From Actinomycetes bacterium (lineage in GTDB: Bacteria; Auribacterota; JAJCYG01): a stretch of 64,000 nt of DNA. The translations under genes and the position numbers were made by a program. The notes beneath the pieces are model-generated. The model was not told the DNA's origin, did not search any database, and saw only the letters and a list, made by a program, of their open reading frames with translations. Every line of letters starts with the position of its first letter. Positions within the stretch are counted from its first letter, which is position 1. Where the stretch lies: positions 21,362-85,361 of the forward strand of contig JAJCYG010000002.1 of NCBI GenBank assembly GCA_029263055.1, written 5' to 3'. Of this stretch, positions 1 through 64,000 are shown piece by piece.

Positions 1-21
1 ATATTTGTTAGATTAATCTAA

Positions 22-672
22 ATGCGAAACCTAAAAGCCAAACAAGAAAAATTCAACAGAATCCTCCCTTTTTTACGCAAGCTCTATCCAGACATTCGAT
101 GCGAACTCGATTACGAAAATCCTATTCAACTTTTAGCGGCGGTTATTTTATCAGCTCAGTGCACAGATGTGCGGGTCAACATGGTCACCCCGGCATTATT
201 TAAAAAATACAAAACCGCTAAAGATTTTGCCAATGCCAAACCAGCTGAATTAGAAGCCATTATTCGATCGACTGGTTTTTACAAAAATAAAGCTAAAAAC
301 ATCATCGGCGCATTTCAAAATATTGATCAAAAATATAACGGTGAAGTGCCCAAAGAGATGGATCAGCTTGTGGCATTGTCTGGAGTGGGACGTAAAACAG
401 CCAACGTTGTTTTAGGTGTGGCTTACAGAATCTCGAGTGGAGTAGTAGTTGACACACATGTGAAACGAATCACCAATCGTTTTGGTCTTACTAAAGAACA
501 AGACCCTGTCAAAATAGAACAAGACTTAGTTAAAATTCTCCCCAAAGAAGAATGGATCGATTTCTCTCACCTGATTATCTTTCACGGTCGCCGTATGTGT
601 ATGGCCCGTAAACCCAACTGTCCTGAATGCCCTATTCAAAAAGAATGTGATTATTACCAGTCTATTTCTTAG
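22..672 (+). CDS. nth: Endonuclease III (DNA glycosylase/AP lyase)
   Basis: 216-aa ORF. It has a helix-hairpin-helix segment (LVALSGVGRKTANVVL), a VDTHVKR region, and the C-terminal 4Fe-4S ligand pattern CMARKPNCPECPIQKEC (C-x6-C-x2-C-x5-C). Confidence 0.9.
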   Translation: MRNLKAKQEKFNRILPFLRKLYPDIRCELDYENPIQLLAAVILSAQCTDVRVNMVTPALFKKYKTAKDFANAKPAELEAIIRSTGFYKNKAKNIIGAFQNIDQKYNGEVPKEMDQLVALSGVGRKTANVVLGVAYRISSGVVVDTHVKRITNRFGLTKEQDPVKIEQDLVKILPKEEWIDFSHLIIFHGRRMCMARKPNCPECPIQKECDYYQSIS

Positions 673-1633
673 TGCAGATAAATGGAGCGATCGCGTGGAG
701 TTCTTCGGTGGTACGTTCTTTGCCGTGGAGGAATTCGATTTCGGCATTGTCGGGAATATTTTTTGTGTATTGTTTGAAGTATTCTAGCATGTGGTTTTTG
801 TTTGTTTCGTTTAACTCACCTTGAAGAATGATATCTGGTCCTGTGAAGTTGACAGGGTGCAGGAGTGTTTCGTTTTCAGCGACGAGTTTGCTTAATTGTT
901 CGTTTTCTTTTTCGTCGCGTCCCACAATGACTTTTGTTTCTTCATCAATTCTAAAGTGACGGCCATTTCTTAAGAGTTGAAAGTCACGTGTGCCATATGT
1001 TTCTTGATGGGCAAACAGATCTTTAACTCGGTCACCAAAGTTTTTGTCGGTTAGCACGCATCCGTTAGAAGGGGTTGGGATTTCTTTAATGCCATAATGT
1101 TTGGCTAAAATGTGGAGTTCTTTTCTAGAGCGACCCGCAATTCCGTAAAGTTTTTCTCGGTCCACAATCCCTTCGAGTTCTGGTTTGGTTGCATCGAGAA
1201 GTTTGGCTGATAGGGGGCGCAGTAACAAGCCATCTAAATCACTTCCTCTTTCAACTACACCTAATTGGTGCTTGAGTTGTGAATTAGGGCGTTGGCCAAC
1301 CACTTCACCTGAAACAATAAAAGAAGCACCTACTTCTTTCATAAATTTTTTAGCTTTACTGAACATAAAAATACGGCAATCCACACATGGGTTCATGCTG
1401 CTTCCATAACCATGTTTGGGGTTGGCAATCACATCATAGTATTCATCTCCTTTGGAGATGAGGGTGACATTGATTCCTAATTCCCGACCCGCAGCAAACG
1501 CATCATCTTTACAGCATCCAAACACACTCTTGAAATTAAGGCCTTCAACTTCAATGCCTTGCTCGAGCATAATTTTAGCTGCTAAAACACTATCTAGTCC
1601 GCCTGAGAGAAGTAATACGCATTTTTTATTCAT
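662..1633 (-). CDS. PP-loop ATP pyrophosphatase, ThiI/MnmA-like (probable tRNA sulfurtransferase family)
   Basis: 323-aa ORF. N-terminal PP-loop LLLSGGLDS, an internal PCVDCRIFMF...FIVSGEVVGQRPNSQ block typical of this adenine-nucleotide alpha-hydrolase group. Its 3' end overlaps nth by 11 nt (convergent). Confidence 0.6.
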   Translation of the reverse strand: MNKKCVLLLSGGLDSVLAAKIMLEQGIEVEGLNFKSVFGCCKDDAFAAGRELGINVTLISKGDEYYDVIANPKHGYGSSMNPCVDCRIFMFSKAKKFMKEVGASFIVSGEVVGQRPNSQLKHQLGVVERGSDLDGLLLRPLSAKLLDATKPELEGIVDREKLYGIAGRSRKELHILAKHYGIKEIPTPSNGCVLTDKNFGDRVKDLFAHQETYGTRDFQLLRNGRHFRIDEETKVIVGRDEKENEQLSKLVAENETLLHPVNFTGPDIILQGELNETNKNHMLEYFKQYTKNIPDNAEIEFLHGKERTTEELHAIAPFICTKK

Positions 1634-1697
1634 AATAAGCCGGTATCATAAATGAACTTACAGAATATATCAAGAAAAACCCCTCTACCCAAAAACA

Positions 1698-1735
1698 AAA
1701 AGTAAACATCGGTACCCGGTACCGGCGTTTACTTT
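1698..1735. terminator. Palindromic hairpin, copy 1 (AAAGTAAACATCGGTACCCGGTACCGGCGTTTACTTT); probable bidirectional terminator
   Basis: Near-perfect palindrome with an A-run on the left and a T-run on the right. It lies about 90 nt downstream of the stop of the minus-strand small gene 1828-2100. A near-identical copy sits at 2353-2389. Confidence 0.55.
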
Positions 1736-1827
1736 TTTGATAAAAAGAAGGGGGTTTGACTCACGAGGTGCTGTGAGTTCCCCCTTCTTTAGTTCGAACA
1801 CTTCGGGAGGTGCTCCGAAGGCCCGAT

Positions 1828-2100
1828 TTAATAACAACGATACGATGATCTGTAGTAGGAGCGACGTGGGTAATATTCCCGGTAGTAGCCTCTACGAACA
1901 GGTCGATAGCTTCGTTCGTAATAAACAGGATAGGGCTCGTAATAAACGGTCGTATTATTGTAGCCACCGCTTACTGCGTGGATAATATCAGCCACACCAT
2001 GCAAGGTTCTGTAATCTGCCTTTGCTTCGGTGCTGCTCCCTAACACTGAGAATCCAATCACTGCGACCATTACTGCTACTGCACTCATTAGTTTTTTCAT
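1828..2100 (-). CDS. Small secreted Tyr/Arg-rich protein (hypothetical)
   Basis: I trimmed the start from the track's 2139 to ATG 2100, which has AAAGGAGG about 7 nt upstream. Canonical signal peptide MKKLMSAVAVMVAVIGFSVLGSSTEAKA|DY. The mature part is extremely Y/R-rich (VYYEPYPVYYERSYRPVRRGYYREYYPRRSYYRSSYRCY). Confidence 0.55.
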   Translation of the reverse strand: MKKLMSAVAVMVAVIGFSVLGSSTEAKADYRTLHGVADIIHAVSGGYNNTTVYYEPYPVYYERSYRPVRRGYYREYYPRRSYYRSSYRCY

Positions 2101-2352
2101 TTTACTGCCTCCTTTGGTATTCGAACTTGGTTTATCCAAAATTCTTTCTTCATACTGACTCTATAATGAGCAACCGCTATACCACTTTTGTAACTATCTT
2201 CAAACAGCTTGATTACAATTTTAGGTGTTTTTTGAGCCTTTAAAACCGCTTTATTTTGTTCCACTTTGTAGCACTTCATTGCTCTACACCGCCTCACATT
2301 AAAGTAGACGCTCCTTCTCCATATATATTCCCCAACCCCAAAGTTATCCACA

Positions 2353-2389
2353 AAAGTAAACAGCGGTACCGGGTACCGGTGTTTACTTT
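2353..2389. repeat. Palindromic hairpin, copy 2 (AAAGTAAACAGCGGTACCGGGTACCGGTGTTTACTTT)
   Basis: Its reverse complement differs from copy 1 (1698-1735) at only a few positions. Together the two copies bracket a roughly 620-bp segment holding the Tyr/Arg-rich gene. This copy lies 22 nt upstream of the prmA ATG. Confidence 0.5.
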
Positions 2390-2410
2390 GGGTTTGCTAT
2401 AGTGGGATTT

Positions 2411-3301
2411 ATGGCGAAATGGATTGAGTTGAAATTAGTGGTGAGTGATGAGATGGAGGAGGCGCTGAAGGCGTTTGCTCAGGAGAAGGAGTGGGCTTTT
2501 TTTACTCGGATTTGGCCTGAAAAGCGGGTTTCGGAATTGCTGGTCTACTTTAAAAGAAGGGCTGCGGCCGATAAGGTAAAAAAAGAGCTTCTCTTCTTTA
2601 TAAAGGAAGCAAAGAGTTGGGGGCTTAAGCCAGGTAAGCCTCATTGGCGAATCAGTCAAAAAGAGGAAAAAGATTGGTTTCGTAAATCACTTGAAGAGTT
2701 TGTTCCCAAAAAAATTTCGCGTCATTTTGTGGTAAAACCGACTTGGCAAAAGTATGAAGCACGGCCATGGGAAAAAGTCATTGAGATTGATCCGCAAATG
2801 GCGTTTGGAACCGGGCATCATTTTACCACTCGATTTTGTTTGCAAATGTTAGACAAGTGGGGCGGCGACGCGCAATCTGTTTTAGACATGGGATGTGGAA
2901 CAGGAATCTTATCGATTGGCGCGGCAAAGTTAGGCGCAAGCAAAATTGAAGGTTTTGACAATGACCCTATTGCCATTAAAACAGCAAAGCACAACTCCAA
3001 GGTAAATTCAACGCAGCGACAAATTAAATTTCAAACCTTAGACTTAAACAAATACAAAGCCAAAAAAGTTGATTTGGTTTTCGCTAATATTATTAGTGGT
3101 GTTTTATTGAAATACCGTCGGAAAGTACTTGCCTCAGTCAAGAAAGAGGGAGTTCTCTTTATAACAGGAATTACTCGAGATGAGAGTCGTTCTTTTATAA
3201 AAGAATTTTTAGAAGAAGGATTTCAAGTTATAGACCAAAAAAAGTCAAAACTTTGGTCAGGCTTTGTTGTAAAAAGAAAAAGCGTTCCCAACGATAATTG
3301 A
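2411..3301 (+). CDS. prmA: Ribosomal protein L11 methyltransferase
   Basis: ATG 2411 gives MAKWIELKLVV, the typical PrmA N-terminus (the track starts at GTG 2402). Motifs: IDPQMAFGTGHHFTT and the SAM-binding VLDMGCGTGILSI, then GFDNDP. Confidence 0.85.
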   Translation: MAKWIELKLVVSDEMEEALKAFAQEKEWAFFTRIWPEKRVSELLVYFKRRAAADKVKKELLFFIKEAKSWGLKPGKPHWRISQKEEKDWFRKSLEEFVPKKISRHFVVKPTWQKYEARPWEKVIEIDPQMAFGTGHHFTTRFCLQMLDKWGGDAQSVLDMGCGTGILSIGAAKLGASKIEGFDNDPIAIKTAKHNSKVNSTQRQIKFQTLDLNKYKAKKVDLVFANIISGVLLKYRRKVLASVKKEGVLFITGITRDESRSFIKEFLEEGFQVIDQKKSKLWSGFVVKRKSVPNDN

Positions 3302-3551
3302 GTTCATAGCATAAGTCTACAATCGCATCAGTCAGTTCTTCATATTCTTCCATCTCATCAAAGTTTTTTAGCCAAACAGCATCTATTATAACTCTTTTTC
3401 TTTGGTCTGGAGTGAGAGGCCAGTTTTTTGAGACAATTTTTTTCATGCCTAAGCATTCATTTTTAAAATCATTAAAACCAAGGCCAAATAGTTCAATGGT
3501 TTCATCGATTTGCTTTAAGATCTGTTTTTGGGTTTTAGGTAGTTTGAACAT
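3228..3551 (-). CDS. Hypothetical protein downstream of cysH
   Basis: 107-aa ORF beginning 8 nt after the cysH stop on the same strand. No recognisable motif. Its 3' end overlaps the prmA 3' end by 74 nt. Confidence 0.4.
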   Translation of the reverse strand: MFKLPKTQKQILKQIDETIELFGLGFNDFKNECLGMKKIVSKNWPLTPDQRKRVIIDAVWLKNFDEMEEYEELTDAIVDLCYELNYRWERFFFLQQSLTKVLTFFGL

Positions 3552-3558
3552 GAGGAGA

Positions 3559-4251
3559 CTATTTTTTTCTAACGTGAATACCGCATTCGGTTTTTTCAGA
3601 ACTGTCCCAGCGGCCTGCTCGAGGGTCTTCTCCTGGTTTGACTGCGCGGGTACAAGGCTGACATCCTATTGAAAGAAATCCTTTTGATTTTAAAGGATGA
3701 ACAGGTAAATCATTTTCTTTGATGTAATGGGCCACATCGTCTTTGTTCCAATCTGCAATCGGATTGAATTTGTAAATACCTGGCATATAATCTTCAACAT
3801 ATTTGATGTCTGCTCGAGTTTTGGCTTGTCCACGGCGAATCCCTGAAAACCACGCATCAACTTTGCTTAAAGCTTCTTCTAAAGGTTTGACTTTATTAAT
3901 GTAGCAGCACTTTTCTGGATCAGACTGATGGAGTTCTCCATATTTTTCTAAGAACTTTTCGTGTCCCATATCAGCGGTTAAATCAACCACGTTTAGTTTG
4001 TATTTTTCTACCATCTGGTCGCGAAAGTCTAAAGTCTCTTTAAAGTGAAAGCCCGTTTCTAAAAAAAAGACTTTAATGCCAGGATGAACTGAATTGGTTA
4101 AATGGAGCATGACAGAGGCATCTGCTCCAAAGGAAGAGGTTGTGGCAATATTGGGGGCAAAGCGATCAACTGCCCACTGAATCCGTTCTTGTGGGGACTT
4201 GGCTTCTAATTCTTTATTTAAGGTATCTAAATTTAATTTTTCTGAGCTCAA
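3559..4251 (-). CDS. cysH: Adenylylsulfate/phosphoadenylylsulfate reductase (thioredoxin-dependent, Fe-S type)
   Basis: 230 aa. It carries the C-terminal catalytic ECGIH motif. The Cys pairs KCCY and SIGCQPCT are characteristic of the 4Fe-4S-containing, APS-preferring CysH subgroup. Confidence 0.85.
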   Translation of the reverse strand: MSSEKLNLDTLNKELEAKSPQERIQWAVDRFAPNIATTSSFGADASVMLHLTNSVHPGIKVFFLETGFHFKETLDFRDQMVEKYKLNVVDLTADMGHEKFLEKYGELHQSDPEKCCYINKVKPLEEALSKVDAWFSGIRRGQAKTRADIKYVEDYMPGIYKFNPIADWNKDDVAHYIKENDLPVHPLKSKGFLSIGCQPCTRAVKPGEDPRAGRWDSSEKTECGIHVRKK

Positions 4252-4317
4252 GGTTTTCTCCTAAGATTTTAAATAGAATACCAAAAAGTCTTATTTGTTT
4301 CTATAGCCAGATTCTTG

Positions 4318-5874
4318 CTAGCGCTGAGTGAATTCTAAGATAAAGGCTTTTCTGAAGGGGTGAATAGCCACTAACTGGTGTGTTGTGCTTAAGGCAAAAT
4401 AGAGTGGTTCATTAATAAAGTTAGCCTTTTTTTCAAAAACAAAATGTGGCCATCGATTGGAGCAGACCCAGATGCGATCATTGTTATTTAAATTTGAAAT
4501 CCAGTTAAATGTTTCGTTTTCAATGGTCTCTTTATTTTTTAAATATTTTGGATAATCATAATAACCTAATGTTTTTTCAACATCTGAAGGGTGATGTTTA
4601 ATTTGAAAATGTTTAAAACGTTCTTTTAAATAGTATTCAATAGGAAGTCTAGTGAGCCCTGTGAAAACAATAAGGTCGTTTGGATTTGCTTTTTCTTTTA
4701 ACAGTTGAGCCATTTTTTGATTTTCACTTCGAGGCGAGCGTTTAAAATAGAAGCCATATAAATTAAAGGTTGAGAGTAGAATAAAAAGAGAAAGAACGAC
4801 GCTGAATATTTTTTTAGGCATATTGTTTAAACCAACGGCAATTAATAAGCAAAACCCTCCAAAGACAATAAAGTCGTATCGGCCACAAATATAAAGAGGG
4901 CGAACAAACGAAATAAAGTAGGGGATAAGCAAGGGAATAAATGTATAACAAAGTAAAAGTATAAGAGGTCGTTTTTTCTTTTTTTCTAATGTTTTAAATT
5001 TTTTTAAAGAGGTTGTGGCATAAAAAAGTATAACAATTAGAAGAGCAACAGGAATGAGTCGACCATATTCAATCTTTCCAAACGTTAAAAATTGTCCTCC
5101 CATAAAAAATATTTCAAATGTTTTAAGAAAAACGAATTTGATATTGAGTTGGTCTAAAAAATAAGGGATCCAAGAACTAGAGCCTGAAGTGGCTTGTTTA
5201 AAGAGTAATGGAATAAAGGGAATGTAAAAAAGAAAAACAATAAAATGAGAGAGCATTATTTTGGGGATCAAATTCCATCGGTTACGATGAAAGATTAAAT
5301 AAGCATAAGGGACTGGAAGTAAAAAAAGGGCCCAGTTGTGGCAGTAAAGTAAGAGGATTGATGTGAAGGTGTATGCAAAAAAATAGAGTTTAGATGAATT
5401 TGATTTTAGGTGTTGAAATAAAAAATGGGCAGAGGCTAAGCTTAAGAACATGAGCAGGGCATAAGCTCGGGCTTGCTGTGAATAAAAAATATGAAGTGCA
5501 TTAATAGAACCGACAAAAGCAGCTAAAAGGCCTACCCGACGATTGAACCAACTTTTTCCAACAAAATAAAGTAGTGCAACAAAAGCAACTCCAAATAGTA
5601 GAGAGAAAACCCTCAGGTAAAAAACGCTCTCTCCAAAAGTTTTCATCCAATAGTGAAGTAGAAAATTATAAAGAGGGGGACTGCCTAAGCCAGGAAGTTC
5701 TTGAAAGAATTTTTCTGCAGACCAGCCTGAAATAATTGCAGAGTAAGCTTCGTCCATCCAAAGTTGATCTTTGTCGAGGTAAAAGAGTCTAAGCGCAAAA
5801 GCAGTTAGAACAATTATTAAAAGAAGAAAAGAAATCAATGTTGTCTGCTTTAGCGAATTATCTTGAGAATTCAT
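4318..5874 (-). CDS. Polytopic membrane glycosyltransferase, GT39/GT83 (ArnT/PMT-like)
   Basis: 518 aa with many hydrophobic segments. The N-terminal loop LWMDEAYS (DE motif after TM1) is typical of ArnT/PMT_2-type lipid-linked-sugar transferases. Confidence 0.7.
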   Translation of the reverse strand: MNSQDNSLKQTTLISFLLLIIVLTAFALRLFYLDKDQLWMDEAYSAIISGWSAEKFFQELPGLGSPPLYNFLLHYWMKTFGESVFYLRVFSLLFGVAFVALLYFVGKSWFNRRVGLLAAFVGSINALHIFYSQQARAYALLMFLSLASAHFLFQHLKSNSSKLYFFAYTFTSILLLYCHNWALFLLPVPYAYLIFHRNRWNLIPKIMLSHFIVFLFYIPFIPLLFKQATSGSSSWIPYFLDQLNIKFVFLKTFEIFFMGGQFLTFGKIEYGRLIPVALLIVILFYATTSLKKFKTLEKKKKRPLILLLCYTFIPLLIPYFISFVRPLYICGRYDFIVFGGFCLLIAVGLNNMPKKIFSVVLSLFILLSTFNLYGFYFKRSPRSENQKMAQLLKEKANPNDLIVFTGLTRLPIEYYLKERFKHFQIKHHPSDVEKTLGYYDYPKYLKNKETIENETFNWISNLNNNDRIWVCSNRWPHFVFEKKANFINEPLYFALSTTHQLVAIHPFRKAFILEFTQR

Positions 5875-5908
5875 ATCCTAGAAATATAGCAAATAAAATA
5901 GAAAGTTG

Positions 5909-5937
5909 TTGACCCCTTTAATTTTCGTTGTTAATTT
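5909..5937 (+). promoter_or_regulatory. Candidate sigma70-type promoter (TTGACC-17 nt-TAATTT)
   Basis: Hexamers and spacing read directly from the sequence, about 70 nt upstream of ATG 6006. Confidence 0.3.
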
Positions 5938-6005
5938 CGAAAACAGCTTTGCCTTAAGTGTATGTCGTTGTTTTACTTTTTAACCTGCTAACGATTGAGG
6001 TTCCA

Positions 6006-8306
6006 ATGAAACGAAGCTGTTTTCCTCGCTGGTCTGTCCTGTTAATCACTCTTCTAACTTTTTCACCCTTGAATATACCGATTCTGTCGCAAAACTATTT
6101 AGCTCCGACCCGTTCTGGAGTCAATATTGTTTATGAAAAACTACAAGTAGGGTCTGTTTATTCTGCTTCTGCTTCAGTTGATGAAAATCGACAAAATGGG
6201 TATGCAGGTTTTTCTTTAGATCATAATTGGCCACATTTAAACAAAGAACTTACAACCGCTTTATTTGGTGGTAGCTATGGAATAGATGGTGTGATCCTTC
6301 ACGGTATGCATACCTCTTCATTGAGCTTAGATGCTTTGGCTGAACAGTTGAGTTTAAATGTGAATACAGACTATAAAGTTGTTTCTGAAGAATCAAAATA
6401 TAAGTTTCCTGTGGCCGTTGGAGAGAAAATAGATTTTCAGATGACAGTTCTTAAGATTGATGATGCAGGGATTGCTACTGTTGAAATTATTGGAAAAAAT
6501 TCAGCGGATAAAGTTGTTTTAAAGCAGACTGTTAAGCTCGCTGAATCAGGAGGAACGTCTACAGAATTAGAAGCAGCAGTTGCTTCTAAAGAACCGCCTT
6601 CGAGTTCTTATCTAAGTGAGGTATATCCTTCTTTAGAACCGTTTAAACGAGAAGCACCACCTGTTTATCTTCAAGGAAAAAATCTTTCTTTTCAGTGGAA
6701 CAATGACAGGGCAATTGCTGACTTAAGAGCTCTTTTTTCAGACTCAAAATTTAGCGATGTCAAATTAGCTAAAGCCATTACAACTTATGTGGCAGCTAAA
6801 ATGTTTCCCAGCAATTTGTTTGCGATCTCACGCATTACTGAGATCGATCAAGATATTTCTTTAGAAGGTCCTTTTACCATTGAAGCTGAGGTAGAGAGTT
6901 TTGGAAAAGAGGGTAAGCAGCGAGGGAGAAGTTTGACTCGACTTAAGGTTAAAGATAAAGAAGGAGCTCTTTTGTTTCAAGCAGAAATTGGAATGTCTGC
7001 TTTTACATATACCCGTGATGAATTAAAAGCATTATCAAGAAGTAGAGATCCTGAAACAAACTTAGCTTCAATCATCCGTGGTAAAAATCAATTTGAACTT
7101 GAAATGATTTTTGATGCTATTTTAAAAGCAGATATCTCTGGAGTTGAATTTATTGATGAGTACCATAAAGCGATTGCGGAAGATCCTGGAAAGACTTTAG
7201 ATGCAGCAAAAGCTCTCTTGGCAGAAAAAGAATTAAAAGTGGCTGTTGTGGGTGTTGGCGGTATTGGTGGAGGTGTGGCTGAAGCATTGGGGCAAATACC
7301 AGGAGTTAAGTTGACTGTGATTACTCGCAGTGATGCAGGTGCTACACGACTTCGTGAAAAATTTGCTAATGCTGGGATTACAGAGTACGAAGAAGTTCGT
7401 TTGCGACCAGCTGCGACTGTTTTTGAGCCGTTAAAAGAGGTGATTGATAGTCTTTACCTAAGAATTGATGCGTTTCGAAGACTTTCTGAGTCATTACCTA
7501 CTTTGAAATCAATGATGGAATTGATTCGAGGTAAAGCAAACGAAAGAGAATTAAATACTGAAAGTTATGTAAAAGCTGTTTTTGAAGCCAAAGAAAAAAT
7601 GGAGGGACTAGATGTACTCTTTATTGGAACTGGAAAAACAGATAACAAAGATACTCTTTTACCGCGTAAATGGGAAACACCTGAAGATATTGTGAAACAT
7701 TTAAAGGTTTCGGGTGATATCACAAATGTGAATCAACGTTATGTTGAAGCAGCCTTTACTGCGGCGGCTGCAAACCGTGCCAACAAAATATTTGTGGTTG
7801 GTTCCGTGCATGGAAAGCATATGGGGAATGCTTTTGTGGCTGCTTATTCTCGGAGTAAAGCTTCCAATGCTCGACTTGCAGAGACTTGGCCTCTAGCTGG
7901 TGCGGCTGACCCTGAATCAATGGGAATTTCTCTTGAAGGGGATTATATTTTGAGTCGGATGACTGCAGGAGTGGCTATGGCTGTTTTGCGTGGAACCAAA
8001 CTCGGCTTTTTTATGACGCCTAAACAGGTGGCTGAAGCTGCGACTTGGTTGATTGCTTATCACCATCATGAAGAGTTAGGATACATGGCAAAGCATCGTA
8101 AAAAAGAAGGTGTGATGATTCCAGATACATCAACAGCCGTTGCTTCAGGTGCGCATCAAGTGGCTGTGCCGGGTGATGCAAGTGTGGCGTTGATTAAAGC
8201 AAAAACAGCACCCACGAAAAAGTTGACGCCTAAGTCTGCTCCAAAAATTGAAACACAATTAAGTGGTGGATTAAGTGCTGCCGCTTTAGTTGGAGCAGCG
8301 ATCTAA
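6006..8306 (+). CDS. Leader-tagged fusion: double MaoC-type hot-dog (enoyl-CoA hydratase/dehydratase) + SDR oxidoreductase
   Basis: I moved the start to ATG 6006 (GAGG 6 nt upstream; the track starts at 5958). Hot-dog 1 is GYAGFSLDHNWPHLN...ILHGMHTSS (around nt 6150-6540). Hot-dog 2 lies around 6600-7010. The SDR Rossmann motif VAVVGVGGIGGG is near nt 7249 and the catalytic YSRSK (YxxxK) near nt 7846. Leader ...LNIPILSQNYLAPTRS; C-terminus ...LVGAAI. Confidence 0.75.
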   Translation: MKRSCFPRWSVLLITLLTFSPLNIPILSQNYLAPTRSGVNIVYEKLQVGSVYSASASVDENRQNGYAGFSLDHNWPHLNKELTTALFGGSYGIDGVILHGMHTSSLSLDALAEQLSLNVNTDYKVVSEESKYKFPVAVGEKIDFQMTVLKIDDAGIATVEIIGKNSADKVVLKQTVKLAESGGTSTELEAAVASKEPPSSSYLSEVYPSLEPFKREAPPVYLQGKNLSFQWNNDRAIADLRALFSDSKFSDVKLAKAITTYVAAKMFPSNLFAISRITEIDQDISLEGPFTIEAEVESFGKEGKQRGRSLTRLKVKDKEGALLFQAEIGMSAFTYTRDELKALSRSRDPETNLASIIRGKNQFELEMIFDAILKADISGVEFIDEYHKAIAEDPGKTLDAAKALLAEKELKVAVVGVGGIGGGVAEALGQIPGVKLTVITRSDAGATRLREKFANAGITEYEEVRLRPAATVFEPLKEVIDSLYLRIDAFRRLSESLPTLKSMMELIRGKANERELNTESYVKAVFEAKEKMEGLDVLFIGTGKTDNKDTLLPRKWETPEDIVKHLKVSGDITNVNQRYVEAAFTAAAANRANKIFVVGSVHGKHMGNAFVAAYSRSKASNARLAETWPLAGAADPESMGISLEGDYILSRMTAGVAMAVLRGTKLGFFMTPKQVAEAATWLIAYHHHEELGYMAKHRKKEGVMIPDTSTAVASGAHQVAVPGDASVALIKAKTAPTKKLTPKSAPKIETQLSGGLSAAALVGAAI

Positions 8307-8307
8307 A

Positions 8308-9126
8308 TTAAAGTGTGGTTTGGGCTGCCCTTAGGGCAGCCAGGCCTGCTTCAATTTTGCGGTCTAATTCTTTTTGATGAGCTTGATAAGCTAACTCTTC
8401 CTGACGTGCTTTTTCTGATTCTATTTCTGCTGCTTGATCTAATTCCTCTTGAACGCTGTACCAATCTTCTAGTGTGAATGGCTGCGCTCCATCTTTCCAT
8501 GCTTCGAGTTCAGGAATAAAAAATTGGGGTGCTTCTTGTTCCAGTTTTAGGAGCAACCAAACAGAAAAAGTGGTTTGCATTTCTTCGAGTTCTTCAACAG
8601 TTACTTCTAATTCTTCGATGATTGCTGTTGCAGTGAGTGGCGTTCTTGTTTCAGTTTTTCTGTTTTTGGCTTGAGCTAATTTTATTTTTAATTGAGAGCT
8701 ATGTTTGGCAATAATCTGCCATGCTGTGATCACTTGCATCATATCTGGATCTTCTTTTTCTTCTCTTAATTTTCGAGCTAATGCACCTACGGCATAACTT
8801 TGATCTGCTCCATCTCGAACTAAATCTTCTTCTGTCCAGCCCCAATCCTCTAATACGAGGTGGGCGATATCTTCGCGATTTGAAGGGGGAATAGAAGGGC
8901 GAACTTGAAGGGAGTCTGTTAGGGCTCTTTGCTCATCTATTTCAGCAAGCATTTCTTGGGTTATCCATGGGTTATTAAACTCTCCTTCCTTTATAAGGGC
9001 CTTTTTATGTAGTTTGATGAATTCTGATGTGGCTGCGAGGTAGTTTTTGCTGTTTTGTTGTTTGTAAGAGGGTAAGTTTATGCTGCTAATAAAGATAATT
9101 AAAATAGTTAATAATTTTTGACCCAT
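8308..9126 (-). CDS. Leader-tagged acidic coiled-coil protein (hypothetical)
   Basis: 272 aa. N-terminus MGQKLLTILIIFISSINLPSYKQQNSKNYLAATSE matches the leader of the neighbouring giant genes. The protein is Glu/Asp-rich and helical, and ends ...AAQTTL. It is transcribed divergently from 9353. Confidence 0.6.
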   Translation of the reverse strand: MGQKLLTILIIFISSINLPSYKQQNSKNYLAATSEFIKLHKKALIKEGEFNNPWITQEMLAEIDEQRALTDSLQVRPSIPPSNREDIAHLVLEDWGWTEEDLVRDGADQSYAVGALARKLREEKEDPDMMQVITAWQIIAKHSSQLKIKLAQAKNRKTETRTPLTATAIIEELEVTVEELEEMQTTFSVWLLLKLEQEAPQFFIPELEAWKDGAQPFTLEDWYSVQEELDQAAEIESEKARQEELAYQAHQKELDRKIEAGLAALRAAQTTL

Positions 9127-9249
9127 AACCCACGATTTCCAATTGAGAATGTTTTACAGCAACAACAAATTGATTACTAAACTTTTTTTTTAGAACTGTC
9201 AAAACAAAAAAAAATTCTCTTTTAAAAATGATAATTTGCCAGAAATTAT

Positions 9250-9278
9250 TTGACAAAGGTCTGAAATCGGATTATATC
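9250..9278 (+). promoter_or_regulatory. Candidate sigma70-type promoter of the giant-gene operon (TTGACA-17 nt-TATATC)
   Basis: Perfect -35 hexamer, 17-nt spacer and a -10-like hexamer, about 75 nt upstream of ATG 9353 in a 226-nt AT-rich divergent intergenic region. Confidence 0.35.
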
Positions 9279-9352
9279 TAATCCCTTAGTCCTTGATTAA
9301 TTGTTTGTGTTTTTGATGTTGACTTAACCATGTACCTAGAAGGGGAGTTCCT

Positions 9353-12300
9353 ATGGAAGCATTGCATCCTTCAGCTGTAAGCCGTTCGTCAGTTTTTTAT
9401 CGAGTCAGTTCTATTTTATTAGCTTTATTTCTTATCCAGCCTATTCCCAATAAAATATCAAAACAAAATAAAAACTTAGCTCCAAAAACAATTGCAAGCT
9501 CTGTCAGCTTTGCTCAACCACAATTAGCCCCTCTCTTACTTTCACAAAATGTTTGGACAGTTGATGAAACCAAGGTGTTAGGCACAATGCTAGATCCAAA
9601 TCCTGACGGCTCCTTTACATTGCCTCCAAAGCGCCGTGTGATGGGCTTGGCTCGAGATCCAGAGAATAAAGAGGGTCTTTATCAAACTGCTAATGGGAAT
9701 TGGCATGGACGGCCTACTGATGCGATCCAAGAGCGCATTGTGGATAACTTTAAAGGCGAAATTGCTATGACAGCTAATTTACAAGCAGCGCTCTTTAAGA
9801 TTGTTAATCAAATAGCTTCTAATCCAAGTCTAACTTCTGAAAATTGGCCAGCTGTTGTTTCTAGTGCTGCTTTTAAAGAAAAGGTACAGCAAGAGACGGC
9901 TGTGATTGGCAAAACTTTAGATCAAGTTCTATATATTGTTGAGCAATTAGGAAATCAAATTACTTCAAAAAAACTCAAAGTTAAAAAGCCTGGTGCGTTG
10001 CAAACTGCTTATGCTGAGTTGATGCAAATCTTTTTAGGGCCTGATGAAGTGATTGTAGAAGGATTTGCTTCAGGGTTAAATGCTAATGGAGATTGGGCTT
10101 CAACAGGTTTTCCTATTTCTATTATTGGAAATGATTTCCATGTGTTGGGATCTGACTTGTATGGCCGAGTGATTGCTGCGGGCCGAAATGTAAAACGTTT
10201 TAAAGTAGGCGACATGGCTGTGTTTCAAACCAGTATGCATGATAAAGATGATCCCAATGCGCATGGGGGCCATCCAGGAAAATTAAAAAGTTATCACATT
10301 ACAGGTTATGAAGATCCAATTGGAACGTTTACAGATTTTTATAAAAACGATGCTATGGCTTTTATGCCGGTGACAGAAGAAGAAGTCAAAAAGAAGGTTC
10401 AGGTTTTAGATGGTGGCAAAATTCGAACAGGTGCCACAGTTGAAGAAATGTCGAGTTATGGTTTGGTGCTTCCTACCGTTGAGCATTCTTTAAACCGCTT
10501 GGGTGTGGCCAAGAATAGCGTTGTGATTATGGAAGGTGGAAATGGGGGAACCGGTCGTTATGGCATTCAAGCCGCTAAAGCTCGGGGTGCTTATGTGATT
10601 GGTGTGGTCTCTTCTGAAGCACGGGGTCAAGAAGTGATGCAACTGGGGGCCGACGCTTATATAAACCGAAGAGATTCTCAGTTGGTTCAAGTGGATGATG
10701 CGTTGTGGATGATTGATAAATTTTTGAAAACAGAGACAACCGTTCCTGAAATCGAACATTCAATGGTTCTCGATGAAGAGTTTGATTTAGGAAAATTAAG
10801 AGAGAAGTTAGAAAATCTTATTACTTTTTTAAAAACAACCACACTTCAAGAGGCGATTAAAAAAACAAGTTTAATTCTTGAAGGCGTTTCTAAAAAAGAA
10901 GCCGGTTTTTATTATACAGAGAACTATAAACGACTAGAAACTTCTATTAATAAATTGCTCTCAATTGAAAAATTGCAACCTGGTTTTGTCTTTCGCTCTG
11001 TTCAAGTGTTGAATGCCAATGCAACGCATGAAGATATGAGGAAAGTTAATGAAGACTATGTTGAGTCTGTTAAAAAAGCAGTGAAACAGATTTGGAAAAC
11101 CAATGGTCTTACACGAAAAAGCTTTTTAGCAGATGCGGTGATCAACTTTATGGGAACTCAAACCTATGGTCGCCATGCCATGTCTGTTCGAGCAGGTGAT
11201 TTTTTAAATGGAGATGATTTAGGTGGAAGTACAGCTTCGTTTGGTGGGGGATCTGGTTTTAAAGTTCAGTATCCAGGCCAAGAAGGAATCACAAATATCG
11301 ATACCATGATGAAGCGAATCAGTAAATACCGCCGCCGTGCGGGTATTGATGACCATATTAAAAAAGTGGTTGTGATGGTGGGGGAACGTGATGGAGCAAA
11401 AGTTGAAGTAGAAGAAATGGTCAGTTCTCCTGGAAGAAAAGTATTGGTTGTGGTGCGCAGTGAAAAAGATCTTCAAAGGGTTTTGGAGTGGGGTTTGTTA
11501 AGAGAAGGAATCGATGGAATTATTAATACCTCTGCACCCAAACAAAAGATTATTGTCGAAGGGGATGTTGAGAGCAAAATAGAACAGCTTCAAGCATTAA
11601 GAAAAAGCTCTCTTGTGCGTCAACCAACAGCCATTGTGGTTGAAACTAAAGAAGAGAAAAATAAAATCATTGCTTCTCCTTCTTTTAATAAAGACTTAGA
11701 TGTTGTTTATTCACGGGATGACGATTATGTGGTGACCAGCCTTGCTGAAATGGATGTTGATGATATTGAGCGGCAAAAAGTAGAAGACCAAAAAGCAGGG
11801 ATTAAAAGAAACTATGTTTTTCTTGTTCAAAATAAAGGTGAAAAAGGAAAAGTCTTAAATTTTTATATGAAAGTAAACAAGTGGGTTAAGCGGGGGATGT
11901 TTCATAAGAAAAGAGACATCTTTTTGGAGCCTTACACGATTCAGGCGAATTTAGATAATCCAATGCCAGAGACTCCAATGCCTCTTTCTTATACACCGAC
12001 TCAAGCAGAGCTTAAAGCTCAAGGAAAAAAGGAAAGAGCTTATGCCGCGTGGTTAAATAATGATGCGCGTGGTTTAGGGAAAGCTATTTGGCTTCATTGG
12101 GGGAAAGGAAGTTCTCCTGATCTTGTTTTTGGGCGTGCAGGTTGGCCTACATCAATGGCATCTCTTATCTATGTTTTAGATCGATTTGGTCAAGTGGCGG
12201 TTCGGGGTGATATGTCGAATAAAATGTATGACTTTGATATCCGTCATTTCTGGATGTTTCAAAAAGTGATTTTAACAGCCACTCAAGCGATGATTGGAAC

Positions 12301-13171
12301 TCACTATGCGTCGCCTCGAGAATCTTTAGATGCACATAAGCTAGTTAAAGAAGGAGTGGTTAAGTTGGCCCCTGTGACTGTTTATCCTTGGGAACAAACA
12401 GGAAAAGCTCAAGAAGAAATGGTTAAAGGAAAAAATGTGATTTTGATTGGATCGCCTAAAGCAGGGCTTCAATCGTTGAAAGAAGTGCAAGCTGAAAATA
12501 TCAAACGCTTTTCTGTTGAATTAGGAAGCGAAGATCAAGCAACACGTGAGGCTGCGGCAGCGCAATTGCATTATCAAGCGAGTCTTTTAGCAGATAAAGC
12601 GATTGCTGATTACAGTCAAGTGCAAGGTTTGATTGACCTTTTAGCTAAACCAGCCACTTGTGGTGTGTGTGTGGAACCTGAAACGTTTGAGCAGATTAAA
12701 CAGGCATGGGGCAATCCAAAAGTACACACCATGGAATCGCAAAATGCACGTGAGTTTGAAATTGCTCTACCAGGTGGGATTCACCTAGATATTTTAACTC
12801 CACTAGATCGAGAAAAAGATTCTGCTTTGGTGACTCATCTCAACAAACGAGATGAAGGGATTCAACAAGTTGAAATTTTTACAACAGATGTGGCAAAAGT
12901 AGTTGAAGTGATTAATGCCAATAAATCTGTCTTGGGTTCAGGAACAAGTACTGAAAAACCTTTTCCTGGAATCACCGGAGAAAATGTGGCGTTTCAATTA
13001 CTGAAATTAAAATCAGGTGGAAGAGTCTTAATGGAATTTGTTCAGGCAAGTGCAGAGCAGATTGCTCAGTTAGAAAGTGACCAAAGAACTTCTGCTCGTG
13101 TTGAGCGTAAAGGTCCTTTCTCAGGGGATTGGTTAACAGGTGTTTTAGCATCTTTGGAATCAAGTATTTAA
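9353..13171 (+). CDS. Leader-tagged fusion: crotonyl-CoA carboxylase/reductase-like MDR domain (split by a large insertion) + VOC/methylmalonyl-CoA-epimerase-like domain
   Basis: 1272 aa with a GGGGAG RBS. The MDR/Ccr-like N-part lies around nt 10040-10680 (GDMAVFQ..., SYHITGYEDPIGTFTDFYKNDAMAFMPV, VIMEGGNGGTGRYGIQAAKARGAYVIGVVSS). The Ccr-like C-part lies around nt 12060-12460 (GLGKAIWLHWGKGSSPDLVFGRAG...FDIRHFWMFQKVI...GTHYASPRESLDAHKLVKEGVV...). The VOC-like domain lies around nt 12650-13060 (EGIQQVEIFTTDV...GRVLMEFVQ). Leader ...QPIPNKISKQNKNLAPKT; C-terminus ...LESSI. Confidence 0.75.
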   Translation: MEALHPSAVSRSSVFYRVSSILLALFLIQPIPNKISKQNKNLAPKTIASSVSFAQPQLAPLLLSQNVWTVDETKVLGTMLDPNPDGSFTLPPKRRVMGLARDPENKEGLYQTANGNWHGRPTDAIQERIVDNFKGEIAMTANLQAALFKIVNQIASNPSLTSENWPAVVSSAAFKEKVQQETAVIGKTLDQVLYIVEQLGNQITSKKLKVKKPGALQTAYAELMQIFLGPDEVIVEGFASGLNANGDWASTGFPISIIGNDFHVLGSDLYGRVIAAGRNVKRFKVGDMAVFQTSMHDKDDPNAHGGHPGKLKSYHITGYEDPIGTFTDFYKNDAMAFMPVTEEEVKKKVQVLDGGKIRTGATVEEMSSYGLVLPTVEHSLNRLGVAKNSVVIMEGGNGGTGRYGIQAAKARGAYVIGVVSSEARGQEVMQLGADAYINRRDSQLVQVDDALWMIDKFLKTETTVPEIEHSMVLDEEFDLGKLREKLENLITFLKTTTLQEAIKKTSLILEGVSKKEAGFYYTENYKRLETSINKLLSIEKLQPGFVFRSVQVLNANATHEDMRKVNEDYVESVKKAVKQIWKTNGLTRKSFLADAVINFMGTQTYGRHAMSVRAGDFLNGDDLGGSTASFGGGSGFKVQYPGQEGITNIDTMMKRISKYRRRAGIDDHIKKVVVMVGERDGAKVEVEEMVSSPGRKVLVVVRSEKDLQRVLEWGLLREGIDGIINTSAPKQKIIVEGDVESKIEQLQALRKSSLVRQPTAIVVETKEEKNKIIASPSFNKDLDVVYSRDDDYVVTSLAEMDVDDIERQKVEDQKAGIKRNYVFLVQNKGEKGKVLNFYMKVNKWVKRGMFHKKRDIFLEPYTIQANLDNPMPETPMPLSYTPTQAELKAQGKKERAYAAWLNNDARGLGKAIWLHWGKGSSPDLVFGRAGWPTSMASLIYVLDRFGQVAVRGDMSNKMYDFDIRHFWMFQKVILTATQAMIGTHYASPRESLDAHKLVKEGVVKLAPVTVYPWEQTGKAQEEMVKGKNVILIGSPKAGLQSLKEVQAENIKRFSVELGSEDQATREAAAAQLHYQASLLADKAIADYSQVQGLIDLLAKPATCGVCVEPETFEQIKQAWGNPKVHTMESQNAREFEIALPGGIHLDILTPLDREKDSALVTHLNKRDEGIQQVEIFTTDVAKVVEVINANKSVLGSGTSTEKPFPGITGENVAFQLLKLKSGGRVLMEFVQASAEQIAQLESDQRTSARVERKGPFSGDWLTGVLASLESSI

Positions 13172-13203
13172 GGTTGTTTGATTAACTCATAGGAGGTTGT
13201 GTG

Positions 13204-16200
13204 ATGTTGCGTTTTGTTTCTGGATTAGTGGCAGTGATGTTTTTTGTGAGCTCAGTTGTGACGGTTGATATGCGTTATGTGGGAGCACCCATTCAGAAAC
13301 AAGAAATGTTAGCACCGGCCTCTACAGGAGTGGTCTCTTTAGACTCGGTCTTGAATACACTTGCGTCTATTGCTGAAGGAGAAGCGCTTTTGGATGCTTC
13401 TTTTGATGCGGCTTTGCAAGCACTTCCTTCATTAGAACTCAATCGTAAAGCTGTTTTTGCCTTGAATGCATTGTTGTTACAGCCAATGCCAGGAGCAAGC
13501 GAACAAGAATATGTTGATGCTAAGTCTAAAATCATTGAAGCAATGCTTCAAATTAATGATGGTTTTGCTTTAACAGCTTTAATTACTTTTCGTCATTTGA
13601 TCCAGAAAAAACAAAATCCAGAATTGCGACCTTTAAGCCCGGGGTATTCTTCAGAGTTAGTTTGGGGTATGGGTAAAAAGACAGGAGCCTTAGTAAAAGA
13701 GTTGTTAGATGAGGTTCCTGTTTTAAGTGAAGAGAATGCTAAGTTACTTGCTGCAGGTGCTAAAGAGGCTTGGAGTCAATTGCATTCAGAATCTTATTTA
13801 CCTCACTGGTCTGAACACGTTTTTCCTGCAAATCATCTTCGGATGCTTCAAAAGTCATATTTAGACCAAGCTCCTTATTTGTTGCGTGATTTAGAAGATG
13901 CTGTGGCTCTATCTTTAAAAGTTCAAGGGCGAATTACTTTAGCTAAAATTCAAGCAGAAGGGGAATTTAGTGCTAAAAAAGATAGACTTGATCCCGATGC
14001 GCCAATGCGGTTGCACCCTGGTAACCGTTGGGTTGCTTTGCGTCCTAATAATTTGGGGACTTCTTTTTCCGCGGCTGACTTTGTTTGGTTACGTGATAAT
14101 TTGTTGATTGAGGATTATGATTATCCAAGTCAAAAACGTTTGGCCTTTGATGGAGTGGTGATTCCTAAAGCAATGGATCCAGAAGAAGTCCGCATTGTTT
14201 CGCGTATTCTACGTTTAATTGAAGATAAAAATGATGTGGCACGTGGAACCATGAAAATGGGTTACTTGATTGAAGACCCTACTTCTGCGATTGCTACATA
14301 TGGTTTTGCTAGTGCAGATGAAACTGTGGTGGCGGGTAACTATGGTGTGGCTGACTGGACTGCTTCAACAGGAGGTCGTCCTGCTGCTCAAGAAAAATAC
14401 AATGCTGCTTTGTGGGCCAGAAAAAGAACCGCAGTTGGTTTTCATGCGGCTAAGAGTGCGCACAATCCGCGTGGGGTTGATGCGATTGAAGCGATCAGTG
14501 TGCCGCTCACAGAAAAAGATTCAAAAAGAGAATCACGCCAAGCCCGTCAAGCTGGAATGGATGGAAAATGGTCGGTTCACCCAAATCATATTAAAGGAAT
14601 TATTCAAGAAGGCTGGCCTTTTCACGAAAGTCGGATGACCCGTAAACCTTTAGGGGATTGGACTGACTTTAAACCCTATGATGAAGCAGAGTTAGAGCGT
14701 CGGGCAGCAGAAGGGATTCCTTTAGTTGATCGAGAACCAGCTATTGCTAAAGCGGTTCAACCTCAACGTGCTTCAATTATTATTAATGCTAAAGACTTAG
14801 AACAAATCGAGCAAGCCCTTCAATTACCTTTAGATCAAATTACTTTAAATATTTCTGGTTCTGAAAACTTAGATGCTTTAGCAGTATTACTTGAAAAATA
14901 CAAAACAACAAATAAAAGCCGTTTAGCTTTTCTTTTAGATGCTTCAAGTTTAGATCAAGATGCGTTAGAAAAATTTGGTGCGTCTTGGGATCTATTTGCT
15001 GGAAAAGTAGTCTTTAGCGGTTTGACATTAGACAATGTGACAAGCCCTGATCAAATTAGACAAGTCGACGCATTTCTTAAAAGTCGTTTAGAAAAAGATC
15101 CCACAATTCGTCCTGAGTTGTTTCAAGTTCAAGCACGTATTACATCTAAAGAAATGATTGACCATTCCTTGCTTGAAGGTCGTGATGTTGATTTTTATGA
15201 TGATGCGTGGCAAGCAGCAGATGTGCAATGGGCTTCTGCACCTGAAACCTGGACACATAAAACAGCAGATCGTCTGTTTCAAATTTCTCGCGCTAGTGAT
15301 TATGTGGGAACCTTGGTTTTTGCGGTTCCTGGTTTAGCTAATGACCCGGTTGCTAAAGGTCACTTGCTGTCTGCTGCTAAAGCAGCTGAAGTAGAAGTGG
15401 TGGATGCTTCTGTGGTTGAAGGGGACAATTGGTTGTTGATTGCAGAGCAGATGGCTGAAATTGGTTATCGCGGCCAAGAAATCCCTTCTTTAGATCGTTT
15501 GGAAGGAGCGCTAAAACAATATTCTCCTTCACCTGCATTGATCAACCGTAGTTTAGATGTGACCTTTCAATATGACATGGCTGATGTGTTTGGTGGATTG
15601 GGTGCGATTGCCTATGCGCGTCCTGATGGAGCCACTGAAATTGTCGATGAAGCAACTGCTAAAATCGATCGCGGTGTGGTGGAAGTAGCAGCTGTGGCTG
15701 ATCTTTTTTCACCGGATCAACGTTCTCAATACTTACGCTTGTTGGCTGTGTTGCATAACACGCGTGTTCCTTTTCCTATTAATGAAGAAGAAATTCAAGT
15801 ATTAGAAAATGCCAATGTTTCAGATCAATTTGAAGCGCTTAAAGCAAAACTTTCAGCACAAGATCTTCCGGTGATTAAAATTACTGCAGAAGCATTAGGC
15901 TCTAATTATGAAGAGCGTTTAGCTGGATTAAAAGCAATCTCTCAATTAGCGGTTCAATCAAAAAGTAAGACAGGTCGTTATCCTTTAGTTTTGGTTGAAG
16001 GTTCTGCTGATATTCATTTAGGTCTGATGGCTGATGAACTTGAACCAGAAATAAAATCTCAAGTTGTGGGAATTACTCGTACAGAAAAAGAAGTGTTTGT
16101 CTCTTTTACACATGCCACAAGTTATGAAGTGGCTAAAGCAACTGTGTTGTGGTTGAAATCAGAAGAGCAAGGGTATAACAAAAATACAATCCGTATTTTT

Positions 16201-19200
16201 ACTGATCGTGAAGCTTATGTGAATCAACTCTCAAGTGAAAATGCTAGCCAAGTACAATTAGCTGTTGAACAGTTGATCGCTCATGCACGTGACATTCGAA
16301 ACTCCTTAGAAGGCCAACAAGGAAATATTTATGGTCTTTCGGGTAAAGAGGCTACCTACAAAGATAATGTTCCTTTCTTATCTTCATCCATGCCTGTTCA
16401 GGTAGCTGTTTCTGAAAAGATGTTAGGTCAAATAAAAGATAAGCTTGGATTTGCGGGGGCTGCCGAAGATATGTTAGGCCGTCTAGCAGGTGCTTTTGGA
16501 GCAGCATTGGATCCTAATAGATTAACTTTACACTCAGAAAAAGATGGCTCGACCCTGGTGATTGTTGCTTCAGAGAAACAAGGAATCCTTGGTTATGATA
16601 TGCACACCACTGTTTACACCATGGGTGAAGCGATTCTTTCTGAGTTTGATTCAAAACTTCCTGATGGACGTGTGATTGATGTTGGATTAGTTAAAAAGAG
16701 AAGTTTAGCTGTGGGTGATAAATTTCAATTAGTCGATAGTCGATTCACTTATCAAGATGGAAATCAAATCTCAACAAAGCCAACTCCTCGAACGATTTCA
16801 GATCCTTCCATTCGTGGGTATGCTGGCTTTTCTGAAGACCGTAATTTACATCACCTAAATGAAGAATGGGCAAAAACAAATCTAGGGAGTCGTATTGCAC
16901 ATGGAATGCTGACTTCGAGCTTAGGCTTAGATCGTTTGGGTGCCATTTTAGGCACCTTTTCAAAAGGGTACAGTGTTATCCGTGAAGAGAGTTCATATAA
17001 AGCTAAAGTTCCTTTAAATGATGCACTTAGTTTTACAGCTGAAGTGGTGAGCAAAGATTCTGAAGGAAACCTTAAAGTTGTGATTACTGCGTTTAACAAA
17101 CGGGGTAAACCAGTAAGTGGAAATGTGATTTGGCTCAGTGTGGGTGAAAAAGTAGAACCTTCTGAGTTGGTCCAACAAGTTAAAGCCTTGCAACGAGGCG
17201 AACTTAAAGAAGATGCTTCGCGAGAAACCTACATGGCTGAAACATTTGGGAATGTGGGACCTTTTCTCGAACGCCCAGCTCCTCGTTTTTCAGTTGGAGA
17301 TGAAATGGAATATGCTTGGGTTGTTTCTGAAGAAAAAATCAAAGCTTATGCTTCGTTGTTTGAAGGAAATGAATGGGCCGATCTTTTAATCGGAAAAGCG
17401 GTTTCAGCTAAAGCTTCAAGTTCCATGGCGCCTGGTTCCATTTTATTGGGCTCACGTGTGCTTAAAATTGTCCGTCCGATTCCTGTGGGCGACACATTAA
17501 AAATTAAAGCCACGATTGTTAACTTGCGCAAATCAAGTAAAGGGGCTGACATTTTAACAGAGCATGTCCAAATTTTTGATTCCAATGGAAACTTTTTGTT
17601 ACATGCGCAAGTGACCAAACAAGTTCAAAGTGCATATGAAGAAAAGCAACGTGAGACTTCATTGCGTCCAACACCTGTTTCTGAAGAAGAACAAGGATTG
17701 CCTTTAACACCGCAAACATTTGATGTTGAAGCCTTGATCAATGGACCGGCTGCAGATCTTTCAGCAAAACCTTGGGTCGCTGAGCGTGGAGAAGGTGTTT
17801 CTGAAACCATTGAAGTGACTGGAACAAATATTGTTGAAGAATTGATCAGCCGAATCAATCAATCAGCAACTAAAGATGAAGCCAATCTTGAGTTTGTGAC
17901 TGGGACCGGTGAGAGAAGTTCTCAATCAGCAGCTCAACTGGCTAAAGATGTGAAAGCTTTTGCTTTGGTCTTGCAAAATAAGTTTGGAGTGCGTAAAGGC
18001 GATCGTATTGCCTTGATGTTGGCAAATGGTTATGAATCACGTGTTTCATTATTAGCCTCTATCTATATTGGTGCTGTTGCGGTTCCTTTAGATGTGTTGT
18101 ATCAAGAATCTGAACTTACTTCTCGATTTGAAGATGCTGAGCCAAGAATTGTGATTGCCGATGTTAAACACAATGAGTTGCTTGAATCTATCTCTCGCAG
18201 TGTTGGGGGTGTGGATGATTTAATCTTTGTCGATGAGCGTGACTATTTTAGAACGCCAGATGAAGATGAAAATGCTCCTAACGTAAGTAGTTTTAAAACA
18301 GCTCTAGCAACAAAAGTAGCTGCCCAAATTCAACCCGTTAAATTTCGTAAAGATGGGTTGGATGTGGCGATTCTTCAGTACAAATCAGGAGCAGAGCTTG
18401 GAAAAGTGCGTGGGATTAAATTAACTCACCGTAATCTTTTAGCTGCTGTGGCTCGAAGAGCAGAAGTGACCTTTGCTGGAACAGAAAAAGCAAAACTGGT
18501 TTATGCTAGCCCTGAATATCATTCTTGGGGTTACATCACAGGTGTCTTGCTTCCATTGTGGGCCGGTCAAGGTTCAGTCACCATTGCCGATCAAAAAAGA
18601 GAGAGCCAAGTTCCATTTGTTGATCTTTTATTTCAAGAATTAACAGAAGGAACAGGAACTCACTTTTTTGGTGTGCCATCTGTCTTTGCTCGCTTAAGAG
18701 ACCGAATGGTTAAGGAACAAAAAGTGGCGAGCCCAACTTTTTCAACATTTGTGAGTGCTGCTGCACCTTTAACTGAAGAGTTACGTCTTTCATTTCAAGC
18801 TTTAACCCAAGGAAACTTGGTTCAAGCTTATGGCCAAAAAGAAGCAACCGTTCCTGTGCATGCACCGGTTGATCGCCCATTAAAACCTGGAAGTGTGGGG
18901 TTGCCGGGTCAAGGAGTCGAGTTAATCTTAGTTGATGCAGAAAATCAAGATGGTTTGTCTCCAATTGGTTTAGGCGAAAAGGTTGGAGAGATTGCTCTGT
19001 TAGCTGATCCTGAAGTGGTTGCTTTAGGTGTGTGGAATGATGTGGAAGCAACCCGTGATTTGGCTCAAAAATATCAAGGTCGTTATTACCGCCGAACAGG
19101 TGACATTGGTTTTGTGGATGAACAAGGTTATGTTTATATCTTGAGTCGTCTTGATGATGTGATGATAGTGAGTGGAAATAATGTGTATCCAGCTGAAATT

Positions 19201-21360
19201 GAATCTGTCTTAGAGCAACATTCTGAAGTCGAAGCCTCAATTGTGGTTGGACTTGATGATCCCAAAAAAGGAGAAGTCCCTGTTGCTTATGTTCAATTAA
19301 AGAAAGCAGATAGCTTAGACGAAGAAGTTGTGCGTCAATATGTGGCTAAAAAGTTAGCTGGTTATAAAGTCCCTAAAAATGTGGTCTTTGTTTCAGAGCT
19401 GCCATGGAAAGTAGCAGGAGCGAAAAAAGATCGAGCAAAAATGCGCGCTGTTCTTAAAGAAACAAGCAACTTTGCTGGTGCTCAAGAAGCTGTTCCAGTA
19501 GCTGCAATCGCTCAACCTAAACAAACAATCGAAGAGCTGACAAAAGGGGCTGATGTGAGCTTAGTGGTTGTAACAGGTTTGGTCGATCAAGTTTCTGTTT
19601 ACTTGGCTAATAAATTTAGTGTGGATGGAAGAATTAAAAATGATTTAATTGATGGCGATCAAAAAGCGGCTGAAGAATATGCGCTTATGATTTCTTATTT
19701 AGAGACAGCTATGACTATGTTCTCATTTTTAAACACACGAACAGATTTGACAGAGATAGACAAGCAATTGTCAATCGGTTATTTGGGAGAAGCTTTAAAC
19801 CGTATTCGCCAACTTCTTTTAGATAAGCCTGAAGCCTATGGTTTGAATGCTAAAGAGGTGTGGGAAGCATTTAATAGTAAGCCTGTTGGAAGATTTTTTG
19901 CCGGAGTCAACAGCCATGAATGGTTAGAAGAGGTGGGAGAAGCCTTGCTAAAAAGCAATATCGTTCCAAGTTATCTTTTAGATCCAGAAAATGAAGAAGG
20001 AGAAGCTATAGCAGCAGCTCTATCTGAATTTGCTGATGACAAAATTCGTCCTAACGCTGAGCGTATTCACCGTACTGATGAGTTGGTTTCAGAAGATATT
20101 ATTGGTGGATTGGGTGAGATGGGGGCTTTTGGAATGTCTATACCTGAAGCGTATGGTGGTTTTCAAGAGAACCATGACAACATAGGTATGATTTTAGCCA
20201 CAATTGAACTTTCTGATGCTTCATTAGGTGCGGCTGGTAGTTTAATCACACGTCCAGAAATTACCTCAAAAGTAATCTTACGCGGTGGAACTGAAGAGCA
20301 AAAAGAAACATTGCTCCCAGGAATTGCTGCCGGAGAAAAAATGGTGACTGTTCTCTTTACGGAACCGAACTACGGTTCTGATTTAGCCAATATTAAGATG
20401 ACCGCTGAGTTGGATGAAGAGACGAATGAATGGGTGCTTAATGGAACAAAAATGTGGGGAACTTTTGCCGGTCGTGCTGATTATGGATTGGTATTGGTTC
20501 GAACTAAAAAAGATGAGAGTGGTCAGCTCATCAAAGGGCATGCAGGTCTTTCAACGATTCTCTTTGACAAACCAGCTGTGCGTGATGAATGGACTGACGA
20601 AGAACTTCCTGAAGGTGTGAGAAAAGATGGGGAGTCATATAAGTTTACTCAAGAAACAGGTGGAGAATTGGCTTGGAAACAAGACCATACTACCGGTTAC
20701 CGTGGAATGCATTCCTACACGCTCTTCTTTGATGACTTCCGTGTTCCTGCTGATCGTTTGATTGGTGAAGAAGGGCAAGGATTTTTCTTAGTGGCGAAAG
20801 AAGGTTTGGCAGGGGGCCGTGTTCAAACTGCAGCCCGTTCCATTGGTTTGATGCGAGCAGCTTATCGTGAAGCAGTTAACTTTGCCAATGAGCGCAAACT
20901 TTTTCCAACAAAGGCAAATCCAGGCCGTGTTGAAGCTGACTTTGGTTTGACTAAAGTCTCTGTGGCTAAAATGGCCATGCTGATTCATGGGGCGCAGCAA
21001 TATACGTTTCGGGCAGCAAAGTTAGTGACTGAAGGAGATATTGCTCGTGATCAAGGAGATAAACGAGGCGCAAATAAAGGGCGAACCGAAGCTTCTTTAG
21101 CTAAGTTGGTTTTCTCTCGTTTTGCTAATGAAGTGACTCGAAAAGCGCAGCAGTTACATGGGGGACTTGGTGTGGCTGAAGAATATCCTGTGGCCCGTTA
21201 TGCTGTAGATGCTCAAGTGTTAACTATTTTTGAAGGAGCTGAAGAGATTCTTGCCTTACGTATTGTGGCACCTACCTTTCTCAGAGCTCGTTTAAAAACA
21301 TTGCTACGTGAGCTTGAAGCACGTAAGCAAGCAGAACAAGAAGTAGCCGTTGCCATATAA
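13204..21360 (+). CDS. Leader-tagged megaenzyme: CitE/malyl-CoA-lyase-like + unassigned region + double MaoC hot-dog + AMP-forming acyl-CoA ligase + acyl-CoA dehydrogenase
   Basis: About 2718 aa. ATG 13204 lies 7 nt after AGGAGG (the track starts at GTG 13201). The CitE/HpcH-like domain lies around nt 13830-14640 ([42 protein letters not shown]). The hot-dogs lie around 16700-17620 ([15 protein letters not shown]...IAHGMLTSS). The adenylate-forming domain lies around 17880-19440 ([48 protein letters not shown]). The ACAD domain lies around 19990-21300 ([19 protein letters not shown]). C-terminus ...EVAVAI. Confidence 0.8.
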   Translation: [2718 protein letters not shown]

Positions 21361-21370
21361 GATTTAAATT

Positions 21371-21452
21371 CGCTTTGCTCACATATTCTCGCAAAGGCTT
21401 GGAGGGGGAAAGAGTTGTTTTATTTCCTTTGTCTTTGCGAGAAGAGCAAGGC
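21371..21452 (+). promoter_or_regulatory. Imperfect extended hairpin between the two largest ORFs
   Basis: TTCTCGCAAAGG (21386-21397) pairs with TCTTTGCGAGAA (21432-21443), with partial outer pairing CGCTTTGCTC/GAGCAAGGC. It sits in the 112-nt gap just upstream of the AGGAG RBS of 21473. Confidence 0.3.
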
Positions 21453-21472
21453 TTAACCTTAGGAGTAAAGTT

Positions 21473-24400
21473 ATGCGTTGTATTCGATCTCTGTTTTCAT
21501 TCCTGTTAGTACTCACTTTAATCAATCCCATCCCGATAAAAACAGAAACAAAAGAACTTAGTTTTCTTGCTCCTAAGTCAATTAACTTAGTTGGGGTCGC
21601 CTACGCTTCTTTTAAACAGTTGGTTCAACAAAAACTTTCTCCAGATCAAATCCTTGCTGAATTAGAAGATCGATTTAAAAACTATCCTGAGTATGAAGCT
21701 TTAGTGCCGGTATTAAAGTATTGGGTTGTGGAGCAACGGGGTTTTGCACTTCCTTCTGACTTAGATGGTCTTGTTTATGACGAAGAGGAATATACCAGAA
21801 GATTAGGAGAACCAGGTTTATACCCTTTTTCTCGTTCAAGAAATGCAGAAGGTTTAAGAAGAGGGCTTCAAGTTAGAAAGTATTGGAGTGTGGCCACACC
21901 TGAAGGAACAAATGAAATTTTTCATGAAGTGATTGCTAAAAAGGGATCACCTAGTATGGCATTTGATATTCCGACCCAAATTGGGTTGGATCCAGATGAA
22001 GGGGATCCTTCTGATGTGGGGAATGCCGGAGTTTCGATGTTTCGTTTGAAAGATTATGAAGATGCTTTTGATGGGATTGATCAAACAGCAGTAAACAGTA
22101 ATTTCACCATTAATGGAACGGCGATGTATGTGGTGGCTGCATATGAAGCATTAGCGCGTAAGCGGGCTAAAGAGATGTCTCTTGACGATCTAAGAGCCAA
22201 AGCAAAAAAAATATTACAAGCAGAAGCTAGACGACATAAAAAAAGGAAACGGACTAAACAAGAAGAAGCCGCATTAGCTAGAGCCGCTACATTTGATTCA
22301 ATGGAAGAAAGTGAATTGCGCAAAGAAGCTTTAGTTGTGATGAAAAGTGCGATCCGTGGAACGATTCAAAACGATGTTTATAAAGAGTATGTGGCTCGAA
22401 ATAACTTTGTTTTTCCTTTAAGAGGAACAAATCGTCTCTTTGCTGATTTTATGGAACATGCCCAAAAAGAACTTCCTGTGTTTCGTTTGGTGAGTGTGTG
22501 TGGTTACCATATGCGCGAAAAAGAGAGCACGCCTGCCCAAGAAGTGGCTTATGCGATTAATGATGCGTTGCAATATATTGCTATTACCATGGAGCAAAAG
22601 AAAGATTTAGATCCAAATGAGTTTGTTTCTCTATTTTCTTTTTTCTTTAATACAAAACTCGCTGGTTTTTTAGAAGGAGAAGATGAAAAAAAGACAAACC
22701 TTACCTTATTAACAGAATCTGCAAAAGTTCGAGCAGGGCGTCGCATTTGGGCAAAGCTAATGAAAGAGGGGCTTGGTTTAACAGAGAGTAAAGCACTTAA
22801 TTTTGCTGTGATGAATTACTCGGGTGGAACCGAAGCAACTAAATCTAAAATGGAATTAACAACAGGGCGTTTGGCTCTACAAAGTCTGGCTTCTTTATTG
22901 GGTACTCCTCAGGGAACCAATAGTTATTCTGCGGATGAAGCCATTGATATTCCTGTTCCATTTTACGGAAGAATGTCTCTTTTAACTGACTACATCACTA
23001 TTTTGGAACGTGGGATCACCGATCAAGTTGATCCTGCAGGTGGTTCTTATTATTTTGAATCATTAACAGATCAAATCGAAGCGGAAATTTGGACGATCTT
23101 AAAATCATTTGCTCAAAAGAAAGATTTTCGTGAAGTGCTCACACAGATGCGCAATGATACGAATCGCATTTCCCAAGAAATGGAAAATGCGTTTCAAGCT
23201 CCTTCTACAGATCCAAAGCACTTACCTAAAGTGGGACGTAATGTTTCTACTGAAGGAAAAGATCTTTATCCAACCCAAGAAGCTATTGATCTGCCTGCTT
23301 CTGAAGCCATTAAAGAGGAAGAAAGAACAGCAGCAAAAGAAGAAAAATATAAGCCGCCAAGATTAAGTGATGAAGAAAGAAGACGGGTAGCACAACTTCC
23401 AGAGTCAATCAGAGATCGAATTTATGGCATCAATGAAACGTTAAGGCAGTCTGGCTTAAAACCAGATATTCGAAGGCGTTTAGTTGATTTAAGAACTCAT
23501 TTGATGACGCGTGATAATGAAATCGTTTTTGGTTACATTGAACGATTAAAAGTTGCTGCTCAATCAGGTGAAACTAATTTAATGGATTTGACTGTTGAAG
23601 CAATCGAAGCAGGGTTAACCGTTGGAGAATGGAAAAAAGCATTAACAGAAATATTTGGAGAGTCAGCTACTGGCTTTGATCGCGTTACTTCTGTGGGAGC
23701 AGGTCCTTGGCAACCTCAAAATCCAGATGATTTATCAAGAGATCAATCTGTTCCTGTCTACTCTGAAACAATTAAAGAATTTATTTTGGCTCAGGATGGG
23801 GTTGAGTCTTCTTTAAAAGAAGGCCTTGAAAAAAACTTTTTTGATGAAACTAATTCTGATTTGGTTCAAGCAGATGCTTTAGAGGCTCCGGGGCAGTATC
23901 CTTATACAAGAGGAACATCTGATTCTGAATACAAATTAAATGCAGTTGTTTCCAGACAGTGGACATCTACAGTTCAAGATCCTTTGACGAGTACCTTATT
24001 AAGTCGCCCTACTTCTCAATCTGAAAAAGATATTATTGATGCGATACTAACTGGAAAAAAATTAGAGATTAATCTTGATGGTTGGGCTTTAGCTGAAGAG
24101 GGGGCTGATGCAAAGTGGGAAATGGCCCTTTTAATTCGTAATGCCCATTCTTTAATTGAAACCATTGTTAGTGAGCTCAAAGAGAAAAGCAATATAGATA
24201 TTCAGCCTGAAACCCTTTTAGAATCGATTTCTGTGACCGTTAGTATTGGAGATGATGCGTTGACCGAAGTTGCTAAAATCCGCGCATTGCGTCAGCTTTG
24301 GGCTCAATGGTTTAGCGAAGCTTATGGACTTTCCCAAGAACACAAAGGTCTTAAACTAAAAATCAATGCTCGAACAGCAGCTTATGTTCTTTCTAAAGAA

Positions 24401-27400
24401 CAGAGTTGGGTGAATGAAGCACGTATTGCCCAGCAAGTGATGTTAGCGGCTTGGGGTGGTGTGGATTCAGTAGAAGCGCTCCCTTTTGACTATTTATTTC
24501 GTGATGAAACATTTGATACAAATTGGTCTGATTGGGCCGATCGTATGGCTTGGGATACTGTTAAAGTGGTTGCTCTTGAAGCAGGGGGAAATGGGTTGAG
24601 AGATCCATTAGGTGGTTCGTTTTCATTAGAATCTAAAACAAAAGCAGTTGCGGCACAAACAAGAGCGCTTTTAGATGAACTTAGTTCTTATTCTTCGCAA
24701 TCAGAATTTTTGAATCATACTCGAAAAGCATTGGCACGACAAAAACGTGGAAGAGATTCACAAAAACGGGTTGGAGATATTTTGGATGATCCTCGCTACC
24801 CTGATGTGACAGAAGAAGAGCAGTATTATCCTGAGAAGAAAAAACGTTTTAATCGAACACGAGTGACTGATGAAATTGTGCCAGCTATTTCAACGCGTGA
24901 ATGGGTGCAGCCTAAACAAGAACCTGTCCACGTCTTTTCTTTTCTGGAAGGAGAGACTCCTGCCTGGCAAACCGATTTGATTCGTGAAACCTTAAAAGAG
25001 AAAGGTTTTTCTTTTAACGATGAAGATGTGAACCGTTGGGTTGATGCTGTCAAGGAAAGTGTTAAATACGAATTAGGAGTGGGTGAAGAGCGTACACTCT
25101 TTGGCCAAGGTGGAAAAAGAAGATTGATTGGAAACTTTCGTATTGCTTTAGGAAAGGTCGGAGGAGATGGTCATGACCGTGGATTAAACCAAGTTGCTGT
25201 CTGGTTATCTGATGCAGGGGCTACAGTCGATTATTTAGGATTAAGAGTTGATGTTGAGAATGTGGGGAGATCAGCTATTGATAATGATGTTCGGATTGTT
25301 GCTATCAGTTCGGCAACTGCTCTAAGCTATGTGCAACAACTTTGGGATTATTGGGATAATTTTGACGGAAAAGGTGTGCCTCGTTATCCTATTGTTGTGG
25401 GTGGAGCCATTCCACCTAAAGAAGCAGCTAAGCTAAGAGCATTAGGTGTGCCTGTTTTTGGTCCTGAAAGTTCACAAGCAGATATTGTGATGGGTATGCA
25501 ACGCCTCCTTTTTCGCAGTACATTCATGTCTATTTTAAACAGTGTGGCTACTCTGGATAATCGTCCTACTGTACAGACAAAAGTTGAGCCGACATTTCAT
25601 TCTTCTTTTCAACCCTTGGCTGATCATGAATATCTTTATTGGACTCCTTCTTTATTAAATGAAATTAGCGCCTACTATTTTTCAGATGTGGGACAAAACG
25701 AAGAACGATTAAAGAAGATTCAAGAGTTAGCTTTTCGTGGTGGAATCACTTTTCAAGATAAAAAAGATCTCTTTGGTGGCTTTCAACTGGTTTGGCCAAA
25801 TGGATACCACGTTCTGTTTAGTTACAGCGATACAGGAACCTATCATCCTGCAATGTTGGGGTACTTGGGGGATCTGAATGATCATCTTTCATTAGAACAG
25901 ATTGATGAAAATCCTGCCAATGTATTGGGTTTGGTTGTTGCTCGAGATATTTCTTTAATTAAAGAACAAATGAAGCAGTTTTTCTTTAACAATCCAGAAC
26001 GTTTTTTTGCAGAACCTTTGATCGCTGAATTGCCAAAGCGTTTTATAGAAATTAAAACACGTTATTTTGCCCTTTTAAAAGAAGTCACAGCAGCGTTTCA
26101 AAATGCAATAGCTCCTTTTAATAAACAGCCCTTAGTTTATCCCGCTGCTTTAGAACGTGCGACCCAGAAAATTCTAGAGAAACCTGATTTTGTAGATGAG
26201 CGTCTTTCCTTATTTGAAGAAGCTTTTCAAATGTTAGATGAGCGTTATATGAATTTAAGAGTGCGCGACCGCTGGGATATTGGAAGAACTAAATTACCAG
26301 AAACACGCATTTCTCCACGCCAAATGATTTTAAAGAGTGGATTGTTTGATACTGAAAAAATGGTCGAACTTGCTGATAGTAAGAAAGGCCCTGTTAAGCG
26401 TGTTGACACAACAGTATTAGATGTGTTTTTAAAGCGACATAAAATTCCTGCTTCTCCAAAAGATATTTCTGATTCACTTGATTCTAAAGATCCAACAAAA
26501 GAAAAAGAAAATATAAAACGTCGTACCATTATGCAGCAAAGAGAAGCTGCTCGTCTTTTTATTGCTTATGGTTTAAATGATGATCAAAAAGTGATTGATT
26601 CAATTAAATCCATTTTAGGACTTGGCAGAAGAGAGGATTTGATTGGTGGTACAGAAAAGAAATTTAAATTAAAAACTAAAGCAGAAACCATTCAAGTGTT
26701 AGTTGCTTTATTTGAAGCAAATAATTTTGATGATGAAACAATCTTTACTGCTTTGACTCGTTTCAAAGGAAGTGAAGGGGATCGAGATGACTCTGTCTTA
26801 GTGGTTGCCTTTGAAAAAGGGTTTGAAAAAGAGATCCGTGCCAAAACAAATGGTTCGGGTTATGTGCGGCCCCGTGGAATGTGGAAAATGATTCGTTCGA
26901 TTCGTTTGGCAGAGATGTTGCGGGTACCCATTTTGTTTTTAAATGATGCCACAGGAGCATGGGTGGGTGTTGAGGCTGATCTGGATGATCAAGGCCAAGC
27001 TATTTCACGTTTAACTTCTGTGAACTTGAGTAAGAATGTGCCCGGTGTTTCAGTTATAACGGGTGAAGCAGGCTCTGCACCTATTTTAGCCACATCTGTT
27101 GATCCTATTTGGATGCTACAATATGCCTTTCGAAATACAAGTAATCCACTCAGTGCTTTTATTTTTGAAAATATTAAAGATCGCGTTGTGGCTTACTTTT
27201 TTGGTGGAAAAATCGATGGAGAAAAAATTAATCCATTGTCATTAGAAGATCTTCCTAACGTAAAAGAAAAAGACCTTGATCTGTTACGTAGAAAAGCACT
27301 TTCAGATATAACTGAGCTTTTAAAGTTAAAACTAAATAAAAAACTAAAAACAGAGGGACAAGCATTAGGAGAAGAAGCTTTTGATGCTGAAATAAAGAGA

Positions 27401-34684: not shown

Positions 34685-34760
34685 GAGATCCTTCGCCTTT
34701 GGCTCAGGATGACGCATGACAGCCAAAAGCGACGTCATCCTGAGCAAAGCGAAGGATCTC
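34685..34760. terminator. 76-nt long inverted repeat (GAGATCCTTCGCCTTTGGCTCAGGATGACG ... CGTCATCCTGAGCAAAGCGAAGGATCTC)
   Basis: Arms of about 28-30 nt with a few mismatches and an approximately 17-nt loop. It sits between convergent genes and ends 1 nt before the stop of 34762-35709. Confidence 0.6.
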
Positions 34761-34761
34761 T

Positions 34762-35709
34762 CTAAATAGACACTTTCTCTCTTTTTCCAATAATCATTTT
34801 GTTGATCACACTATTTTGTCTTAGAGTCACTTCATCCCAAATAATGGTGTTTGTGATCTGAGTATTTTTACCTACCTTACATTGGTTACCTAAAATCACA
34901 TTAGGTCCAATCACCGAGCCTGGTTTGATTTGACATTTCTTGCCTATCCAGACAGGAACTATAAATTTGACTCCAGTTACTTTCGGGAGTTTGGCTTTTT
35001 CTTTTTTTAGCAATTCCATATTGGCTTTGAAATATTCTTTAGGGTTTCCGCATTCGCGCCAAAAGCCGCGAAAAGGATAGCCTAAGATATTTTCTTTGGT
35101 ATGAAGTTTGGGATAGGCGACTCGATTAATATTTGAAAATTCAGAGGCAGGGGGCAAGTAATCAAATATTTCAGGTTCTAAGACATGAACTCCCGTAAAC
35201 ATAAGATTGCGTATAGCTGTTCCGTTTATATTGGGTTTTCCTAAGAACTGTCGAATCCGGTATTGTTTGTCGATTCCTATGGCACCATATTGGTGAACAT
35301 TTTTATCTTGGCGTAAAACCATGGTGGCAAATGCTTTTTTCTGACGGTGAAACTGTAAAATACGACTAAAGTTGAGATTGAGTAACACATCGCCATTGAT
35401 CAAAAAGAAAGTAGAGTCCTTTAATAGCGGCTCTGCTTTTTTAAGTCCTCCACCCGAACCTAATATCGTTTTTTCAAAAGAGTAATGGATTTTAAGGCCA
35501 AACTGTTTGCCTGTCCCTAGCTGACCTTTAATCTTTTTGGGAAGGTGATGCAGGTTAATCACCACTTCAGTCACTCCTGCTTGCTTGAGATTGTCTAGTA
35601 CATAGGCAAGAAGAGGTCTGCCTAAAATAGGTAGTACAGGTTTTGGGAGTTCTTTAGTTAAAGGTAAAAGTCGTGTGCCAAAGCCAGCAGCTAGAATCAT
35701 TGCTTTCAT
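34762..35709 (-). CDS. Sugar-1-phosphate nucleotidyltransferase with C-terminal left-handed beta-helix (MurU/GCD1-like)
   Basis: 315 aa. N-terminal MILAAGFGTRLLPLTKELPKPVLPI signature, and hexapeptide-repeat-like C-terminus. It lies 3 nt downstream of the kinase gene. Confidence 0.75.
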   Translation of the reverse strand: MKAMILAAGFGTRLLPLTKELPKPVLPILGRPLLAYVLDNLKQAGVTEVVINLHHLPKKIKGQLGTGKQFGLKIHYSFEKTILGSGGGLKKAEPLLKDSTFFLINGDVLLNLNFSRILQFHRQKKAFATMVLRQDKNVHQYGAIGIDKQYRIRQFLGKPNINGTAIRNLMFTGVHVLEPEIFDYLPPASEFSNINRVAYPKLHTKENILGYPFRGFWRECGNPKEYFKANMELLKKEKAKLPKVTGVKFIVPVWIGKKCQIKPGSVIGPNVILGNQCKVGKNTQITNTIIWDEVTLRQNSVINKMIIGKREKVSI

Positions 35710-35712
35710 GTT

Positions 35713-36723
35713 CTAAATCTCACTGCGAGCAAAGCGAAGTAAAGCAATCTCAGAATTCATTAGAGGCTCTAATATTTCTTTTATATCATTAAGTTCAGGG
35801 TATTTTTCTAACACAGTGAGTGCCAGATCAAACACTCGGGGCAAGTAAGGTAAATAGCTTGTCTTTCCTTTTTTTACTCCCATGTAGCCAAACGTACCCC
35901 CTGCTTTTAGCACGCGTTGTAACAACATCCAGTCGAGCTCTTTTTCAGAGGTTTCTTTGTGTTCTGAATAAAAGTTTTCAGTGAGGGCTTTTTCAATTGA
36001 ACGGGGCAGGGTGACATAAGTATCAAATACAAGACTGACAAAATCATATGTTGAAGGTCCCATTCGCGCATCTTGAAAATCAATGACTCGAAGGGTGTTG
36101 TCCTGAACAAACAAATTACGAGAGTGATAATCTCTATGAGCTAAATAGCGAGGCTGTTTAGACAAAAATTGAGCTATTTTTAAAAAGGCATCATCTAAGA
36201 CCTTTTCTTCTTTTGGATTGAATGAGAGATTAAGATAGTCTATTAATGTATTTTGTTTAAAAAATTGAAGCTCCCAATTTAGTTTTTCTGTGTCAAAAGC
36301 CAAATCAAATGCCACGCACTTTTTACTAGAAGGTGCGAATTGCATTTTAAAAAGTTCTTCTAAAGCTTGATTGTAAAAGTTGAGAATTTGTTTTTCGGAT
36401 TGACCTTGAATGGCATTTTGCAACAAGTTGTCGCTGCAATCTTCTAATAAAATAGTTTGATTCTTTTTGTCGTAGTGATAAATCTCTGGAACCTGTACCT
36501 CTATTTTTTTCAAATAACGCTGCACATTGATAAAATCAGGTTCTCCTGATTTAGGGACTTCTGGCATCCACATGAGAATGGCTGTGCGATAGGGGACTTT
36601 TTCTGGAAGGTTGACTCTCCAATATTGCCGAGTCGAGGCATCTCCAGCCAAAGGGTTGAGTGCGACATCTGTTGCAGCAATCTTAAAGAATTGGGCTAGT
36701 GAGGTTTGAAAATGTTCAATCAT
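35713..36723 (-). CDS. Aminoglycoside-phosphotransferase-fold sugar kinase (AmgK-like)
   Basis: 336 aa. APH-fold catalytic loop YLAHRDYHSRNLFV and a downstream VIDFQDARMGP (DFQ/DxD) motif. It is operonic with the nucleotidyltransferase. Confidence 0.7.
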   Translation of the reverse strand: MIEHFQTSLAQFFKIAATDVALNPLAGDASTRQYWRVNLPEKVPYRTAILMWMPEVPKSGEPDFINVQRYLKKIEVQVPEIYHYDKKNQTILLEDCSDNLLQNAIQGQSEKQILNFYNQALEELFKMQFAPSSKKCVAFDLAFDTEKLNWELQFFKQNTLIDYLNLSFNPKEEKVLDDAFLKIAQFLSKQPRYLAHRDYHSRNLFVQDNTLRVIDFQDARMGPSTYDFVSLVFDTYVTLPRSIEKALTENFYSEHKETSEKELDWMLLQRVLKAGGTFGYMGVKKGKTSYLPYLPRVFDLALTVLEKYPELNDIKEILEPLMNSEIALLRFARSEI

Positions 36724-36778
36724 GATACTTATTGTACTAATTTTGTCTTATTAAGTGCTATATTAATAAAAGAAAATC

Positions 36779-38464
36779 ATGAAAGAAGAATCTGACTGGG
36801 ACATTCAACACGAGATCGAAGCCTTTATAGAGCGAAAAGCTCCCTCCACGCTTCATTATAATCTTTCTGCTGAAGCCTTGTTTCAAAAAGCAATCCGCCG
36901 TAAAGAAGGGGAAGAGACTTCCACTGGAGCTTTTCGTGCGGTTGATTTACCGGTTAATCGCCGGGGTCGTTCGCCCAAAGACAAGTTTTTTGTCAAAGAT
37001 TCCAAATCTAAAGAAGCGCGAAACATTCATTGGGGGCCTAACCAACCCATTGAGCGCGATTGTTTTGAAAAGATTAAGAAAAAACTCTTTGCGCATTTAG
37101 CTGAGCAAAAAGAACTCTTTGTCTTTGATGGGTATGCTGGTGCACATCCTCAGCACCGCATCAAACTCCGTGTCATTAATTCTGTTGCTTGGCAAAACTT
37201 AACCGCGCATCATCTTTTTATTCGTCCAGAAAAAGGAGTGGTGCCCAAGCATGCTCCGCCCGAGCTTACTTTGGTGAGTGCCCCTAATCTTCATTTAGAT
37301 GGAGAAAAAGATGGCGTGCATTCAGATGCCGCCATGCTGATTGATATTAAGAACCAACTGATTCTTATTGTAGGAGCTCCTTATGATGGAGAAATGAAGA
37401 AGTCGGTTTTTACTTATTTGAATTACCTTTATATGGAAGCAGATGGAGTGCTCCCGATGCATGCTTCTGCAAGCCTTGCAGAAAATGGAGAGTGCGTGAT
37501 CTTTTGTGGGCTTTCAGGTACAGGAAAGTCGACCTTATCTGCTCGTAATTTAACCATGGTTGCCGACGATGAATTAGGCTGGGACCAAGAGCAAGGGGTT
37601 TATAACTTTGAAGGAGGCGTCTTTCCTAAAACAGAAGGCTTAGATGAAAAACAAGAGCCAGAACTCTTTCACGGAATTTGTGACACAGCTGTAGTTCAAA
37701 ATGTCCCTTTTGCTTTAATGAAAAACGGAGAACTTCAAAAGAAAAAAGGAAAACCAGTATTAGATTACAAAAACCCTTATCTTAATGAAGAAGAAAAAGA
37801 ACACAATATAGTCACATCAAATGGAAGAGTGGTGGTTCCATTAACACATCTTCCTAAAGCAGTACAAAGTGGATTAGGGGGTAAGCCAAAAGTTCTTTTC
37901 TTTTTAACCATGGATGCATGGGGTGTGTTGCCGCCCATTTCAATTATTAAAGATCCTAAAATGATTAAGTATCTCTTTTTGTCAGGCTACACAGCTAAAG
38001 CCCCAGGAACAGAAGTAGGGGAAGCCAGCTTAGAACCTAGTGCCACCTTTAGTTCGCTTTTTGGCGAACCTTTTTTTCCGCGCCCTTATATTGCCTATGC
38101 TGACCGTTTAATGGAGCACATCAAAACAGAAAAGGTGGCGGTTTACTTACTAAACACAGGCTGGAGTGGCGGCAAATATGGAGTGGGCAAGCGGATGAAC
38201 TTAAACAAAATAACCATTCCTTTACGAGATGCTGCCATCAATCAAACTTTAGACATCACCTCTAAAAACTTAACCGAGCACTCTATATTCAAAGGATTAT
38301 GGATGCCCAAAGAGGTTCCAGGTATCACGGATCCTTTCATCTTAAATCCCAAATCCTCTTGGCCTAAAGACAAACAAAGCCAATACAACGATATTGCCCA
38401 TTCCCTAGTCCACCGCTTCCAAGCCAATGCCAAAAACAAAGAATTTTCAGAACTCATTCCTTAA
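36779..38464 (+). CDS. pckA: Phosphoenolpyruvate carboxykinase (ATP), leaderless
   Basis: 561 aa. Motifs: GRSPKDKFFV, kinase-1a P-loop GLSGTGKSTLSA near nt 37509, and LLNTGWSGG. Confidence 0.9.
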   Translation: MKEESDWDIQHEIEAFIERKAPSTLHYNLSAEALFQKAIRRKEGEETSTGAFRAVDLPVNRRGRSPKDKFFVKDSKSKEARNIHWGPNQPIERDCFEKIKKKLFAHLAEQKELFVFDGYAGAHPQHRIKLRVINSVAWQNLTAHHLFIRPEKGVVPKHAPPELTLVSAPNLHLDGEKDGVHSDAAMLIDIKNQLILIVGAPYDGEMKKSVFTYLNYLYMEADGVLPMHASASLAENGECVIFCGLSGTGKSTLSARNLTMVADDELGWDQEQGVYNFEGGVFPKTEGLDEKQEPELFHGICDTAVVQNVPFALMKNGELQKKKGKPVLDYKNPYLNEEEKEHNIVTSNGRVVVPLTHLPKAVQSGLGGKPKVLFFLTMDAWGVLPPISIIKDPKMIKYLFLSGYTAKAPGTEVGEASLEPSATFSSLFGEPFFPRPYIAYADRLMEHIKTEKVAVYLLNTGWSGGKYGVGKRMNLNKITIPLRDAAINQTLDITSKNLTEHSIFKGLWMPKEVPGITDPFILNPKSSWPKDKQSQYNDIAHSLVHRFQANAKNKEFSELIP

Positions 38465-38538
38465 GAACAGCTTGCTCTGATTGTTCTCTCTTGAAAAAAA
38501 GTGCTTTTTTTGTTATATTATTTGTCTATTTTATTTAA

Positions 38539-40719
38539 ATGCAGATAGTTATGATTAAAAAAATAACCCTACTTATCACTCTTTTTTTAGCCACTCAGCA
38601 GGCAGTCATGCAACCTGTGAGCAGGATTTTTTTCTATAAAAATTTACAACCTACCAGTCAGATCAAGGAAATTTCAAAAAAAATTAAAAGAAAACCAAAA
38701 GAAATAAAGCCAATCACGATTAGATGGGAACAGTTACTCGGCAAGTCTTTGCCTGAACGAGTGACTCTTTTAAGGGAAAACATGAATCACACCTATCTTA
38801 CTTTAGCTGATGAAATACTTATTGGCTGGCGAACGCTCTCTCGTTTTGAAAAAGGGGGGACTGTGAATCACACAACAATAAAAAAGATCCTTGGTTATTT
38901 TAAACGTATCGGAGTCAATGAAAACTGGTTGTATGGATTTACTTTAAAGAATGAAGACTTAGTTGGAAAGACCTTTCGAGAAAGGGTAAAACTACTTCGA
39001 GAAAATCTTGGATGGAGTTATTTAAAAATGGCAGAGGTTGCCATTGTTGATGAAGGTACAGTCCGCCGAATTGAAAATCTAGAAGATGATTTTATTCCTT
39101 CACCCTTAACAAAAAATAAATTTATTTCAGCATTTAAAAAATATGGAGCTCCTGATCATTGGTTTATCGATGAAGTGACTCTTTCTGCAGAGGATTTTGT
39201 TGGAAAAACATTTGGACAAAAAGTAGAAATGGTTAGAAAAAACTTATGCTGGGAGAAACAAGTTTTAGCACGTGAATTGTCGATTCATCACGCAACTATT
39301 TCGGGTGTAGAGAATGAACATAAACATTATACCCCGAGTAAAGAAATGGTGAAAAAGTTTGTTGATTTGTTTGTTTTGTATGGAGCAGAAGAAGAGTGGT
39401 TTGAAGATGATGGGCGTTTTGAAAGGGTCTATAAAAAGATTAAAGAAACGAGGGGTAGTTTAAAAAAAGAGGACATTATTGGCTTTAGGTTTGGACTTAA
39501 AATATTATTGCTTCGCACTTATTTGGGTTTGAAGCAGGGTGATGTTGCAAGCGATTTACAAATGAGTACTCAAACAGTATGTTTATTTGAAAAAGGTGTT
39601 CAGAAATATAAATGGAGAAAATCGACTTTGCTGAAATTAGTTCGTTATTTCGGTGAAAAAGGAATCCCTGAAGAATGGGTGGTTCATGATATGCGCATTC
39701 CTGGCATTACCCCGTATAAAGTAAGATATCTTTTTGAGCGTTTTGACTGTGATTTGAAGGAATTTGCTGAGCTGGTTGGCTTAAATGAAAAACATTTAAA
39801 AAAGATCCTTGATTTAAAAGGGGAGATAACGCGAAAAACAGAATTGAAATTATTAAAAGCATTTGAACATTATCACGCAATGCATTTACTTGAATTAAGA
39901 GAAGTGACTTTAACAAAAGAATTTTTGGAGGGAAGGTCCATTGGCCAGAGAATTAAATTTTTACGTTTGAATTTAGATTGGACTTACGAACAATTCTTCG
40001 AGGCTATTCAAAAAAAGGTTTCTATTGGAACCTTGCGCAATATTGAAAGTGGTCGGACAAAAAGAATTCAAAGAGATAAACTGATTTCTATTCTTTCGGC
40101 ATTTAAGGATTATGGAGTGACAGAGGATTGGTTTTATGACTCTTTAAGGGAAGAAGATATTAAGGGGCTCTCTTTTAAGAAGCAAATAAATATCTTTCGA
40201 AATAAATTGAAGCTTACTCTGTCTGAATTAGCTTCTAAAGCTAGAATTGGCGAATCTGCTTTACGAAAAATAAATGCTCAAACATTGCGTTCAACTAAAG
40301 AGAAGCTTATTGATGTCTTTTTGCCTTTTGGTGCAAGAAAAGAATGGTTTGAAGGTTTTGATGGGGTTGAAGAATTAGGTGGAAGAAGAGTCAAAGCGAT
40401 TCATTTAGAAAAAGAAGAAGTGTCAGCGCTTGAGTTTCATGAACGAATAAGAGTTATAAGAGAAGCAATAGGATTGAGTCGATCAGAATTAGCCGAGTTG
40501 GCAGGATTGACCAAGACAACACTAAATAGTATAGAAACAAGACCTCTTAAAAGGGCGATGATCACAACATACAAAAACTTAGGTTTGATATTAACTGTAT
40601 TTGCACACTATGGAGTGACTTCTGATTGGTTTGAAGATTTGAAGGTTTTTAAACCTATTCTTTTTTCCGAGCATGTTAAATCAGTCCCTTTGCCCAATTT
40701 ATTTGAAATAGCAATATAA
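38539..40719 (+). CDS. Leader-tagged protein of eight tandem XRE-type helix-turn-helix modules
   Basis: 726 aa. About eight units of 75-80 aa, each of the form [F-x-x-R/K-hydrophobic-x-x-hydrophobic-R...G/W-S/T...L-A...T-hydrophobic-x-x-hydrophobic-E], followed by a [YF]G-x4-W[FLV] tail (YGAPDHWF, YGAEEEWF, YGVTEDWF, FGARKEWF, YGVTSDWF...). Leader MIKKITLLITLFLATQQAVMQPVSRIFFYKNLQPTS; C-terminus ...LFEIAI. Confidence 0.65.
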   Translation: MQIVMIKKITLLITLFLATQQAVMQPVSRIFFYKNLQPTSQIKEISKKIKRKPKEIKPITIRWEQLLGKSLPERVTLLRENMNHTYLTLADEILIGWRTLSRFEKGGTVNHTTIKKILGYFKRIGVNENWLYGFTLKNEDLVGKTFRERVKLLRENLGWSYLKMAEVAIVDEGTVRRIENLEDDFIPSPLTKNKFISAFKKYGAPDHWFIDEVTLSAEDFVGKTFGQKVEMVRKNLCWEKQVLARELSIHHATISGVENEHKHYTPSKEMVKKFVDLFVLYGAEEEWFEDDGRFERVYKKIKETRGSLKKEDIIGFRFGLKILLLRTYLGLKQGDVASDLQMSTQTVCLFEKGVQKYKWRKSTLLKLVRYFGEKGIPEEWVVHDMRIPGITPYKVRYLFERFDCDLKEFAELVGLNEKHLKKILDLKGEITRKTELKLLKAFEHYHAMHLLELREVTLTKEFLEGRSIGQRIKFLRLNLDWTYEQFFEAIQKKVSIGTLRNIESGRTKRIQRDKLISILSAFKDYGVTEDWFYDSLREEDIKGLSFKKQINIFRNKLKLTLSELASKARIGESALRKINAQTLRSTKEKLIDVFLPFGARKEWFEGFDGVEELGGRRVKAIHLEKEEVSALEFHERIRVIREAIGLSRSELAELAGLTKTTLNSIETRPLKRAMITTYKNLGLILTVFAHYGVTSDWFEDLKVFKPILFSEHVKSVPLPNLFEIAI

Positions 40720-40939
40720 TTTGTAAGGTATAAGTATTTATATCAAGGTTGTTTAGGGTATATATCTTGTCTGATGTCGTCGTGGCTTCTCTTGCCTTTT
40801 TATTCTAAAAGGTTTAAATTACCCATTCTTTCTTAACGATTATGAGAATAAAAAACTGCATATCTTCTCAGTCTTATCGTCACCAATTTAGTCCTGCAAG
40901 ACCTTTCTATCTATTTACCTTTAAAAGGAGGAGTTGTTT

Positions 40940-43900
40940 ATGTTGCGCATCATAAGTGGAGTGGTTTCGTTTTTGTTTTTGTTTCAATCGGTGATTACGG
41001 TTGATTTGCAGTTAGCCTCTTTAAAGGGGTTAAATCGGTTTTTAGCTCCTCCTGCTGAATTGCCGGTTCAACCTCCTAAACGAGAAATTATTTCAGCTCC
41101 TGTAGCGGATCTTAATTTTGAAGCAACACAGATTGAAGATTCTAAAGGAAGACCGACTGTTCAAGTGACGATTACTTATAAAGGTATTTCTGTTGTTGGA
41201 GCGGTTCCTGCAGGAACGTCTACAGGGGATGATGAAGCCAACACATTACCAACTGAGCAAGCAATCACAGCCCTTCGAGATGTGATTTTTTCTGGAATTA
41301 AAGAAATGGATTTAGATTTAAGCAATCACAAAGACCTTATTCAAATCGAAGAGTGGTTGATTGCTAATGCGGGCGAAAATTTTAAAACTTGGGGGGCTAA
41401 TGCCACGGTTCCTTTATCATGGGCGTTGTGGGAAATGGCTGCCAAGCTAAATAGTTTGGAACTTGATGAATACTTTGCTGGGTTTGTTCCTGAAACAGCA
41501 GGGGCGCCGGGAAGTGTTCGTTTTTATATGAACATCTACAACGGTGGTGAGCATGCGCGTCAAGAGGGTGAAGAGTTAGGCAAAGATCGTATTGATATTC
41601 AAGAGATCATGATTGTTCCTGACGATTCATTTCCTTATGAAGAGCAGCTCGCTATTGGAGATAAAGTTGACCAAGAATTAAAAGCCATTTTGATCGAAGC
41701 TGATGCCGGTGAAATTAGTCGCGGAAACGAGTCTGGGTTTACGGTTAAAGGAATCGGTGACAGTGATGTGGCTATAGGACATGTCTTTGAAGCCATCAAA
41801 CGAGCTGGGTATACGCCTGGAGCCGATGTGAAGCTTGCCTTGGATGTGGCTGCCAGTGAGTTCTATGATCGTGATGCAGGTGTTTACAACTTTCGTGGAG
41901 AAAAACTCAGTTCAGAGCAAATGGTTACTTACTATGCTGACTTAGTTGAGACTTATGCTGGAATGTTTCTTTCTATTGAAGATGGAATGGATCAAAACGA
42001 TTGGGAAGGTTGGAAACTTTTTAAAGAAGTGATGGCCAATCAGAATGTTGAAACAATCGGAGATGATCTCTTTGTGACCCAACAAGGACGTTTGCAAAAA
42101 GGGATTGATGAAAACTCCGCCAGTTCTATTTTAATTAAAGTGAATCAAAATGGTTCTGTTTTAGGAACGTTAAAAGTCATTCGTCAAGCCATTGGTGCCA
42201 ACATGAGCTTTGTGATCTCGCACCGCTCAGGTGAAACGTTGCACACAGGAATTGCTGATTTAGCTGAAGCAACCGGAGCACTTGGTTTGAAAACAGGAGA
42301 TCCACAACCACCAGCAGATACTGAATATTTCGGTGATCCTTCTCAACAAGTCCGTCGCGTGAAGTACGAACGCATGGTTACGATTCAAGAACGCAAAGCA
42401 GCCAAAGATGCGCGTGCAAAAGCAAGATTGAAAAAACAGCTAACATTGCTTGGTCTTGATGTTGAGGATACAACCTTGTATCACAACGCACCGATTCGTC
42501 AACTCTTTGATATTGCGGAGTTAAATGGTGAAGGGCGTCGTACAGCAACAGGTGCTTTTTTGGTTAATCCAACAAATAAGCTCGACCGTGGACGTCGAAA
42601 AAAACACCGTTATGTGGTGCAAGTTAAAGGGAGTGAAGCCGATCAAAATATGGGATGGCATACTGAAGATAAACCTTCTCCAAATAAACCGATCACACCA
42701 GAACATTACAAAAGAATTAAAGCCAAAGTGGTCAAACATCTTTCTGATCGTGGAGAGCTTTTTGTTGGAGATTATCTTTCAGCAAGACATGAAGGATATC
42801 AAAAGCGTGTTCGTTACATCGGTGAAAAAGCGTTCCAAGCTGTGGGGGTTCGCCACCTTTTTGTGCGACCAGAAGCTGAAAACCAAGTGGGTGATTTAGG
42901 CCCTGCAGATTTTACTATTTTAACCGCTCCTGATTATAAGATTGAGCGAGAAGATCGTATGCCGCATCAAAAAGATGGTGAAGCTGATTACGCCATGATT
43001 ATTGTCGATGTGGAAAATGGGTTGGTCATCATTACTGGAACCAACTACATTGGTGAAAATAAAAAATCAATCTTTGCCTTGATGAACTATGTGTTTGGTT
43101 TGACTGAAGGAACGGTTTCAACTCACTCTTCAGCTGGGCAATCAGAGACAACTGGAAATGTAGGCGTTTGGAAAGGGTTGTCTGGAACCGGTAAATCTTC
43201 TCTTTCAGCTAAAGATGGAGTTGAGAGTTTTTCTGATGATGAAACCACGATCTGGATTGAGCCTAAGACCTATAAAGAAATTCGTTCTGCAATGGAATCT
43301 GGAGCAACATTACCTGATGACTTGGTTCAAGGGGTTTTAAGTGGGGAGCTCGCAGGTATCTTTGATATTGAAGGGGGACTTTTTCCTAAAACATGGGAGC
43401 TGACTCCAGAAAAAGAGGGACGTCTGTACCGTGCTAGTCGTTCGTATCCAGCCATTCTTCAAAATGTGCCGACTGTTCGTGAAGGGGATGAAGAAGTTTT
43501 AGTTGATGGTCGGCCGATTCCTGATTTTATGGCCCACCATTTGCATGGAGAAGATATTGTTATTGCCAATGGTCGTGCAACGTTCCCACGTGAAAGTATG
43601 CCTGATACACCTCAAGATGGTTTAGGTGGACCGCCTAACGTGATGTTTTATTTGACCCAAGATCGCATGGGCGTGCTGCCTCCTGTGTCAGTTATTAAAT
43701 CTGCTGAAGATGCGCAGTTTTTAAATCTGTTAGGTTACACAGCAACAGCTGCAGGTACTGAGCAAGGGGCAAAACCAGGTGCGACTTACAGTCCATTATT
43801 TGGAGACCCATTTTTTCCGGGTCCATTTGAATTGTATGCACGTAAAGAGACTGAAATTATTGGGGCATTAAACTATGTTCGCAATCAAGCAGGTCTGAAG

Positions 43901-44308
43901 CCAATTCCATTTGTTCTTTTAAATACAGGTTGGAGTGGTGGACCTGAAGGAACAGGAAAACGGATGTCAATTAACTTAACGGTTCGTTTACGTGATGCGG
44001 CATTAAATGGAGACTTAGATTTAAGTGAAGAAAATTTAGTCGAGCATCCTATTTTTAAGGGATTGCTTGTGCCTAAAGTGGTGCCGGGTGTGACAGATTC
44101 AAAAGAAGTCGCTTCTTTAGATCCTGTTAATTCCTGGCCTGAAGATCGACGTGCTGATTATGAGCCCGAAGCAACAGAGCTTTTTGGCACTTGGGGTAAA
44201 CAAGCCAGCCAGCGAGGTTTTTGGCAGCTTTACCCAGGAAGCAATGGGTTTGCTTCCTTAGATGAGTTAGACGCTTCACGTAAATCAGCGGCTTCTATTA
44301 GCATTTAA
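40940..44308 (+). CDS. Leader-tagged enolase + ATP-dependent PEP carboxykinase fusion
   Basis: ATG 40940 lies 6 nt after AAGGAGGAG (the track starts at TTG 40934). The enolase domain lies around nt 41080-42400 (DSKGRPTVQV, AVPAGTSTGDDEA, LDVAASEFY, SIEDGMDQNDW, GDDLFVTQ, LIKVNQNGS, ISHRSGET, LKTGDP). The PEPCK domain lies around 42440-44250 (GLSGTGKSSLSA near nt 43174, LLNTGWSGG). Leader MLRIISGVVSFLFLFQSVITVDL...NRFLAPPAE; C-terminus ...AASISI. Confidence 0.85.
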   Translation: MLRIISGVVSFLFLFQSVITVDLQLASLKGLNRFLAPPAELPVQPPKREIISAPVADLNFEATQIEDSKGRPTVQVTITYKGISVVGAVPAGTSTGDDEANTLPTEQAITALRDVIFSGIKEMDLDLSNHKDLIQIEEWLIANAGENFKTWGANATVPLSWALWEMAAKLNSLELDEYFAGFVPETAGAPGSVRFYMNIYNGGEHARQEGEELGKDRIDIQEIMIVPDDSFPYEEQLAIGDKVDQELKAILIEADAGEISRGNESGFTVKGIGDSDVAIGHVFEAIKRAGYTPGADVKLALDVAASEFYDRDAGVYNFRGEKLSSEQMVTYYADLVETYAGMFLSIEDGMDQNDWEGWKLFKEVMANQNVETIGDDLFVTQQGRLQKGIDENSASSILIKVNQNGSVLGTLKVIRQAIGANMSFVISHRSGETLHTGIADLAEATGALGLKTGDPQPPADTEYFGDPSQQVRRVKYERMVTIQERKAAKDARAKARLKKQLTLLGLDVEDTTLYHNAPIRQLFDIAELNGEGRRTATGAFLVNPTNKLDRGRRKKHRYVVQVKGSEADQNMGWHTEDKPSPNKPITPEHYKRIKAKVVKHLSDRGELFVGDYLSARHEGYQKRVRYIGEKAFQAVGVRHLFVRPEAENQVGDLGPADFTILTAPDYKIEREDRMPHQKDGEADYAMIIVDVENGLVIITGTNYIGENKKSIFALMNYVFGLTEGTVSTHSSAGQSETTGNVGVWKGLSGTGKSSLSAKDGVESFSDDETTIWIEPKTYKEIRSAMESGATLPDDLVQGVLSGELAGIFDIEGGLFPKTWELTPEKEGRLYRASRSYPAILQNVPTVREGDEEVLVDGRPIPDFMAHHLHGEDIVIANGRATFPRESMPDTPQDGLGGPPNVMFYLTQDRMGVLPPVSVIKSAEDAQFLNLLGYTATAAGTEQGAKPGATYSPLFGDPFFPGPFELYARKETEIIGALNYVRNQAGLKPIPFVLLNTGWSGGPEGTGKRMSINLTVRLRDAALNGDLDLSEENLVEHPIFKGLLVPKVVPGVTDSKEVASLDPVNSWPEDRRADYEPEATELFGTWGKQASQRGFWQLYPGSNGFASLDELDASRKSAASISI

Positions 44309-44370
44309 AGCCCTAGTTGACCAATTCACCTCCATGGGGCACAATTATGTTGTGTACCAATGGAGGTGAC

Positions 44371-44748
44371 ATGGACAAACAAGAATTGTGGGAAAAAGTT
44401 CGAATAGGGTTTGAAAAGGGTTATGTGGTCACAAAGGATGCGGCAATTAAGTCGGCTAAGACAGTGGCAGCTTATGCAGGTCCTGCAAGTGAGTTTACCA
44501 AAGTTAAGTTTAATGAATTGAAGATTAGCCGTAATCTAGCTAAAGAGTTTGCGGCATTAGGCCATCGCGTTTATGAGCTCGCTGAGAAGAAGCAAGACGG
44601 AAAGAATGTGCTTGCAGATAAAGCGATTGTCAAATCTTTAGAAAAGTCTAAACAGCTTGATGAAGCGCTTCAAAAAGCGCAAGAATCAGTTAAGGCTGAG
44701 AAGAAAAAAATGAGTGACCTTTCCAAGAAAAAGGCTCAAAAAAAATAA
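44371..44748 (+). CDS. Hypothetical Lys-rich helical protein
   Basis: ATG 44371 has GGAGGTG immediately upstream, so I prefer it to the track's 44317. 125 aa, with no recognisable motif. Confidence 0.5.
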   Translation: MDKQELWEKVRIGFEKGYVVTKDAAIKSAKTVAAYAGPASEFTKVKFNELKISRNLAKEFAALGHRVYELAEKKQDGKNVLADKAIVKSLEKSKQLDEALQKAQESVKAEKKKMSDLSKKKAQKK

Positions 44749-44867
44749 TTGACAACCTTCCTACTTGTGCTACTTTATACCGTCTATAAAGAGTCCTTAA
44801 GACCGAGGCTTTTTTTCTAAGAGACTAAAGCTATTAGAGTTAGCCCTGTTAGATAGAGGAGGGTGAC

Positions 44868-45410
44868 GTGAACTTTTTACCTAAAAAGATGTTTTTCACC
44901 AATGGGGTGGGGACACATAAAGAGCAACTTCGTTCTTTTGAGCTTGCTTTGCGTGATGCTGGTATTGAAAAATGCAACCTTGTTCACGTCTCATCTATTT
45001 TGCCTCCAAACTGTAAAATTATTTCTCGTTCTGAGGGTGTTAAATTGTTAATTCCAGGTCAAATTGCTTTTTGCGTGTTAGCCCAAGCTCGTAGTAATGA
45101 GCCGAGTCGTTTGATTGCTTCTTCTATTGGATGTGCGGTGCCAAAAGATGAGAATCGTTATGGTTATTTAAGTGAGCACCATGCGTTTGGTGAAACCGAA
45201 AAAGTAGCTGGAGATTATGCCGAAGATTTGGCTGCTGCGATGTTAGCTTCCACTTTAGGTGTTGAGTTTGATGAAGATAAAAACTGGGATGAGAAAAAAG
45301 AGGTATTTAAAATCTCAAACCAAATTGTGCATACGACGAATGTGACTCAAACCTGTGTGATTAAAAAGGGTTGGTCGACGGTCGTTTCTGCTGGAGTCTT
45401 TATTTTTTAA
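44868..45410 (+). CDS. pdaD: Pyruvoyl-dependent arginine decarboxylase
   Basis: 180 aa with a GTG start after GAGGAGGGTG. N-terminal FFTNGVGTHKEQLRSFELALRDAGI and the self-cleavage context VHVSSILP, typical of PdaD/AaxB. Confidence 0.85.
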   Translation: MNFLPKKMFFTNGVGTHKEQLRSFELALRDAGIEKCNLVHVSSILPPNCKIISRSEGVKLLIPGQIAFCVLAQARSNEPSRLIASSIGCAVPKDENRYGYLSEHHAFGETEKVAGDYAEDLAAAMLASTLGVEFDEDKNWDEKKEVFKISNQIVHTTNVTQTCVIKKGWSTVVSAGVFIF

Positions 45411-45468
45411 AGAACACAAAGTTTAAATATAGAGTATAATTATAGTTAGAGAGTTAAAGGAGAAGGGT

Positions 45469-45912
45469 GTGAATAAAAAAGATTTAGAAAAATACAAAGA
45501 CATTCTTTTAGAAATGAAAGAAAAGATCTTAGGTAGCTTAAGCAACTTAGAAGGGGATAACTTAAATAAAAGTCAAAAAGAATCTTCTGGAGATCTTTCA
45601 GGTTATTCAACTCACCTTGCTGATGCTGCGTCTGATTCTTATGACCGTGAATTTGCATTAAACTTAGCTTCAAAAGAAGGTTCTATTCTTTATGATATTG
45701 ATTTTGCTTTAAAACGGATTGATGACGGCACCTTTGGTGTGTGCGAAATTTGTGAAAAAGATATTCCTGCACGTCGCTTGCAAGCGGTTCCTTATGCTAG
45801 CTTGTGTATCAAGTGTCAGGAACAGGAAGAAAGAAAAGATTCAGGACGTCTTAATAATATGGACCCTGAAGATGCACCACGTTGGGATGATGTTAAGTCT
45901 GAAGATGTTTAA
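45469..45912 (+). CDS. DksA/TraR-family C4 zinc-finger protein
   Basis: 147 aa. C-terminal CEICEKDIPARRLQAVPYASLCIKC (CxxC-x17-CxxC) after a coiled-coil region. Confidence 0.8.
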   Translation: MNKKDLEKYKDILLEMKEKILGSLSNLEGDNLNKSQKESSGDLSGYSTHLADAASDSYDREFALNLASKEGSILYDIDFALKRIDDGTFGVCEICEKDIPARRLQAVPYASLCIKCQEQEERKDSGRLNNMDPEDAPRWDDVKSEDV

Positions 45913-45932
45913 TTAGACTTTTTATTTTAAAC

Positions 45933-45969
45933 AAAAAAATACCCGAGAAATTGTCTCGGGTATTTTTTT
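45933..45969. terminator. Bidirectional rho-independent terminator
   Basis: AAAAAAAT-ACCCGAGA-aattg-TCTCGGGT-ATTTTTTT, between convergent genes. Confidence 0.75.
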
Positions 45970-45987
45970 GTCTTGATGCGGTTAAAC

Positions 45988-46533
45988 TTAACGCATCATA
46001 TTGCTTTTCTTCTTTGCCATGGCTGCCATTTCGCTGTTGCCAAGTAGGTCATAGGCAGTATAGATCATGCGCCAATCATGTTTGCTTCGAGCATATTGAG
46101 CGGCTTCGTTAAAGTAATAATCTGCCAGTCCTGGGCGATTCGCATCTAGAAAAGCGAGTCCTAACTCAACGTTATCTTCAGTTGTCTTACGACGATTGTG
46201 ATGGGCTAAATGATATTGGGATAGACCATGAATGTCTTGGCCTAATCTACGGTACAGATCTCCAAGATCTACTTTATATGAGATTGTGTGGTGTTTGGCT
46301 TTACGGGCTTGTTGGCTCCAGTAACTAGCGGCTTCCCAGCCTTGTTCCTCGTAATTTTGATCTGCCGCGTCCACAGTGTGGTTGAAGCGGTAAATGCATC
46401 CTTTGCCACAATCATGAAACGATTTAGGTTGTGGGTGCTGCTCTTTAGACCAAGATCTCATTCCATCAGCTGATGCAGAAGCTGCAAGCACCAAACAGGC
46501 TAAGAATCCGGTTAGAGTAAGTTTTAAATTCAT
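45988..46533 (-). CDS. Secreted hypothetical protein (canonical Sec signal peptide)
   Basis: 181 aa. MNLKLTLTGFLACLVLAASASA|DG with a classical AxA site. No catalytic motif recognised. Confidence 0.6.
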   Translation of the reverse strand: MNLKLTLTGFLACLVLAASASADGMRSWSKEQHPQPKSFHDCGKGCIYRFNHTVDAADQNYEEQGWEAASYWSQQARKAKHHTISYKVDLGDLYRRLGQDIHGLSQYHLAHHNRRKTTEDNVELGLAFLDANRPGLADYYFNEAAQYARSKHDWRMIYTAYDLLGNSEMAAMAKKKSNMMR

Positions 46534-46605
46534 GAGATCTCCTTTTAATTGACTTGTCCTAAAGTTAAAGTAATTATTAAATTCTATTTATTAAAATACG
46601 TGTAC

Positions 46606-46959
46606 TTAATCATTAAGAGCTTTATGGATAACTTTTAATGCTTTATCCCAATCAATGGGTTTGGCAATAAGAGGGAAGTTTTTTGGGAGTTGGTTCTCTA
46701 CAAAAGGATACCCAGAAATGACTATTTTTTTGAGATCTGGATAGTGATGGTCTAACAGCTCTAAGAGGTCTTTTCCTCCTAAAGAAGGCATTCGATAATC
46801 TGTGAGGATCAAGTCGATTTGAGGGGTATCTTTGAGAACTTTTAAGGCGTCAACGCCATCCACAGCTGTTAGAGCTTGATAGCCCTCACTCTCAAGCTTG
46901 GCTTGAGTGTGGCTACGTGTTTCAAAGGTATCGTCCACAACCAGAATAAGGTGGCTCAT
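46606..46959 (-). CDS. Single-domain response regulator (CheY-like receiver)
   Basis: 117 aa. Acidic pocket VVDD, phospho-acceptor context LILTDYRMP, and conserved K in LIAKP. Confidence 0.8.
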   Translation of the reverse strand: MSHLILVVDDTFETRSHTQAKLESEGYQALTAVDGVDALKVLKDTPQIDLILTDYRMPSLGGKDLLELLDHHYPDLKKIVISGYPFVENQLPKNFPLIAKPIDWDKALKVIHKALND

Positions 46960-47044
46960 GGACCGATTATAGACTTAATGGAGACAAATGTATATAATCC
47001 TATTGATTTTTTAAGATAGGCCACATTTAGGAGAATAGGTTCAA

Positions 47045-48409
47045 ATGAGTCATCGCGTAGAAAAAGATTCTTTAGGGGAAAAGCAAGTCCCAGAAAAAGC
47101 ATATTACGGCATTCAAACATTGCGGGCTGTTGAAAATTTCCCGATCAGTGGGATCAAGCAGCATTCAGAGTTAGTTTGGGGTGTGGCCTGTATTAAGAAA
47201 GCAGCTGCTTTGGCGCACACTGATTTAGATTTGTTAACTTCTGAAGTGGGAGAGGCCATTGTTAAAGCAGCCACTGAAGTTTTAGATGGAAAGTTTAATG
47301 AAGATTTTGTGGTAGACCCTTATCAAGCTGGAGCCGGAACCTCGCATCACATGAATGTGAATGAAGTGATTGCCAACCGAGCCAACGAAATGTTGGGAGG
47401 CAATAAAGGGGAATACACACCTGTTAATCCTAATGATCATGTGAACATGGCCCAATCAACCAATGATGTGATTCCGACAGCCATTCGTTTGGCGACATTA
47501 AAATGTTTAGATGAACTTGAGCCCATCTTAAAAGATTTACAAATAGCCTTAGAAAACAAAGCAAAAGAATTTGGCAAAATTTTAAAATCAGGTCGCACTC
47601 ATTTGCAAGATGCCGTGCCCATGACTTTAGGACAAGAGTTTAGTGGCTTTGCTAAAGTGGTTGAAGAACGCATTCGCGAAATCAAAGAACGTAAAGTGTC
47701 GTTGACTCGTTTAGGGATTGGCGGAACAGCTGCTGGAACAGGCATGAACGCTCATCCTGAATATGCTAAGCGTGTTGTCGACCATCTTAAAGAATTAACA
47801 GGTTTGCCCGTTGAAAATTCACCCAACCTTTTTGAAGCCATGCAGAGCATGGGGTGCTTTACAGAAATCTCATCAGCCTTGCGTAACTTGGCTTGTGATA
47901 TGACTAAGATTGCCAATGATTTTCGTCTGCTTTCAAGTGGGCCTAATACGGGTTTGGATGAAGTTCGTTTGCCTGCTGTGCAACCAGGCTCGTCGATTAT
48001 GCCAGGTAAAGTCAATCCTGTGATGGCAGAGATGTTAAACATGGTGATGTACCAGGTGATTGGAAATGATCATACTATTTTGATGGGAGCTCAAGCCGGG
48101 CAATTAGAATTAAATGTGATGATGCCGCTTATTGGGTACAACATGATTCAAAACATCAAACTGCTTAAAAACTCATTGTCTGTGTTTACCACGCGCTGTG
48201 TCAACGGATTGAGCGCGCAACCTGAAAAGTGCGAAGCTTTTTTTGCCAACACATTAGGATTGGCCACTGCACTGAACCCGCAAATAGGGTATTTGGCTGC
48301 TGCTGAAATTGTGAAAGAATCAATGAAATCAGGCAAATCAATCAAACAACTTGTGATCGATAAAAAACTATTAACAGATAAAGAGTTTGACGCTCTATTT
48401 TTGGACTAA
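47045..48409 (+). CDS. aspA: Class II fumarase/aspartase family lyase, most like aspartate ammonia-lyase
   Basis: 454 aa. Signature GSSIMPGKVNP. The N-terminus EKDSLGEKQVPEKAYYGIQTLRAVENFPISG resembles AspA more than FumC. I cannot settle AspA versus FumC by eye. Confidence 0.7.
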   Translation: MSHRVEKDSLGEKQVPEKAYYGIQTLRAVENFPISGIKQHSELVWGVACIKKAAALAHTDLDLLTSEVGEAIVKAATEVLDGKFNEDFVVDPYQAGAGTSHHMNVNEVIANRANEMLGGNKGEYTPVNPNDHVNMAQSTNDVIPTAIRLATLKCLDELEPILKDLQIALENKAKEFGKILKSGRTHLQDAVPMTLGQEFSGFAKVVEERIREIKERKVSLTRLGIGGTAAGTGMNAHPEYAKRVVDHLKELTGLPVENSPNLFEAMQSMGCFTEISSALRNLACDMTKIANDFRLLSSGPNTGLDEVRLPAVQPGSSIMPGKVNPVMAEMLNMVMYQVIGNDHTILMGAQAGQLELNVMMPLIGYNMIQNIKLLKNSLSVFTTRCVNGLSAQPEKCEAFFANTLGLATALNPQIGYLAAAEIVKESMKSGKSIKQLVIDKKLLTDKEFDALFLD

Positions 48410-48412
48410 AAA

Positions 48413-48880
48413 ATGAAATTACCTGAAATAACCACTGTGGCTCATTGCGATGTTGAAGTCGATTTTAAAAAGATTCTTAAAAAGAAAAATCTTCTTTTGT
48501 ATTTCTTTCCAGAGATTGATTTTGACGACGTCAACTCCGTGACTCAAGAAGCTTATCTCTTTAAAAATTACTTTGTTCGCTTGAATTTAAATGAGAATGA
48601 AGTGATTGGAATTACGGATGACTCACGTGATATGAATGAACTTTTTATTCAACGTTTTAACATCCCTTTTCATTTAATTTACGATCGAGACCATCAGATT
48701 GCAGAAAAGATGGCCTCGGTATTAAATGGTGCTGATATTAAACGAACATTAGTCTGTGTTCAAAAAGGGGGAGCGATTAAAGGGGTGTATCAAGGTAATA
48801 CTATTGAGCATAAAGTCAAAGAGATGGTCCAGTACCACGTTCTTCCGTGGTATAAAAAGCTATTAAAAAAATCCTTCTAA
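48413..48880 (+). CDS. Thioredoxin-fold, peroxiredoxin (Bcp)-like protein lacking the peroxidatic Cys
   Basis: 155 aa. LLLYFFPEIDFDDVNSVTQEA aligns with the Bcp YFYPKDxTPGCTxEA block, but with no Cys there. It starts 4 nt after aspA. Confidence 0.45.
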   Translation: MKLPEITTVAHCDVEVDFKKILKKKNLLLYFFPEIDFDDVNSVTQEAYLFKNYFVRLNLNENEVIGITDDSRDMNELFIQRFNIPFHLIYDRDHQIAEKMASVLNGADIKRTLVCVQKGGAIKGVYQGNTIEHKVKEMVQYHVLPWYKKLLKKSF

Positions 48881-48887
48881 TCTCTTC

Positions 48888-49874
48888 TTACAAATAACCG
48901 TGTTGTTTGTACCACTCGCAGGTTTGTTTTACTCCCTCTTCTAGAGAAACTTTAGGTTGGTAGTTTAATTCTTTTTTAGCTTTGTCTATTTTAAAGGCGC
49001 GGCTTTTTGAAAAGAATTGAACCCGTCGACGGTAGAGTGGGGGATCTATTTTAAAAGGATAGCAGATCAGTTCGCATAAAACAGCGGCACACCAAACAGG
49101 AAAAAAGGGCACGGCATGTTTGGTGATCGGTTGGTTTGTTGTTCTTGAAATAATGGCGACCCAATCTTTTAAAAGAACAGGGGATTCGCCGCCAATAATA
49201 TAAACCTGGGCTTGGCTCTCTTTTTTCTCAGCCGCTAAAAGAGCGCCGCTGACTAAGTCTTCAACATAGACTGGGTGGTTGTAGACATTTCCTTTTCCAA
49301 TCATTCTAAATTTTCCATTGGCAATAAACTTAAAGAGTTTGAGCAAGCGCAAATCACCTGGGCCATAAACAGCTGCAGGTCGAATCACGACACCGGAAAG
49401 ACCTGTTTCTTTAAATGTTTTTATGGCTAATTTTTCTGCTTCGCATTTGGTTATTTGATAAATATCTTTGGTTTGATACGGACTCTCTTCATTTGCAGGA
49501 ATGACTTTAGGGCTTCCGAGAACACCAATGGTGCTAAAGTGGATAAAACGTTCTACCTTGTATTTGTTAGCAGCTTCAAGTAAGTGACGCGTTGCTTCAA
49601 CATGGATATCCCAAAACACTTTATCTGGAGTGGAAGGTTCTTGAAGAATAGAGGCTACATGAAAAACTTGTGTCGCTCCATTAACTAGTTGGTCAATCGC
49701 TTCTTTATCCCCAAGATCTCCTTCAATGATTTCAATAGAAGGGGGGAGTTTTTCTTGAGCTTTTTTGCGGCTGCGAACGAGAACACGAACTTGTTTGCCT
49801 TCTTGGACAAGACGGTTAACGAGATGGGTTCCAACAAATCCTGTGCCGCCTGTTACAGCAATTAATTCAGACAT
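48888..49874 (-). CDS. NAD-dependent epimerase/dehydratase (extended SDR; HpnA-like)
   Basis: 328 aa. N-terminal VTGGTGFVGTHLV and the YQITK catalytic motif. Confidence 0.8.
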   Translation of the reverse strand: MSELIAVTGGTGFVGTHLVNRLVQEGKQVRVLVRSRKKAQEKLPPSIEIIEGDLGDKEAIDQLVNGATQVFHVASILQEPSTPDKVFWDIHVEATRHLLEAANKYKVERFIHFSTIGVLGSPKVIPANEESPYQTKDIYQITKCEAEKLAIKTFKETGLSGVVIRPAAVYGPGDLRLLKLFKFIANGKFRMIGKGNVYNHPVYVEDLVSGALLAAEKKESQAQVYIIGGESPVLLKDWVAIISRTTNQPITKHAVPFFPVWCAAVLCELICYPFKIDPPLYRRRVQFFSKSRAFKIDKAKKELNYQPKVSLEEGVKQTCEWYKQHGYL

Positions 49875-49878
49875 TTAA

Positions 49879-51402
49879 CTAGGCTGTAACCTTCTTGGAG
49901 ATGCGGCGTGTTGCTTTTGGAATCACACGTTGGTCAAGTAGCAACTGAAAACGTTGTTTCATGTAAACAAGCAGCATGATGGTGTAACGTTTGACATCAG
50001 CAAAAGAACGTATACTTGTTAACACAGGTGGAATCTTTTTGATTAAGGCAATTTTCTTATGCGCATAAGCAAATCGAAACATGATTTCACTGATCTGCCA
50101 CCACGTTAGCTTGTCGACGTAAAGTGGGGCATGCCCTTGAGCTGCTGGGAGCAAGATGGTTCGTTTGTCATATTCTTTAGACCATGAGAAATCTTTAGGG
50201 ATTTTGCCTTCTTCAATGGCACGGTGTTCCAGAGGAACGCCTGGATAAATGTGCAAGATTGAAGCAGAGACATCACAACGGTCTTTTACATCTTCAAAAA
50301 TTTCAATCGACTCTTGAGCTTCTTCCCATGTTTCAGTTGGGTGACTAAAGATAAAAAATGGATTAGGGATCACACCGAATTCATTAAACCAGCTAATCGC
50401 ATCATAGGCATTTTTAAGCGTGGCTTTTTTGGTGATGATGTCACGACAAACACGTTCGTTAGCAGACTCAATCCCAAAGCCAGTGTAGAAGAGACCTGAC
50501 TCAGCCATTTTAGCGGCGAGCTCTTTAGTTAAAATATCAACACGCACTTCGCAATACCAACTGATGTTGAGTTTGCGTTCAATAATCAAATCACAAATCT
50601 GTGCGGTTCGTGTTCGGTTAAAGTTAAAGGTATCATCATAAAACCAAATGGCTTCGACACCGTATTTGTCCATACAGTGTTCGATTTCATTGACCACATT
50701 TTCAGGGGACAACGAACGAACTTTAGTTCCCCAGTTTGAAGGTGTGGCACAAAACGTACAAGTAAAAGGGCAACCACGACTGGTCATTAAGTTGGCTGCT
50801 TTAAGTGGCCCACGACCAGGAATATCCATGGTGAAGTTGTAGGCATCAATAGGAGTAAGGTGGCGTGCTGGCATTGGAAGATTATCCAATTCTTTTAACA
50901 GCATGCGTTTTCCGTTGTGAATAATGTCGCCGTTATGTTTACGAAAGGAAAGACCAAGTACGTTTTCATACCCATCTTTAGCTTCAACAGCTTTAGAGAG
51001 CTCAACCATTGTTTCTTCACCTTCACCTGAAACAATTCCATCGATTTCAGGGATGTTTAGTAAGGTGTCTTCAGCGGTTGTTTTACAGTGCGGTCCACCG
51101 AGCACAACAAAGGCTTCGGGGTATGCTTCTTTAGCAATTTTAGCTAATTTAAAACTAAGAAAACGGTTTTCAGTGGTGGTAGTGATTCCAACAATATCAG
51201 GTTTGTCGGTTTGAATTTTTCGATAAACTTGTTGAAACGTCATTTCAAGAACGTGACTTGGCACACACTCAACAGCATGTCCTGCTTCTTCAAGCATAGC
51301 AGCCATATAAAGAAGACCGAGCTCTGGCATCATGGTTCCATGAGACCAACGTTCAGCAAAATAACCTCCAGGTGGAACATAAAATTGAATCTTTAGAGCC
51401 AT
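49879..51402 (-). CDS. B12-binding-domain radical SAM enzyme
   Basis: 507 aa. An N-terminal cobalamin-binding-like domain is followed by SRGCPFTCTFC (CxxxCxxC). Confidence 0.8.
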   Translation of the reverse strand: MALKIQFYVPPGGYFAERWSHGTMMPELGLLYMAAMLEEAGHAVECVPSHVLEMTFQQVYRKIQTDKPDIVGITTTTENRFLSFKLAKIAKEAYPEAFVVLGGPHCKTTAEDTLLNIPEIDGIVSGEGEETMVELSKAVEAKDGYENVLGLSFRKHNGDIIHNGKRMLLKELDNLPMPARHLTPIDAYNFTMDIPGRGPLKAANLMTSRGCPFTCTFCATPSNWGTKVRSLSPENVVNEIEHCMDKYGVEAIWFYDDTFNFNRTRTAQICDLIIERKLNISWYCEVRVDILTKELAAKMAESGLFYTGFGIESANERVCRDIITKKATLKNAYDAISWFNEFGVIPNPFFIFSHPTETWEEAQESIEIFEDVKDRCDVSASILHIYPGVPLEHRAIEEGKIPKDFSWSKEYDKRTILLPAAQGHAPLYVDKLTWWQISEIMFRFAYAHKKIALIKKIPPVLTSIRSFADVKRYTIMLLVYMKQRFQLLLDQRVIPKATRRISKKVTA

Positions 51403-51405
51403 TGT

Positions 51406-52596
51406 TTAATTCCTTATCGGTTCGTTATCGATCATGTAAGCGTACATTTCACGCGTTTTTTTATCGAACAGCTCGTTGCTAAATCGTGCATTCACTTCTT
51501 GGATTGCTTTGTCTCCAAGTTGCTTTGCAAGTGTATCATCTTCTATTACTTTTTGGAGCCCTTTTGCGTAGGCTTCAGGTGTTGGTTCTGTCAACATGGC
51601 GCATTCTTTATTTAGTGCCTGTTGGTGTGTCCATCTGTCTGTTGCCACAATCGGGAGCCCCGATTCCATATAGCTATAAATTTTAAGAGGAGTATTGGTT
51701 CCTAAACTTCGGGGAGAGACCAGTACATCTCCTAATTTAAAGAAAGCATTCATCTTTTCTTTGGGTTGCTTTCCAGCAAAAATAACTTTATCTGCAATCC
51801 CTAAAGCAGAACAATCTTTCTTTAAATTAATTATTTGATCTTCTTCTCCACCAACTAATAAGAGACTAAAATTAGTGTTAGATTTTACTAAAACAGAGAT
51901 ACTTTGCAAGAGCAAATCAATGCCTTGGTATTTGGTGAAGTTGCCGGTATAGAGGAGAACCTTTTCATCATTGGGCTTGATCTGACGTAAGTAGCTTTCC
52001 TTCTCTTCTTTAGAGAGGGGGATATCTTTTTCCCTCATAGGAGTATCTTCGATTTGATAAACCTTTTTATCTGGAAGTATCTCATGGACCTTGAGGGTGA
52101 GATCATGGCAGACCGTGGTCACTGCTTTGGAAAGGGCAATGGTCTTTTTATCTAAAAAAGCAGCAAATTTGACAAATAGAGGAAATTTAAAAAATTTATG
52201 GTCAGCCATTTGGCCAGGAATATAAGAATCCATGTCATAAAGAAGAGGGGTCTTAAACATTTTGACGAAAGGATAAGCCATGATTGCGCCTTCTTCCATC
52301 CCATGAATAATGTCATACTTTTTCTTACGCAACATGGAAAGTGCTTTCCAGAATAAAAAGAAATCTAAAACTAATTTTGAAAAGGAGGGGCCAATCGGAA
52401 GTGTTTTAATGTAAGTTGGTCCCCAGCAGCGGTAAAATTTAAAGTTGGGCCACTCAGTTAGATCTTCACCAATCGGATAGGTAACAATATCAATTTCAGC
52501 CCCTTCATCAAGTGGCACCTTTAACATGCGCAAGGTTGAAATCGGTGTTCCCCGAAGAGAAAAAAATGGTTGTGGTGAAATCACTAATATTTTCAT
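51406..52596 (-). CDS. Glycosyltransferase family 4 (GT-B, group 1)
   Basis: 396 aa. C-terminal GT1-type block VSPRSLGTNTPLKIYSYMESGLPIVATD. It is the first gene of a three-gene minus-strand operon with 3-4 nt gaps. Confidence 0.75.
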   Translation of the reverse strand: MKILVISPQPFFSLRGTPISTLRMLKVPLDEGAEIDIVTYPIGEDLTEWPNFKFYRCWGPTYIKTLPIGPSFSKLVLDFFLFWKALSMLRKKKYDIIHGMEEGAIMAYPFVKMFKTPLLYDMDSYIPGQMADHKFFKFPLFVKFAAFLDKKTIALSKAVTTVCHDLTLKVHEILPDKKVYQIEDTPMREKDIPLSKEEKESYLRQIKPNDEKVLLYTGNFTKYQGIDLLLQSISVLVKSNTNFSLLLVGGEEDQIINLKKDCSALGIADKVIFAGKQPKEKMNAFFKLGDVLVSPRSLGTNTPLKIYSYMESGLPIVATDRWTHQQALNKECAMLTEPTPEAYAKGLQKVIEDDTLAKQLGDKAIQEVNARFSNELFDKKTREMYAYMIDNEPIRN

Positions 52597-52687
52597 GATT
52601 CTTTTCTTTTGTAAAATAGTCCAATAGAATACACTAACCCTGACGACAATTCAATGTTTTCAAACTTTAGCGAAAAGAGGGTTTTAA

Positions 52688-53116
52688 ATGAAAAAATGGC
52701 TTCTACTTTTATTGAGTGTTCTTTATTTAACGGGGTGTGGTGAAAAGGCTGATACTGCTTGGGAGAGTAGCTCGCCTAAATCAATCTCAGGAAAAATTAC
52801 GATTTTGCCAGAGTTGAAGGAAAAAGTAGAGACTGGGGATGTGATCTTTGTGATGGCTAAAGGGAAAGGGGGGCCTCCTATTGCAGTGAAAAGGTTGGTC
52901 GTTGACTCTCTTCCAATGAGTTATACCTTATCAGAAGAAAACGATCTGATGTTGCCTGGGTCTGTTTTTCCAGAAAAAATCAATATTACAGCTCGAGTGG
53001 ATAAAGATGGTAATGCTTCTCCTGCGCAACCCGGTGATTTGGGTGGAGAGTATGCTCAGAATCCTGCTCCTGTGGGGAGTAGTCAAATTGATATTGAAAT
53101 AAACCGGCTTTATTAG
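52688..53116 (+). CDS. Lipoprotein, hypothetical
   Basis: 142 aa. Signal peptide with lipobox LTGC (MKKWLLLLLSVLYLTGC). Confidence 0.6.
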   Translation: MKKWLLLLLSVLYLTGCGEKADTAWESSSPKSISGKITILPELKEKVETGDVIFVMAKGKGGPPIAVKRLVVDSLPMSYTLSEENDLMLPGSVFPEKINITARVDKDGNASPAQPGDLGGEYAQNPAPVGSSQIDIEINRLY

Positions 53117-53206
53117 TACTATATTTTGTAGGTCACTTTTTTCTTTACAATATATGGGATAAGCTTATACAATATTGCTTATCATAATAGAACTAGGAGG
53201 AGACGG

Positions 53207-53455
53207 ATGAAAGCACTCACTTTAATTATTGCCATCGTCATGGCTTTTGGATTTGTGACTCCAGCAATGGCTCATGACTATGATGGATTAGGCTACGGAA
53301 ATGACCCAGGGGAAATGCTAATGCTTCCATTTAAAGTGGTTTGGGACGTCCTCTCATTGCCATTTTATGTGGCTGGTGGCTTGTTTGGTGGAAGCTATTA
53401 CGAGAGAGGTTATGGTAGTTGGTACACACCATCTTGGGACAATCGTATTAGATAA
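53207..53455 (+). CDS. Small secreted Tyr/Gly-rich protein (hypothetical)
   Basis: 82 aa with an AGGAGGAG RBS. Signal peptide ...VTPAMA|HD. It shares a YYER[SG]Y motif with the 1828-2100 product. Confidence 0.55.
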   Translation: MKALTLIIAIVMAFGFVTPAMAHDYDGLGYGNDPGEMLMLPFKVVWDVLSLPFYVAGGLFGGSYYERGYGSWYTPSWDNRIR

Positions 53456-53482
53456 GTCCCGTTTGGTTAGGGACTTCCAATT

Positions 53483-53519
53483 AACGGCATGCCTTAATCA
53501 AGGCATGCCGTTTTGTTTT
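53483..53519 (+). terminator. Rho-independent terminator
   Basis: AACGGCATGCCTT-aatc-AAGGCATGCCGTT followed by TTGTTTTG. The stem is a perfect 13 bp. Confidence 0.8.
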
Positions 53520-53598
53520 GCCCCAAAATAAGCCAAAAAAGGCACTTTTGGAGCACTTTAAAAGCGGCAAAAAAAAGGTTTCTCCTATGAAAATAGGG

Positions 53599-53615
53599 TT
53601 GGAACAGAAGTTGCA
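53599..53615 (+). promoter_or_regulatory. Candidate sigma54 (-24/-12) promoter TTGGAAC-AGAAG-TTGCA
   Basis: TGGAAC-N5-TTGCA matches the consensus TGGCAC-N5-TTGCA with one mismatch and correct GG-N10-GC spacing. It lies about 85 nt upstream of ATG 53700. Confidence 0.4.
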
Positions 53616-53699
53616 TAATCTAGTAGTACTTCTATAGATAGAGCGTTAGAAGGAGTAAATAGTGAAAATAGTTTGTTATAATAGAGGAAGGAGAAAATA

Positions 53700-53954
53700 A
53701 TGTCACACGAACAAGTTACTTTAATACTTAGTAAAGCCATGTCTGATAAAAAGTTTTTGGAACTCTTACTAAAAGATACCCAAAAAGCTTGTGAAGGGTT
53801 TGATGTGTCACCTGAAGAGATTGAAGCACTTAAAAAACAATTGAGTGAAACTTCAGAAGCAGAACTTGATCAGCGTATTTCCAAACGGAAATTAGGCGGC
53901 GGTGCTTTTGGTGATTTTTCAGGGCCAATGGGCATCGACGATATTGATATATAA
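53700..53954 (+). CDS. Small protein resembling an NHLP/Nif11-type RiPP precursor
   Basis: 84 aa with a GGAAGGAG RBS. It has a helical leader-like N-terminus (ILSKAMSDKKFLELLLKDTQKACEGFDVSPEEIEAL), then SEAELDQRISKRKLGGG and a short Gly/Asp-rich tail AFGDFSGPMGIDDIDI. Confidence 0.45.
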   Translation: MSHEQVTLILSKAMSDKKFLELLLKDTQKACEGFDVSPEEIEALKKQLSETSEAELDQRISKRKLGGGAFGDFSGPMGIDDIDI

Positions 53955-54081
53955 AAAATCTGTCGATAAAGGTCAAGCTACCGCGTTGCACATCAAAATG
54001 ACTCCCTCAACATATCATGTATATGCCTCGGTCGTAATTTTGATGTGCGCCTTGTATCTTAACCTTTCTCAACAGATTTTT
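53954..54081. other. Nested long inverted repeat (possible structured RNA or compound bidirectional terminator)
   Basis: The outer arms AAAAATCTGTCGATAAAGGT (53954-53973) and ACCTTTCTCAACAGATTTTT (54062-54081) are complementary at 18 of 20 positions. The inner arms GCACATCAAAAT (53988-53999) and ATTTTGATGTGC (54037-54048) form a perfect 12 bp. Confidence 0.5.
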
Positions 54082-54094
54082 AGGGTTTAGTGTT

Positions 54095-55456
54095 TTAGAG
54101 TTTTGCTATTTGATTGCAAAGGTCAGTAAGCGAAGGGTCCCGTGCTCCCATTACAACCACAGTCTCATCTTTTTGAATCTTGTTCCCAAGTTCTTTAATT
54201 AAAGCCTCTCTTGATTCAACTGTTTGAGCGAATCTATTTTTTTGATTAATGGCATCTGCCAAATCTTCAGAAGAGATATCGCGTGTAGCGGTTCCCCCTG
54301 CATCAAAAATGGGAAGTAAAATGAGTTCATCCTCTTTTCTTAAATTTTGTGCAAACACATCAACAAATTCATCAAATAAAAAACGAGTTGGGCCATAACC
54401 ATGGGGCTGAAAGATGGCTATTATCTTTTTTGTATGAGGCCGCAATGTATCAAGGCTTGCTTGAATTTTTTTTGGGTTGTGTGCAAAGTCATCAAAAACA
54501 GTCTGCCCATTTGAAGAAGGGATGGGGTCTAACCTGCGTTTGATTCCTTGAAACTTTTCTAGGGCAGGGGCAATCTCTTGTTCGGAAAATCCAAGTGATT
54601 TGCCTAGGGTAATCGCCCCTAAAGCATTTGAAATGTTGTGTTCTCCAGGGACGTGGAGTTTGAATTCAACCTTGTTTACTTTAAAGCTAGAGCCTGTTAA
54701 GGCGAGCTGGATTTCTTTTGCCATCACATCTGCTGGCTGAGTGATTCCGTAAGTGAGTTGTTTTTTTTGTGGCCAGTCTAACTGACGAATTTGAGAGCAA
54801 TCTTGGTTAAGTATTAAGGTCTCTTTTGTTTGATTGGCAAACTGAATAAAAAGAGGAATTAATTCTTCAAGTGGTTTGTGGTCTTTAGAAATATTTGAAA
54901 TTAAAGCCAGTGTAGGAAAAAATTGGTTTAAAGATCCATCGCTCTCATCGGATTCAATCACAAAGGTGTTGCCATTGCCAGCCTTGGCATTTCCTAATGT
55001 CTTATCTGTATCAAAGTTTTTTATTTCACCGCCATTGATCACGCTTGGAGAAACACCGAGTTCTTCTAACATCACTCCAACCATTCCTGTAATGGTTGAT
55101 TTGCCACTTGTTCCACCGATGGCGATTAATTCTTTTTCTTGCACACACTCAGCAAGAAATGCGGCGCGATGGATTTGTTTAGTCTTTAACTTATCTGCTT
55201 GAATTAAGTCAGGATTTTCTTTTTCAATCGCAGTGGAGTAGATCACGTAATCTGTTTCAGAAGTGATTCCGGTTCCATCTTGTGGAAAGAGTTTTATTTG
55301 ATTGTGACTTAGTTTTTTGAAAAGAGGGGATTTAGAGTCAGGTGTCCAGGCTCGATCTGAGCCAGTCACAGTGTGTTGGGCGGCAGCAATCTGAGCTAAG
55401 GCGCTCATGCCACTCCCGCCAATCCCTATAAAATGGAGGTTCTTATTGGGCTTCAT
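54095..55456 (-). CDS. Mur ligase family enzyme (MurC/Mpl-like)
   Basis: 453 aa. N-terminal HFIGIGGSGMSALAQI...VTGSD and the P-loop IAIGGTSGKSTITGM. Confidence 0.75.
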   Translation of the reverse strand: MKPNKNLHFIGIGGSGMSALAQIAAAQHTVTGSDRAWTPDSKSPLFKKLSHNQIKLFPQDGTGITSETDYVIYSTAIEKENPDLIQADKLKTKQIHRAAFLAECVQEKELIAIGGTSGKSTITGMVGVMLEELGVSPSVINGGEIKNFDTDKTLGNAKAGNGNTFVIESDESDGSLNQFFPTLALISNISKDHKPLEELIPLFIQFANQTKETLILNQDCSQIRQLDWPQKKQLTYGITQPADVMAKEIQLALTGSSFKVNKVEFKLHVPGEHNISNALGAITLGKSLGFSEQEIAPALEKFQGIKRRLDPIPSSNGQTVFDDFAHNPKKIQASLDTLRPHTKKIIAIFQPHGYGPTRFLFDEFVDVFAQNLRKEDELILLPIFDAGGTATRDISSEDLADAINQKNRFAQTVESREALIKELGNKIQKDETVVVMGARDPSLTDLCNQIAKL

Positions 55457-55504
55457 AGGGTTTCATTGTATAATCACTTATCATTTCATTACAAGGAGGG
55501 GTTC

Positions 55505-55753
55505 ATGAAATTTAATCCAAAAGCGTTGGGGCTTGCTGTTGGAACAGTCAAGGGACTGTCTATCTTTTTTGCCACTATTTTTACCGCAAGTATGGATGGG
55601 GGACAGACGCTTCAAAAGTTAAACCGTTTTTACTGGGGGTATGAAGTCTCTTATCAAGGGGCATTCATTGGTTTGGTTTATGGGTTTATTGATGGATTTG
55701 TTCTCGCCTTCTTAGTCGGTACCTTATATAACATTTTTTCGAAAGATAAATAG
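55505..55753 (+). CDS. Small two-TM membrane protein (hypothetical)
   Basis: ATG 55505 is preceded by AAGGAGGGG, so I prefer it to the track's 55433, which would overlap the Mur ligase start. 82 aa. Confidence 0.5.
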   Translation: MKFNPKALGLAVGTVKGLSIFFATIFTASMDGGQTLQKLNRFYWGYEVSYQGAFIGLVYGFIDGFVLAFLVGTLYNIFSKDK

Positions 55754-56838
55754 TGCAGCGTTTTTTTGTTCTACTTTTAGCAGTAACTTTTTTGACAGAT
55801 CCTCTTGTTTGGGCTGATTCCCTTCAAGAGGATCGTTATTTTCAAGATGTGACTGAGCAAGCGTGGAAAGAACATGATAAAGCAAAGAACCGTGTTCTCA
55901 ATAATCAGCCTGTTGAAATTATCAGTCCTACCGATTTAAAAACTGAATTTGAAAATGGAATTAAGTGGGAAGAGCGGGCTGATTTTAAACGCGCTTCTAA
56001 AGCTTATGTGAAAGCTCTTTCATATTCTCCAACCTATCCTCTTGTAGCTGAAATTTTGTGGCGTTTGGCTGCTTGTTATGAAAAACAGTATCGTTGGGTG
56101 CAAGCATTTGAAGTGTACGGCAAACTTTATAAAGAATACCCTGCCTTTGATCAGGCTTTAGACGCACCACAGCGTCAATTTGAACTAGCTAAGATCATGG
56201 CTGATGGAAATGAAAAAGTGGTGTTAAATGTGCCAACTGACCAATTCTATAGCATGATTGCCGCAGATCTTTTTCTTCAATTAGAAAAACAAATGCCAAA
56301 GACTGAGTTAGCAGGTCTTTGCCAGTTTGAGGTCGCTACCATCTATAGGAAGAGACGATTGTACCAACGAGCCAGCGAGGCCTTTTACAAGGTTATTTTA
56401 AATTATCCTCTACATCCCTTAGTGCCTAGTGCTCTGTATGAATCTGGTTTGGCCTCGAGCAATGTGGTGAAGGGAGCTCATTATGATGCGGCTGCGATTG
56501 ATACTGTGATTAAGCGATTTCGCCGTTTTATTAAAGAGTATCCAGAAGACGAGCGTGTCCCTGTAGCTCAAAAACTTTTAGAAGAGATGGAGACATTACA
56601 GGCTGAGAAATTATTTCGAACCGGTCTTTTTTATTTAAGAGAAAAAAATGCAGAAGCCGCACAGATTTATTTTCAAGAATTGGTTAAGGTTTATCCAGAA
56701 AGTATTTGGGTGAAACAGCTAAAACAAACTTCAGAAGAAGAATGGACAGTCCCTGAGAGTAATCAGACGATTGTGAAGCCATATGAATTCAAAAAAAGAT
56801 TTTCAGATTTTTTTGATCTGTTTAAGTTTTGGTCTTAG
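55753..56838 (+). CDS. Secreted TPR-repeat protein (BamD/YfiO-like architecture)
   Basis: 361 aa with a GTG start overlapping the upstream stop. It has a signal-like N-terminus and repeated A..Y...A...Y TPR-like helices. No lipobox. Confidence 0.45.
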   Translation: MQRFFVLLLAVTFLTDPLVWADSLQEDRYFQDVTEQAWKEHDKAKNRVLNNQPVEIISPTDLKTEFENGIKWEERADFKRASKAYVKALSYSPTYPLVAEILWRLAACYEKQYRWVQAFEVYGKLYKEYPAFDQALDAPQRQFELAKIMADGNEKVVLNVPTDQFYSMIAADLFLQLEKQMPKTELAGLCQFEVATIYRKRRLYQRASEAFYKVILNYPLHPLVPSALYESGLASSNVVKGAHYDAAAIDTVIKRFRRFIKEYPEDERVPVAQKLLEEMETLQAEKLFRTGLFYLREKNAEAAQIYFQELVKVYPESIWVKQLKQTSEEEWTVPESNQTIVKPYEFKKRFSDFFDLFKFWS

Positions 56839-56850
56839 AAAGGTGTATTA

Positions 56851-58233
56851 ATGTCTGTTCCTATTTCTCAAATGTGGTCTGTTGCCAGTTATGTGATTAA
56901 GCAAAAATTAAAAGGCCGCAAAAAATATCCTTTGGTTTTAATGTTAGAGCCTCTGTTGCGGTGTAACCTCGCGTGCGCAGGTTGTGGCAAGATTCAGTAC
57001 CCAGGCCATATCTTAAAAAAAGAGATGTCTGTTGAAGAAGCCTTAGCTGCTGTTGATGAATGTGACACCCCGATTGTTTCGATTCCTGGTGGAGAACCGT
57101 TGCTGCACCCACAAATGCCTGAAATTGTGGCTGGAATGGTTGAACGCAAAAAATATGTCTACCTCTGTACGAATGCGATCTTACTTAAAGAGAAGATTGA
57201 CCAAGGTTGGTTTCTCCCTTCAAAGTATCTGACTTTTAGCGTGCATTTGGACGGGGATCAAGAGGCGCATGACTTTTCAGTTTGTCGCCAAGGAACCTAT
57301 GAAAAAGCCGAAGAAGCGATTCGTTATGCTGTAGAGCAAGGCTTTCGTGTGACATGTAACACCACTCTTTTTGAGCATGCTGATGTGGAGCGAACACGAA
57401 GCTTTTTTGATCGTGTGATGTCGATTGGTGTGGAAGGAGTCATGCTCTCACCTGGTTATGGTTATTCTAAAGCTCCTGATCAAAGTAATTTTTTAAACCG
57501 AGAAAAAACATTTGAATTATTTCGTGGCCTATTTGCGCAAGCAAAGAAAAATTGGAAGTTTAATCAATCGCCATTGTTTGTTGAGTTTTTAATGGGAAAA
57601 CGGCATTTAGAATGCACGCCTTGGGGTAATCCTTGTTACACCTTATTTGGTTGGCAGCGTCCCTGCTATTTGTTGCAAGAAGGTTATACTGAAACGTTTC
57701 AACAGCTGTTAGATGAAACAGAGTGGGATAAGTATGGCCGTGCTTCAGGTAATCCTAAGTGCCAAAATTGTATGGTACATTGCGGGTATGAGCCTACAGC
57801 TGTGGATGCCACGTTTGGGACATGGAGTGGCTTTTGGGGAACAGTGAAAGCAACCTTCTTGGGTGTGAACAGTGAACGAGGCAAAAATATTGTGCTGCCC
57901 CCTGTGACTGAATTTAATGAAACAAGCGCTGAAGATCCCACATTAGAAACAACCGAACGCAAACTTTTAGAAGAGGTCGACTTTAGGGGAGATGCTCTGA
58001 TTACATTTAAAGATGGAACAACCGATCAAGGTTATCTCTTTAATGTGACTGAAAGTCAGCTAGAATACTTTTCAATCAAGCAAAACCAACCTCAAAAAAG
58101 TGATCGGAGTGAGGTTGAAAAAGTAGAAAAGACAGGCCGTGACTATGCGGATGGCCAATCTTGGGAATCTTGGCTTCGTAAGCATAAGCAGAACAAGGAG
58201 TTAGAAAGCGTTTCTTCTTACTCCCTCCCTTGA
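56851..58233 (+). CDS. hpnH: Adenosyl-hopene transferase-like radical SAM enzyme
   Basis: 460 aa. The N-terminus SYVIKQKLKGRKKYPLVLMLEPLLRCNLACAGCGKIQYP is characteristic of HpnH. It also carries an extra C-terminal extension of roughly 100 aa. Confidence 0.8.
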   Translation: MSVPISQMWSVASYVIKQKLKGRKKYPLVLMLEPLLRCNLACAGCGKIQYPGHILKKEMSVEEALAAVDECDTPIVSIPGGEPLLHPQMPEIVAGMVERKKYVYLCTNAILLKEKIDQGWFLPSKYLTFSVHLDGDQEAHDFSVCRQGTYEKAEEAIRYAVEQGFRVTCNTTLFEHADVERTRSFFDRVMSIGVEGVMLSPGYGYSKAPDQSNFLNREKTFELFRGLFAQAKKNWKFNQSPLFVEFLMGKRHLECTPWGNPCYTLFGWQRPCYLLQEGYTETFQQLLDETEWDKYGRASGNPKCQNCMVHCGYEPTAVDATFGTWSGFWGTVKATFLGVNSERGKNIVLPPVTEFNETSAEDPTLETTERKLLEEVDFRGDALITFKDGTTDQGYLFNVTESQLEYFSIKQNQPQKSDRSEVEKVEKTGRDYADGQSWESWLRKHKQNKELESVSSYSLP

Positions 58234-58258
58234 CAAAGAGTCTTTTTGGTGGTAATTT
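58230..58258 (+). promoter_or_regulatory. Candidate sigma70-type promoter (TTGACA-17 nt-TAATTT)
   Basis: The -35 hexamer overlaps the hpnH stop codon. It has the same hexamer style as the candidates upstream of 6006 and 9353. Confidence 0.3.
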
Positions 58259-58320
58259 TATATATGTAAGTAGTTACCAGTAAAAAAGTTACACCGAATG
58301 ACTTGTCGAGGTTAAAGACG

Positions 58321-61300
58321 TTGTGTAAAAAGCTTGTCTGTATGTTTCTTTGTTTAAGTTTAGTCACGCCTCCGTTTCAAGGAACGCGTCTTCCTCAAAA
58401 AGAAGTGCCTCAGTATTTATCTCCTCTTTCAACCTTTACCCCAGAAGTGCACTCACTTTTAAATCAAGTGACGCTCAGTCGTTTTTACTTTATGCGCGAA
58501 GATGGAGAATCTGTTTTTAACCCTGCTCAAGTAGAGCAAATGCTCCGTTTTGAAAAAGAGTTTCGTTCGGTTCGATCTTTGCCTTTGATTGGTGATCAAT
58601 TAGGCATGGCTATTTTCTTTTTAAAAGAGAATGGAAGCGTGGATCTTTTTGTGGTTCAAACAGACAAAGAGGGGGCTGTTCAAGTTCAACCATTGCTAGT
58701 TGATTTTATTCCATCTCGTTCTATTCAAGCCATTGACAGTGGTGTGATTAAAGAAGCTTTAGAGGCTGTTGGAGAAGGGGCTGATAAAGAGGTTATTAAA
58801 GAGAGTTTAAAATTGAATATGTGGTTGGAGCAATTTTTAAAATTAGGGGCTCCTATTCCTGAAAGAGATATTGCGCTTGAAGAGGTTGATCTTTCTTCTT
58901 TTGAGCCAGTAAAGATTGATCAAATTGATCTGGAAGCGGCTTGGACTTTAGCTGAAATTCTCAGAGAAAAAGGGTCAAACTCGGCAGAGATAAAGAAACT
59001 GTTTGAAGATAGAATTGATTTTAAAGATCGACTGGTGACTCTCTATCAGGGGATCCAGCAGGGGGAGGTTCCTGGGGCCATTCCTTTTTCAGATCCAAGT
59101 CGCATGTTTGTTTCTCCTCGTGATCAAAAACGTTGGATCAACGAAACCATCAAATGGTTGCGTGCTGGCTTTCCTTTGTCTAAAGCGATCTTTATGGGGG
59201 CTTTGGTTAATTACATTGAAAATATTGATCCGAATCAAATCGGTCAAGATGGCAAACCTCTTGTTGAAAATGGACTTGAAATTTTTGTGGCTGTTTTTCA
59301 GAGCTATTTTAAAGATGAACGTGGGCGAGCAATGAGTCGAGATCAGATTCTGCCTCAAGTTAAAGAATGGATGAAAGAACAAAATTATCCAGGCTTGCCA
59401 GTTCGAGCTGAAGAAGATTTGCTTGAAATGCAGCAGCGAATTCGCTCACAAGTGCGTCACGCCCTTTTTAATGAAACCCCTTCTCTATTTTTAAAGCATG
59501 CTGAAGAGGGGGAGTTTGTTGAAGAAATTCTAAAAGAAGAAACATTGGCTTTGAATGGAAAATGGATTGTGATGCCAATGGGACCTTATAGTGATAAAAA
59601 TCAAATATTAGGCCGGCGAATTCCCGAGAGAATCATTTCTTTTGATTTAGCTCAAGAGGTTGTTCGAAAAGTATTAAGTGAGGAAGGGCATGAAGAAAAA
59701 ATTAGAGAAGCACTCACTGAATTAATCCCAGTGCCAACAAGTCATCGTCAAACCGATGCACATGTGGCCCAGTTTAAATCAAATTGGGAACAATTTGAAA
59801 AGGGTGCATTAGAGGGAGAAGAACTGGCGCGTGCCATAGAAATGATTCGTTGGACAGCAAGTTTTCTTGAAACCCAGAAAGCAGGGCAAGGGCTTAGCTT
59901 TTCAAAAGGAACATTGATTCGGGCATATGAGTCTGCAATGAGTGAGCCCAACAAACCGATTGTTTTGGTTTTAGACAATATTGATGCTTCTTCAGCTAAA
60001 GTACGCAATGGGATTTTTAACCACTTCTTAGAAAAAAGAGAAATGAACATCGTGGGATATGTCAATCCGTTTGATGGAAGTAGCCGTATTACATTGCCTA
60101 AAAATTTACACCTTATCTTTACTGCTTCAAGCCAAGTTCCTGTTAAAGATCAAGCACTCTTAAATCGGCTTCAAAAATATGTTTTACCTGAAGTGACGAT
60201 TGAAGATAGATTAGCGTTAGCTTTAGCTCGGGTTGAAGAATATTATGACGGCACAAGACTAAAGTTAATTGGTCCTACACTCGTTGAAGTCTTTAAGGAA
60301 TTTGAAAACTATTTAGATGAAGAGATTCTTCCCTTTTACCCTTCAGTTGTGACTCATTTATTTGAACGACTTGAAGGTCTTGCTAAGGAAAAAGGAGAAA
60401 AATGGACTTTGGATACGCTTGCAACCGAACTTCACTTAATTCTTTTAGATCAAATCCCAAATCCAGAAAAGCGTCAACAGTTTAAAGTCTATTTAGATAA
60501 CAAAGGGTTTCCATTTTATGAGGGTTTAGTAGAAACACCTTATTGGTTTGATGAGTCGGGTGATTTGGTGGTTTATGGAGTTACTGTTGGACTAAATGAA
60601 GGTTTGAAAGAAAGAATACGAGCCGTTACTGTTTCTGAACGTAATCTAGAAAAAAGAAAATGGGCGCAGGAAAGAGAACTCTATTTGTGGCGCAATTCAC
60701 CGCAAGAGCGTAAAGCAGGTGTGGTGTTGCAGAGCCAATCAATTCGAATGCTCGCTTCGTTAGTGCGTCAAATCAAATACAACAATCGTGTGATTCAAGT
60801 GGTGGGTCCTACTGGAGTGGGTAAAACGTTTGTGGGTGAAGCTCTAGCTATTTGGCGAAATCAATCAAGTTACTCTGAACCCACTCATAAGCGTTCTGAA
60901 CAAGAACAATGGACAGGGTTTTACGAAATCACAGCTGCAGGTGAGTTTGTTTACAATGACCAAACTCCTTTTATGGATATGATTCGAAATGGTGGAGCTG
61001 ACTTAAAGAGTGAACTCAACGCCAAAGGAGATTTTAATCGAACCGCTTACATGAGTTGGTATTTGAATCAAATTGCTAAGAAGAGAAAATCATTGGTGTT
61101 GCCTTTTGTTCGAGATGGAGAGCTTAACGAAACTTCGGAAGAGCCTATTCACGACAACTATTGGATGTTGATTGATATTAATCCTGAGGGGGTTTATGGC
61201 CATCGTTATCGATTAAACCCTGAACTTGCTTCTTTGAGTGGACAGATTTACTTAGATGGGAACTATACGTCAGAAGATTATAAGAAAATGTTGCGAATGG

Positions 61301-64000
61301 CGCTTGAAGAGAGTGCCTTAAGTGAAGGTCAAAAAACAAAGGCGATTGCTCTGCTTTCAGAAGTTCATCAAACATTAGCTGAAGCTTTAATCGCAGGTGA
61401 GTTTGCTGAGAGTGATTCGACTGTTTTAACATTAAGGGAATTGCTGAATCGTTCACTCAACCAATTATTAGGCCTGACTCAAGAAACATCCTCATTAACC
61501 TTTGAAGAAATGCTTTCTCAAGTGGTTGAAGATAACTATCTTTCTTTTTGGAATGCGGAAGAGGATTATTTGCTCGCATTGGAAAAAGTGAATCCGTTAC
61601 TTAAAAGTGTTCGTTCGCCTGAAGTGCGTCTTAATCGACATGTGCATAAGCAGGTTGAAAAACAACTTGATCGTTGGTTAAATCTGGCGTTGAAAAATAA
61701 GAGTCTGCGCTCTATTCCTCCGGTTCACCTCCGTTTTGCTGTGGAGTCAGATGGAGCAGATGTGGGGGCTCAATTAGCTAAAAAGAATAATTGGGGGTAT
61801 GAAAAAGCCCTGATTAGTGGGTTTACAGAAGAGTATGACTTAAAGGGAGCCTTTATTCCTATTCGCCAGCAGTTCACGTTAAAAGAAGCAGAAGAGTTGA
61901 TTGCCACATATGAAGCGCTTGATCCTGAATATGTGCGGCAAGTGACGTTAGAGGTGCTTCAAGACATTAATCAAGAAGACAAGCTTGTTATTGCGGAGCG
62001 CCTTTATAGTGTAGAGAGAGCAAGAAGATGGAACGCGCAACTTAAATGGGCCGGAGGACTTTTAGTTCGAAAAATATTAGAAGCACAAGAACAGAGTGAA
62101 AAAGTTTTTTTAGTGGAGTTAGAAGGCTTTCACCGGTTAGACCCTGAAGTAGCGATTATGCTCAACGAGTTTTTTCTTTCAGGAACCCTTTATTTGCCAG
62201 GTAGAGAACCAATGATCATTCCGAAAAATTTAATTTTCTTTTTGAGCTCTCCAATTGAAATACCACTTGAAATTTCTCCGGCAGAACAGTCGCGGCATTG
62301 GCGTGTGACATTATATGATCACGAGATTGAACAAAAGATCGAACTCATAAATAGAGCTCTTCAATCAAGTTCTGCTTTAGCCACTCAAGTAGCAGTAAGA
62401 TTACAGATTGTTACAGCGTTAATGGAACAATGGAAAGGTTTAAATCAGCTCTTAGAAGAACAAGACCGTGAAGAGTTTGTGCGAGGCACTTCTTATTGGA
62501 CTTCCTATGCACAAACAATTGCTTATTTATATGAAACAAATGGTAACGATCTTAATGCGGCTTTAGAAAAAGGAAAAACCCTCTTTCTTGGAGCGACTTT
62601 TGGAAGCGGTATGGGAGAAGAGCAAGAAACCATTCCTATTCAATGGAAAGATAACGATGAAGAAAATAAAATGAGTTTTTTAAATGATTTTTCTGTGCTC
62701 GATTTTGTCTTGGATCATACGATTGGAACCTCTGAAGAGGGAGGCGCTATTAACGAAGAATCATTAGAAACGTTTCTTGATGAAGTCATCCATACAAATA
62801 ACACGCTTCAAGAAAAAATAAATAATTTGTTAAATGGTCAAAACCAACACTTGAAAAGTTATCCTCATAAAAACTTAAACCCTCAAGTACTCCGTTCGGG
62901 TGATTTGGTTTTATTTAATGAGAAGTATTTATTGTTTTTGGGGTGGGATAGCAAAGGAAAGCCCCTTCTCTTAAGATCAGAGAAGGGTCATAAAATGGTT
63001 CGTATTCATAGAAGTCTTCCTAAAGAGGCTGTTCTCTTATCTCGAGTCCATCTAGAAGAACATGCCGCAGAACTAAAGGAGTTCTTAGCCTTAAAACAAG
63101 AAGAGCTCTTAAGAGTCCGTTATCAAAATGTGTTTTCTAAGTTGCGATTTTTAAGAGATAAAGTGGATTCTAAAGAGGTGGAACAGGTGACATCATTTTT
63201 AGACACCTTATTAAGTGACGCCAATATTAAAGAGTTTCAAGAAAAAACAGCTTCTGTTCAAAAAGAGTTTGATCCTGAGAATGATACATATGGAGTGGTT
63301 ATTGTTGAGGGGCGTTTGGGAGTGGTGGGAGATGGAAAAGTAGTGTTACTCGGAGATCAACTAAAAACCTTAGTTTCTTCCCCTGCATCCTTTGTAGGCA
63401 GAAAGGGACAATTTGTTCCCTTTTCAGCATTTGCCCACCTTGGAATTAAAGAAGTTGAGGTGACTCGCTTAAACGAAGAAGGAGAAAAAAAATTAGGTGA
63501 AGCGATTCACTTTATAGGTTTAGCACAAAAAGGAAGTGATATTACCTGGTGGCTCAAATTAGAGAATCATCTTAAATTGGCAAACAGCATCTTGGGTCAA
63601 GGTGGTGATTCTGTAGAAGCGCTGAATGAGTGGATTGGCGATAATGAAGAGGTTGCTAGTACTCAAGTACAGACAACACTTTCTAACTATGGGTTAACAC
63701 TTGCTGATGTGAAGTACGCTGAATCATTTCATCTTTATAATCTTCCTGATTCTGATGCTAAAAAATTAGATAGATTAGAGAAAATAAAAAATCAGTTAAG
63801 AGCTTCGGACCGTGATATGGCAGAGACCGATGCTTATCAATATAACACCATTGAAGAAGTCGTAAAGATGGTCCACGAGATTCCTGATGAATTGTTTGTC
63901 TTAGGTAAATGGTTGAAGCGTTATTTTGAAGTCCAAGACTTAATTAAGATTGGTAATCAAGTTTATCGTGTTTCAAGAATAGAAGGCCCTAATGTTATTG
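58321..64000 (+). CDS. Leader-tagged giant multi-AAA+ (MoxR/midasin-like AAA_5 modules) protein, 3'-truncated by the window edge
   Basis: The frame is open from 58270 to 64000 with no stop on manual translation. It is missing from the ORF track because it has no in-window stop. The start is uncertain: TTG 58321 (GAGG 9 nt upstream), TTG 58303 or ATG 58342. Leader LCKKLVCMFLCLSLVTPPFQGTRLPQKEVPQYLSPLS. Intact Walker A VVGPTGVGKTF near nt 60810. Flanking degenerate modules: VLVLDNID...LHLIFTASS around nt 59950-60130, and FLVELEGFHRLDPEVAIMLNEFFLSGTLYLPGREPMIIPKNLIFFLSSP around 62105-62260. Confidence 0.7.
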   Translation, partial: MCKKLVCMFLCLSLVTPPFQGTRLPQKEVPQYLSPLSTFTPEVHSLLNQVTLSRFYFMREDGESVFNPAQVEQMLRFEKEFRSVRSLPLIGDQLGMAIFFLKENGSVDLFVVQTDKEGAVQVQPLLVDFIPSRSIQAIDSGVIKEALEAVGEGADKEVIKESLKLNMWLEQFLKLGAPIPERDIALEEVDLSSFEPVKIDQIDLEAAWTLAEILREKGSNSAEIKKLFEDRIDFKDRLVTLYQGIQQGEVPGAIPFSDPSRMFVSPRDQKRWINETIKWLRAGFPLSKAIFMGALVNYIENIDPNQIGQDGKPLVENGLEIFVAVFQSYFKDERGRAMSRDQILPQVKEWMKEQNYPGLPVRAEEDLLEMQQRIRSQVRHALFNETPSLFLKHAEEGEFVEEILKEETLALNGKWIVMPMGPYSDKNQILGRRIPERIISFDLAQEVVRKVLSEEGHEEKIREALTELIPVPTSHRQTDAHVAQFKSNWEQFEKGALEGEELARAIEMIRWTASFLETQKAGQGLSFSKGTLIRAYESAMSEPNKPIVLVLDNIDASSAKVRNGIFNHFLEKREMNIVGYVNPFDGSSRITLPKNLHLIFTASSQVPVKDQALLNRLQKYVLPEVTIEDRLALALARVEEYYDGTRLKLIGPTLVEVFKEFENYLDEEILPFYPSVVTHLFERLEGLAKEKGEKWTLDTLATELHLILLDQIPNPEKRQQFKVYLDNKGFPFYEGLVETPYWFDESGDLVVYGVTVGLNEGLKERIRAVTVSERNLEKRKWAQERELYLWRNSPQERKAGVVLQSQSIRMLASLVRQIKYNNRVIQVVGPTGVGKTFVGEALAIWRNQSSYSEPTHKRSEQEQWTGFYEITAAGEFVYNDQTPFMDMIRNGGADLKSELNAKGDFNRTAYMSWYLNQIAKKRKSLVLPFVRDGELNETSEEPIHDNYWMLIDINPEGVYGHRYRLNPELASLSGQIYLDGNYTSEDYKKMLRMALEESALSEGQKTKAIALLSEVHQTLAEALIAGEFAESDSTVLTLRELLNRSLNQLLGLTQETSSLTFEEMLSQVVEDNYLSFWNAEEDYLLALEKVNPLLKSVRSPEVRLNRHVHKQVEKQLDRWLNLALKNKSLRSIPPVHLRFAVESDGADVGAQLAKKNNWGYEKALISGFTEEYDLKGAFIPIRQQFTLKEAEELIATYEALDPEYVRQVTLEVLQDINQEDKLVIAERLYSVERARRWNAQLKWAGGLLVRKILEAQEQSEKVFLVELEGFHRLDPEVAIMLNEFFLSGTLYLPGREPMIIPKNLIFFLSSPIEIPLEISPAEQSRHWRVTLYDHEIEQKIELINRALQSSSALATQVAVRLQIVTALMEQWKGLNQLLEEQDREEFVRGTSYWTSYAQTIAYLYETNGNDLNAALEKGKTLFLGATFGSGMGEEQETIPIQWKDNDEENKMSFLNDFSVLDFVLDHTIGTSEEGGAINEESLETFLDEVIHTNNTLQEKINNLLNGQNQHLKSYPHKNLNPQVLRSGDLVLFNEKYLLFLGWDSKGKPLLLRSEKGHKMVRIHRSLPKEAVLLSRVHLEEHAAELKEFLALKQEELLRVRYQNVFSKLRFLRDKVDSKEVEQVTSFLDTLLSDANIKEFQEKTASVQKEFDPENDTYGVVIVEGRLGVVGDGKVVLLGDQLKTLVSSPASFVGRKGQFVPFSAFAHLGIKEVEVTRLNEEGEKKLGEAIHFIGLAQKGSDITWWLKLENHLKLANSILGQGGDSVEALNEWIGDNEEVASTQVQTTLSNYGLTLADVKYAESFHLYNLPDSDAKKLDRLEKIKNQLRASDRDMAETDAYQYNTIEEVVKMVHEIPDELFVLGKWLKRYFEVQDLIKIGNQVYRVSRIEGPNVI

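Follow-up and report, generated by a model that had tools for sequence, protein, structure and literature searches.

Peroxisomal and glycosomal import uses a tripeptide at the C-terminus (PTS1) and an N-terminal peptide (PTS2), short signals that relocate an entire pathway into a separate compartment when placed on glycolytic enzymes. The YSIRK-G/S and KxYKxGKxW signal-peptide motifs of Gram-positive bacteria route a class of cargo to a special export site or to accessory Sec, and PEP-CTERM, LPXTG, GlyGly-CTERM and the T9SS C-terminal domain (CTD) are lineage-specific tags common to a cargo set within a genome. Autotransporter passenger domains are poor in cysteine. The ESPR of type 5 secretion (PF13018), a family-specific and conserved elaboration of the Sec signal, is a precedent for extended signal peptides that are conserved among exported proteins of very large size (PMC8151025). 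Fused glycolytic enzymes with an N-terminal targeting signal are found in stramenopiles, where TPI-GAPDH fusions with mitochondrial presequences relocate the lower half of glycolysis (PMC3527533).

The locus described here lies in a 64-kb stretch of DNA, referred to as the window, which probably derives from a member of the candidate phylum Omnitrophota and encodes ten proteins, most of them giant fusions of enzymes that normally reside in the cytoplasm, that carry an N-terminal leader with an L-A-P-type box and, where it is visible, a C-terminal tail ending in Ile or Leu. Leaders of the same architecture with an L-R-P box (LRP-type leaders) were found in other Omnitrophota. The chances are about even that the ten proteins represent a lineage-specific LAP version of an Omnitrophota signature that would send fused, cytoplasm-type enzymes outside the cytoplasm of the producer.

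Compared with the ESPR, conservation in the window and LRP-type leaders extends over the n- and h-regions and into a post-cleavage box, and there is no sequence match; the cargo consists of metabolic enzymes rather than adhesins or toxins, lacks a beta-barrel translocator and bears an additional C-terminal signature. The Gram-positive motifs differ in sequence, phylum and cargo, and their cargo has LPXTG anchors rather than a free aliphatic C-terminus. The -SKV, -SKL and -SKI tails seen in some LRP lineages recall -SKL, but PTS1/PTS2 import is eukaryotic, acts on folded proteins and uses one signal per protein, and the likeness is an analogy with no link of descent. The stramenopile fusions differ in signal type and organelle and have no C-terminal tag. 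PEP-CTERM, LPXTG, GlyGly-CTERM and the T9SS CTD are either TM helices or a beta-sandwich of ~80-100 aa; the window cargo has no hydrophobic segment at the C-terminus and matched no model. A possible analogy exists with PDZ domains and tail-specific proteases (Prc/Ctp, DegS), for which a free non-polar C-terminal residue is likewise decisive. However, PDZ domains usually read P0 and P-2, whereas the window tails conserve P0 and a small residue at P-1. The proposal in the initial annotation that the tail is a PDZ ligand was for this reason not specifically supported, and no PDZ protein was found nearby.

No description of the leader or the tail was found in the literature, and no Pfam or NCBIfam model covers either. 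Six leaders were scanned against Pfam and NCBIfam at E≤10, ESPR, YSIRK and KxYKxGKxW included, and nothing relevant was returned. Several established signal classes were rejected: a lipoprotein (SPase II) signal, as none of the ten leaders has a Cys after the hydrophobic stretch; a Tat signal, as there is no RR in the window leaders and LRP leaders mostly have KK or RK at a different spacing; and a prepilin (class III) signal, as a site between G and F/M ahead of the hydrophobic stretch, with Glu at +5, is absent from all leaders. PEP-CTERM, LPXTG and GlyGly-CTERM tags were dismissed because there is no C-terminal hydrophobic segment and the NCBIfam scan of four tails was empty. A T9SS CTD was rejected because the window cargo shares no C-terminal domain and the module of the LRP lineages is Rossmann-like rather than a beta-sandwich. 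A BMC or encapsulin peptide was rejected on the grounds that no shell or encapsulin family was present among the window proteins scanned and that the leader is not amphipathic. The ..ELKKDGG motif that follows many LRP boxes was read by eye as a double-glycine (C39) leader; this reading was dropped because the spacing is one off the consensus.

Leader, tail and cysteine content in the window

Table 1. Tagged proteins and contrast genes of the window (positions in nucleotides; a slash within a peptide marks a cleavage or cleavage-like site).
Feature	Position	Strand	Length (aa)	Leader, box or signal	C-terminus	Cys	Domains and remarks
Tagged protein 1	6006..8306	+	766	leader 6006-6107, LAP box 6099-6107	...VGAAI	sole Cys in leader	MaoC-type hydratase; weak ApbA/ketopantoate-reductase-like match
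Tagged protein 2	8308..9126	-	272	leader 9126-9031, LAA 9039-9031	...AQTTL	0	no family
Tagged protein 3	9353..13171	+	1272	LAP 9476-9484	...LESSI		crotonyl-CoA carboxylase/reductase-like MDR domain
Tagged protein 4	13204..21360	+	2718	LAP box 13309-13317	...VAVAI	0	HpcH/malyl-CoA-lyase-like, MaoC, acyl-CoA ligase, acyl-CoA dehydrogenase
Tagged protein 5	21473..29911	+	2812	LAP box 21566-21574	...VGSSI		methylmalonyl-CoA-mutase-type, B12-binding, carboxyltransferase alpha/beta
Tagged protein 6	29912..31246	+	444	leader end TYA/LAP, box 29990-29998	...LNASL	Cys205 only, outside leader	KAS III/FabH-like
Tagged protein 7	31262..34237	+	991	LSP box 31349-31357	...LEEAI	0	no family
Tagged protein 8	38539..40719	+	726	LQP 38644-38652	...FEIAI		~eight tandem XRE-type HTH repeats
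Tagged protein 9	40940..44308	+	1122	LAP 41042-41050	...ASISI	0	enolase fused to ATP-type PEPCK
Tagged protein 10	58321..64000	+	>1893	TTG start, LSP 58417-58425	not visible		runs off window; weak AAA_5/AAA_16 matches, under Pfam curated cut-offs
Leaderless pckA (contrast)	36779..38464	+	561	none	...SELIP	4	ATP-type
Ordinary secreted protein (contrast)	45988..46533	-		classical signal ..LAASASA/DG, no box	no I/L tail
Ordinary lipoprotein (contrast)	52688..53116	+		lipobox LTGC
Small secreted protein (contrast)	53207..53455	+		classical signal ..TPAMA/HD			Gly/Tyr-rich
ORF 1828 (contrast)				classical signal EAKA/DY

Translation of the window reproduced every leader, box and tail that had been described in the initial annotation (Table 1). 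All ten tagged ORFs begin with a basic stretch, followed by a hydrophobic stretch and a spacer, and the basic n-region and hydrophobic h-region lie at the extreme N-terminus in all ten, as they do in 61 LRP-type leaders. A strict L[AS]P within residues 20-50 was present in eight of the ten tagged proteins and in none of the 24 other window proteins (Fisher p = 2.5e-6), where the background frequency of six in 18,007 residues predicts ~0.01 per protein; the remaining two carry the variants LQP (38539) and LAA (8308). The leaders at 13204 and 40940, earlier called plainly homologous, are paralogous, with 12 of 23 residues identical. Ordinary exported proteins had been said to use classical signals, and these were present at 45988, 53207 and 1828, together with the lipobox at 52688. 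The signature of leader, box and tail was absent from ordinary secreted proteins of the window and of eight related loci, in agreement with the earlier view that the leader is not a generic signal peptide.

The hydrophobic stretch of the window leaders is uniformly hydrophobic rather than amphipathic. When read by eye, a plausible -3/-1 site was evident only at 29912 (TYA/L) and perhaps at 40940, 38539 and 6006, and the remaining window leaders have a Pro-rich turn where such a site would be. The N-flank is more positive than the C-flank in eight of the ten; the 9353 leader has the reverse bias, with +4 after the hydrophobic stretch and +2 before it. The only TM-like segment beyond the leaders was one hydrophobic stretch inside the AMP-binding domain of 13204, and no common N- or C-terminal domain was found in the window cargo beyond the short motifs.

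An annotation artefact, in which the true translation start would be downstream of the hydrophobic stretch, was considered extremely improbable. Some leaders, such as that of 13204, do contain an internal Met, and 58321 has a TTG start. However, several leaders have no downstream Met, Shine-Dalgarno-like sequences precede most of the leader-including starts (GGAGG is located 8 nt 5' of the ATG at 13204), and protein-level conservation of the leader was seen both among orthologues and across 52 proteins of independent assemblies. For tagged protein 1 the ATG at 6006, which is preceded by GAGG, is a likelier start than the alternative at 5958.

At the C-terminus, Ile or Leu was found in all nine visible tagged tails compared to 4 of 24 other window proteins (p = 1.9e-5), and [AST][IL] in all nine compared to 1 of 24 (p = 2.6e-7). 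P0 is I/L and P-1 is small in 9/9, P-2 is variable, and position -5 of the tail is V, L, F or A in 9/9. The small-small-Ile/Leu ending that had been proposed is peculiar to this lineage; across the phylum only the final V/I/L is retained.

Scarcity of cysteine is a third trait shared by the cargo, one that was overlooked in the initial annotation. After residue 45 the tagged proteins have 7 Cys in 12,566 aa (0.056%), compared to 94 in 7,031 aa (1.34%) in their neighbours (Fisher p = 8e-34). The one Cys that tagged protein 6 has outside its leader, Cys205, is presumably the catalytic Cys of KAS III enzymes. Across the related loci and the window, the cargo-specific depletion spans 4- to 24-fold. 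Exclusion of Cys is a documented adaptation of exported proteins (PMC2823432).

Orthologues and LRP-type leaders in Omnitrophota

In a syntenic relative at ~52% identity the leader, box and tail were retained; the orthologue of tagged protein 5 (P0111, 52% identity) kept the leader, an LLAP box and a tail ...VADSL. The L096 and L097 loci kept the box and tail while the spacer diverged, and the tagged protein 6 orthologue in L096 has an IAP box and a tail ...VEQAI. The presence of a leaderless pckA close to the tagged PEPCK was confirmed, and a leaderless PEPCK occupies the syntenic position in the relative as well. A homologue search with tagged protein 7 returned only the query itself, an exact look-up of the enolase-PEPCK protein gave no match, and no relative emerged when metagenomes were scanned with the KAS III protein.

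In Omnitrophota homologues with enolase fusions, a leader with an LRP box is combined with a ..F-x-x-K-V tail. The LRP-type leader, borne by glycolytic megaenzymes, is a conserved Sec-type leader with a cleavage-like site, ..[SGAV]-[YFH]-A, followed by the L-R-P box; the term non-canonical, which had been applied to the leader, is apt for the window lineage only; the related leaders have a canonical -3/-1 site. A profile of 45 columns, built from LRP leaders alone, gave 52 matches at E≤1e-3 among 1.84e9 proteins, all 52 of which aligned at the protein N-terminus. A Pfam scan of 35 of the 52 revealed only glycolytic domains and one DHH, and 20 of the 31 matches of at least 400 aa have a V/I/L C-terminus (p = 9e-8). 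A scan of a genome collection with a TIM-PGK-enolase alignment yielded mostly generic enolases, the only Omnitrophota being L005 and L058, and a second metagenome scan gave four useful loci in addition to high-GC leaderless enolases.

In the eight related loci, a V/I/L end was found in all 23 cargo proteins compared to 9 of 53 others (p = 1.6e-12), and Cys made up 0.21% of residues in the cargo, compared to 0.89% for ordinary proteins with a signal peptide and 1.24% for all others. The N-flank was more positive than the C-flank in 58 of 61 LRP leaders (+4.2 vs +1.4). The tail in LRP lineages ends a conserved C-terminal module of ~190 aa, alpha/beta Rossmann-like and then helical, for which a Foldseek search of the PDB returned only generic Rossmann-like matches (E>0.01); profiles of these modules did not match the window cargo. 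The LRP leader profile also failed on the window leaders, with E>0.3 for the best-scoring window cargo. Direct homology of LAP and LRP leaders was dropped for this reason, and their equation rests on shared architecture and orthologous cargo.

These results confirmed that a signature exists which is selective for metabolic megaenzymes, that its N- and C-terminal parts co-occur and that it is kept in orthologues. The conservation, cargo selectivity, pairing with a C-terminal mark and Cys-purged cargo show that the export-type N-terminus is not noise. Of the candidate sorting system proposed in the initial annotation, the signature was borne out as real and cargo-selective; no protease, translocon or PDZ protein that might serve it was found in the window or the related loci.

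It is unlikely that there is no dedicated system, the leaders being ordinary Sec signals that are alike through duplication or gene conversion among paralogous fusion genes and the aliphatic C-terminus serving the stability or folding of the last helix. Within one genome the leaders do resemble each other in DNA sequence (82% in L003, 62% in the window), but orthologues at 52% identity keep the box unchanged although the spacer beside it differs. The tail positions other than the last vary between lineages, and in an AlphaFold model the tail is predicted to end a long terminal helix; yet tails are present on unrelated C-terminal domains in the window. The finding of no partner gene also speaks for this explanation. 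Against it, the N- and C-terminal features co-occur in 23/23 and 9/9 proteins, and both features are missing from the ordinary signal-peptide proteins of these organisms, which are not poor in Cys either.

Cellular location of the tagged enzymes

A BamD-like lipoprotein is encoded in the window, and a diderm envelope is therefore indicated. Three sequence traits, namely the positive-inside charge bias, the cleavage-like site of the related leaders and the purging of Cys, favour a location outside the cytoplasm of the producer; they would fit the periplasm, the surface, a prey cell and an internal compartment alike. Judging by architecture and charge bias, the basic n-region and the 13-18 aa hydrophobic stretch would engage Sec and insert N-in/C-out, and the bulk of the polypeptide would be threaded unfolded across the inner membrane. 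In LRP lineages the leader would be cut at ..[SGA]-[YF]-A, so that the mature protein would begin a few residues ahead of its D-x-L-R-P box. In the window lineage the leader may remain as a signal-anchor or be cut elsewhere, because a Pro-rich turn mostly replaces the -3/-1 site. Conservation suggests that a second factor could read both the box, close to the N-terminus of the mature protein, and the aliphatic residue at the free C-terminus (Phi-x-x-[AST]-[IL]-COOH in the window, V/I/L-COOH phylum-wide), with a possible role in retention, assembly of an enzyme array or outer-membrane passage. Cys is depleted from the cargo except where presumably catalytic, and this purging may be an adaptation to folding and acting outside the reducing cytoplasm.

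The cargo itself is difficult to reconcile with an ordinary periplasm, where its ATP/ADP, NAD(P)H, CoA, FAD and adenosylcobalamin are not expected; nor is the cargo made of DNA-binding HTH repeats, or the one with weak AAA+-type matches, expected there. Furthermore, in LRP-type loci a sugar-type ABC importer, an MFS transporter and a secreted GH2 are encoded in the same array as the cargo. Sugar importers adjoining the cargo genes argue against export, and the array fits cytoplasmic glycolysis of imported sugar. In metabolic reconstructions of Omnitrophota, glycolysis and PEPCK are ordinary cytoplasmic steps, and ATP/ADP translocases are reported only for the classes Aquiviventia and Omnitrophia, apart from a single Gorgyraia homologue (Seymour et al. 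2023).

The hydrophobic N-terminus may instead be a tether on the cytoplasmic side, holding the megaenzymes at the inner face of the membrane beside the sugar importers. A membrane-bound metabolon would then operate in an ultra-small cell, its enzymes docking through their termini to each other or to a scaffold. Every cofactor and substrate would be available there, cargo genes are arrayed with ABC and MFS sugar importers in four lineages, and the ~190 aa Rossmann-like module and helices of the LRP lineages could be an assembly domain. Several counterpoints to export point the same way: most window leaders have no -3/-1 cleavage site, that of 9353 is more positive after the hydrophobic stretch, and the close relative L084 apparently has no hydrophobic leader and may work without one. 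This explanation was nevertheless judged unlikely, given the N-in/C-out charge bias of 58/61 LRP and 8/10 window leaders, a conserved ..S-Y-A site that is meaningful only on reaching the periplasmic face, and a 4- to 24-fold cargo-specific depletion of Cys that has no cause in a cytoplasmic protein.

Import into a membrane-bounded compartment within the cell, similar in kind to a glycosome or anammoxosome and with a carrier-supplied lumen that is topologically outside, would square an export-type leader and Cys purging with ATP-, NAD- and CoA-dependent cargo. Internal compartments occur in some members of the PVC superphylum, the anammox planctomycetes. The tag marks whole pathways, not just individual enzymes, and eukaryotic parallels are provided by glycosome PTS1/PTS2 and by the stramenopile TPI-GAPDH fusions with mitochondrial presequences. 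The literature places Omnitrophota with the PVC superphylum (PMC5945725), which also lends the idea some weight. However, the Omnitrophota literature consulted reports no such compartment, the cells are only 0.2-0.3 um across and no carrier or coat genes were seen close to the cargo genes, and a compartment of this kind was considered improbable.

If the cargo does leave the cytoplasm, it may tentatively be suggested that Omnitrophota run ATP-yielding central carbon metabolism there, with the leader-plus-tail tag sorting the megaenzymes to that site. Such metabolism would perhaps cover glycolysis in many lineages and, in the window lineage, PEP carboxykinase, a B12-dependent mutase, carboxyltransferase and acyl-CoA chemistry as well. 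Candidate sites are an energised periplasm or a space facing the prey, the inside of prey cells to which the bacterium is attached, and an internal compartment. Extracytoplasmic metabolism, if true, could account for the SecA-DEAD and AAA+ ATPase domains on giant proteins of the phylum, which others have predicted to be extracellular. It would be a new cell-biological arrangement in bacteria and would give a new view of energy harvest by ultra-small predators or epibionts. A secreted protein of 413-436 aa is a conserved neighbour of the cargo genes; it matched nothing in Pfam or the PDB, and the window has no counterpart of it. This neighbour, PilZ, accessory SecA-like proteins, Ctp/Prc and PDZ proteins are candidate partners of the tag. 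Even if the enzymes are membrane-tethered, a leader profile combined with the terminal residue should retrieve the full cargo set of any genome, and co-occurrence with that set could then reveal the missing machinery.

Leader, box and tail of the tagged proteins

The window (approximately 40% G+C, with a strongly positive GC skew) contains about 35 plausible genes. The initial annotation had reported that ten of its proteins shared an N-terminal leader and a C-terminal tail; translation of the ten ORFs reproduced all of the leaders, boxes and tails, and the observation was both confirmed and extended. Each of these tagged proteins opened with one to four basic residues and an uncharged hydrophobic stretch. 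Next came, in most cases, a Pro-containing turn, and a polar spacer led on to a short box. A strict L-[AS]-P sequence (the LAP box) was present within residues 20-50 of eight of the ten tagged proteins, compared to 0/24 other window proteins (Fisher p = 2.5e-6); the two exceptions carried LQP and LAA. Outside the leader position this motif occurred six times in 18,007 residues of these proteins, or approximately 0.01 expected per protein. All nine visible tagged tails ended in I or L, compared to 4/24 other proteins, and all nine ended in [A/S/T]-[I/L], compared to 1/24 (p = 2.6e-7); position -5 was always V, L, F or A. The classical signals and lipobox previously noted in ordinary exported window proteins were present.

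Shine-Dalgarno-like sequences preceded most of the starts that include the leader, and it is hardly credible that the start codons were wrongly called. There were no TM-like segments beyond the leader, except for a hydrophobic stretch in the AMP-binding domain of 13204. Since a -3/-1 site was missing in most window leaders, these may act as uncleaved signal-anchors.

Based on Pfam and NCBIfam analysis, the cargo consisted of cytoplasm-type enzymes, mostly fused in very long chains. In 40940, what we take to be the hallmark enolase active-site blocks could be made out by eye; the sequence GLSGTGKS in its PEPCK part, read by eye in the same way, is presumably the P-loop.

Features of the window and of related loci (tagged ORFs are named by coordinate)
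Locus	ORF or coordinates	Strand	Feature
Window	6006		Tagged; MaoC hydratase, weak ApbA/ketopantoate-reductase-like match
Window	8308		Tagged; no family assigned (Pfam, NCBIfam)
Window	9353		Tagged; crotonyl-CoA carboxylase/reductase-like domain
Window	13204		Tagged, 2718 aa; HpcH/malyl-CoA-lyase-like, MaoC, acyl-CoA ligase and acyl-CoA dehydrogenase domains
Window	21473		Tagged, 2812 aa; methylmalonyl-CoA-mutase type, B12-binding, carboxyltransferase alpha and beta domains
Window	29912		Tagged; KAS III
Window	31262		Tagged; no family assigned (Pfam, NCBIfam)
Window	38539		Tagged; about eight XRE-type HTH repeats
Window	40940-44308	+	Tagged; enolase fused to ATP-type PEPCK
Window	58321		Tagged giant; weak AAA_5/AAA_16 matches, under Pfam's curated cut-offs
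Window	36779-38464	+	Leaderless pckA, ATP-type
L096	13236-15137		Leaderless PEPCK, GTP-type (PEPCK_GTP)
L001	14688-15929		Secreted protein of 413-436 aa
L087	11906-13150		Secreted protein of 413-436 aa
L098	17691-18932		Secreted protein of 413-436 aa
L099	14634-15938		Secreted protein of 413-436 aa
L005	12346-13635		Secreted protein of 413-436 aa
L091	7398-14990		Cys-poor giant, different leader
Window	1828-2139	-	Small secreted Gly/Tyr/Ser-rich protein, classical signal ..EAKA|DY
Window	53207-53455	+	Small secreted Gly/Tyr/Ser-rich protein, classical signal ..PAMA|HD
Window	48888-52596	-	GT4 glycosyltransferase, B12-binding radical SAM protein and HpnA-like epimerase, clustered
Window	53700-53954	+	84 aa ORF (MSHEQVTLILSKAMSDKKFLELLLKDTQKACEGFDVSPEEIEALKKQLSETSEAELDQ...GGGAFGDFSGPMGIDDIDI)
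Window	55753-56838	+	BamD/YfiO-like TPR protein with signal peptide
Window	56851-58233		Radical SAM gene

Cysteine was strongly depleted from the tagged proteins. Past residue 45 there were 7 Cys in 12,566 residues (0.056%), compared to 94 in 7,031 (1.34%) for 24 neighbours (Fisher p = 8e-34; Mann-Whitney p = 6e-5), and four of the ten, including the 2718 aa chain, were Cys-free outside the leader. One of the few Cys left, Cys205 in the KAS III domain of 29912, is presumably that family's catalytic residue. The tagged enolase-PEPCK fusion had no Cys in 1122 aa, whereas the leaderless pckA, 2.5 kb away, had four in 561 aa. In eight related loci, Cys content was 0.21% in cargo, 0.89% in ordinary signal-peptide proteins and 1.24% in all other proteins; the lower value in cargo than in ordinary signal-peptide proteins indicates that depletion is specific to tagged cargo and not to exported proteins generally. 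Proteins threaded unfolded through an outer membrane are likewise typically poor in Cys. Cysteine purging is a documented adaptation in exported proteins (PMC2823432).

The LAP box and its proposed LRP counterpart in the Omnitrophota

The nearest homologues of the enolase-PEPCK fusion were multi-enzyme fusions in Candidatus Omnitrophota MAGs; the window is therefore probably from or close to that phylum. A syntenic relative (loci L096/L097; P0111 52% identical to 21473) had the same order of giant, mutase giant, KAS III, murU, amgK and PEPCK genes and kept leader/box, tail and low Cys. The tail of its upstream giant was ...VATSI; the mutase giant began with MDFIRTFLSLFLTFLLLIPVPLPVFEKQSADLLAPRGG and ended in ...VADSL, and the KAS III protein contained ...VPIQTLQVIAPQSS and ended in ...VEQAI. 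Cys content was 0-0.44% in its tagged proteins, and its leaderless neighbours had normal Cys and other endings; the leaderless PEPCK, with 1 Cys in 633 aa, was the exception. Pairwise alignment with the window showed a constant box within an altered spacer. The change of type between the leaderless PEPCKs beside the conserved murU-amgK pair is a non-orthologous replacement.

The closest relative of the fusion, L084 (73% identity), kept the spacer, zero Cys and a tail (...TAVSI). Similarity between L084 (region 1-200) and the window set in exactly where the box lies, and the 142 nt between there and the end of the contig held an in-frame stop and no hydrophobic stretch. The missing leader is either a true loss or an assembly artefact.

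In other Omnitrophota, glycolysis was encoded by megaenzymes in conserved arrays (FBA-PFK-GAPDH, PPDK, TIM-(GAPDH)-PGK-enolase) with the leader consensus M-F-x-Q-F-x-K-K-t-L-F-S-K-I-I-S-...-F-I-L-T-S-V-P-V-x-S-Y-A, then x-x-D-x-L-R-P-x-A. Read by eye, these N-termini are a predicted textbook Sec/SPase I signal with an L-R-P (LRP) box a few residues on. A leader-only profile (45 columns from 15 LRP leaders) searched in 1.84 billion representative proteins gave 52 matches at E<=1e-3, all at the protein N-terminus; the sole offset case began at an internal Met. The 35 longer new matches had glycolytic domains only (PGK 15, TIM 15, enolase 5, GAPDH 5, PPDK 4, PFK 2, GPI/PGI 2), plus one DHH; the usual kinds of secreted protein, such as binding proteins and hydrolases, were absent. 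Among matches of at least 400 aa, picked by N-terminus alone and including truncated fragments, 20/31 ended in V, I or L (binomial p = 9e-8 against 20%). In the eight related loci such endings were found in 23/23 cargo proteins, 6/18 ordinary signal-peptide proteins and 3/35 others (cargo compared to the other classes combined, 9/53, Fisher p = 1.6e-12).

The LRP profile did not detect the window leaders. The equation of LAP with LRP rests on a common architecture and position and on orthologous cargo (enolase domains 50-58% identical), not on leader homology. A second motif, [KR]-D-G-G, lay 10-30 residues past the LRP box in many LRP-type cargos (e.g. ..ELKKDGG; N-termini of P0010-P0025, P0073 and P0106-P0109) and was absent from window proteins; it is spaced wrongly for a double-glycine C39 leader.

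LRP-lineage tails closed a conserved C-terminal module of approximately 190 aa, in two related types (A, tail EFMxKV; B, tail TYEETISKI) noted in P0003-P0025 and P0066-P0108. The AlphaFold model of type A (mean pLDDT 83) showed a Rossmann-like domain with five strands and, after it, helices, the last of which would end in the tail; a Foldseek search with the module returned nothing specific. The module was absent from the window proteins, which had no terminal domain in common with one another beyond the short motifs. The penultimate residue was small in the window lineage and mostly K, R or Q elsewhere. The only general features of the tail were an aliphatic last residue and, at -4 or -5, a hydrophobic one. 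P0078 (454 aa), with a leader, two LRP boxes, a type B module and no recognised enzyme domain, may be a scaffold subunit.

Location of the megaenzymes

We consider it an even call that a dedicated targeting signature puts the megaenzymes outside the cytoplasm (periplasm, surface or prey). An internal compartment as the destination is quite improbable, and it is unlikely that ordinary signals were spread via paralogy, with no dedicated reader. Evidence for placement outside the cytoplasm includes the Sec-signal architecture, the charge bias (N-side flank more positive in 58/61 LRP and 8/10 window leaders), the conserved ..S-Y-A site, which would be meaningless unless exposed on the periplasmic side, the lack of additional TM segments and the cysteine purging. 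There is also the precedent of the ESPR of type 5 substrates, likewise a conserved, family-specific signal peptide on very large exported proteins (PMC8151025).

Several points speak against extracytoplasmic placement. The cargo requires cofactors, one tagged protein consists of HTH repeats, the 58321 giant has weak AAA+-type matches, and most window leaders lack a -3/-1 site. In addition, in four loci (L001, L087, L098, L099) the glycolytic megaenzyme genes were followed downstream, on the same strand and in one array, by genes for a sugar-type ABC importer (SBP_bac_1, two permeases), usually an MFS transporter and, except in truncated L087, a signal-peptide GH2. This synteny was conserved across lineages and is difficult to reconcile with glycolysis outside the cytoplasm. 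Finally, ATP/ADP translocases have been reported only in the classes Aquiviventia and Omnitrophia, plus a single Gorgyraia homologue (Seymour et al. 2023).

No relevant model matched the leaders and tails in Pfam or NCBIfam at E<=10, and in full-text searches of the literature the leader, boxes, tail and cysteine depletion were nowhere described. Glycolysis and PEPCK have been modelled as ordinary metabolism (Seymour et al. 2023), and a 2026 preprint reported a signal peptide or TM helices in 94% of long Omnitrophota proteins. A whole central-metabolism block bears the tag; the literature to date either treats its enzymes as ordinary cytoplasmic ones or questions the predicted localisation.

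Candidate partners and neighbouring genes

The proposal of a dedicated sorting system held in part: a real signal is present, and it is both conserved and selective, but no partner protein came to light. A candidate partner is the secreted protein encoded directly after tagged megaenzyme genes in five LRP-type loci. Its copies were 37-50% identical, had normal Cys, always ended in ..SL or ..RL and had no Pfam or PDB match. A PilZ gene, whose product had no informative match, came next in most of these loci; neither protein had a counterpart in the window.

Another class of Cys-poor giants (one in L091, and P0012, P0017 and P0045) had a different leader (..ELALPSP.. or ..FAYTASLNLSGYL..). P0012 and P0017 had enolase and PPDK domains and P0045 enolase domains; the N-terminal domain of the L091 giant (..IWVNLSPYEQDKII..) resembled the conserved secreted neighbour protein.

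In the window, the BamD/YfiO-like protein points to a diderm envelope with BAM machinery. The 84 aa ORF, the source of the DIDI ending in the earlier tail count, resembles a RiPP precursor in which a Nif11/NHLP-type leader precedes a core containing GG. The best partial matches of the clustered radical SAM protein were HpnJ/BchE/lipid-type rSAM, and the cluster is possibly involved in lipid or hopanoid modification. Single-domain, leaderless enolases were encoded on five high-GC contigs (L004, labelled Myxococcota in its record, L085, L086, L090 and L092; 58-71% where measured) and were 48-54% identical to the Omnitrophota megaenzyme enolase domain, compared to about 35-41% for typical bacterial enolases.

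Follow-up and report, generated by a model that had tools for sequence, protein, structure and literature searches.

A 2,718-residue fusion protein as a candidate single-chain dehydrogenase, hydratase and lyase of the ethylmalonyl-CoA pathway

The ethylmalonyl-CoA (EMC) pathway and its synthetic offshoots, e.g., the CETCH cycle, run on free enzymes, and their CoA-ester intermediates are leaky and reactive. Known malyl-CoA lyases (Mcl1 of Rhodobacter sphaeroides, 4L9Y; the Methylobacterium enzyme, 5UGR; the Chloroflexus enzyme, 4L7Z/4L80) are homo-hexamers in which each subunit has its own TIM barrel and its own lid; catalysis involves an Asp42-Arg76 pair, with Glu141 and Asp168 as Mg2+ ligands (MCLR numbering), and the lid closes the active site of the neighbouring subunit, to which it donates the catalytic Asp299 (PMC3832036). 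The (2S)-methylsuccinyl-CoA dehydrogenases (MCD; PdMCD, 6ES9; 8CIW) are represented by PdMCD, a free homodimer with a cluster of three arginines and the catalytic Glu535, and MCD has an N-terminal extension of about 170 residues which mimics a dimer-dimer interface (PMC5798300). A single chain handling successive CoA esters is found in the propionyl-CoA synthase of Chloroflexus, in which ligase, hydratase and reductase are fused around a reaction chamber (Bernhardsgruetter et al. 2018, as related in PMC7289016).

The megaenzyme described here resembles propionyl-CoA synthase in that a single chain carries an ANL ligase-type domain, a redox enzyme and a hydratase, which deal with successive CoA esters, but the parts are different: a crotonase-fold hydratase and an MDR reductase in the synthase, a double hot dog, an ACAD and a CitE-type lyase in the megaenzyme. 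By analogy, the synthase with its chamber is a plausible model for the sequestration of intermediates in the megaenzyme.

The window, i.e., the whole stretch of 64,000 nucleotides of contig JAJCYG010000002.1 (assembly GCA_029263055.1, Auribacterota) that was analysed, carries a complete open reading frame at 13204..21360 on the plus strand, as are all features given below, encoding 2,718 aa plus a stop (uninterrupted frame 13201/13204..21360). The Shine-Dalgarno sequence TAGGAGG (13190..13196) lies 7 nt 5' of ATG 13204, and the product is therefore taken to be 2,718 aa long. A collinear orthologue of 2,767 aa (58% identity, 100% coverage) is present in NCBI assembly GCA_040960375.1 and a second time, with the gene neighbourhood unchanged, on an independently assembled Logan contig (SRR25508635); every segment is conserved, identity ranging from 40 to 76% by segment, with values of 70-76% for the three catalytic modules and 57-59% for the ANL module. 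The genome is a draft of 124 contigs, which leaves some room for chimeric joins in the assembly, for the fusion of separate gene calls or else for a decaying pseudogene, though we regard all of these as extremely improbable: the frame runs stop-free for 8.2 kb behind a consensus Shine-Dalgarno sequence, two independent assemblies contain the collinear orthologue with the same neighbours, three modules have intact catalytic residues and no segment has escaped conservation between the orthologues. An earlier sequence-only reading of this DNA had proposed the single frame of about 2718 aa, had named an assembly artefact as the finding that could overturn it and had recommended searching for orthologous fusions; the frame is borne out by its strong ribosome-binding site and by the orthologue that such a search recovered, which also counters the artefact.

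The fusion itself was found in two genomes only, among billions of proteins. Within the phylum, the protein occurs in one of 79 genomes, namely that of the window, and two scans of 185,579 species genomes returned no relative, the only matches being unrelated ligases and ACADs; a word-indexed homologue search with a 990-aa piece comprising the lyase and the centre gave no match either. Over the whole window no Rfam family was detected, and promoter and terminator scans stayed at or below chance level.

We consider it fairly probable that this one chain comprises the last three enzymes (the "back half") of the EMC route for acetate assimilation, together with a lid lent by a dead lyase barrel, an ANL ex-ligase and a membrane tether. 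The C-terminal FAD-dependent ACAD would oxidise (2S)-methylsuccinyl-CoA to mesaconyl-CoA, the double hot dog would hydrate this to beta-methylmalyl-CoA, and the first lyase barrel would cleave the latter into glyoxylate and propionyl-CoA. The domain identities and the intact catalytic residues can be read directly, and the substrates are proposed from homology and gene context. The same route from methylsuccinyl-CoA through mesaconyl-CoA and methylmalyl-CoA to glyoxylate plus propionyl-CoA had been put forward from the sequence alone, as had the four domain calls behind it (lyase, double hot-dog, adenylate-forming domain and ACAD); the domain calls hold in Pfam, the motifs quoted for them (DLEDAV, PKAMDPEEV, LIEDPTSA, GYAGFSEDRNLHHLN, YKSGAELGKVRG, YGQKEA and KVAGAKKDR) are all present, and the route gains support from the ACAD scores and arginine cluster, from the lyase profile and from the CCR-like and B12 mutase genes of the operon.

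The first lyase module (residues 200-475, 13801..14628) is a TIM barrel of the malyl-CoA lyase type in which the catalytic residues are present. The Pfam HpcH/CitE match (313-461) is weak, and D229, R280, E357 and D384, which correspond to MCLR D42, R76, E141 and D168, are kept in six of six family members, so that the barrel, the Asp-Arg pair and the Glu/Asp Mg2+ ligands are shared with the known enzymes. A profile of the family (A5) scored 131, 101, 86 and 82 bits against the malyl-CoA lyases 5UGR, 4L9Y, 4L7Z and 6KIN, as compared to 67 bits for CLYBL, 62 for citrate lyase beta and 32 for the (S)-citramalyl-CoA lyase 8KHL. By these profile scores, barrel 1 is nearer to malyl-CoA/beta-methylmalyl-CoA lyases than to citrate, citramalyl-CoA or HMG-type lyases, in agreement with the earlier call of a CitE/HpcH-like lyase, and the megaenzyme is the sole CitE-like lyase of the genome.

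No lid belonging to barrel 1 was found, the HMM alignments ending at the HP-x-x-I motif. The position of the lid is occupied by a linker, Pro-rich and about 45-50 residues long, for which a single helix is predicted (14629..14763), and the site of the lid aspartate reads E/E/D/R/D/K across the family, i.e., there is no conserved lid Asp after this barrel. The linker contains 'PLVD' in the megaenzyme and 'PLFE' in the orthologue, possibly the vestige of a lid acid, although neither occurs in the other four members of the family.

Following the linker, residues 521-870 (14764..15813) form a second, degenerate malyl-CoA-lyase barrel with a C-terminal lid. A profile of this segment (A2) matched 4L9Y at 6e-17 (chain residues 48-335) and 5UGR at 6e-15, spanning both barrel and lid, and in a Foldseek search with an AF2 model of moderate quality (pLDDT 60, pTM 0.60) the top 23 matches were malyl-CoA lyases, at a sequence identity to solved lyases of merely about 12-20%. 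The catalytic residues have been lost, their positions now reading N549, D578 (in place of the catalytic Arg, MCLR R76), and T647 and G710 (in place of the two Mg2+ ligands). Across the aligned members the Arg76 position reads D/N/K/Q/D, that of Glu141 T/T/K/R/N/(E)/K (the Glu being lost in all except P0124) and that of Asp168 G/G/G/V/A/G, the R76 and D168 equivalents thus being gone in every aligned member. The lid aspartate D815 (EIVDEATAKIDR), on the other hand, is invariant (7/7). By its residues barrel 2 is catalytically dead.

Barrel 1 has its residues but is lidless, and barrel 2 is dead but retains the lid Asp; this therefore suggests that the tandem lyase is an intramolecular pseudo-dimer. 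By analogy with the trans-acting lid documented for the known enzymes, the lid of the dead barrel would close barrel 1, either within a chain or between chains. Where a known lyase repeats one complete subunit, the megaenzyme joins a live lidless barrel and a dead lidded one as tandem copies in a single chain.

The double hot dog (residues 1161-1480, 16684..17643; Pfam MaoC at 1195-1296, second hot dog at 1407-1472) carries the Asp/His pair of (R)-hydratases in its N-terminal half (D1212 and H1217 in SEDRNLHH), and the second hot dog is non-catalytic. Its profile matches (R)-enoyl-CoA hydratases (5CPG at 91 bits, 1IQ6), its NCBIfam matches are of the HadA/HadB type only, and it shares 33% identity with its counterpart in the Mcl-...-Mch fusion P0124. 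The paralogy with an upstream hot dog in the window, noticed in the earlier reading, was also recovered (5958-8306, 27% identity over 275 aa, E = 2e-21). We infer its role as a mesaconyl-CoA hydratase from the fusion and the gene context.

The C-terminal module (residues 2265-2690, 19996..21273; Pfam ACAD N/M/C at 2264-2688) is an ACAD core, as had been called, and more precisely one of the methylsuccinyl-CoA dehydrogenase type. It scored 291 and 192 bits against the (2S)-methylsuccinyl-CoA dehydrogenases 8CIW and 6ES9, with generic ACADs reaching about 150 bits at most. R2350, R2500, R2545 and E2677 correspond to PdMCD R252, R376, R421 and E535, so the carboxylate cluster of three arginines and the catalytic Glu are shared, as are the GYRGM loop and PdMCD Ser248, Thr418 and Phe287. 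The small Ala285 of the PdMCD C2-methyl pocket is replaced by Val2383; the equivalent A282V variant of RsMCD is active at about half efficiency (PMC5798300). The module differs from PdMCD in being the end of a 2,718-aa chain and in an insertion of about 25 residues (DEWTDEELPEGVRKDGESYK...) that is missing in both 6ES9 and 8CIW. It is preceded by a conserved helical region of 184 residues (2081-2264, 19444..19995) similar in position and length to the MCD extension but with no detectable sequence similarity to it; this region has no PDB or Pfam match, and its alignment with the extension of the ACAD L007 is collinear but weak (E = 0.6).

The genes adjacent to the megaenzyme encode a CCR-like protein (best match TIGR01751), a B12 mutase fused to a carboxyltransferase, and KAS III, and the cluster of the orthologue additionally holds a malate synthase-ICL fusion. 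Related fusions were found in other lineages, namely P0123/P0125 (about 1,080 aa, Mcl-psiMcl-(VOC)-Mch, with candidate division NC10 as the label of one cluster member), P0124 (2,148 aa) and P0126 (1,544 aa), and no description of P0123-P0126 was found in the searchable literature. Like the megaenzyme, they combine a tandem of a live barrel and a dead lidded barrel with a following double hot dog, and their neighbours include a B12 mutase and an ACAD of the MCD type: in one lineage, Mcl-psiMcl-Mch lies beside ACAD-mutase-B12, and in another Mcl-psiMcl-3HCDH-CCR-VOC-Mch lies beside a 572-aa ACAD with 45% identity to the one in the megaenzyme. The megaenzyme differs from them in having the ANL module, the region 871-1160 and an ACAD on the lyase chain, all three of which they are without. 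As both the neighbouring genes and fusions of three other architectures connect these enzymes with crotonyl-CoA carboxylase and a B12 mutase, the EMC reading is well supported.

The ANL ligase-like module (residues 1545-2080, 17836..19443) has a full two-domain ANL fold, with Pfam AMP-binding at 1562-1931 (PF00501, E = 4e-46), AMP-binding_C at 1999-2068 (PF13193, E = 4e-17) and a score of 259 bits for NF004837. Its motifs were compared with those of the 118 nearest free-standing ligase homologues. The A3 P-loop, canonically (T/S)(S/G)G(T/S)(T/S)GxPKG, is degenerate with one residue inserted, reading YKSGAELGKVRG (18379-18414) in the megaenzyme and YKAGQELGQVQG in the orthologue: two T/S positions, each occupied as such in 118/118 homologues, are changed to K and to A (Q in the orthologue), a further T/S (117/118) is changed to E, and the lysine (117/118) to R (Q in the orthologue). 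At A5, YGx(T/S)E, the T/S found in 111 of the 118 is replaced by Lys with retention of the Glu (YGQKE, 18829-18843), A7 TGD and the A8 Arg/hinge Asp are retained (RRTGD, SRLDD), and A10 (Px4GK) reads LPWKVAGAKK, in which the canonical spacing puts Ala at the Lys position and MAFFT places an inserted Ala before Lys2074. A third lineage (P0128) has just a 74-aa piece of the ligase, its loop equally degenerate. These motifs indicate that the module keeps its acyl- and adenosine-binding elements and has lost the phosphate-gripping P-loop, and that it probably no longer forms an acyl-adenylate from ATP; it may well have become a structural or nucleotide/CoA-ester-binding part of the assembly. The ligase of propionyl-CoA synthase differs from it in having canonical motifs and in being active.

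The sequence-only reading, which had asked for an alignment of A3, A5, A8 and A10, left it between altered chemistry and repurposing; with A3 and A5 diverged, A8 kept and G-A-K for G-K at A10, the balance tips, though not decisively, towards a module that has lost canonical adenylation. It seems unlikely to us that the ligase still works, by means of a non-canonical ATP site in which Lys1727, Lys1734/Arg1736, Lys1879 and Lys2074 substitute for the usual P-loop and A10 contacts; such an enzyme might supply acetate or propionate to the otherwise unchanged pathway as CoA esters. The full-length domain, the intact TGD, A8 Arg/Asp and YH..G pocket motifs, several basic residues close to the lost ones and a 27-residue block at A5 (VQAYGQKEATVPVHAPVDRPLKPGSVG) that is identical in the orthologue all fit such an enzyme, and the module stays under constraint. 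The basic residues of the loop are unconserved, though, K1734 and R1736 both being Q in the orthologue; both proteins have an acidic Glu within the loop, a loop of this kind is missing from all 118 nearest homologues, and other lineages have the same set of modules without the ligase domain, one keeping a fragment only.

An active ligase would also be needed if the chain served C5-dicarboxylate catabolism, in which methylsuccinate, mesaconate or itaconate is activated to its CoA ester, the ACAD forms mesaconyl-C4-CoA, the hot dog (S)-citramalyl-CoA, and the lyase releases acetyl-CoA and pyruvate. This would give a job to an otherwise unexplained domain, whose best solved relatives are dicarboxylate ligases (the malonyl/methylmalonyl-CoA synthetase 4FUT, 149-151 bits, and oxalyl-CoA synthetases), and the itaconate/methylsuccinate route of pseudomonads uses the same four enzyme families (PMC12290011). 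We nevertheless hold it to be very unlikely, given the degenerate P-loop, the barrel 1 profile (131 bits against a malyl-CoA lyase, 32 against 8KHL), an ACAD nearest to EMC-type dehydrogenases with a long N-terminal extension, and an operon and three fusion architectures that point to CCR, epimerase and B12 mutase, i.e., to internal makers of methylsuccinyl-CoA.

About 620 residues in total (45-199, 871-1160 and 2081-2264) are without a domain match. Residues 45-199 (13336..13800) contain conserved blocks, including LLLQPMPGASEQE and PLSPGYxSELVWG, and are 57% identical to the orthologue, with no Pfam match at E <= 0.01 and no second copy in the genome. Residues 871-1160 (15814..16683) are the least conserved part (40% identity to the orthologue); the first 130 or so are probably alpha/beta, the cropped AF2 model has a pLDDT of 49, and no usable match was obtained in Pfam (E up to 10), in a PDB sequence search, by Foldseek or when 1.84 billion representative proteins were searched exhaustively with HMMER. 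Two candidate identities for this region were rejected: VOC (a VOC/epimerase holds that position in P0123 and P0124) at an hhalign probability of 0.1, and GAF, as the weak match to a 7xGAF histidine kinase falls on inter-GAF linker repeats and in the stretch of lowest conservation, part of which is deleted in the orthologue. The central region of about 2 kb formerly described as unassignable, for which a Foldseek search had been advised, is therefore only in part so: about half of it, residues ~521-870, matched malyl-CoA lyases and is the degenerate second barrel with its intact lid, and 871-1160 remains without assignment. The former count of five modules was too low, with this second lyase-like barrel hidden in the centre and the further stretches 45-199 and 2081-2264.

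The chain begins with a leader (residues 1-44, 13204..13335) in which residues 4-21 (FVSGLVAVMFFVSSVVTV) are hydrophobic and residues 34-41 form the motif EMLAPAST, and ends with a C-terminal helix and tail, ...QEVAVAI (21274..21357), with the small-small-Ile end seen in other leader-bearing proteins. The same leader is found on ten proteins in the window and about 70 genome-wide, and is kept in the orthologue. It is probably a membrane tether, with the body of the enzyme in the cytoplasm, because the chemistry needs CoA esters and the ETF genes of the genome are untagged (ETF alpha and beta are both present and of ordinary size). A far-reaching combination of these ideas would make the P-loop-less ex-ligase a nucleotide/CoA-ester-binding wall or gate, or an AMP-assisted thioester-handling site, of a membrane-tethered chamber that releases no intermediates and in which a dead duplicate lends its lid, the whole belonging to an undescribed sorting class of about 70 leader- and tail-tagged proteins that brings central metabolism together in one place in the cell; as a whole, this appears quite doubtful to us.

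In conclusion, the tandem lyase shows in clean form how the two copies of a duplication can degenerate in complementary ways, with the barrel chemistry kept in one copy and the trans-acting lid in the other, by which a homo-oligomeric active site would become intramolecular. As for the ANL module, it is rare in nature for such a domain to be conserved and yet to lack its ATP-phosphate loop, and this one could be used to explore what else the fold can do. Finally, substrate channelling in the EMC pathway could readily be tested on a natural chain that unites dehydrogenase, hydratase and lyase, and likewise on the sister architectures in which CCR, epimerase and mutase are fused.

The megaenzyme is encoded by one plus-strand open reading frame (13201/13204 to 21360), and a Shine-Dalgarno sequence, TAGGAGG, ends 7 nt upstream of the ATG at 13204; its product is therefore 2,718 aa long. 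Pfam places a weak HpcH/CitE match at residues 313-461, MaoC at 1195-1296, a second hot dog at 1407-1472, AMP-binding at 1562-1931, AMP-binding_C at 1999-2068 and three ACAD domains at 2264-2688. The motifs quoted by the sequence-only reading were all found in this frame, its calls of a lyase, a double hot dog, an adenylate-forming domain and an ACAD hold, and the paralogy it proposed between the hot dog and that of the 5958-8306 gene is borne out at 27% identity (E = 2e-21). The ORF is not an assembly artefact: P0003, the sole other full-length relative in 5.8 billion protein clusters (2,767 aa, 58% identity, 100% coverage), is collinear with it end to end, and its gene was assembled twice independently, in a contig of the NCBI MAG GCA_040960375.1 and in a Logan contig. 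The neighbours are syntenic: a CCR-like 1,302-aa gene lies upstream, and the genes downstream are for a B12 mutase and for a malate synthase-isocitrate lyase fusion. A 176-aa antisense ORF (18710-19240, minus strand) and a 122-aa ORF in another frame (14270-14638, plus strand) lie wholly within the gene and are most likely chance frames.

About 2 kb at the centre of the gene had been considered unassignable, and about half of this is a second, degenerate malyl-CoA lyase (barrel 2, residues 521-870). An exhaustive HMMER search of 1.84 billion representatives with residues 470-1190 matched a handful of proteins, the informative ones all being fusions with a CitE-like lyase first and a MaoC double hot dog last. 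The profile of the middle segment common to these fusions matches the Rhodobacter malyl-CoA lyase 4L9Y (E = 6e-17) and Methylobacterium 5UGR (E = 6e-15) over chain residues 48-335, which is the entire barrel and C-terminal lid. An AlphaFold model of residues 200-1189 reached moderate quality overall (pLDDT 60), the two barrels lying mostly at 75-90, and malyl-CoA lyases were its top 23 PDB matches in Foldseek.

In malyl-CoA lyase structures Glu141 and Asp168 (Rhodobacter enzyme numbering) hold Mg2+. The superfamily conserves Arg76, which is held by Asp42, and Asp299, which is part of a C-terminal lid that shuts over the neighbouring subunit's active site (PMC3832036). When these five positions were mapped onto six family members, barrel 1 (residues 200-475) was found to keep Asp42, Arg76, Glu141 and Asp168 in all six (D229, R280, E357 and D384 in the megaenzyme), whereas barrel 2 has N/D/D/D/D at Asp42, has lost Arg76 (D/N/K/Q/D) and Asp168 (G/G/G/V/A/G) and retains Glu141 in one member only. 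The lid Asp299 is invariant in barrel 2 (7/7, in EIVDEAT; D815 in the megaenzyme), and barrel 1 has no lid, the aligned position reading E/E/D/R/D/K. HMM alignments of barrel 1 to solved lyases end at the HP-x-x-I motif, ahead of the lid, and all that follows this motif is a Pro-rich linker of about 50 residues with one predicted helix; as a caveat to a lid-less barrel 1, this linker reads PLVD in the megaenzyme and PLFE in P0003, the acid being absent there in the four other members. By these alignments the two barrels are complementary, one with the catalytic residues and the other with the lid Asp; most simply, barrel 2 would have been retained, though dead, because its lid closes and completes the barrel 1 active site.

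The remainder of the centre, residues 871-1160, did stay unmatched by Pfam, PDB sequence search, HMMER over 1.84 billion representatives and Foldseek. A cropped AF2 model reached a pLDDT of only 49, its first ~130 residues showing an alpha/beta pattern with modest confidence, and neither a VOC nor a GAF identity survived testing. No segment of the protein is less conserved (40% identity to P0003). The region is lineage-specific, the sister fusions having nothing or a VOC epimerase in its place. Searches gave no family assignment for residues 45-199 and 2081-2264 either.

For the ligase-like (ANL) module, the best solved relatives are malonyl/methylmalonyl-CoA synthetases, at about 150 bits, and the nearest free-standing homologues are only 30-33% identical. 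Alignment with the 118 nearest homologues confirmed the diverged P-loop noted earlier: the A3 loop, Y-T-S-G-T-T-G-x-P-K-G in the homologues, is Y-K-S-G-A-E-L-G-K-V-R-G in the megaenzyme and Y-K-A-G-Q-E-L-G-Q-V-Q-G in P0003; A5, YGx(T/S)E with T/S in 111/118, is YGQKE in both; and A10, G-K, is G-A-K in both, where the HMM alignment with canonical spacing has Ala in the slot of the catalytic Lys. The P-loop keeps neither its three hydroxyl residues (T/S in 117-118/118 homologues) nor its Lys (K in 117/118), one residue is inserted, an acidic Glu stands within the loop, and its only basic residues differ between the megaenzyme and P0003. The YH..G pocket motif, TGD and the A8 Arg/Asp do survive. 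P0003 matches the megaenzyme residue for residue over a block of 27 around A5, and across the module the two are 57-59% identical, as against 70-76% in the three catalytic modules; the sister architectures have no such module. As to the choice once offered between altered chemistry and repurposing, the balance tips modestly towards canonical ATP-dependent adenylation having been lost, with the fold probably kept for binding or architecture; an unusual but active chemistry is less likely.

A third lineage encodes P0128, a protein of 377 aa (L016:165-1298, ENA ERZ23493608 scaffold_175) which lies at the position expected for the megaenzyme, directly upstream of a leader- and tail-tagged mutase-B12-carboxyltransferase fusion of 2,618 aa. 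It retains only the lid region, with the end of the dead barrel, and a 74-residue ANL piece with an equally degenerate P-loop, YRVGADSGTVQAVQVTH, followed by an ...ATSI tail, and is possibly a megaenzyme that has been reduced or broken. Its frame stays open beyond the called Met, with the linker helix continuing there, as far as an upstream stop close to the beginning of the contig.

The three catalytic modules, ACAD, hot dog and barrel 1, fit the end of the ethylmalonyl-CoA (EMC) pathway, in line with the route proposed earlier from methylsuccinyl-CoA to glyoxylate plus propionyl-CoA. The ACAD module scores 291 bits (8CIW) and 192 bits (6ES9) against the solved (2S)-methylsuccinyl-CoA dehydrogenases, and at most 150 bits against all other ACADs. 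Hallmarks of these enzymes are an Arg252/Arg376/Arg421 cluster, the catalytic Glu535 and an N-terminal extension of ~170 residues (PMC5798300); the module keeps equivalents of all four residues and of Ser248, Thr418 and Phe287, and has Val where the methyl-pocket Ala285 stands, an exchange with which RsMCD is still active at about half efficiency (PMC5798300). Where the extension would lie there is a 184-residue helical segment, for which similarity searches gave no significant match. Ahead of the GYRGM loop the core carries an acidic insertion of ~25 residues, VRDEWTDEELPEGVRKDGESYK (residues 2457-2482, about nt 20572-20649), conserved in P0003 and missing in both solved methylsuccinyl-CoA dehydrogenases. 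The barrel 1 family profile scores 131, 101, 86 and 82 bits against four solved malyl-CoA/beta-methylmalyl-CoA lyases, and 67, 62 and 32 bits against CLYBL, citrate lyase beta and (S)-citramalyl-CoA lyase. The N-terminal hot dog resembles (R)-enoyl-CoA hydratases in profile matches and carries their Asp/His in SEDRNLHH; the double hot dog is assigned as mesaconyl-CoA hydratase by context only.

The gene lies within a tight string (gaps 0-112 nt) which also encodes a CCR-like protein (best NCBIfam match TIGR01751), a 2,812-aa B12 mutase (alpha-like, beta-like and B12 domains) fused to AccA/AccD-type carboxyltransferase halves, and a KAS III-like protein, with a hot dog plus reductase-like protein upstream. 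Only one gap in the 9353-34237 string is sizeable, the 112-nt spacer after the stop codon (21361-21472). Neither this spacer nor the rest of the window matches an Rfam family, and promoter- and terminator-like sites in the scanned stretch 8200-22000 were not above chance. Among the sister fusions, locus L006 encodes a leader-bearing 1,544-aa lyase-dead lyase-hydratase protein followed by a 2,832-aa ACAD-mutase-B12 fusion, and locus L007 a 2,148-aa protein (lyase, dead lyase, 3-hydroxyacyl-CoA dehydrogenase, CCR-like, VOC epimerase, double hot dog as hydratase) followed by a 572-aa ACAD 45% identical to the megaenzyme's ACAD module. At L006:1-23133 (GCA_041643075.1, JBGGHH010000506.1) a malate synthase/enolase/phosphoglycerate kinase protein of >3,400 aa precedes the fusion; at L007:1298-9413 (groundwater metagenomes ERZ27253378 and ERZ978390) the 2,148-aa chain has no leader, overlaps the start of the MCD-sized ACAD, has the dead-lyase lid as its second element and holds more of the pathway per chain than the megaenzyme. 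As "Rosetta stone" fusions they tie lyase, hydratase and dehydrogenase to CCR, epimerase and mutase, which together make up the EMC pathway. The window's own genome (2.95 Mb, ~97% complete) encodes no CitE-like lyase other than the megaenzyme. Its ETF alpha and beta genes, of ordinary size, lie beside another ACAD, and a malate synthase-ICL fusion (open frame of 1,209 aa, C117:22580-25564, minus strand) is there to consume glyoxylate; the equivalent 1,062-aa fusion of the P0003 cluster lies directly downstream of its mutase.

The N-terminus of the megaenzyme combines a basic residue, a hydrophobic segment of 18 residues and the EMLAPAST motif, and the chain ends in ...AVAI. This pattern, in which x-(Y/F/N)-L-(A/S)-P-x-(S/T) comes ~30-65 residues from the start, after a hydrophobic segment, and the C-terminus ends in (S/A)-(I/L), is common to ten window proteins (genes at 5958, 8308 on the minus strand, 9353, 13204, 21473, 29912, 31262, 38539, 40934 and 58303) and about 70 in the genome, including glycolytic fusions, a multi-HTH protein and a 7,493-aa giant (C69). 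Most tagged proteins have the (S/A)-(I/L) ending, often with Phi-E/D-x before it; a crude regex gave 79 candidates, 36 of which fit the strict tail pattern, compared with 130 of 2,664 ORFs overall. We infer that the leader does not serve for export but tethers the protein to a membrane, its body lying in the cytoplasm, because the ETF genes carry no tag and the reactions depend on CoA esters and FAD.

No megaenzyme relative was found in the other 78 species of the Auribacterota set or in pattern-seeded scans of 185,579 species genomes, which reach fairly close relatives only, and our literature search found no description of natural lyase-hydratase, lyase-dead lyase or larger EMC pathway fusions. 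Each module belongs to a known family; what looks new is the single-chain dehydrogenase-hydratase-lyase, the lyase composed of an active barrel and a dead barrel with lid, and the conserved ANL module without a P-loop. As a fused segment of a CoA-ester pathway, propionyl-CoA synthase with its reaction chamber (PMC7289016) comes closest in function. For the megaenzyme lyase, duplication and complementary loss would have made a homo-oligomeric, trans-completed active site intramolecular.

What the first reader, a model, noticed from the sequence alone, without database searches (positions are those of the whole stretch)
36779..44308. Leader-tagged enolase-PEPCK fusion beside a leaderless pckA paralogue
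Seen. ORF 40940-44308 joins an apparently intact enolase to an ATP-type PEPCK. All metal and catalytic motif contexts I know are present in the enolase part: STGxxEA, DVAASEF, SIEDG, GDDL, KVNQ, SHRSGET, KTG. The C-terminal third of the PEPCK part is closely similar to the stand-alone pckA at 36779-38464. Compare LLNTGWSGGPEGTGKRMSINLTVRLRDAALNGDLDLSEENLVEHPIFKGLLVPKVVPGVTD with LLNTGWSGGKYGVGKRMNLNKITIPLRDAAINQTLDITSKNLTEHSIFKGLWMPKEVPGITD. The fused copy is more diverged near the PEP-binding block: GRRKKHRYVV against the canonical GRSPKDKFFV. Inference. A local duplication produced a housekeeping cytosolic copy and a targeted copy. Enolase plus PEPCK would convert 2-phosphoglycerate to PEP and then to oxaloacetate (CO2 fixation yielding ATP), or run in reverse. 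I am not aware of such a fusion being described, but I cannot search.
Basis: partly seen in the sequence, partly recalled or inferred. Interest (0 to 1): 0.7.

Follow-up and report, generated by a model that had tools for sequence, protein, structure and literature searches.

The report
Tagged enolase–PEPCK fusion enzyme
A real, conserved gene joins two consecutive sugar-breakdown enzymes (enolase and ATP-type PEP carboxykinase) behind a membrane-type leader, and it is one of about ten central-metabolism proteins in this window that carry the same unexplained N-terminal and C-terminal tags.

Summary
ORF 40940-44308 encodes one 1122-aa protein: hydrophobic leader, 'LAPP' motif, complete enolase, a long connecting helix, complete ATP-PEPCK, and a short C-terminal tail. 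All catalytic and metal residues of both enzymes are present. A second metagenome contig carries the same fusion at 74% identity with dN/dS about 0.1, so it is not an assembly artefact.

The fused PEPCK, the leaderless pckA at 36779-38464 and a 677-aa leader-PEPCK from a syntenic relative form one clade (100% bootstrap). The paralogy is therefore real, but it is old (about 41% identity). The relative carries leader-PEPCK without enolase, which suggests the enolase joined an already tagged paralogue (polarity unproven). That enolase belongs to a clade known only from Omnitrophota-type multi-enzyme fusions (TIM-PGK-enolase, PGM-enolase, enolase-PPDK).

Most likely function: coupled 2-phosphoglycerate to PEP to oxaloacetate conversion with ATP gain.

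The leader is one half of a two-part tag. The other half is a C-terminal tail ending in I or L. Nine complete ORFs here carry both parts, including CoA/B12 mega-enzymes and a DNA-binding repeat protein. Where the tag sends these proteins is unresolved. The enolase-PEPCK architecture appears undescribed and very rare.

The parts
36779..38464 (+). Stand-alone ATP-type PEPCK (pckA, 561 aa). It has no leader and no C-terminal tail.
   Evidence: PEPCK_ATP hit at 446 bits over the full length. Orthologues at 76-84% identity lie in syntenic loci. The N-terminus MKEESDWD and the C-terminus ...SELIP lack the tag.
38539..40719 (+). Leader- and tail-tagged protein made of about eight Xre-type HTH repeats. 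It is present only in loci that also carry the tagged PEPCK.
   Evidence: HTH_3, HTH_31 and HTH_19 hits. Leader ...FFYKNLQPTSQ and tail ...LFEIAI. The orthologue in L001 is present; in L085, L086 and L087 it is absent together with the second PEPCK.
40925..40933 (+). Shine-Dalgarno sequence AAGGAGGAG. Its AGGAGG core lies 8 nt upstream of the ATG at 40940.
   Evidence: Read directly from the sequence.
40940..44308 (+). Coding sequence of the 1122-aa leader-enolase-PEPCK-tail protein.
   Evidence: (P0001 is the 1122-aa product).
40940..41002 (+). N-terminal leader (aa 1-21): a short n-region with Arg3, then an uncharged hydrophobic span IISGVVSFLFLFQSVITV.
   Evidence: pLDDT is below 50 in the model. 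It is nearly the same peptide as the leader of ORF 13201.
41042..41053 (+). 'LAPP' motif (aa 35-38), the conserved element that follows the hydrophobic span in all tagged proteins. A Pro-rich linker follows it, up to aa 57.
   Evidence: The motif L-[ASQ]-[PA] sits 5-20 aa after the hydrophobic span in 10 window ORFs and in P0128. The equivalent 'LRP' occurs in Omnitrophota mega-fusions.
41111..42379 (+). Enolase module (aa 58-480), of the fusion-type clade, with all catalytic and metal residues.
   Evidence: Pfam. PDB enolases at E = 6e-63. Alignment and residue map. Clade bootstrap 100%. Foldseek TM 0.85-0.87.
42380..42469 (+). Basic connecting segment (aa 481-510), predicted as part of one continuous helix (aa 473-503). 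It has no hydrophobic leader and no Gly-Gly site.
   Evidence: AF2 secondary structure. dN/dS of 0.16 between the two fused genes. The segment RLKKQLTLLGL aligns with RVKVELEAIGI, which directly follows the leader in P0128.
42470..44233 (+). ATP-type PEPCK module (aa 511-1098) with all catalytic residues.
   Evidence: Pfam and NCBIfam. PDB alignments. Residue map. Foldseek TM 0.86-0.92.
43244..43354 (+). Lineage-specific 37-aa insertion (aa 769-805) between the DDE (kinase-2) motif and the F/I-EGG motif. It is predicted to be folded.
   Evidence: It is absent from pckA and from PDB PEPCKs. A shorter 14-aa version sits at the same place in P0128. pLDDT is 91-98 with two helices.
44234..44305 (+). 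C-terminal tail (aa 1099-1122) ending ...SAASISI. This is the second half of the tag and is absent from pckA.
   Evidence: It aligns with the P0128 tail ...SLAATSI. Nine of nine tagged ORFs end in I or L after small residues. pLDDT is below 50.

Best explanation
**What it is.** The gene encodes a genuine bifunctional enzyme. The enolase module dehydrates 2-phosphoglycerate to PEP. The PEPCK module on the same chain carboxylates PEP with ADP to give oxaloacetate and ATP. The reverse direction is chemically possible.

**What fusing the steps does.** Joining the producer of PEP to one of its consumers commits PEP at a metabolic branch point to the C4 branch. In this organism that branch plausibly continues through fumarase and the methylmalonyl-CoA enzymes encoded nearby.

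**How it arose.** The most likely route has three steps:
1. An old duplication of pckA within this lineage.
2. The new copy gained an N-terminal hydrophobic leader with an L-A-P motif and a C-terminal tail ending in small-small-I/L.
3. An enolase module of the clade used in Omnitrophota-type glycolytic mega-fusions was inserted in frame between the leader and the PEPCK.

**What the tag does.** The two-part tag is shared with at least eight other complete ORFs in the window. It most likely brings these proteins to one place, at or across the cytoplasmic membrane.

**Shown versus inferred.** Shown: the gene is real, it is under selection, the residues are conserved, the paralogy holds, the locus series exists and the tag is shared. 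Inferred: enzyme activity, reaction direction, substrate channelling and location.
For: - **Domains, residues and folds are intact:**
- **Second independent fused gene:** dN/dS is about 0.1 across both modules and the linker.
- **PEPCK clade:** it contains the pckA orthologues, P0128 and the fused copies at 100% bootstrap. The exhaustive search ranks the window's own pckA and P0128 directly after the fused relative.
- **Three locus states with identical flanks:** pckA only (L085-L087), pckA + HTH-repeat + leader-PEPCK (L001-L003), and pckA + HTH-repeat + leader-enolase-PEPCK (window, L084).
- **Features shared only by P0128 and the fused PEPCK:** the leader, the tail, and an insertion after DDE.
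- **Enolase clade:** the enolase falls in the fusion-type clade at 100% bootstrap. It is 50-56% identical to mega-fusion enolases and 40-42% identical to canonical ones, and it shares the clade's indels.
- **Relatives fuse this enolase to neighbouring pathway steps:** dPGM-enolase (P0003), TIM-PGK-enolase (P0004, P0010 and others), and enolase-PPDK (P0012).
- **Pathway context:** class II fumarase at 47045-48409, and methylmalonyl-CoA mutase + B12-binding + carboxyltransferase at 21473-29911. Seymour et al. 2023 propose PEPCK as an ATP-yielding route to oxaloacetate in Omnitrophota (PMC10066038).
- **Start and tag:** strong RBS; the tag is shared by nine complete ORFs.
Against: - No activity data exist.
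- Both modules score below NCBIfam equivalog cut-offs: enolase 270.7 against 300, and pckA model 255.9 against 590. The stand-alone pckA also fails its cut-off.
- The PEPCK has a 37-aa insertion near the nucleotide site, and its lid segment reads GYTATAAGTEQG instead of GFTAKLAGTERG. The effect of both is unknown.
- The NJ tree puts P0128 with the stand-alone pckA rather than with the fused copies. Orthology of P0128 and the fused PEPCK therefore rests on synteny and shared indels. Loss of enolase in the relative is as parsimonious as gain.
- The leader obeys the positive-inside rule for an N-in/C-out orientation. That would put an ATP-dependent enzyme outside the cytoplasm.
- The inter-domain geometry of the model rests on only two sequences that span both modules.
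Confidence: 0.6

Rival explanations
1. This is the housekeeping enzyme. The fused protein is the organism's only enolase, the leader is simply an inner-membrane anchor, and the enzymes stay on the cytoplasmic face. On this reading the tag builds a membrane-tethered metabolon and does not create a separately located second copy. This overlaps with the best explanation and differs only on location and redundancy.
For: - All close relatives of this enolase module are fused and leader-bearing. No stand-alone version of the clade was seen.
- The tag sits on enzymes that need ATP, CoA, B12, FAD or DNA: acyl-CoA synthetase and dehydrogenase, methylmalonyl-CoA mutase, KAS III, HTH repeats and an SNF2 helicase. 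These only make sense next to the cytoplasm.
- There is no other enolase in the 64-kb window.
Against: - The n-regions are more positive than the flank after the hydrophobic span, especially in the mega-fusions (+4 to +5 against +1 to +2). Many have an AxA-like site (AYA, VYA, HAA) before the LRP motif. This is the pattern of exported proteins.
- A leaderless pckA is kept next door, which suggests the two PEPCKs are not in the same situation.
- The word-indexed search would not have listed canonical 430-aa enolases of this genome, so uniqueness is untested.
Confidence: 0.3
2. The protein is exported. The leader is a Sec signal or anchor, and the enzyme acts in the periplasm, on the cell surface or in or on a prey or host cell. 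There it would process released phosphorylated metabolites, or act as an effector.
For: - The leader has a Sec-like n-h-c layout.
- DeepTMHMM-based surveys place much metabolic domain content of Omnitrophota long proteins outside the membrane.
- West-Roberts et al. noted glycolysis-type domains predicted to be extracellular.
- Omnitrophota include a documented predator.
- The C-terminal acidic-plus-hydrophobic end recalls some type I secretion signals. This is my recollection and was not tested.
Against: - ADP/ATP, CO2 fixation and the CoA, B12 and NAD(P)H chemistry of co-tagged proteins have no known extracytoplasmic supply.
- Ordinary periplasmic proteins in the window use ordinary signal peptides or a lipobox, without the LAP motif or the tail.
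- West-Roberts et al. themselves call some predicted localisations highly unlikely.
Confidence: 0.2
3. It is an artefact: two adjacent genes merged by a sequencing or assembly error, or a chimeric contig.
For: The source is a metagenome assembly. The related contig L084 does have an assembly artefact at its 5' end, where nt 1-83 are an inverted copy of nt 637-719.
Against: - Two assemblies from different samples share the same continuous frame through the junction at 74% identity, with dN/dS of 0.16 in the linker.
- No second leader lies between the modules, which a read-through of enolase into leader-PEPCK would leave.
- The downstream synteny is identical.
Confidence: 0.02
4. The protein is non-catalytic. 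One or both modules serve as a binding or scaffold domain, for example moonlighting surface enolase, and no longer act as enzymes.
For: Surface-exposed enolase that binds host proteins is known in many bacteria (general knowledge). Both modules are divergent and score below the NCBIfam equivalog cut-offs.
Against: Every catalytic and metal-binding residue checked is retained in both modules, in both fused genes, under purifying selection.
Confidence: 0.05

Closest known systems
Leader-bearing glycolytic mega-fusions of Candidatus Omnitrophota (for example 1500-aa TIM-PGK-enolase proteins annotated 'phosphoglycerate kinase' or 'enolase'; P0004, P0010, P0018, P0020; also dPGM-enolase P0003 and enolase-PPDK P0012)
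   Same: - Same enolase clade (100% bootstrap, shared indels).
- Same logic of fusing neighbouring pathway steps.
- Same kind of N-terminal leader: a basic n-region, a 15-20-aa hydrophobic span, then an L-x-P motif.
- A conserved extreme C-terminus ending in an aliphatic residue.
   Different: - Here the enolase comes directly after the leader and is followed by PEPCK. The mega-fusions follow it with a roughly 170-aa C-terminal domain ending EFMxKV.
- The motif is LAP rather than LRP, and the tail is [small][small]I/L rather than F[MV]x[KR]V.
- No PEPCK-containing member other than P0002 was found.
Stand-alone ATP-dependent PEPCK (E. coli PckA, 1AQ2; Thermus thermophilus, 1J3B; the succinate producers Actinobacillus succinogenes, 1YGG, and Anaerobiospirillum succiniciproducens, 1YTM)
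   Same: Same fold (TM 0.86-0.92) and all catalytic residues. The succinate producers use the enzyme in the oxaloacetate-forming, ATP-yielding direction (general knowledge), which is the direction proposed here.
   Different: Only 28-30% identity. A 37-aa insertion follows the DDE motif. There is an N-terminal helix extension and a C-terminal tail. It is fused to enolase and to a leader.
Canonical enolase (phosphopyruvate hydratase, TIGR01060)
   Same: Same fold (TM 0.85-0.87) and all metal, acid-base and substrate-binding residues.
   Different: 40-42% identity. It lacks the RDGD...GKGV segment after the active-site loop. It has a roughly 10-aa insertion before the QEIM motif and a roughly 15-aa insertion after KTG. 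It scores below the NCBIfam equivalog cut-off.
Other fusions of consecutive glycolytic enzymes, and glycosomal PEPCK. Examples are the PGK-TIM fusion of Thermotoga maritima, the TPI-GAPDH fusions of stramenopiles that carry a targeting peptide, and the PEPCK of trypanosome glycosomes. All are recalled from general knowledge and are analogies only.
   Same: Consecutive steps sit on one chain. In stramenopiles and trypanosomes a targeting signal places part of glycolysis, or PEPCK-dependent succinate fermentation, in a compartment.
   Different: Different enzymes, different lineages and different signals. No homology of the fusion event is implied. Membership was not tested.

Membership tests
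Enolase (Pfam PF03952 + PF00113) | Both domains score above the Pfam gathering score | tested here: met
   Enolase_N 49.4 bits against 35. Enolase_C 200.2 bits against 21.5.
Enolase (NCBIfam TIGR01060 equivalog) | Score at or above the curated equivalog cut-off | tested here: not met
   270.7 bits against a cut-off of 300. The module belongs to a divergent clade.
Enolase | Metal ligands (yeast D246, E295, D320, S39) and catalytic or substrate residues (E168, E211, K345, H159, H373, K396) | tested here: met
   D302, E347, D375, S94, E222, E264, K400, H205, H428 and K451. The mapping of motifs to yeast numbering comes from established knowledge.
Enolase | Catalyses 2-phosphoglycerate to PEP | not testable with these tools
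   Needs an enzyme assay.
ATP-dependent PEPCK (Pfam PF01293) | Domain scores above the gathering score and covers the whole profile | tested here: met
   295.6 bits against 26.5, in two stretches split by the 37-aa insertion.
ATP-dependent PEPCK (NCBIfam TIGR00224 and NF0068xx) | Score at or above the curated cut-off | tested here: not met
   255.9 against 590, and 300.2 against 636. The stand-alone pckA also fails, at 403.8 against 590.
ATP-dependent PEPCK | P-loop GLSGTGK[TS], Mn ligands K213, H232 and D269, and substrate or phosphoryl residues R65, Y207, S250, K254, K288, R333, plus adenine-site R449 (E. coli numbering) | tested here: met
   All are aligned and conserved. T255 is Ser, as in the neighbouring pckA.
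ATP-dependent PEPCK | Catalyses PEP + ADP + CO2 to or from oxaloacetate + ATP | not testable with these tools
   Needs an enzyme assay.
Sec-type signal peptide or signal anchor | A positive n-region followed by a 15-20-aa uncharged hydrophobic span | tested here: met
   Net n-region charge is +1 to +7 and the span is 15-22 aa in the window leaders and the relatives' leaders.
Sec-type signal peptide or signal anchor | An AxA-type signal peptidase I site, and actual export or cleavage | tested here: inconclusive
   AxA-like sites are common in the LRP-type relatives (AYA, VYA, HAA). They are mostly absent in the window's LAP-type leaders. No predictor or experiment was available.
Omnitrophota-type glycolytic mega-fusions | Enolase of the fusion-type clade with its characteristic indels | tested here: met
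   100% bootstrap and shared indels.
Omnitrophota-type glycolytic mega-fusions | Leader with an L-R-P motif, and a roughly 170-aa C-terminal domain ending [ED]F[MV]x[KR]V | tested here: not met
   The window protein has L-A-P and no such domain. PEPCK plus the tail ...SISI takes its place. It is a variant, not a standard member.
Phylum Omnitrophota (organism assignment) | Marker-gene or rRNA placement | not testable with these tools
   There is no rRNA or tRNA in the window. Only the source names of the enolase relatives point to Omnitrophota. No close relative was found among GTDB species representatives.

The most novel reading that the evidence does not exclude
The N-terminal leader (hydrophobic span plus the L-A-P or L-R-P motif) and the conserved C-terminal end together form a dedicated sorting code. 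This code would move a whole block of central metabolism out of the ordinary cytosol. The block includes lower glycolysis, PEP carboxylation, methylmalonyl-CoA and acyl-CoA enzymes, and even DNA-binding proteins and a helicase. The destination could be an internal membrane-bounded or scaffolded compartment (a bacterial counterpart of the glycosome), the periplasm, or a prey cell. The untagged pckA kept beside the tagged enolase-PEPCK would then be the cytosolic twin of a compartmentalised enzyme.
Probability: 0.18. Interest if true: 0.9.

Novelty: new variant of a known kind. Interest (0 to 1): 0.62.

Why it matters
PEP is a major branch point of central metabolism, and a natural enzyme that makes PEP and carboxylates it on one chain has not been described. 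It would be a simple test case for substrate channelling, and a candidate part for engineering CO2-fixing, ATP-yielding routes to C4 acids.

The locus series is also valuable: pckA alone, then pckA plus a tagged paralogue, then the tagged paralogue with enolase fused in. It captures the build-up of a multi-enzyme protein in steps, which is rare.

The wider point is that this gene gives a small, expressible handle on an open puzzle in Omnitrophota-like bacteria. Cofactor-dependent 'cytoplasmic' enzymes there carry export-type leaders, and nobody knows why. The two-part tag seen here has a motif after the hydrophobic span and a conserved C-terminal end. It is present on the tagged PEPCK and absent from its untagged twin, which makes the question directly testable.

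Tried and rejected
**Searches that found nothing useful**
- More fused genes. A scan of 185,579 GTDB species genomes with the full protein matched only enolase parts. The best hit was a TIM-PGK-enolase mega-fusion.
- Two scans of JGI metagenome contigs found no PEPCK above 34% identity.
- The word-indexed search with the PEPCK part found only P0002 and three PEPCKs at 32% identity.
- An exact look-up of the window protein found no record.
- Cluster look-ups gave no source names.
- There is no rRNA or tRNA in the window for taxonomy.
- The Velamenicoccus paper (PMC9004380), which has proteome data, is not held.
- One broad literature search was uninformative.

**Ideas considered and dropped**
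- Assembly artefact: see the rival explanations.
- Recent tandem duplication: identity is only about 41%.
- Tat signal: twin arginines occur in only some leaders and are not conserved.
- Lipoprotein signal: the tagged leaders have no lipobox Cys, whereas ORF 52688 has one.
- Prepilin-type leader: there is no G/F-T-L-I-E motif.
- Polyprotein cleavage between the two modules: the junction has no Gly-Gly or 'DGG' site, unlike the module borders of the mega-fusions.
- The inter-domain geometry of the AlphaFold model was not interpreted, because only two sequences span both modules.

Full report

The + strand carries an open frame from 40934 (TTG) or 40940 (ATG) to the stop codon at 44306-44308. 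The ATG at 40940 follows AAGGAGGAG (40925-40933) at ideal spacing, and the database holds the 1122-aa product. The hydrophobic leader is therefore almost certainly translated.

Pfam finds Enolase_N, Enolase_C and PEPCK_ATP above gathering scores. PDB enolases match at E = 6e-63 and PDB PEPCKs at E = 1e-57.

An AlphaFold2 model has mean pLDDT 86.5. Only the leader and linker (aa 1-46) and the last 24 residues are disordered. A 31-residue helix (aa 473-503) joins the two modules. The two halves superpose on solved PEPCKs (TM 0.86-0.92) and enolases (TM 0.85-0.87).

**2. Catalytic residues**

The protein passes it.
- Enolase: alignment with canonical enolases retains the equivalents of yeast S39, H159, E168, E211, D246, E295, D320, K345, H373 and K396. 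These are S94, H205, E222, E264, D302, E347, D375, K400, H428 and K451.
- PEPCK: alignment with E. coli PckA retains R65, Y207, K212, K213, H232, S250, K254, D268, D269, K288, R333 and R449. These are R552, Y703, K708, K709, H729, S748, K752, D766, D767, K817, R879 and R1008. T255 is Ser, as it is in the neighbouring pckA.
- The diverged GRRKKHRYVV block keeps the Arg65 equivalent.

Differences from canonical PEPCK are a confidently folded 37-aa insertion (aa 769-805) between the DDE and EGG motifs, and substitutions in the lid-like GYTATAAGTEQG segment. Both modules, and also the stand-alone pckA, fall below NCBIfam equivalog cut-offs. Functional assignment therefore rests on homology and residue conservation.

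**3. Not an artefact**

A JGI contig (L084, protein P0002) from another sample carries the same architecture at 74% identity. It is followed by the same three genes: a small protein, a pyruvoyl arginine decarboxylase and a DksA-type protein. Nei-Gojobori dN/dS is 0.11 for enolase, 0.16 for the linker and 0.08 for PEPCK. Synonymous sites are saturated, so these are rough values.

The first 83 nt of that contig are an inverted copy of internal sequence. This is why P0002 appears to lack the leader. The in-frame upstream residues PAAQLPTSPPPRQII match the window's PPAELPVQPPKREII.

**4. The two PEPCK copies**

They share 37% identity over 600 aa, and 41% on trimmed columns. An exhaustive HMMER search of 1.84 billion representative proteins with the fused PEPCK part returned these top hits:
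- the fused relative, at 1076 bits;
- the window's own pckA, at 351 bits;
- a 677-aa PEPCK (P0128), at 290 bits;
- everything else at 193 bits or less.

A bootstrapped NJ tree unites these three types at 100%.

**5. How the gene was built**

Orthologues of the stand-alone pckA (76-84% identity) lie in syntenic loci that come in three states.
- State A (NCBI GCA_040960375.1 and others): APH, pckA, small gene, arginine decarboxylase, DksA.
- State B (a 292-kb Logan contig): an HTH-repeat gene and P0128 are inserted after pckA.
- State C (the window and L084): the same as B, but with the enolase present.

P0128 is leader + PEPCK + tail with no enolase. It shares three things with the fused PEPCK that pckA lacks:
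- the leader (...YSNLAPLAL);
- a C-terminal tail (...SLAATSI against ...SAASISI);
- an insertion at the same point after DDE.

The helix that directly follows the leader in P0128 (RVKVELEAIGI) aligns with the helix after the enolase in the fusion (RLKKQLTLLGL). No second leader lies between the modules. The simplest reading is that the enolase was inserted in frame between the leader and the PEPCK of an already tagged paralogue.

Two caveats apply. NJ places P0128 with pckA, and the fused pair sits on a long branch. Enolase loss in state B, or loss of the whole pair in state A, cannot be excluded without a species tree.

**6. Where the enolase comes from**

Its closest relatives (50-58% identity) are enolase modules inside 1000-1850-aa proteins, mostly labelled Candidatus Omnitrophota. 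These proteins also contain TIM, PGK, GAPDH, a dPGM-type mutase or PPDK. This clade has 100% bootstrap support and characteristic indels. Canonical enolases are only 40-42% identical.

The relatives fuse enolase to the step before it (dPGM-enolase, P0003) or after it (enolase-PPDK, P0012). Enolase-PEPCK is a third way to wire the PEP node. Across all searches, only the window gene and P0002 have this architecture. The searchable literature does not mention it.

**7. The leader is half of a two-part tag**

Ten ORFs in the window begin with a short basic n-region and a 15-20-aa uncharged span. Five to twenty residues later comes the motif L-[ASQ]-[PA], typically (N/Y)LAPxS.

All nine that are complete also end in a tail of small residues plus I or L: AAI, TTL, SSI, VAI, SSI, ASL, EAI, IAI, ISI. 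Only 4 of 19 untagged ORFs end in I or L. My hypergeometric arithmetic from those counts gives about 1e-4.

The same pairing recurs in the relatives' loci, including an SNF2-type helicase and a methylmalonyl-CoA mutase. An untagged malate synthase-isocitrate lyase fusion has neither part. The Omnitrophota mega-fusions have the equivalent pair: an L-R-P leader and an [ED]F[MV]x[KR]V end.

Tagged proteins in the window include:
- MaoC and ADH-like enzymes;
- a 2719-aa protein with lyase, hydratase, acyl-CoA synthetase and acyl-CoA dehydrogenase domains;
- a 2812-aa protein with methylmalonyl-CoA mutase, a B12-binding domain and a carboxyltransferase;
- a KAS III;
- an eight-fold HTH repeat protein.

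Housekeeping genes such as pckA, fumarase, MurC, PrmA and Nth are untagged. Ordinary envelope proteins use ordinary signal peptides.

**8. How it most likely works**

*Shown.* This is a selected, intact two-enzyme chain that carries the tag.

*Inferred.* It converts 2-phosphoglycerate through PEP to oxaloacetate with ATP formation. That direction is used by succinate-producing bacteria and has been proposed for Omnitrophota PEPCK (PMC10066038). It would feed a C4 branch for which fumarase and methylmalonyl-CoA enzymes lie nearby. The fusion would bias the PEP branch point toward carboxylation.

*Unresolved.* Location is not settled. The charge pattern of the leader predicts that the enzyme part crosses the membrane. 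This agrees with published topology predictions for Omnitrophota long proteins. The cofactor needs of the tagged set argue for the cytoplasmic side, and published authors also doubt some predicted localisations.

I favour co-localisation at the membrane, with the side undetermined.

**9. Verdict**

- The architecture is a new and rare variant of the multi-enzyme fusions typical of Omnitrophota-like bacteria.
- The most interesting outcome is the two-part tag, together with the natural pair of tagged and untagged PEPCKs, which makes the tag's function testable.

Noticed in passing
window 5958-8306(+), 8308-9126(-), 9353-13171(+), 13201-21360(+), 21473-29911(+), 29912-31246(+), 31262-34237(+), 38539-40719(+), 40940-44308(+), and 58270 to the window end (+): Two-part tag. 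The N-terminal part is a hydrophobic leader followed by an L-[ASQ]-[PA] motif. The C-terminal part is an end of small residues plus I or L. All nine complete tagged ORFs have both parts, and leaderless ORFs lack the pattern. The same pairing appears in L001 and L085. An LRP / F[MV]x[KR]V version appears in Omnitrophota mega-fusions. I found no description of it.
   Followed up: partly
window 13201-21360(+) and 21473-29911(+): Two tagged mega-enzymes. The 2719-aa protein has HpcH/malyl-CoA-lyase-like, MaoC hydratase, AMP-binding acyl-CoA synthetase and acyl-CoA dehydrogenase domains. The 2812-aa protein has methylmalonyl-CoA mutase, a B12-binding domain and a carboxyltransferase. Together they look like assembly lines for a C3/C4 acyl-CoA pathway.
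   Followed up: partly
window 38539-40719(+): A tagged 726-aa protein made of about eight Xre-type HTH repeats. It occurs only in loci that also hold the tagged PEPCK (states B and C) and is absent from state A. A DNA-binding repeat protein behind an export-type leader is odd.
   Followed up: partly
window 13204-13270 and 40940-41005: The leaders of the 2719-aa mega-enzyme and of the enolase-PEPCK fusion are nearly the same peptide: MLRFVSGLVAVMFFVSSVVTVD and MLRIISGVVSFLFLFQSVITVD. Nucleotide identity is only about 60%. This suggests selection on the peptide, or an old exchange of the leader module.
   Followed up: no
window 58270-64000(+): A giant ORF of at least 1910 aa runs off the end of the window. 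It has a tagged-type leader (...QYLSPLST) and only a weak AAA_5 hit.
   Followed up: no
L084 1-83 and 637-719: The 5' end of the JGI contig that carries the second fused gene is an exact inverted copy of internal gene sequence. This is an assembly artefact that truncates the gene's leader.
   Followed up: yes
P0010, P0025 and other mega-fusions: A 'DGG' motif (KKDGG, MDGG, ADGG) recurs shortly after the leader and at borders between enzyme modules. These could be double-glycine processing sites, in line with the C39-peptidase idea of West-Roberts et al. The window fusion has no such site at its junction.
   Followed up: no
L001 2798-7915; L085 4394-7582: In relatives, a 1705-aa SNF2/DEAD helicase-like protein carries the full tag (leader ...DYLAPSTS, tail ...ELEVAL). 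A 1062-aa malate synthase-isocitrate lyase fusion carries neither part.
   Followed up: no
P0274: A 1233-aa protein from an unrelated lineage fuses fructose-1,6-bisphosphatase to a canonical ATP-PEPCK. This is another, apparently gluconeogenic, PEPCK fusion.
   Followed up: no
window 36779-38464 and 40940-44308: Both PEPCKs and the enolase module score below NCBIfam equivalog cut-offs. Automatic annotation of this lineage may therefore leave them generic or misname them. Related mega-fusions are named after a single domain in NCBI and JGI records.
   Followed up: no

Follow-up and report, generated by a model that had tools for sequence, protein, structure and literature searches.

The XRE helix-turn-helix (HTH) is the textbook cytoplasmic DNA-binding module. 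Known members of the XRE/Cro-C1 family, among them the 434 repressor and Cro, P22 c2, SinR, HipB, C.BclI, C.AhdI and the N-domain of CapH, are small proteins of the cytoplasm that have a single HTH and act as dimers on palindromic operators. The same fold is used in protein contacts, as in the SinR-SinI pair and in RodZ, a membrane-anchored XRE HTH protein that binds MreB through its HTH. Bacterial nucleomodulins include the TAL effectors (TALEs) of Xanthomonas and AnkA of Anaplasma; TALE repeats are 34-residue two-helix units that correspond to one base each, and TALEs are injected by the type III pathway without a Sec leader. ComEA, which serves competence as a DNA receptor in the periplasm or at the surface, is a leader-bearing, non-specific DNA binder that works outside the cytoplasm through helix-hairpin-helix motifs.

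Here we describe a gene in a 64,000-nucleotide window of contig JAJCYG010000002.1 (the window being the whole stretch of DNA that was analysed), the product of which, referred to below as the poly-HTH protein, can be compared with each of these systems. Its modules resemble the XRE family in profile and in predicted fold but, unlike the known members, eight of them stand in one chain, together with an export-type leader and a sorting-type tail. RodZ has a single N-terminal HTH on the cytoplasmic side of its anchor, whereas the poly-HTH protein has eight behind its leader, and its match to the RodZ NCBIfam model is far below the cut-off (17 versus 208 bits). With TAL effectors and other nucleomodulins it has in common that it is a bacterial tandem array, possibly DNA-binding and apparently destined beyond its own cytoplasm; each of its repeats, however, is a whole HTH domain, and its leader is of the Sec type. 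In contrast to ComEA, it has no HHH_3 domain. A canonical comEA-comEC pair is present in the same genome (a 121-aa HHH_3 protein encoded about 1.6 kb upstream of comEC, contig C17), and the idea that the poly-HTH protein replaces ComEA was rejected as the main reading because a periplasmic DNA receptor is thereby already supplied. The existence of that receptor was also counted against the reading that we prefer in the Discussion.

Results

Eight XRE domains in one chain

The initial annotation had described a product of eight tandem XRE-type HTH units, and the count of eight was obtained by two routes, a self-scan with the last unit as the query and an HMM built from the units (Table 1). In Pfam, HTH_3 (PF01381) matches the protein over six stretches (107.5 bits, the cut-off being 23; E = 3.4e-31), and HTH_31 and HTH_19 are matched in addition. 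The two peptides that had been quoted as examples were located in the product; they span residues 633-667 and 225-259. Eight HTH domains and the hydrophobic leader make up the protein with no other domain, which is unlike the layout of a classical XRE regulator, where a single HTH is often joined to a sensor or oligomerisation domain and an export signal is absent. Judged by sequence and model, the poly-HTH protein is a flexible chain in which eight complete XRE domains, of five predicted helices each, are strung like beads on linkers of about 10 residues. The units share 11-38% pairwise identity. Module 5 is the most degenerate, being without the N-terminal extension, the Arg/Glu pair described below and the Trp of helix 5; this short type recurs as module 5 of the orthologue P0002 and as modules 2 and 5 of the orthologue P0003. 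The protein is basic overall (pI 9.5; 126 K+R versus 98 D+E), and two of its modules are acidic (pI 5.5 and 5.9).

The end of each unit had been proposed to follow the motif [YF]G-x4-W[FLV]. This is strictly so in five units, while units 1 and 4 are near-strict (G-x4-W) and unit 5 is degenerate; the motif is no more than helix 5 of the XRE fold, which in HTH_3 reads 'aLgvs.dyLl'. At the DNA level, neither a repeat of about 230 nt nor a recent duplication was found within the gene, and the sole similarity between units covers 29 nt around the YG..WF codons, with 69-79% identity. The repeats must therefore be old, and an artefact of assembly does not explain them, in agreement with what had been read from their divergence at the nucleotide level.

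Table 1. Features of the poly-HTH gene and its product (positions in the window).
Feature	Position	Strand	Residues	Description	Evidence
Sigma-70-like promoter candidate	38491..38519	+		TTGAAA-17-TATATT, TG before -10	consensus scan, 10/12 matches
Poly-HTH ORF	38539..40719	+		726 aa from first ATG; 722 aa from ATG 38551	ORF translation
Sec-type leader	38551..38619	+		MIKK, core ITLLITLFLAT (11 residues), polar QQAVMQPV	read from sequence
Post-leader box	38644..38658	+	36-40	LQPTS, Q variant of L-[AS]-P-x-[ST] box	
Basic linker, probably disordered	38659..38712	+		QIKEISKKIKRKPKEIKP	read from sequence; pLDDT <50, residues 1-55
XRE module 1	38713..38937	+	59-133	pI 9.8	unit HMM, model
XRE module 2	38938..39171	+	134-211	acidic helix 3 start VDEGT, kept in orthologue	unit HMM
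XRE module 3	39175..39408	+	213-290	pI 5.5	unit HMM
XRE module 4	39454..39687	+	306-383	basic helical linker 291-305 before	unit HMM, model
XRE module 5	39703..39894	+	389-452	short type, begins after 'PGIT'	unit HMM
XRE module 6	39904..40140	+	456-534		unit HMM
XRE module 7	40141..40356	+	535-606	pI 10.2	unit HMM
XRE module 8	40399..40638	+	621-700	far most conserved between orthologues	alignment, model
C-terminal tail region	40639..40716	+	701-726		pLDDT <50 over residues 701-726

Fold of the modules

A profile of 24 modules matches 50 solved XRE DNA-binding domains in the PDB, including the 434 repressor, HipB, SinR, CylR2 and P22 c2, while a phmmer search of PDB chains with the whole poly-HTH protein gave no match. 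In the full-length model, helices H1-H5 are predicted in every module; its pTM of 0.28 makes it uninformative on the packing of the modules. Since every E-value obtained by Foldseek with the whole model was above 0.1, one module was modelled alone. The AF2 model of module 8 (pLDDT 88, pTM 0.77) retrieved XRE HTH domains at all of the top 50 positions with a probability of 0.99-1.0 (48 of the 50 at 1.00), the best match being CapH-NTD (E = 4.8e-4, TM 0.77). Matches of the module to XRE structures have TM scores of 0.6-0.8, normalised to the target, and HppE and the SinR/SinI entry 1b0n are among them. An Arg in helix 1 and a Glu at the end of helix 3, which in the 434 repressor form a buried salt bridge, are retained as a pair in six of the eight modules. 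The concern that HMM searches might assign the repeats to a non-HTH fold was not borne out; the profile matches XRE domains, and the single-module model matches XRE domains only.

Start codon, leader and tail

The true start of the reading frame is probably not the first ATG but M5, as the gene call P0001 has the corresponding length and the orthologue P0002 begins at the residue aligned with M5. A wrong start had been named as a possible reason for discarding the leader. The start probably shifts from 38539 to 38551, and yet the leader stays: it is kept across the three orthologues, with no conserved internal Met that could substitute as a start. The promoter candidate lies 20-30 nt upstream of the start codons and rests on its pattern alone; taken as a whole, the region showed no enrichment over shuffles in the consensus scan.

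By a hydropathy heuristic, the leader fits the Sec layout of a positive n-region, a core of about 7-15 residues and a polar c-region, and it has low pLDDT in the full-length model, as expected for leaders. With its 11-aa core and positive N-flank, both in agreement with the tagged set described below, it looks like an export signal. No clear AxA-like signal peptidase I site, with small residues at -3 and -1, follows the hydrophobic core in the poly-HTH protein or in P0002, and in P0002 two lysines come directly after the core; cleavage of the leader, and even its topology, are therefore uncertain. The last six residues of the protein, LFEIAI (nt 40699-40716), fit the tail Phi-[EDGA]-x-[SA]-[IL]-COOH of the tagged class.

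A two-ended tag in this genome

Three elements, namely a Sec-type leader, an L-[AS/Q]-P-x-[ST] box placed 5-40 residues after the hydrophobic core, and the above tail, occur together in 86 of the 2,098 ORFs that are 120 aa or longer, where 12 would be expected if they were independent. The tag marks about 4% of the genes and about 9% of the proteome residues of this genome. In the box, the first position is L in 78 of the 86 proteins, the second A in 47, S in 35 and Q in 4, the third P in all 86, the fourth variable, and the fifth S in 47 and T in 22. The earlier claim that the poly-HTH protein carries the same leader and tail as other products stands, with the reservation that its box is the rare LQP variant, not LAP or LSP. 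Tagged leaders have a median core of 12.5 aa, only two of the 86 cores reach 19 aa, and the N-flank has a mean charge of +2.0, which by the positive-inside rule places the C-terminal part outside. In the shortest leaders, the L[AS]P box comes right after an AxA-like site.

Among the 20 tagged proteins that were scanned are protein kinases, a GNAT acetyltransferase, a SAM methyltransferase and pentapeptide-repeat proteins; fused metabolic enzymes also belong to the tagged cargo, and an enolase-PEPCK gene is likewise tagged. ATP-, CoA- and SAM-dependent enzymes carry an export-type leader. The poly-HTH protein is the seventh most basic of the 86 and the only one in this genome with HTH domains. 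There are four secretin matches in this genome, which were counted in favour of export of the class, without a link to the poly-HTH gene. Cysteine makes up 0.12% of the tagged mature proteins and 1.12% of cytosol-like proteins, a nine-fold difference, and the poly-HTH protein, with 0.43% (3 in ~690 residues outside the leader), lies between the two values; like the other 85, it combines all three elements. The depletion suggests that the tagged class behaves as exported.

Exclusion of cysteine from exported proteins is a published pattern in bacteria without Dsb enzymes, and no DsbA, Thioredoxin_4, DsbB or VKOR family was detectable in this genome (G000). A simple relation between cysteine depletion and the absence of Dsb enzymes was nevertheless rejected, because G033, a genome of another family of the phylum, is likewise without Thioredoxin_4, VKOR and DsbB, and the depletion there is 1.6-fold instead of nine-fold (0.95% in tagged proteins versus 1.52%). 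That strong depletion is not universal for the tag was counted against the preferred reading. The tag is not phylum-wide either: about 12-14 double-tagged ORFs are found in 400 kb of G033, and none in the 200 kb each of G009 and G057. No NCBIfam model for the tag was found among four tagged proteins scanned, and a keyword search of two Omnitrophota giant-protein preprints yielded no description of a two-ended tag.

Orthologues and conservation

Only two relatives of the poly-HTH protein, P0002 and P0003, were found among 1.84 billion representative proteins; both are syntenic, with identities of 46% and 30-32% and with modules that are collinear or expanded, and they occur in the samples DRR538836 and SRR17165172. 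A word-indexed search of 5.8 billion proteins returned P0002 only, either with the single protein or with a three-sequence profile. A scan of genome contigs for further members of the family found nothing, and at E ≤ 1e-6 the module family was absent from 60 relatives and then from all 79 genomes examined for the phylum. The combination of an export-like leader with a poly-HTH array, which had been called unusual, is by these sequence searches very unusual indeed, with three such proteins among the representatives. Leader, box and tail are kept in both relatives: P0002 has the box LQPSS and the same last six residues as the poly-HTH protein, and P0003 has the box LSPVS and the tail T-E-T-S-L. 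As syntenic orthologues retain the modules, leader, box and tail, comparison of the sequences indicates that the gene is real and under selection. On either side of it is a PEPCK gene, of which one is tagged, an arrangement seen in two genomes. The neighbourhood says nothing specific, however, because the synteny spans more than 20 kb of unrelated genes.

Conservation is uneven along the modules. Positions equivalent to the base contacts of the 434 repressor are 35% identical between orthologues versus 48% for the whole protein, and the most conserved elements are helix 5 (71%) and helix 1 (56%). The region of helix 5 and the junction (YG..DWF.D / vTL..ED) is the best-conserved part, and linker columns 1-12 are moderately conserved only. 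Module 8 reaches 68% identity (alignment A3), helices 2 and 3 included. The recognition helix of module 2 begins with a conserved D-E; this start, the two acidic modules and the non-DNA uses of the XRE fold were counted against the preferred reading. Outside the leader, the orthologues have 1 and 0 cysteines in ~680 and ~960 residues, and no cysteine position is common to the poly-HTH protein and P0002.

HTH arrays elsewhere

The initial annotation took one HTH to be the norm in XRE regulators. As a rule this is so, but untagged arrays of 8-12 HTH_3 domains exist: P0004 (2,059 aa) has 10-12, P0006 (1,019 aa) has 10 and P0013 (703 aa) has 8, and P0005, P0007-P0012 and P0017 have 3-6. Like the poly-HTH protein, these consist of complete XRE domains that follow one another head to tail, repeating every 75-100 residues or so; unlike it, they begin with an HTH, have no leader, L-x-P box or tail, and are presumably cytoplasmic. 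They are distant relatives (E = 1e-20 to 1e-4), and all are uncharacterised. An XRE array in itself is therefore not unique, whereas an export-type tag on such an array is. In G033, a double-tagged protein of 1,378 aa combines five HTH_3 modules with an APH kinase domain; the recurrence of HTH arrays as tagged cargo, in this genome and in G033, was counted in favour of nucleic-acid binding. We found no literature on tandem XRE arrays or on secreted XRE proteins.

Discussion

The reading that we tentatively prefer, while rating its chance at somewhat less than even, is that the poly-HTH protein, basic and multivalent, is exported along with the tagged cargo and binds nucleic acids. The leader would carry the chain across the cytoplasmic membrane, and a lineage-specific sorting or processing step would read the box and the tail and bring the protein to a destination common to the tagged cargo, where kinases, an acetyltransferase, a methyltransferase and fused metabolic enzymes would also arrive. 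The periplasm, the cell surface, extracellular DNA, another cell and an internal compartment are candidates for this destination. There, the eight modules may bind nucleic acid, most likely dsDNA, by many weak contacts and with no single fixed operator, and a lone specific contact may be made by module 8, every part of which is conserved. We lean slightly towards binding of low sequence specificity because of the high overall pI and because the recognition-helix positions are less conserved than the structural core. Binding that relies on a fixed sequence appears unlikely, except perhaps for module 8, since the base-contact positions drift between orthologues. This drift would fit non-specific binding, and it would fit a role other than DNA binding equally well.

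Such a role is proposed by a possible but unlikely account, in which the array is a protein scaffold or adaptor whose XRE bundles have lost DNA binding and dock tagged cargo or envelope components at the shared destination. The divergence of the recognition-helix positions, the acidic modules and the D-E start of helix 3 in module 2 all agree with it, and the strong conservation of helices 5 and 1 could mark partner or inter-domain surfaces, although both helices also belong to the hydrophobic core and may be conserved for structural reasons alone. The XRE fold is known in protein contacts from RodZ-MreB and SinR-SinI, the structure of the latter being among the fold matches, and in G033 the array shares one polypeptide with a kinase domain, as would suit a role in targeting or docking. 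The position between PEPCK genes was also counted in favour of a scaffold, but a synteny of this length is unspecific, and a scaffold, its partners being hypothetical, leaves the overall basic charge unexplained. A polyprotein precursor, cut at conserved junctions after export to release eight single XRE domains, could likewise account for the good conservation of the helix 5/junction region. We consider it highly improbable, given that the XRE fold canonically ends in just these residues, for which no separate cleavage motif is needed, that the linker columns are not strongly conserved and that no protease is linked to the locus.

The leader leaves room for a protein that stays at the membrane. 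If it were an uncleaved anchor, the array might bind the chromosome of its own cell, as a membrane-tethered cytoplasmic regulator or a nucleoid-membrane tether. This would dissolve the paradox of cofactor-dependent enzymes and DNA-binding domains behind an export-type leader, and it would suit the lack of an obvious signal-peptidase site and the ambiguous topology that the two lysines of P0002 imply. Yet the cores have the length of signal peptides and not of anchors, the charge bias puts the N-terminus inside, the depletion of cysteine is unexplained for proteins on the cytoplasmic face, and it is not evident what a conserved C-terminal tail would do there; such a tether seems very unlikely to us. 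At the other extreme, and by analogy with TAL effectors, a secreted modular DNA binder could reach the interior or the surface of another cell along with the tagged enzymes, and there it would coat or reprogramme a foreign chromosome. The poly-HTH protein would then be an XRE-built bacterial 'nucleomodulin', a TAL-effector analogue for microbe-microbe interaction. This reading, which the initial annotation had entertained beside a DNA or nucleoid binder and a protein scaffold, is quite unlikely, and delivery into another cell is pure conjecture, no dedicated injection signal having been recognised; were it true, exported HTH arrays would, given their recurrence in G033, be a general effector module of the putative sorting pathway.

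The significance of the protein is limited by its rarity, with only three orthologues, all from uncultured organisms. Even so, a conserved protein made only of eight XRE domains and provided with export and sorting signals departs from the textbook picture of this module. If the poly-HTH protein is truly outside the cytoplasm, it would either have a DNA or RNA target there, such as extracellular DNA or the chromosome of another cell, or the fold would serve as an extracellular protein-binding repeat, and either outcome would be a novelty. For the puzzle posed by the tag, too, the protein offers a convenient probe, being soluble, free of cofactors, easy to express and easy to assay for its putative nucleic-acid binding, and locating it would reveal the destination of the whole tagged class.

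An array of ordinary XRE domains

The poly-HTH protein (P0001) is an array of ordinary XRE (Cro/C1-type HTH) domains that carries an undescribed two-ended export or sorting label, composed of a leader, an L-[AS/Q]-P-x-[ST] box and a short C-terminal tail. In the ORF listing of the window its gene has 726 codons, and a Pfam scan assigned to it HTH_3 (E 3.4e-31, six stretches), with overlapping HTH_31 and HTH_19 and no other family of weight. A phmmer self-scan with the last unit as query returned eight units, whose boundaries were then set by an HMM built from the units; together, these searches bear out the eight tandem HTH units proposed in the initial annotation. The units share 11-38% pairwise identity. 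No tandem repeat of unit length was found in the gene at the DNA level, the sole similarity being a 29-nt stretch in the codons of the YG..WF motif, so the repeats are ancient, as had been claimed. The [YF]G-x4-W[FLV] motif, said to close every unit, holds strictly in five of the eight and almost so in two, and unit 5 has lost it; it represents helix 5 of an ordinary XRE domain and no extra element.

The full-length AlphaFold2 model, for which the input alignment held two sequences only, had a mean pLDDT of 65 and a pTM of 0.28. All modules in it follow one pattern, a short helix and then H1 to H5 (pLDDT 70-88), and pLDDT falls below 50 in the leader, linkers and tail. Module 8, modelled singly with 24 aligned modules of three orthologues as input, reached pLDDT 88 and pTM 0.77. 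The best 50 PDB matches to this model were all XRE-type HTH domains (probability 0.99-1.0; 1.00 in 48 of 50), among them the CapH N-domain, HipB, SinR, C.BclI, C.AhdI, P22 c2 and the 434 repressor, and in a sequence search the module profile matched 50 solved XRE domains. Model and profile both point to the XRE fold; the initial annotation had allowed for a non-HTH one.

Features of the poly-HTH gene, its product and related loci (C, contigs of the window's genome; modules delimited by the unit HMM)
Feature	Position	Remark
Promoter-like site	window 38491-38519	upstream of the start codons
Poly-HTH ORF	window 38539-40719 (+)	P0001
First ATG	window 38539	residue 1
M5-equivalent start	window 38551	
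Module 1	residues 59-133	
Module 2	residues 134-211	
Module 3	residues 213-290	
Module 4	residues 306-383	
Module 5	residues 389-452	
Module 6	residues 456-534	
Module 7	residues 535-606	
Module 8	residues 621-700	
PEPCK, leaderless	window 36779-38464 (+)	directly upstream of the poly-HTH gene
Enolase-PEPCK fusion	window 40934-44308 (+)	double-tagged; downstream of the poly-HTH gene
Eukaryote-like Ser/Thr protein kinase	C56:20149-22707	L010, double-tagged
Eukaryote-like Ser/Thr protein kinase	C36:134455-135594	L019, double-tagged
Eukaryote-like Ser/Thr protein kinase	C45:44333-46699	L024, double-tagged
EamA-type transporter	C56:11474-12652 (-)	L008
Basic protein	C117:33787-34752 (+)	L007, double-tagged
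Repeat protein	C100:51378-52952 (+)	L012, double-tagged
Secretin match	C99:30789-31100	amid tagged genes, C99:27976-36544
HTH-array protein of genome G033	L006:61-4197 (-)	contig C19 of G033, double-tagged

Leader, tail and relatives

When 1.84 billion representative proteins were searched in full with HMMER, just 18 matched, two of them true relatives: P0002 (Logan DRR538836; 711 aa, 46% identity, eight collinear modules) and P0003 (Logan SRR17165172; 996 aa, 30-32% identity, nine modules and an N-terminal region of ~220 residues). The neighbourhood of P0002 is that of the window gene over more than 20 kb, with a PEPCK without leader upstream and a tagged one downstream; at the relative's locus L002 this downstream enzyme, with the box NLAPLA and the tail AATSI, has no enolase part. 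The same small ORF and pyruvoyl arginine decarboxylase gene come next after the P0003 gene. The other matches come from unrelated bacteria and are arrays of 3-12 XRE domains that lack the label, among them P0004, P0006 and P0013 with 8-12 tandem HTH_3 domains; poly-XRE proteins thus occur elsewhere, and no published account of these untagged proteins was found in the literature searched. Among 79 genomes of the phylum, the module family was not found outside the window's genome.

The gene call (722 aa) and the orthologue P0002 both begin at the M5-equivalent residue. With either start the protein opens with MIKK, an 11-residue hydrophobic core and a polar stretch, followed by LQPTS at residues 36-40, and no internal Met is conserved that could serve as the start of a leaderless form. 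Leader and box are conserved in P0002, and so is LFEIAI, the final six residues; in the more distant P0003 a leader is likewise present, with LSPVS as the box and TETSL as the tail. The leader is therefore no artefact of a wrongly placed start, a concern raised at the outset.

A label shared across the genome

The label was counted over the whole genome in 2,098 non-overlapping ORFs with a minimum length of 120 aa. A hydrophobic N-terminal stretch with [LFM][AQS]P after it occurs in 153 of them, a terminal [AGS][IL] in 163, and the two together in 86, versus 12 expected by chance. The sequence logos of the tagged proteins are sharp for both the box, [YFAN]-L-[AS]-P-x-[ST], and the tail, [VFIL]-[EAGD]-x-[SA]-[LI]-COOH. 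Their hydrophobic cores are of signal-peptide length (median 12.5 residues; at least 19 in only 2 of 86) with positive charge on the N-side, an AxA-like site immediately precedes the box in the shortest leaders, and in 60 of the 86 the core is the only hydrophobic segment. Cysteine makes up 0.12% of their mature parts versus 1.12% of cytosol-like proteins. The poly-HTH family follows this trend, with 3, 1 and 0 cysteines in its three members once the leader is set aside, and no position common to the window protein and P0002. Four secretin matches were found, one of them amid tagged genes. Thioredoxin_4, DsbB and VKOR were not detected in this genome or in G033, from another family of the phylum, nor was DsbA in this genome, the only one searched for it.

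No double-tagged ORFs were found in positions 1-200000 of contig C1 of G009 (where only 104 ORFs reach 120 aa) and of G057, which represent two other families, so the label is patchy and not a phylum-wide property. In G033, about 12-14 of 278 ORFs combine A-L-A-P-P-S-type boxes with tails ending in [SA][LVA], and cysteine depletion is only 1.6-fold. G033 also encodes a second double-tagged HTH-array protein (1,378 aa), which is unrelated and non-orthologous to the one in the window. Behind its leader and KLAPPS box lie ~300 helical residues, five HTH_3 modules and a kinase domain of the APH type, and its tail is SEQAA. Keyword search of two preprints on Omnitrophota giant proteins found signal peptides mentioned and no shared box or tail.

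Within the window, the label is also found on fused metabolic enzymes such as the enolase-PEPCK. A Pfam scan of 20 tagged proteins of the genome identified three Ser/Thr protein kinases, two pentapeptide-repeat proteins (L017, L018), a GNAT acetyltransferase (L021), an AprA-like SAM methyltransferase (L026), an alpha/beta hydrolase and an EamA-type membrane transporter; the remaining 11 had no match. The transporter (L008) has ~7 or more hydrophobic segments together with the leader, a YLAPES box and an LFEASL tail, so the label is not restricted to soluble proteins. Among the double-tagged proteins that lack a Pfam match, L007 (321 aa, extremely basic at pI 10.4, net +15 per 100 residues) is a further candidate nucleic-acid binder among the cargo, and L012 (524 aa) contains five near-identical tandem repeats of ~41 residues that include KQWLIAVYKVAMKGKAATTALDHAINAFNTHLGNIKDQSEEI.

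Discussion

What the modules bind may be approached through their conservation. The poly-HTH protein is basic (pI 9.5, seventh in basicity among the 86 tagged proteins), with module pI values from 5.5 to 10.2. In six of the eight modules, helix 1 retains its Arg and helix 3 ends in the Glu with which that Arg forms the buried salt bridge in the 434 repressor. Counted by structural element, identity between the window protein and its close orthologue P0002 is 48% overall, 71% in the helix 5 motif, 56% in helix 1, 40% in helix 3 and 35% at the five positions that correspond to base and backbone contacts in the 434 repressor. Module 8 is exceptional, with 68% identity and nearly unchanged helices 2 and 3. 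Taken together, these values speak against eight conserved modules that each read a specific sequence; they are compatible with multivalent, largely sequence-independent nucleic-acid binding plus one conserved specific module, and equally compatible with a protein-binding repeat.

We tentatively favour an exported multivalent nucleic-acid binder that would share the destination of the tagged cargo, a reading drawn from sequence. The protein would be exported, processed at the box, recognized by its tail and, at its destination, would bind nucleic acid. An extracytoplasmic protein scaffold, which the conservation would suit just as well, appears rather unlikely. A cytoplasmic regulator tethered to the membrane by its leader is improbable, and a polyprotein more improbable still; there is a small chance, slightly above that of the tethered regulator, that none of these four readings holds. 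Nor is it likely that the protein substitutes for ComEA, since contig C17 carries a canonical comEA-comEC pair.

The cargo profile seen here, with kinases, an acetyltransferase, a methyltransferase and a DNA-binding-type array, resembles the effector sets of host-associated bacteria. By this analogy the tagged cargo, the poly-HTH protein included, might be delivered into another cell, a hypothetical host or prey, and the likeness keeps this reading alive.
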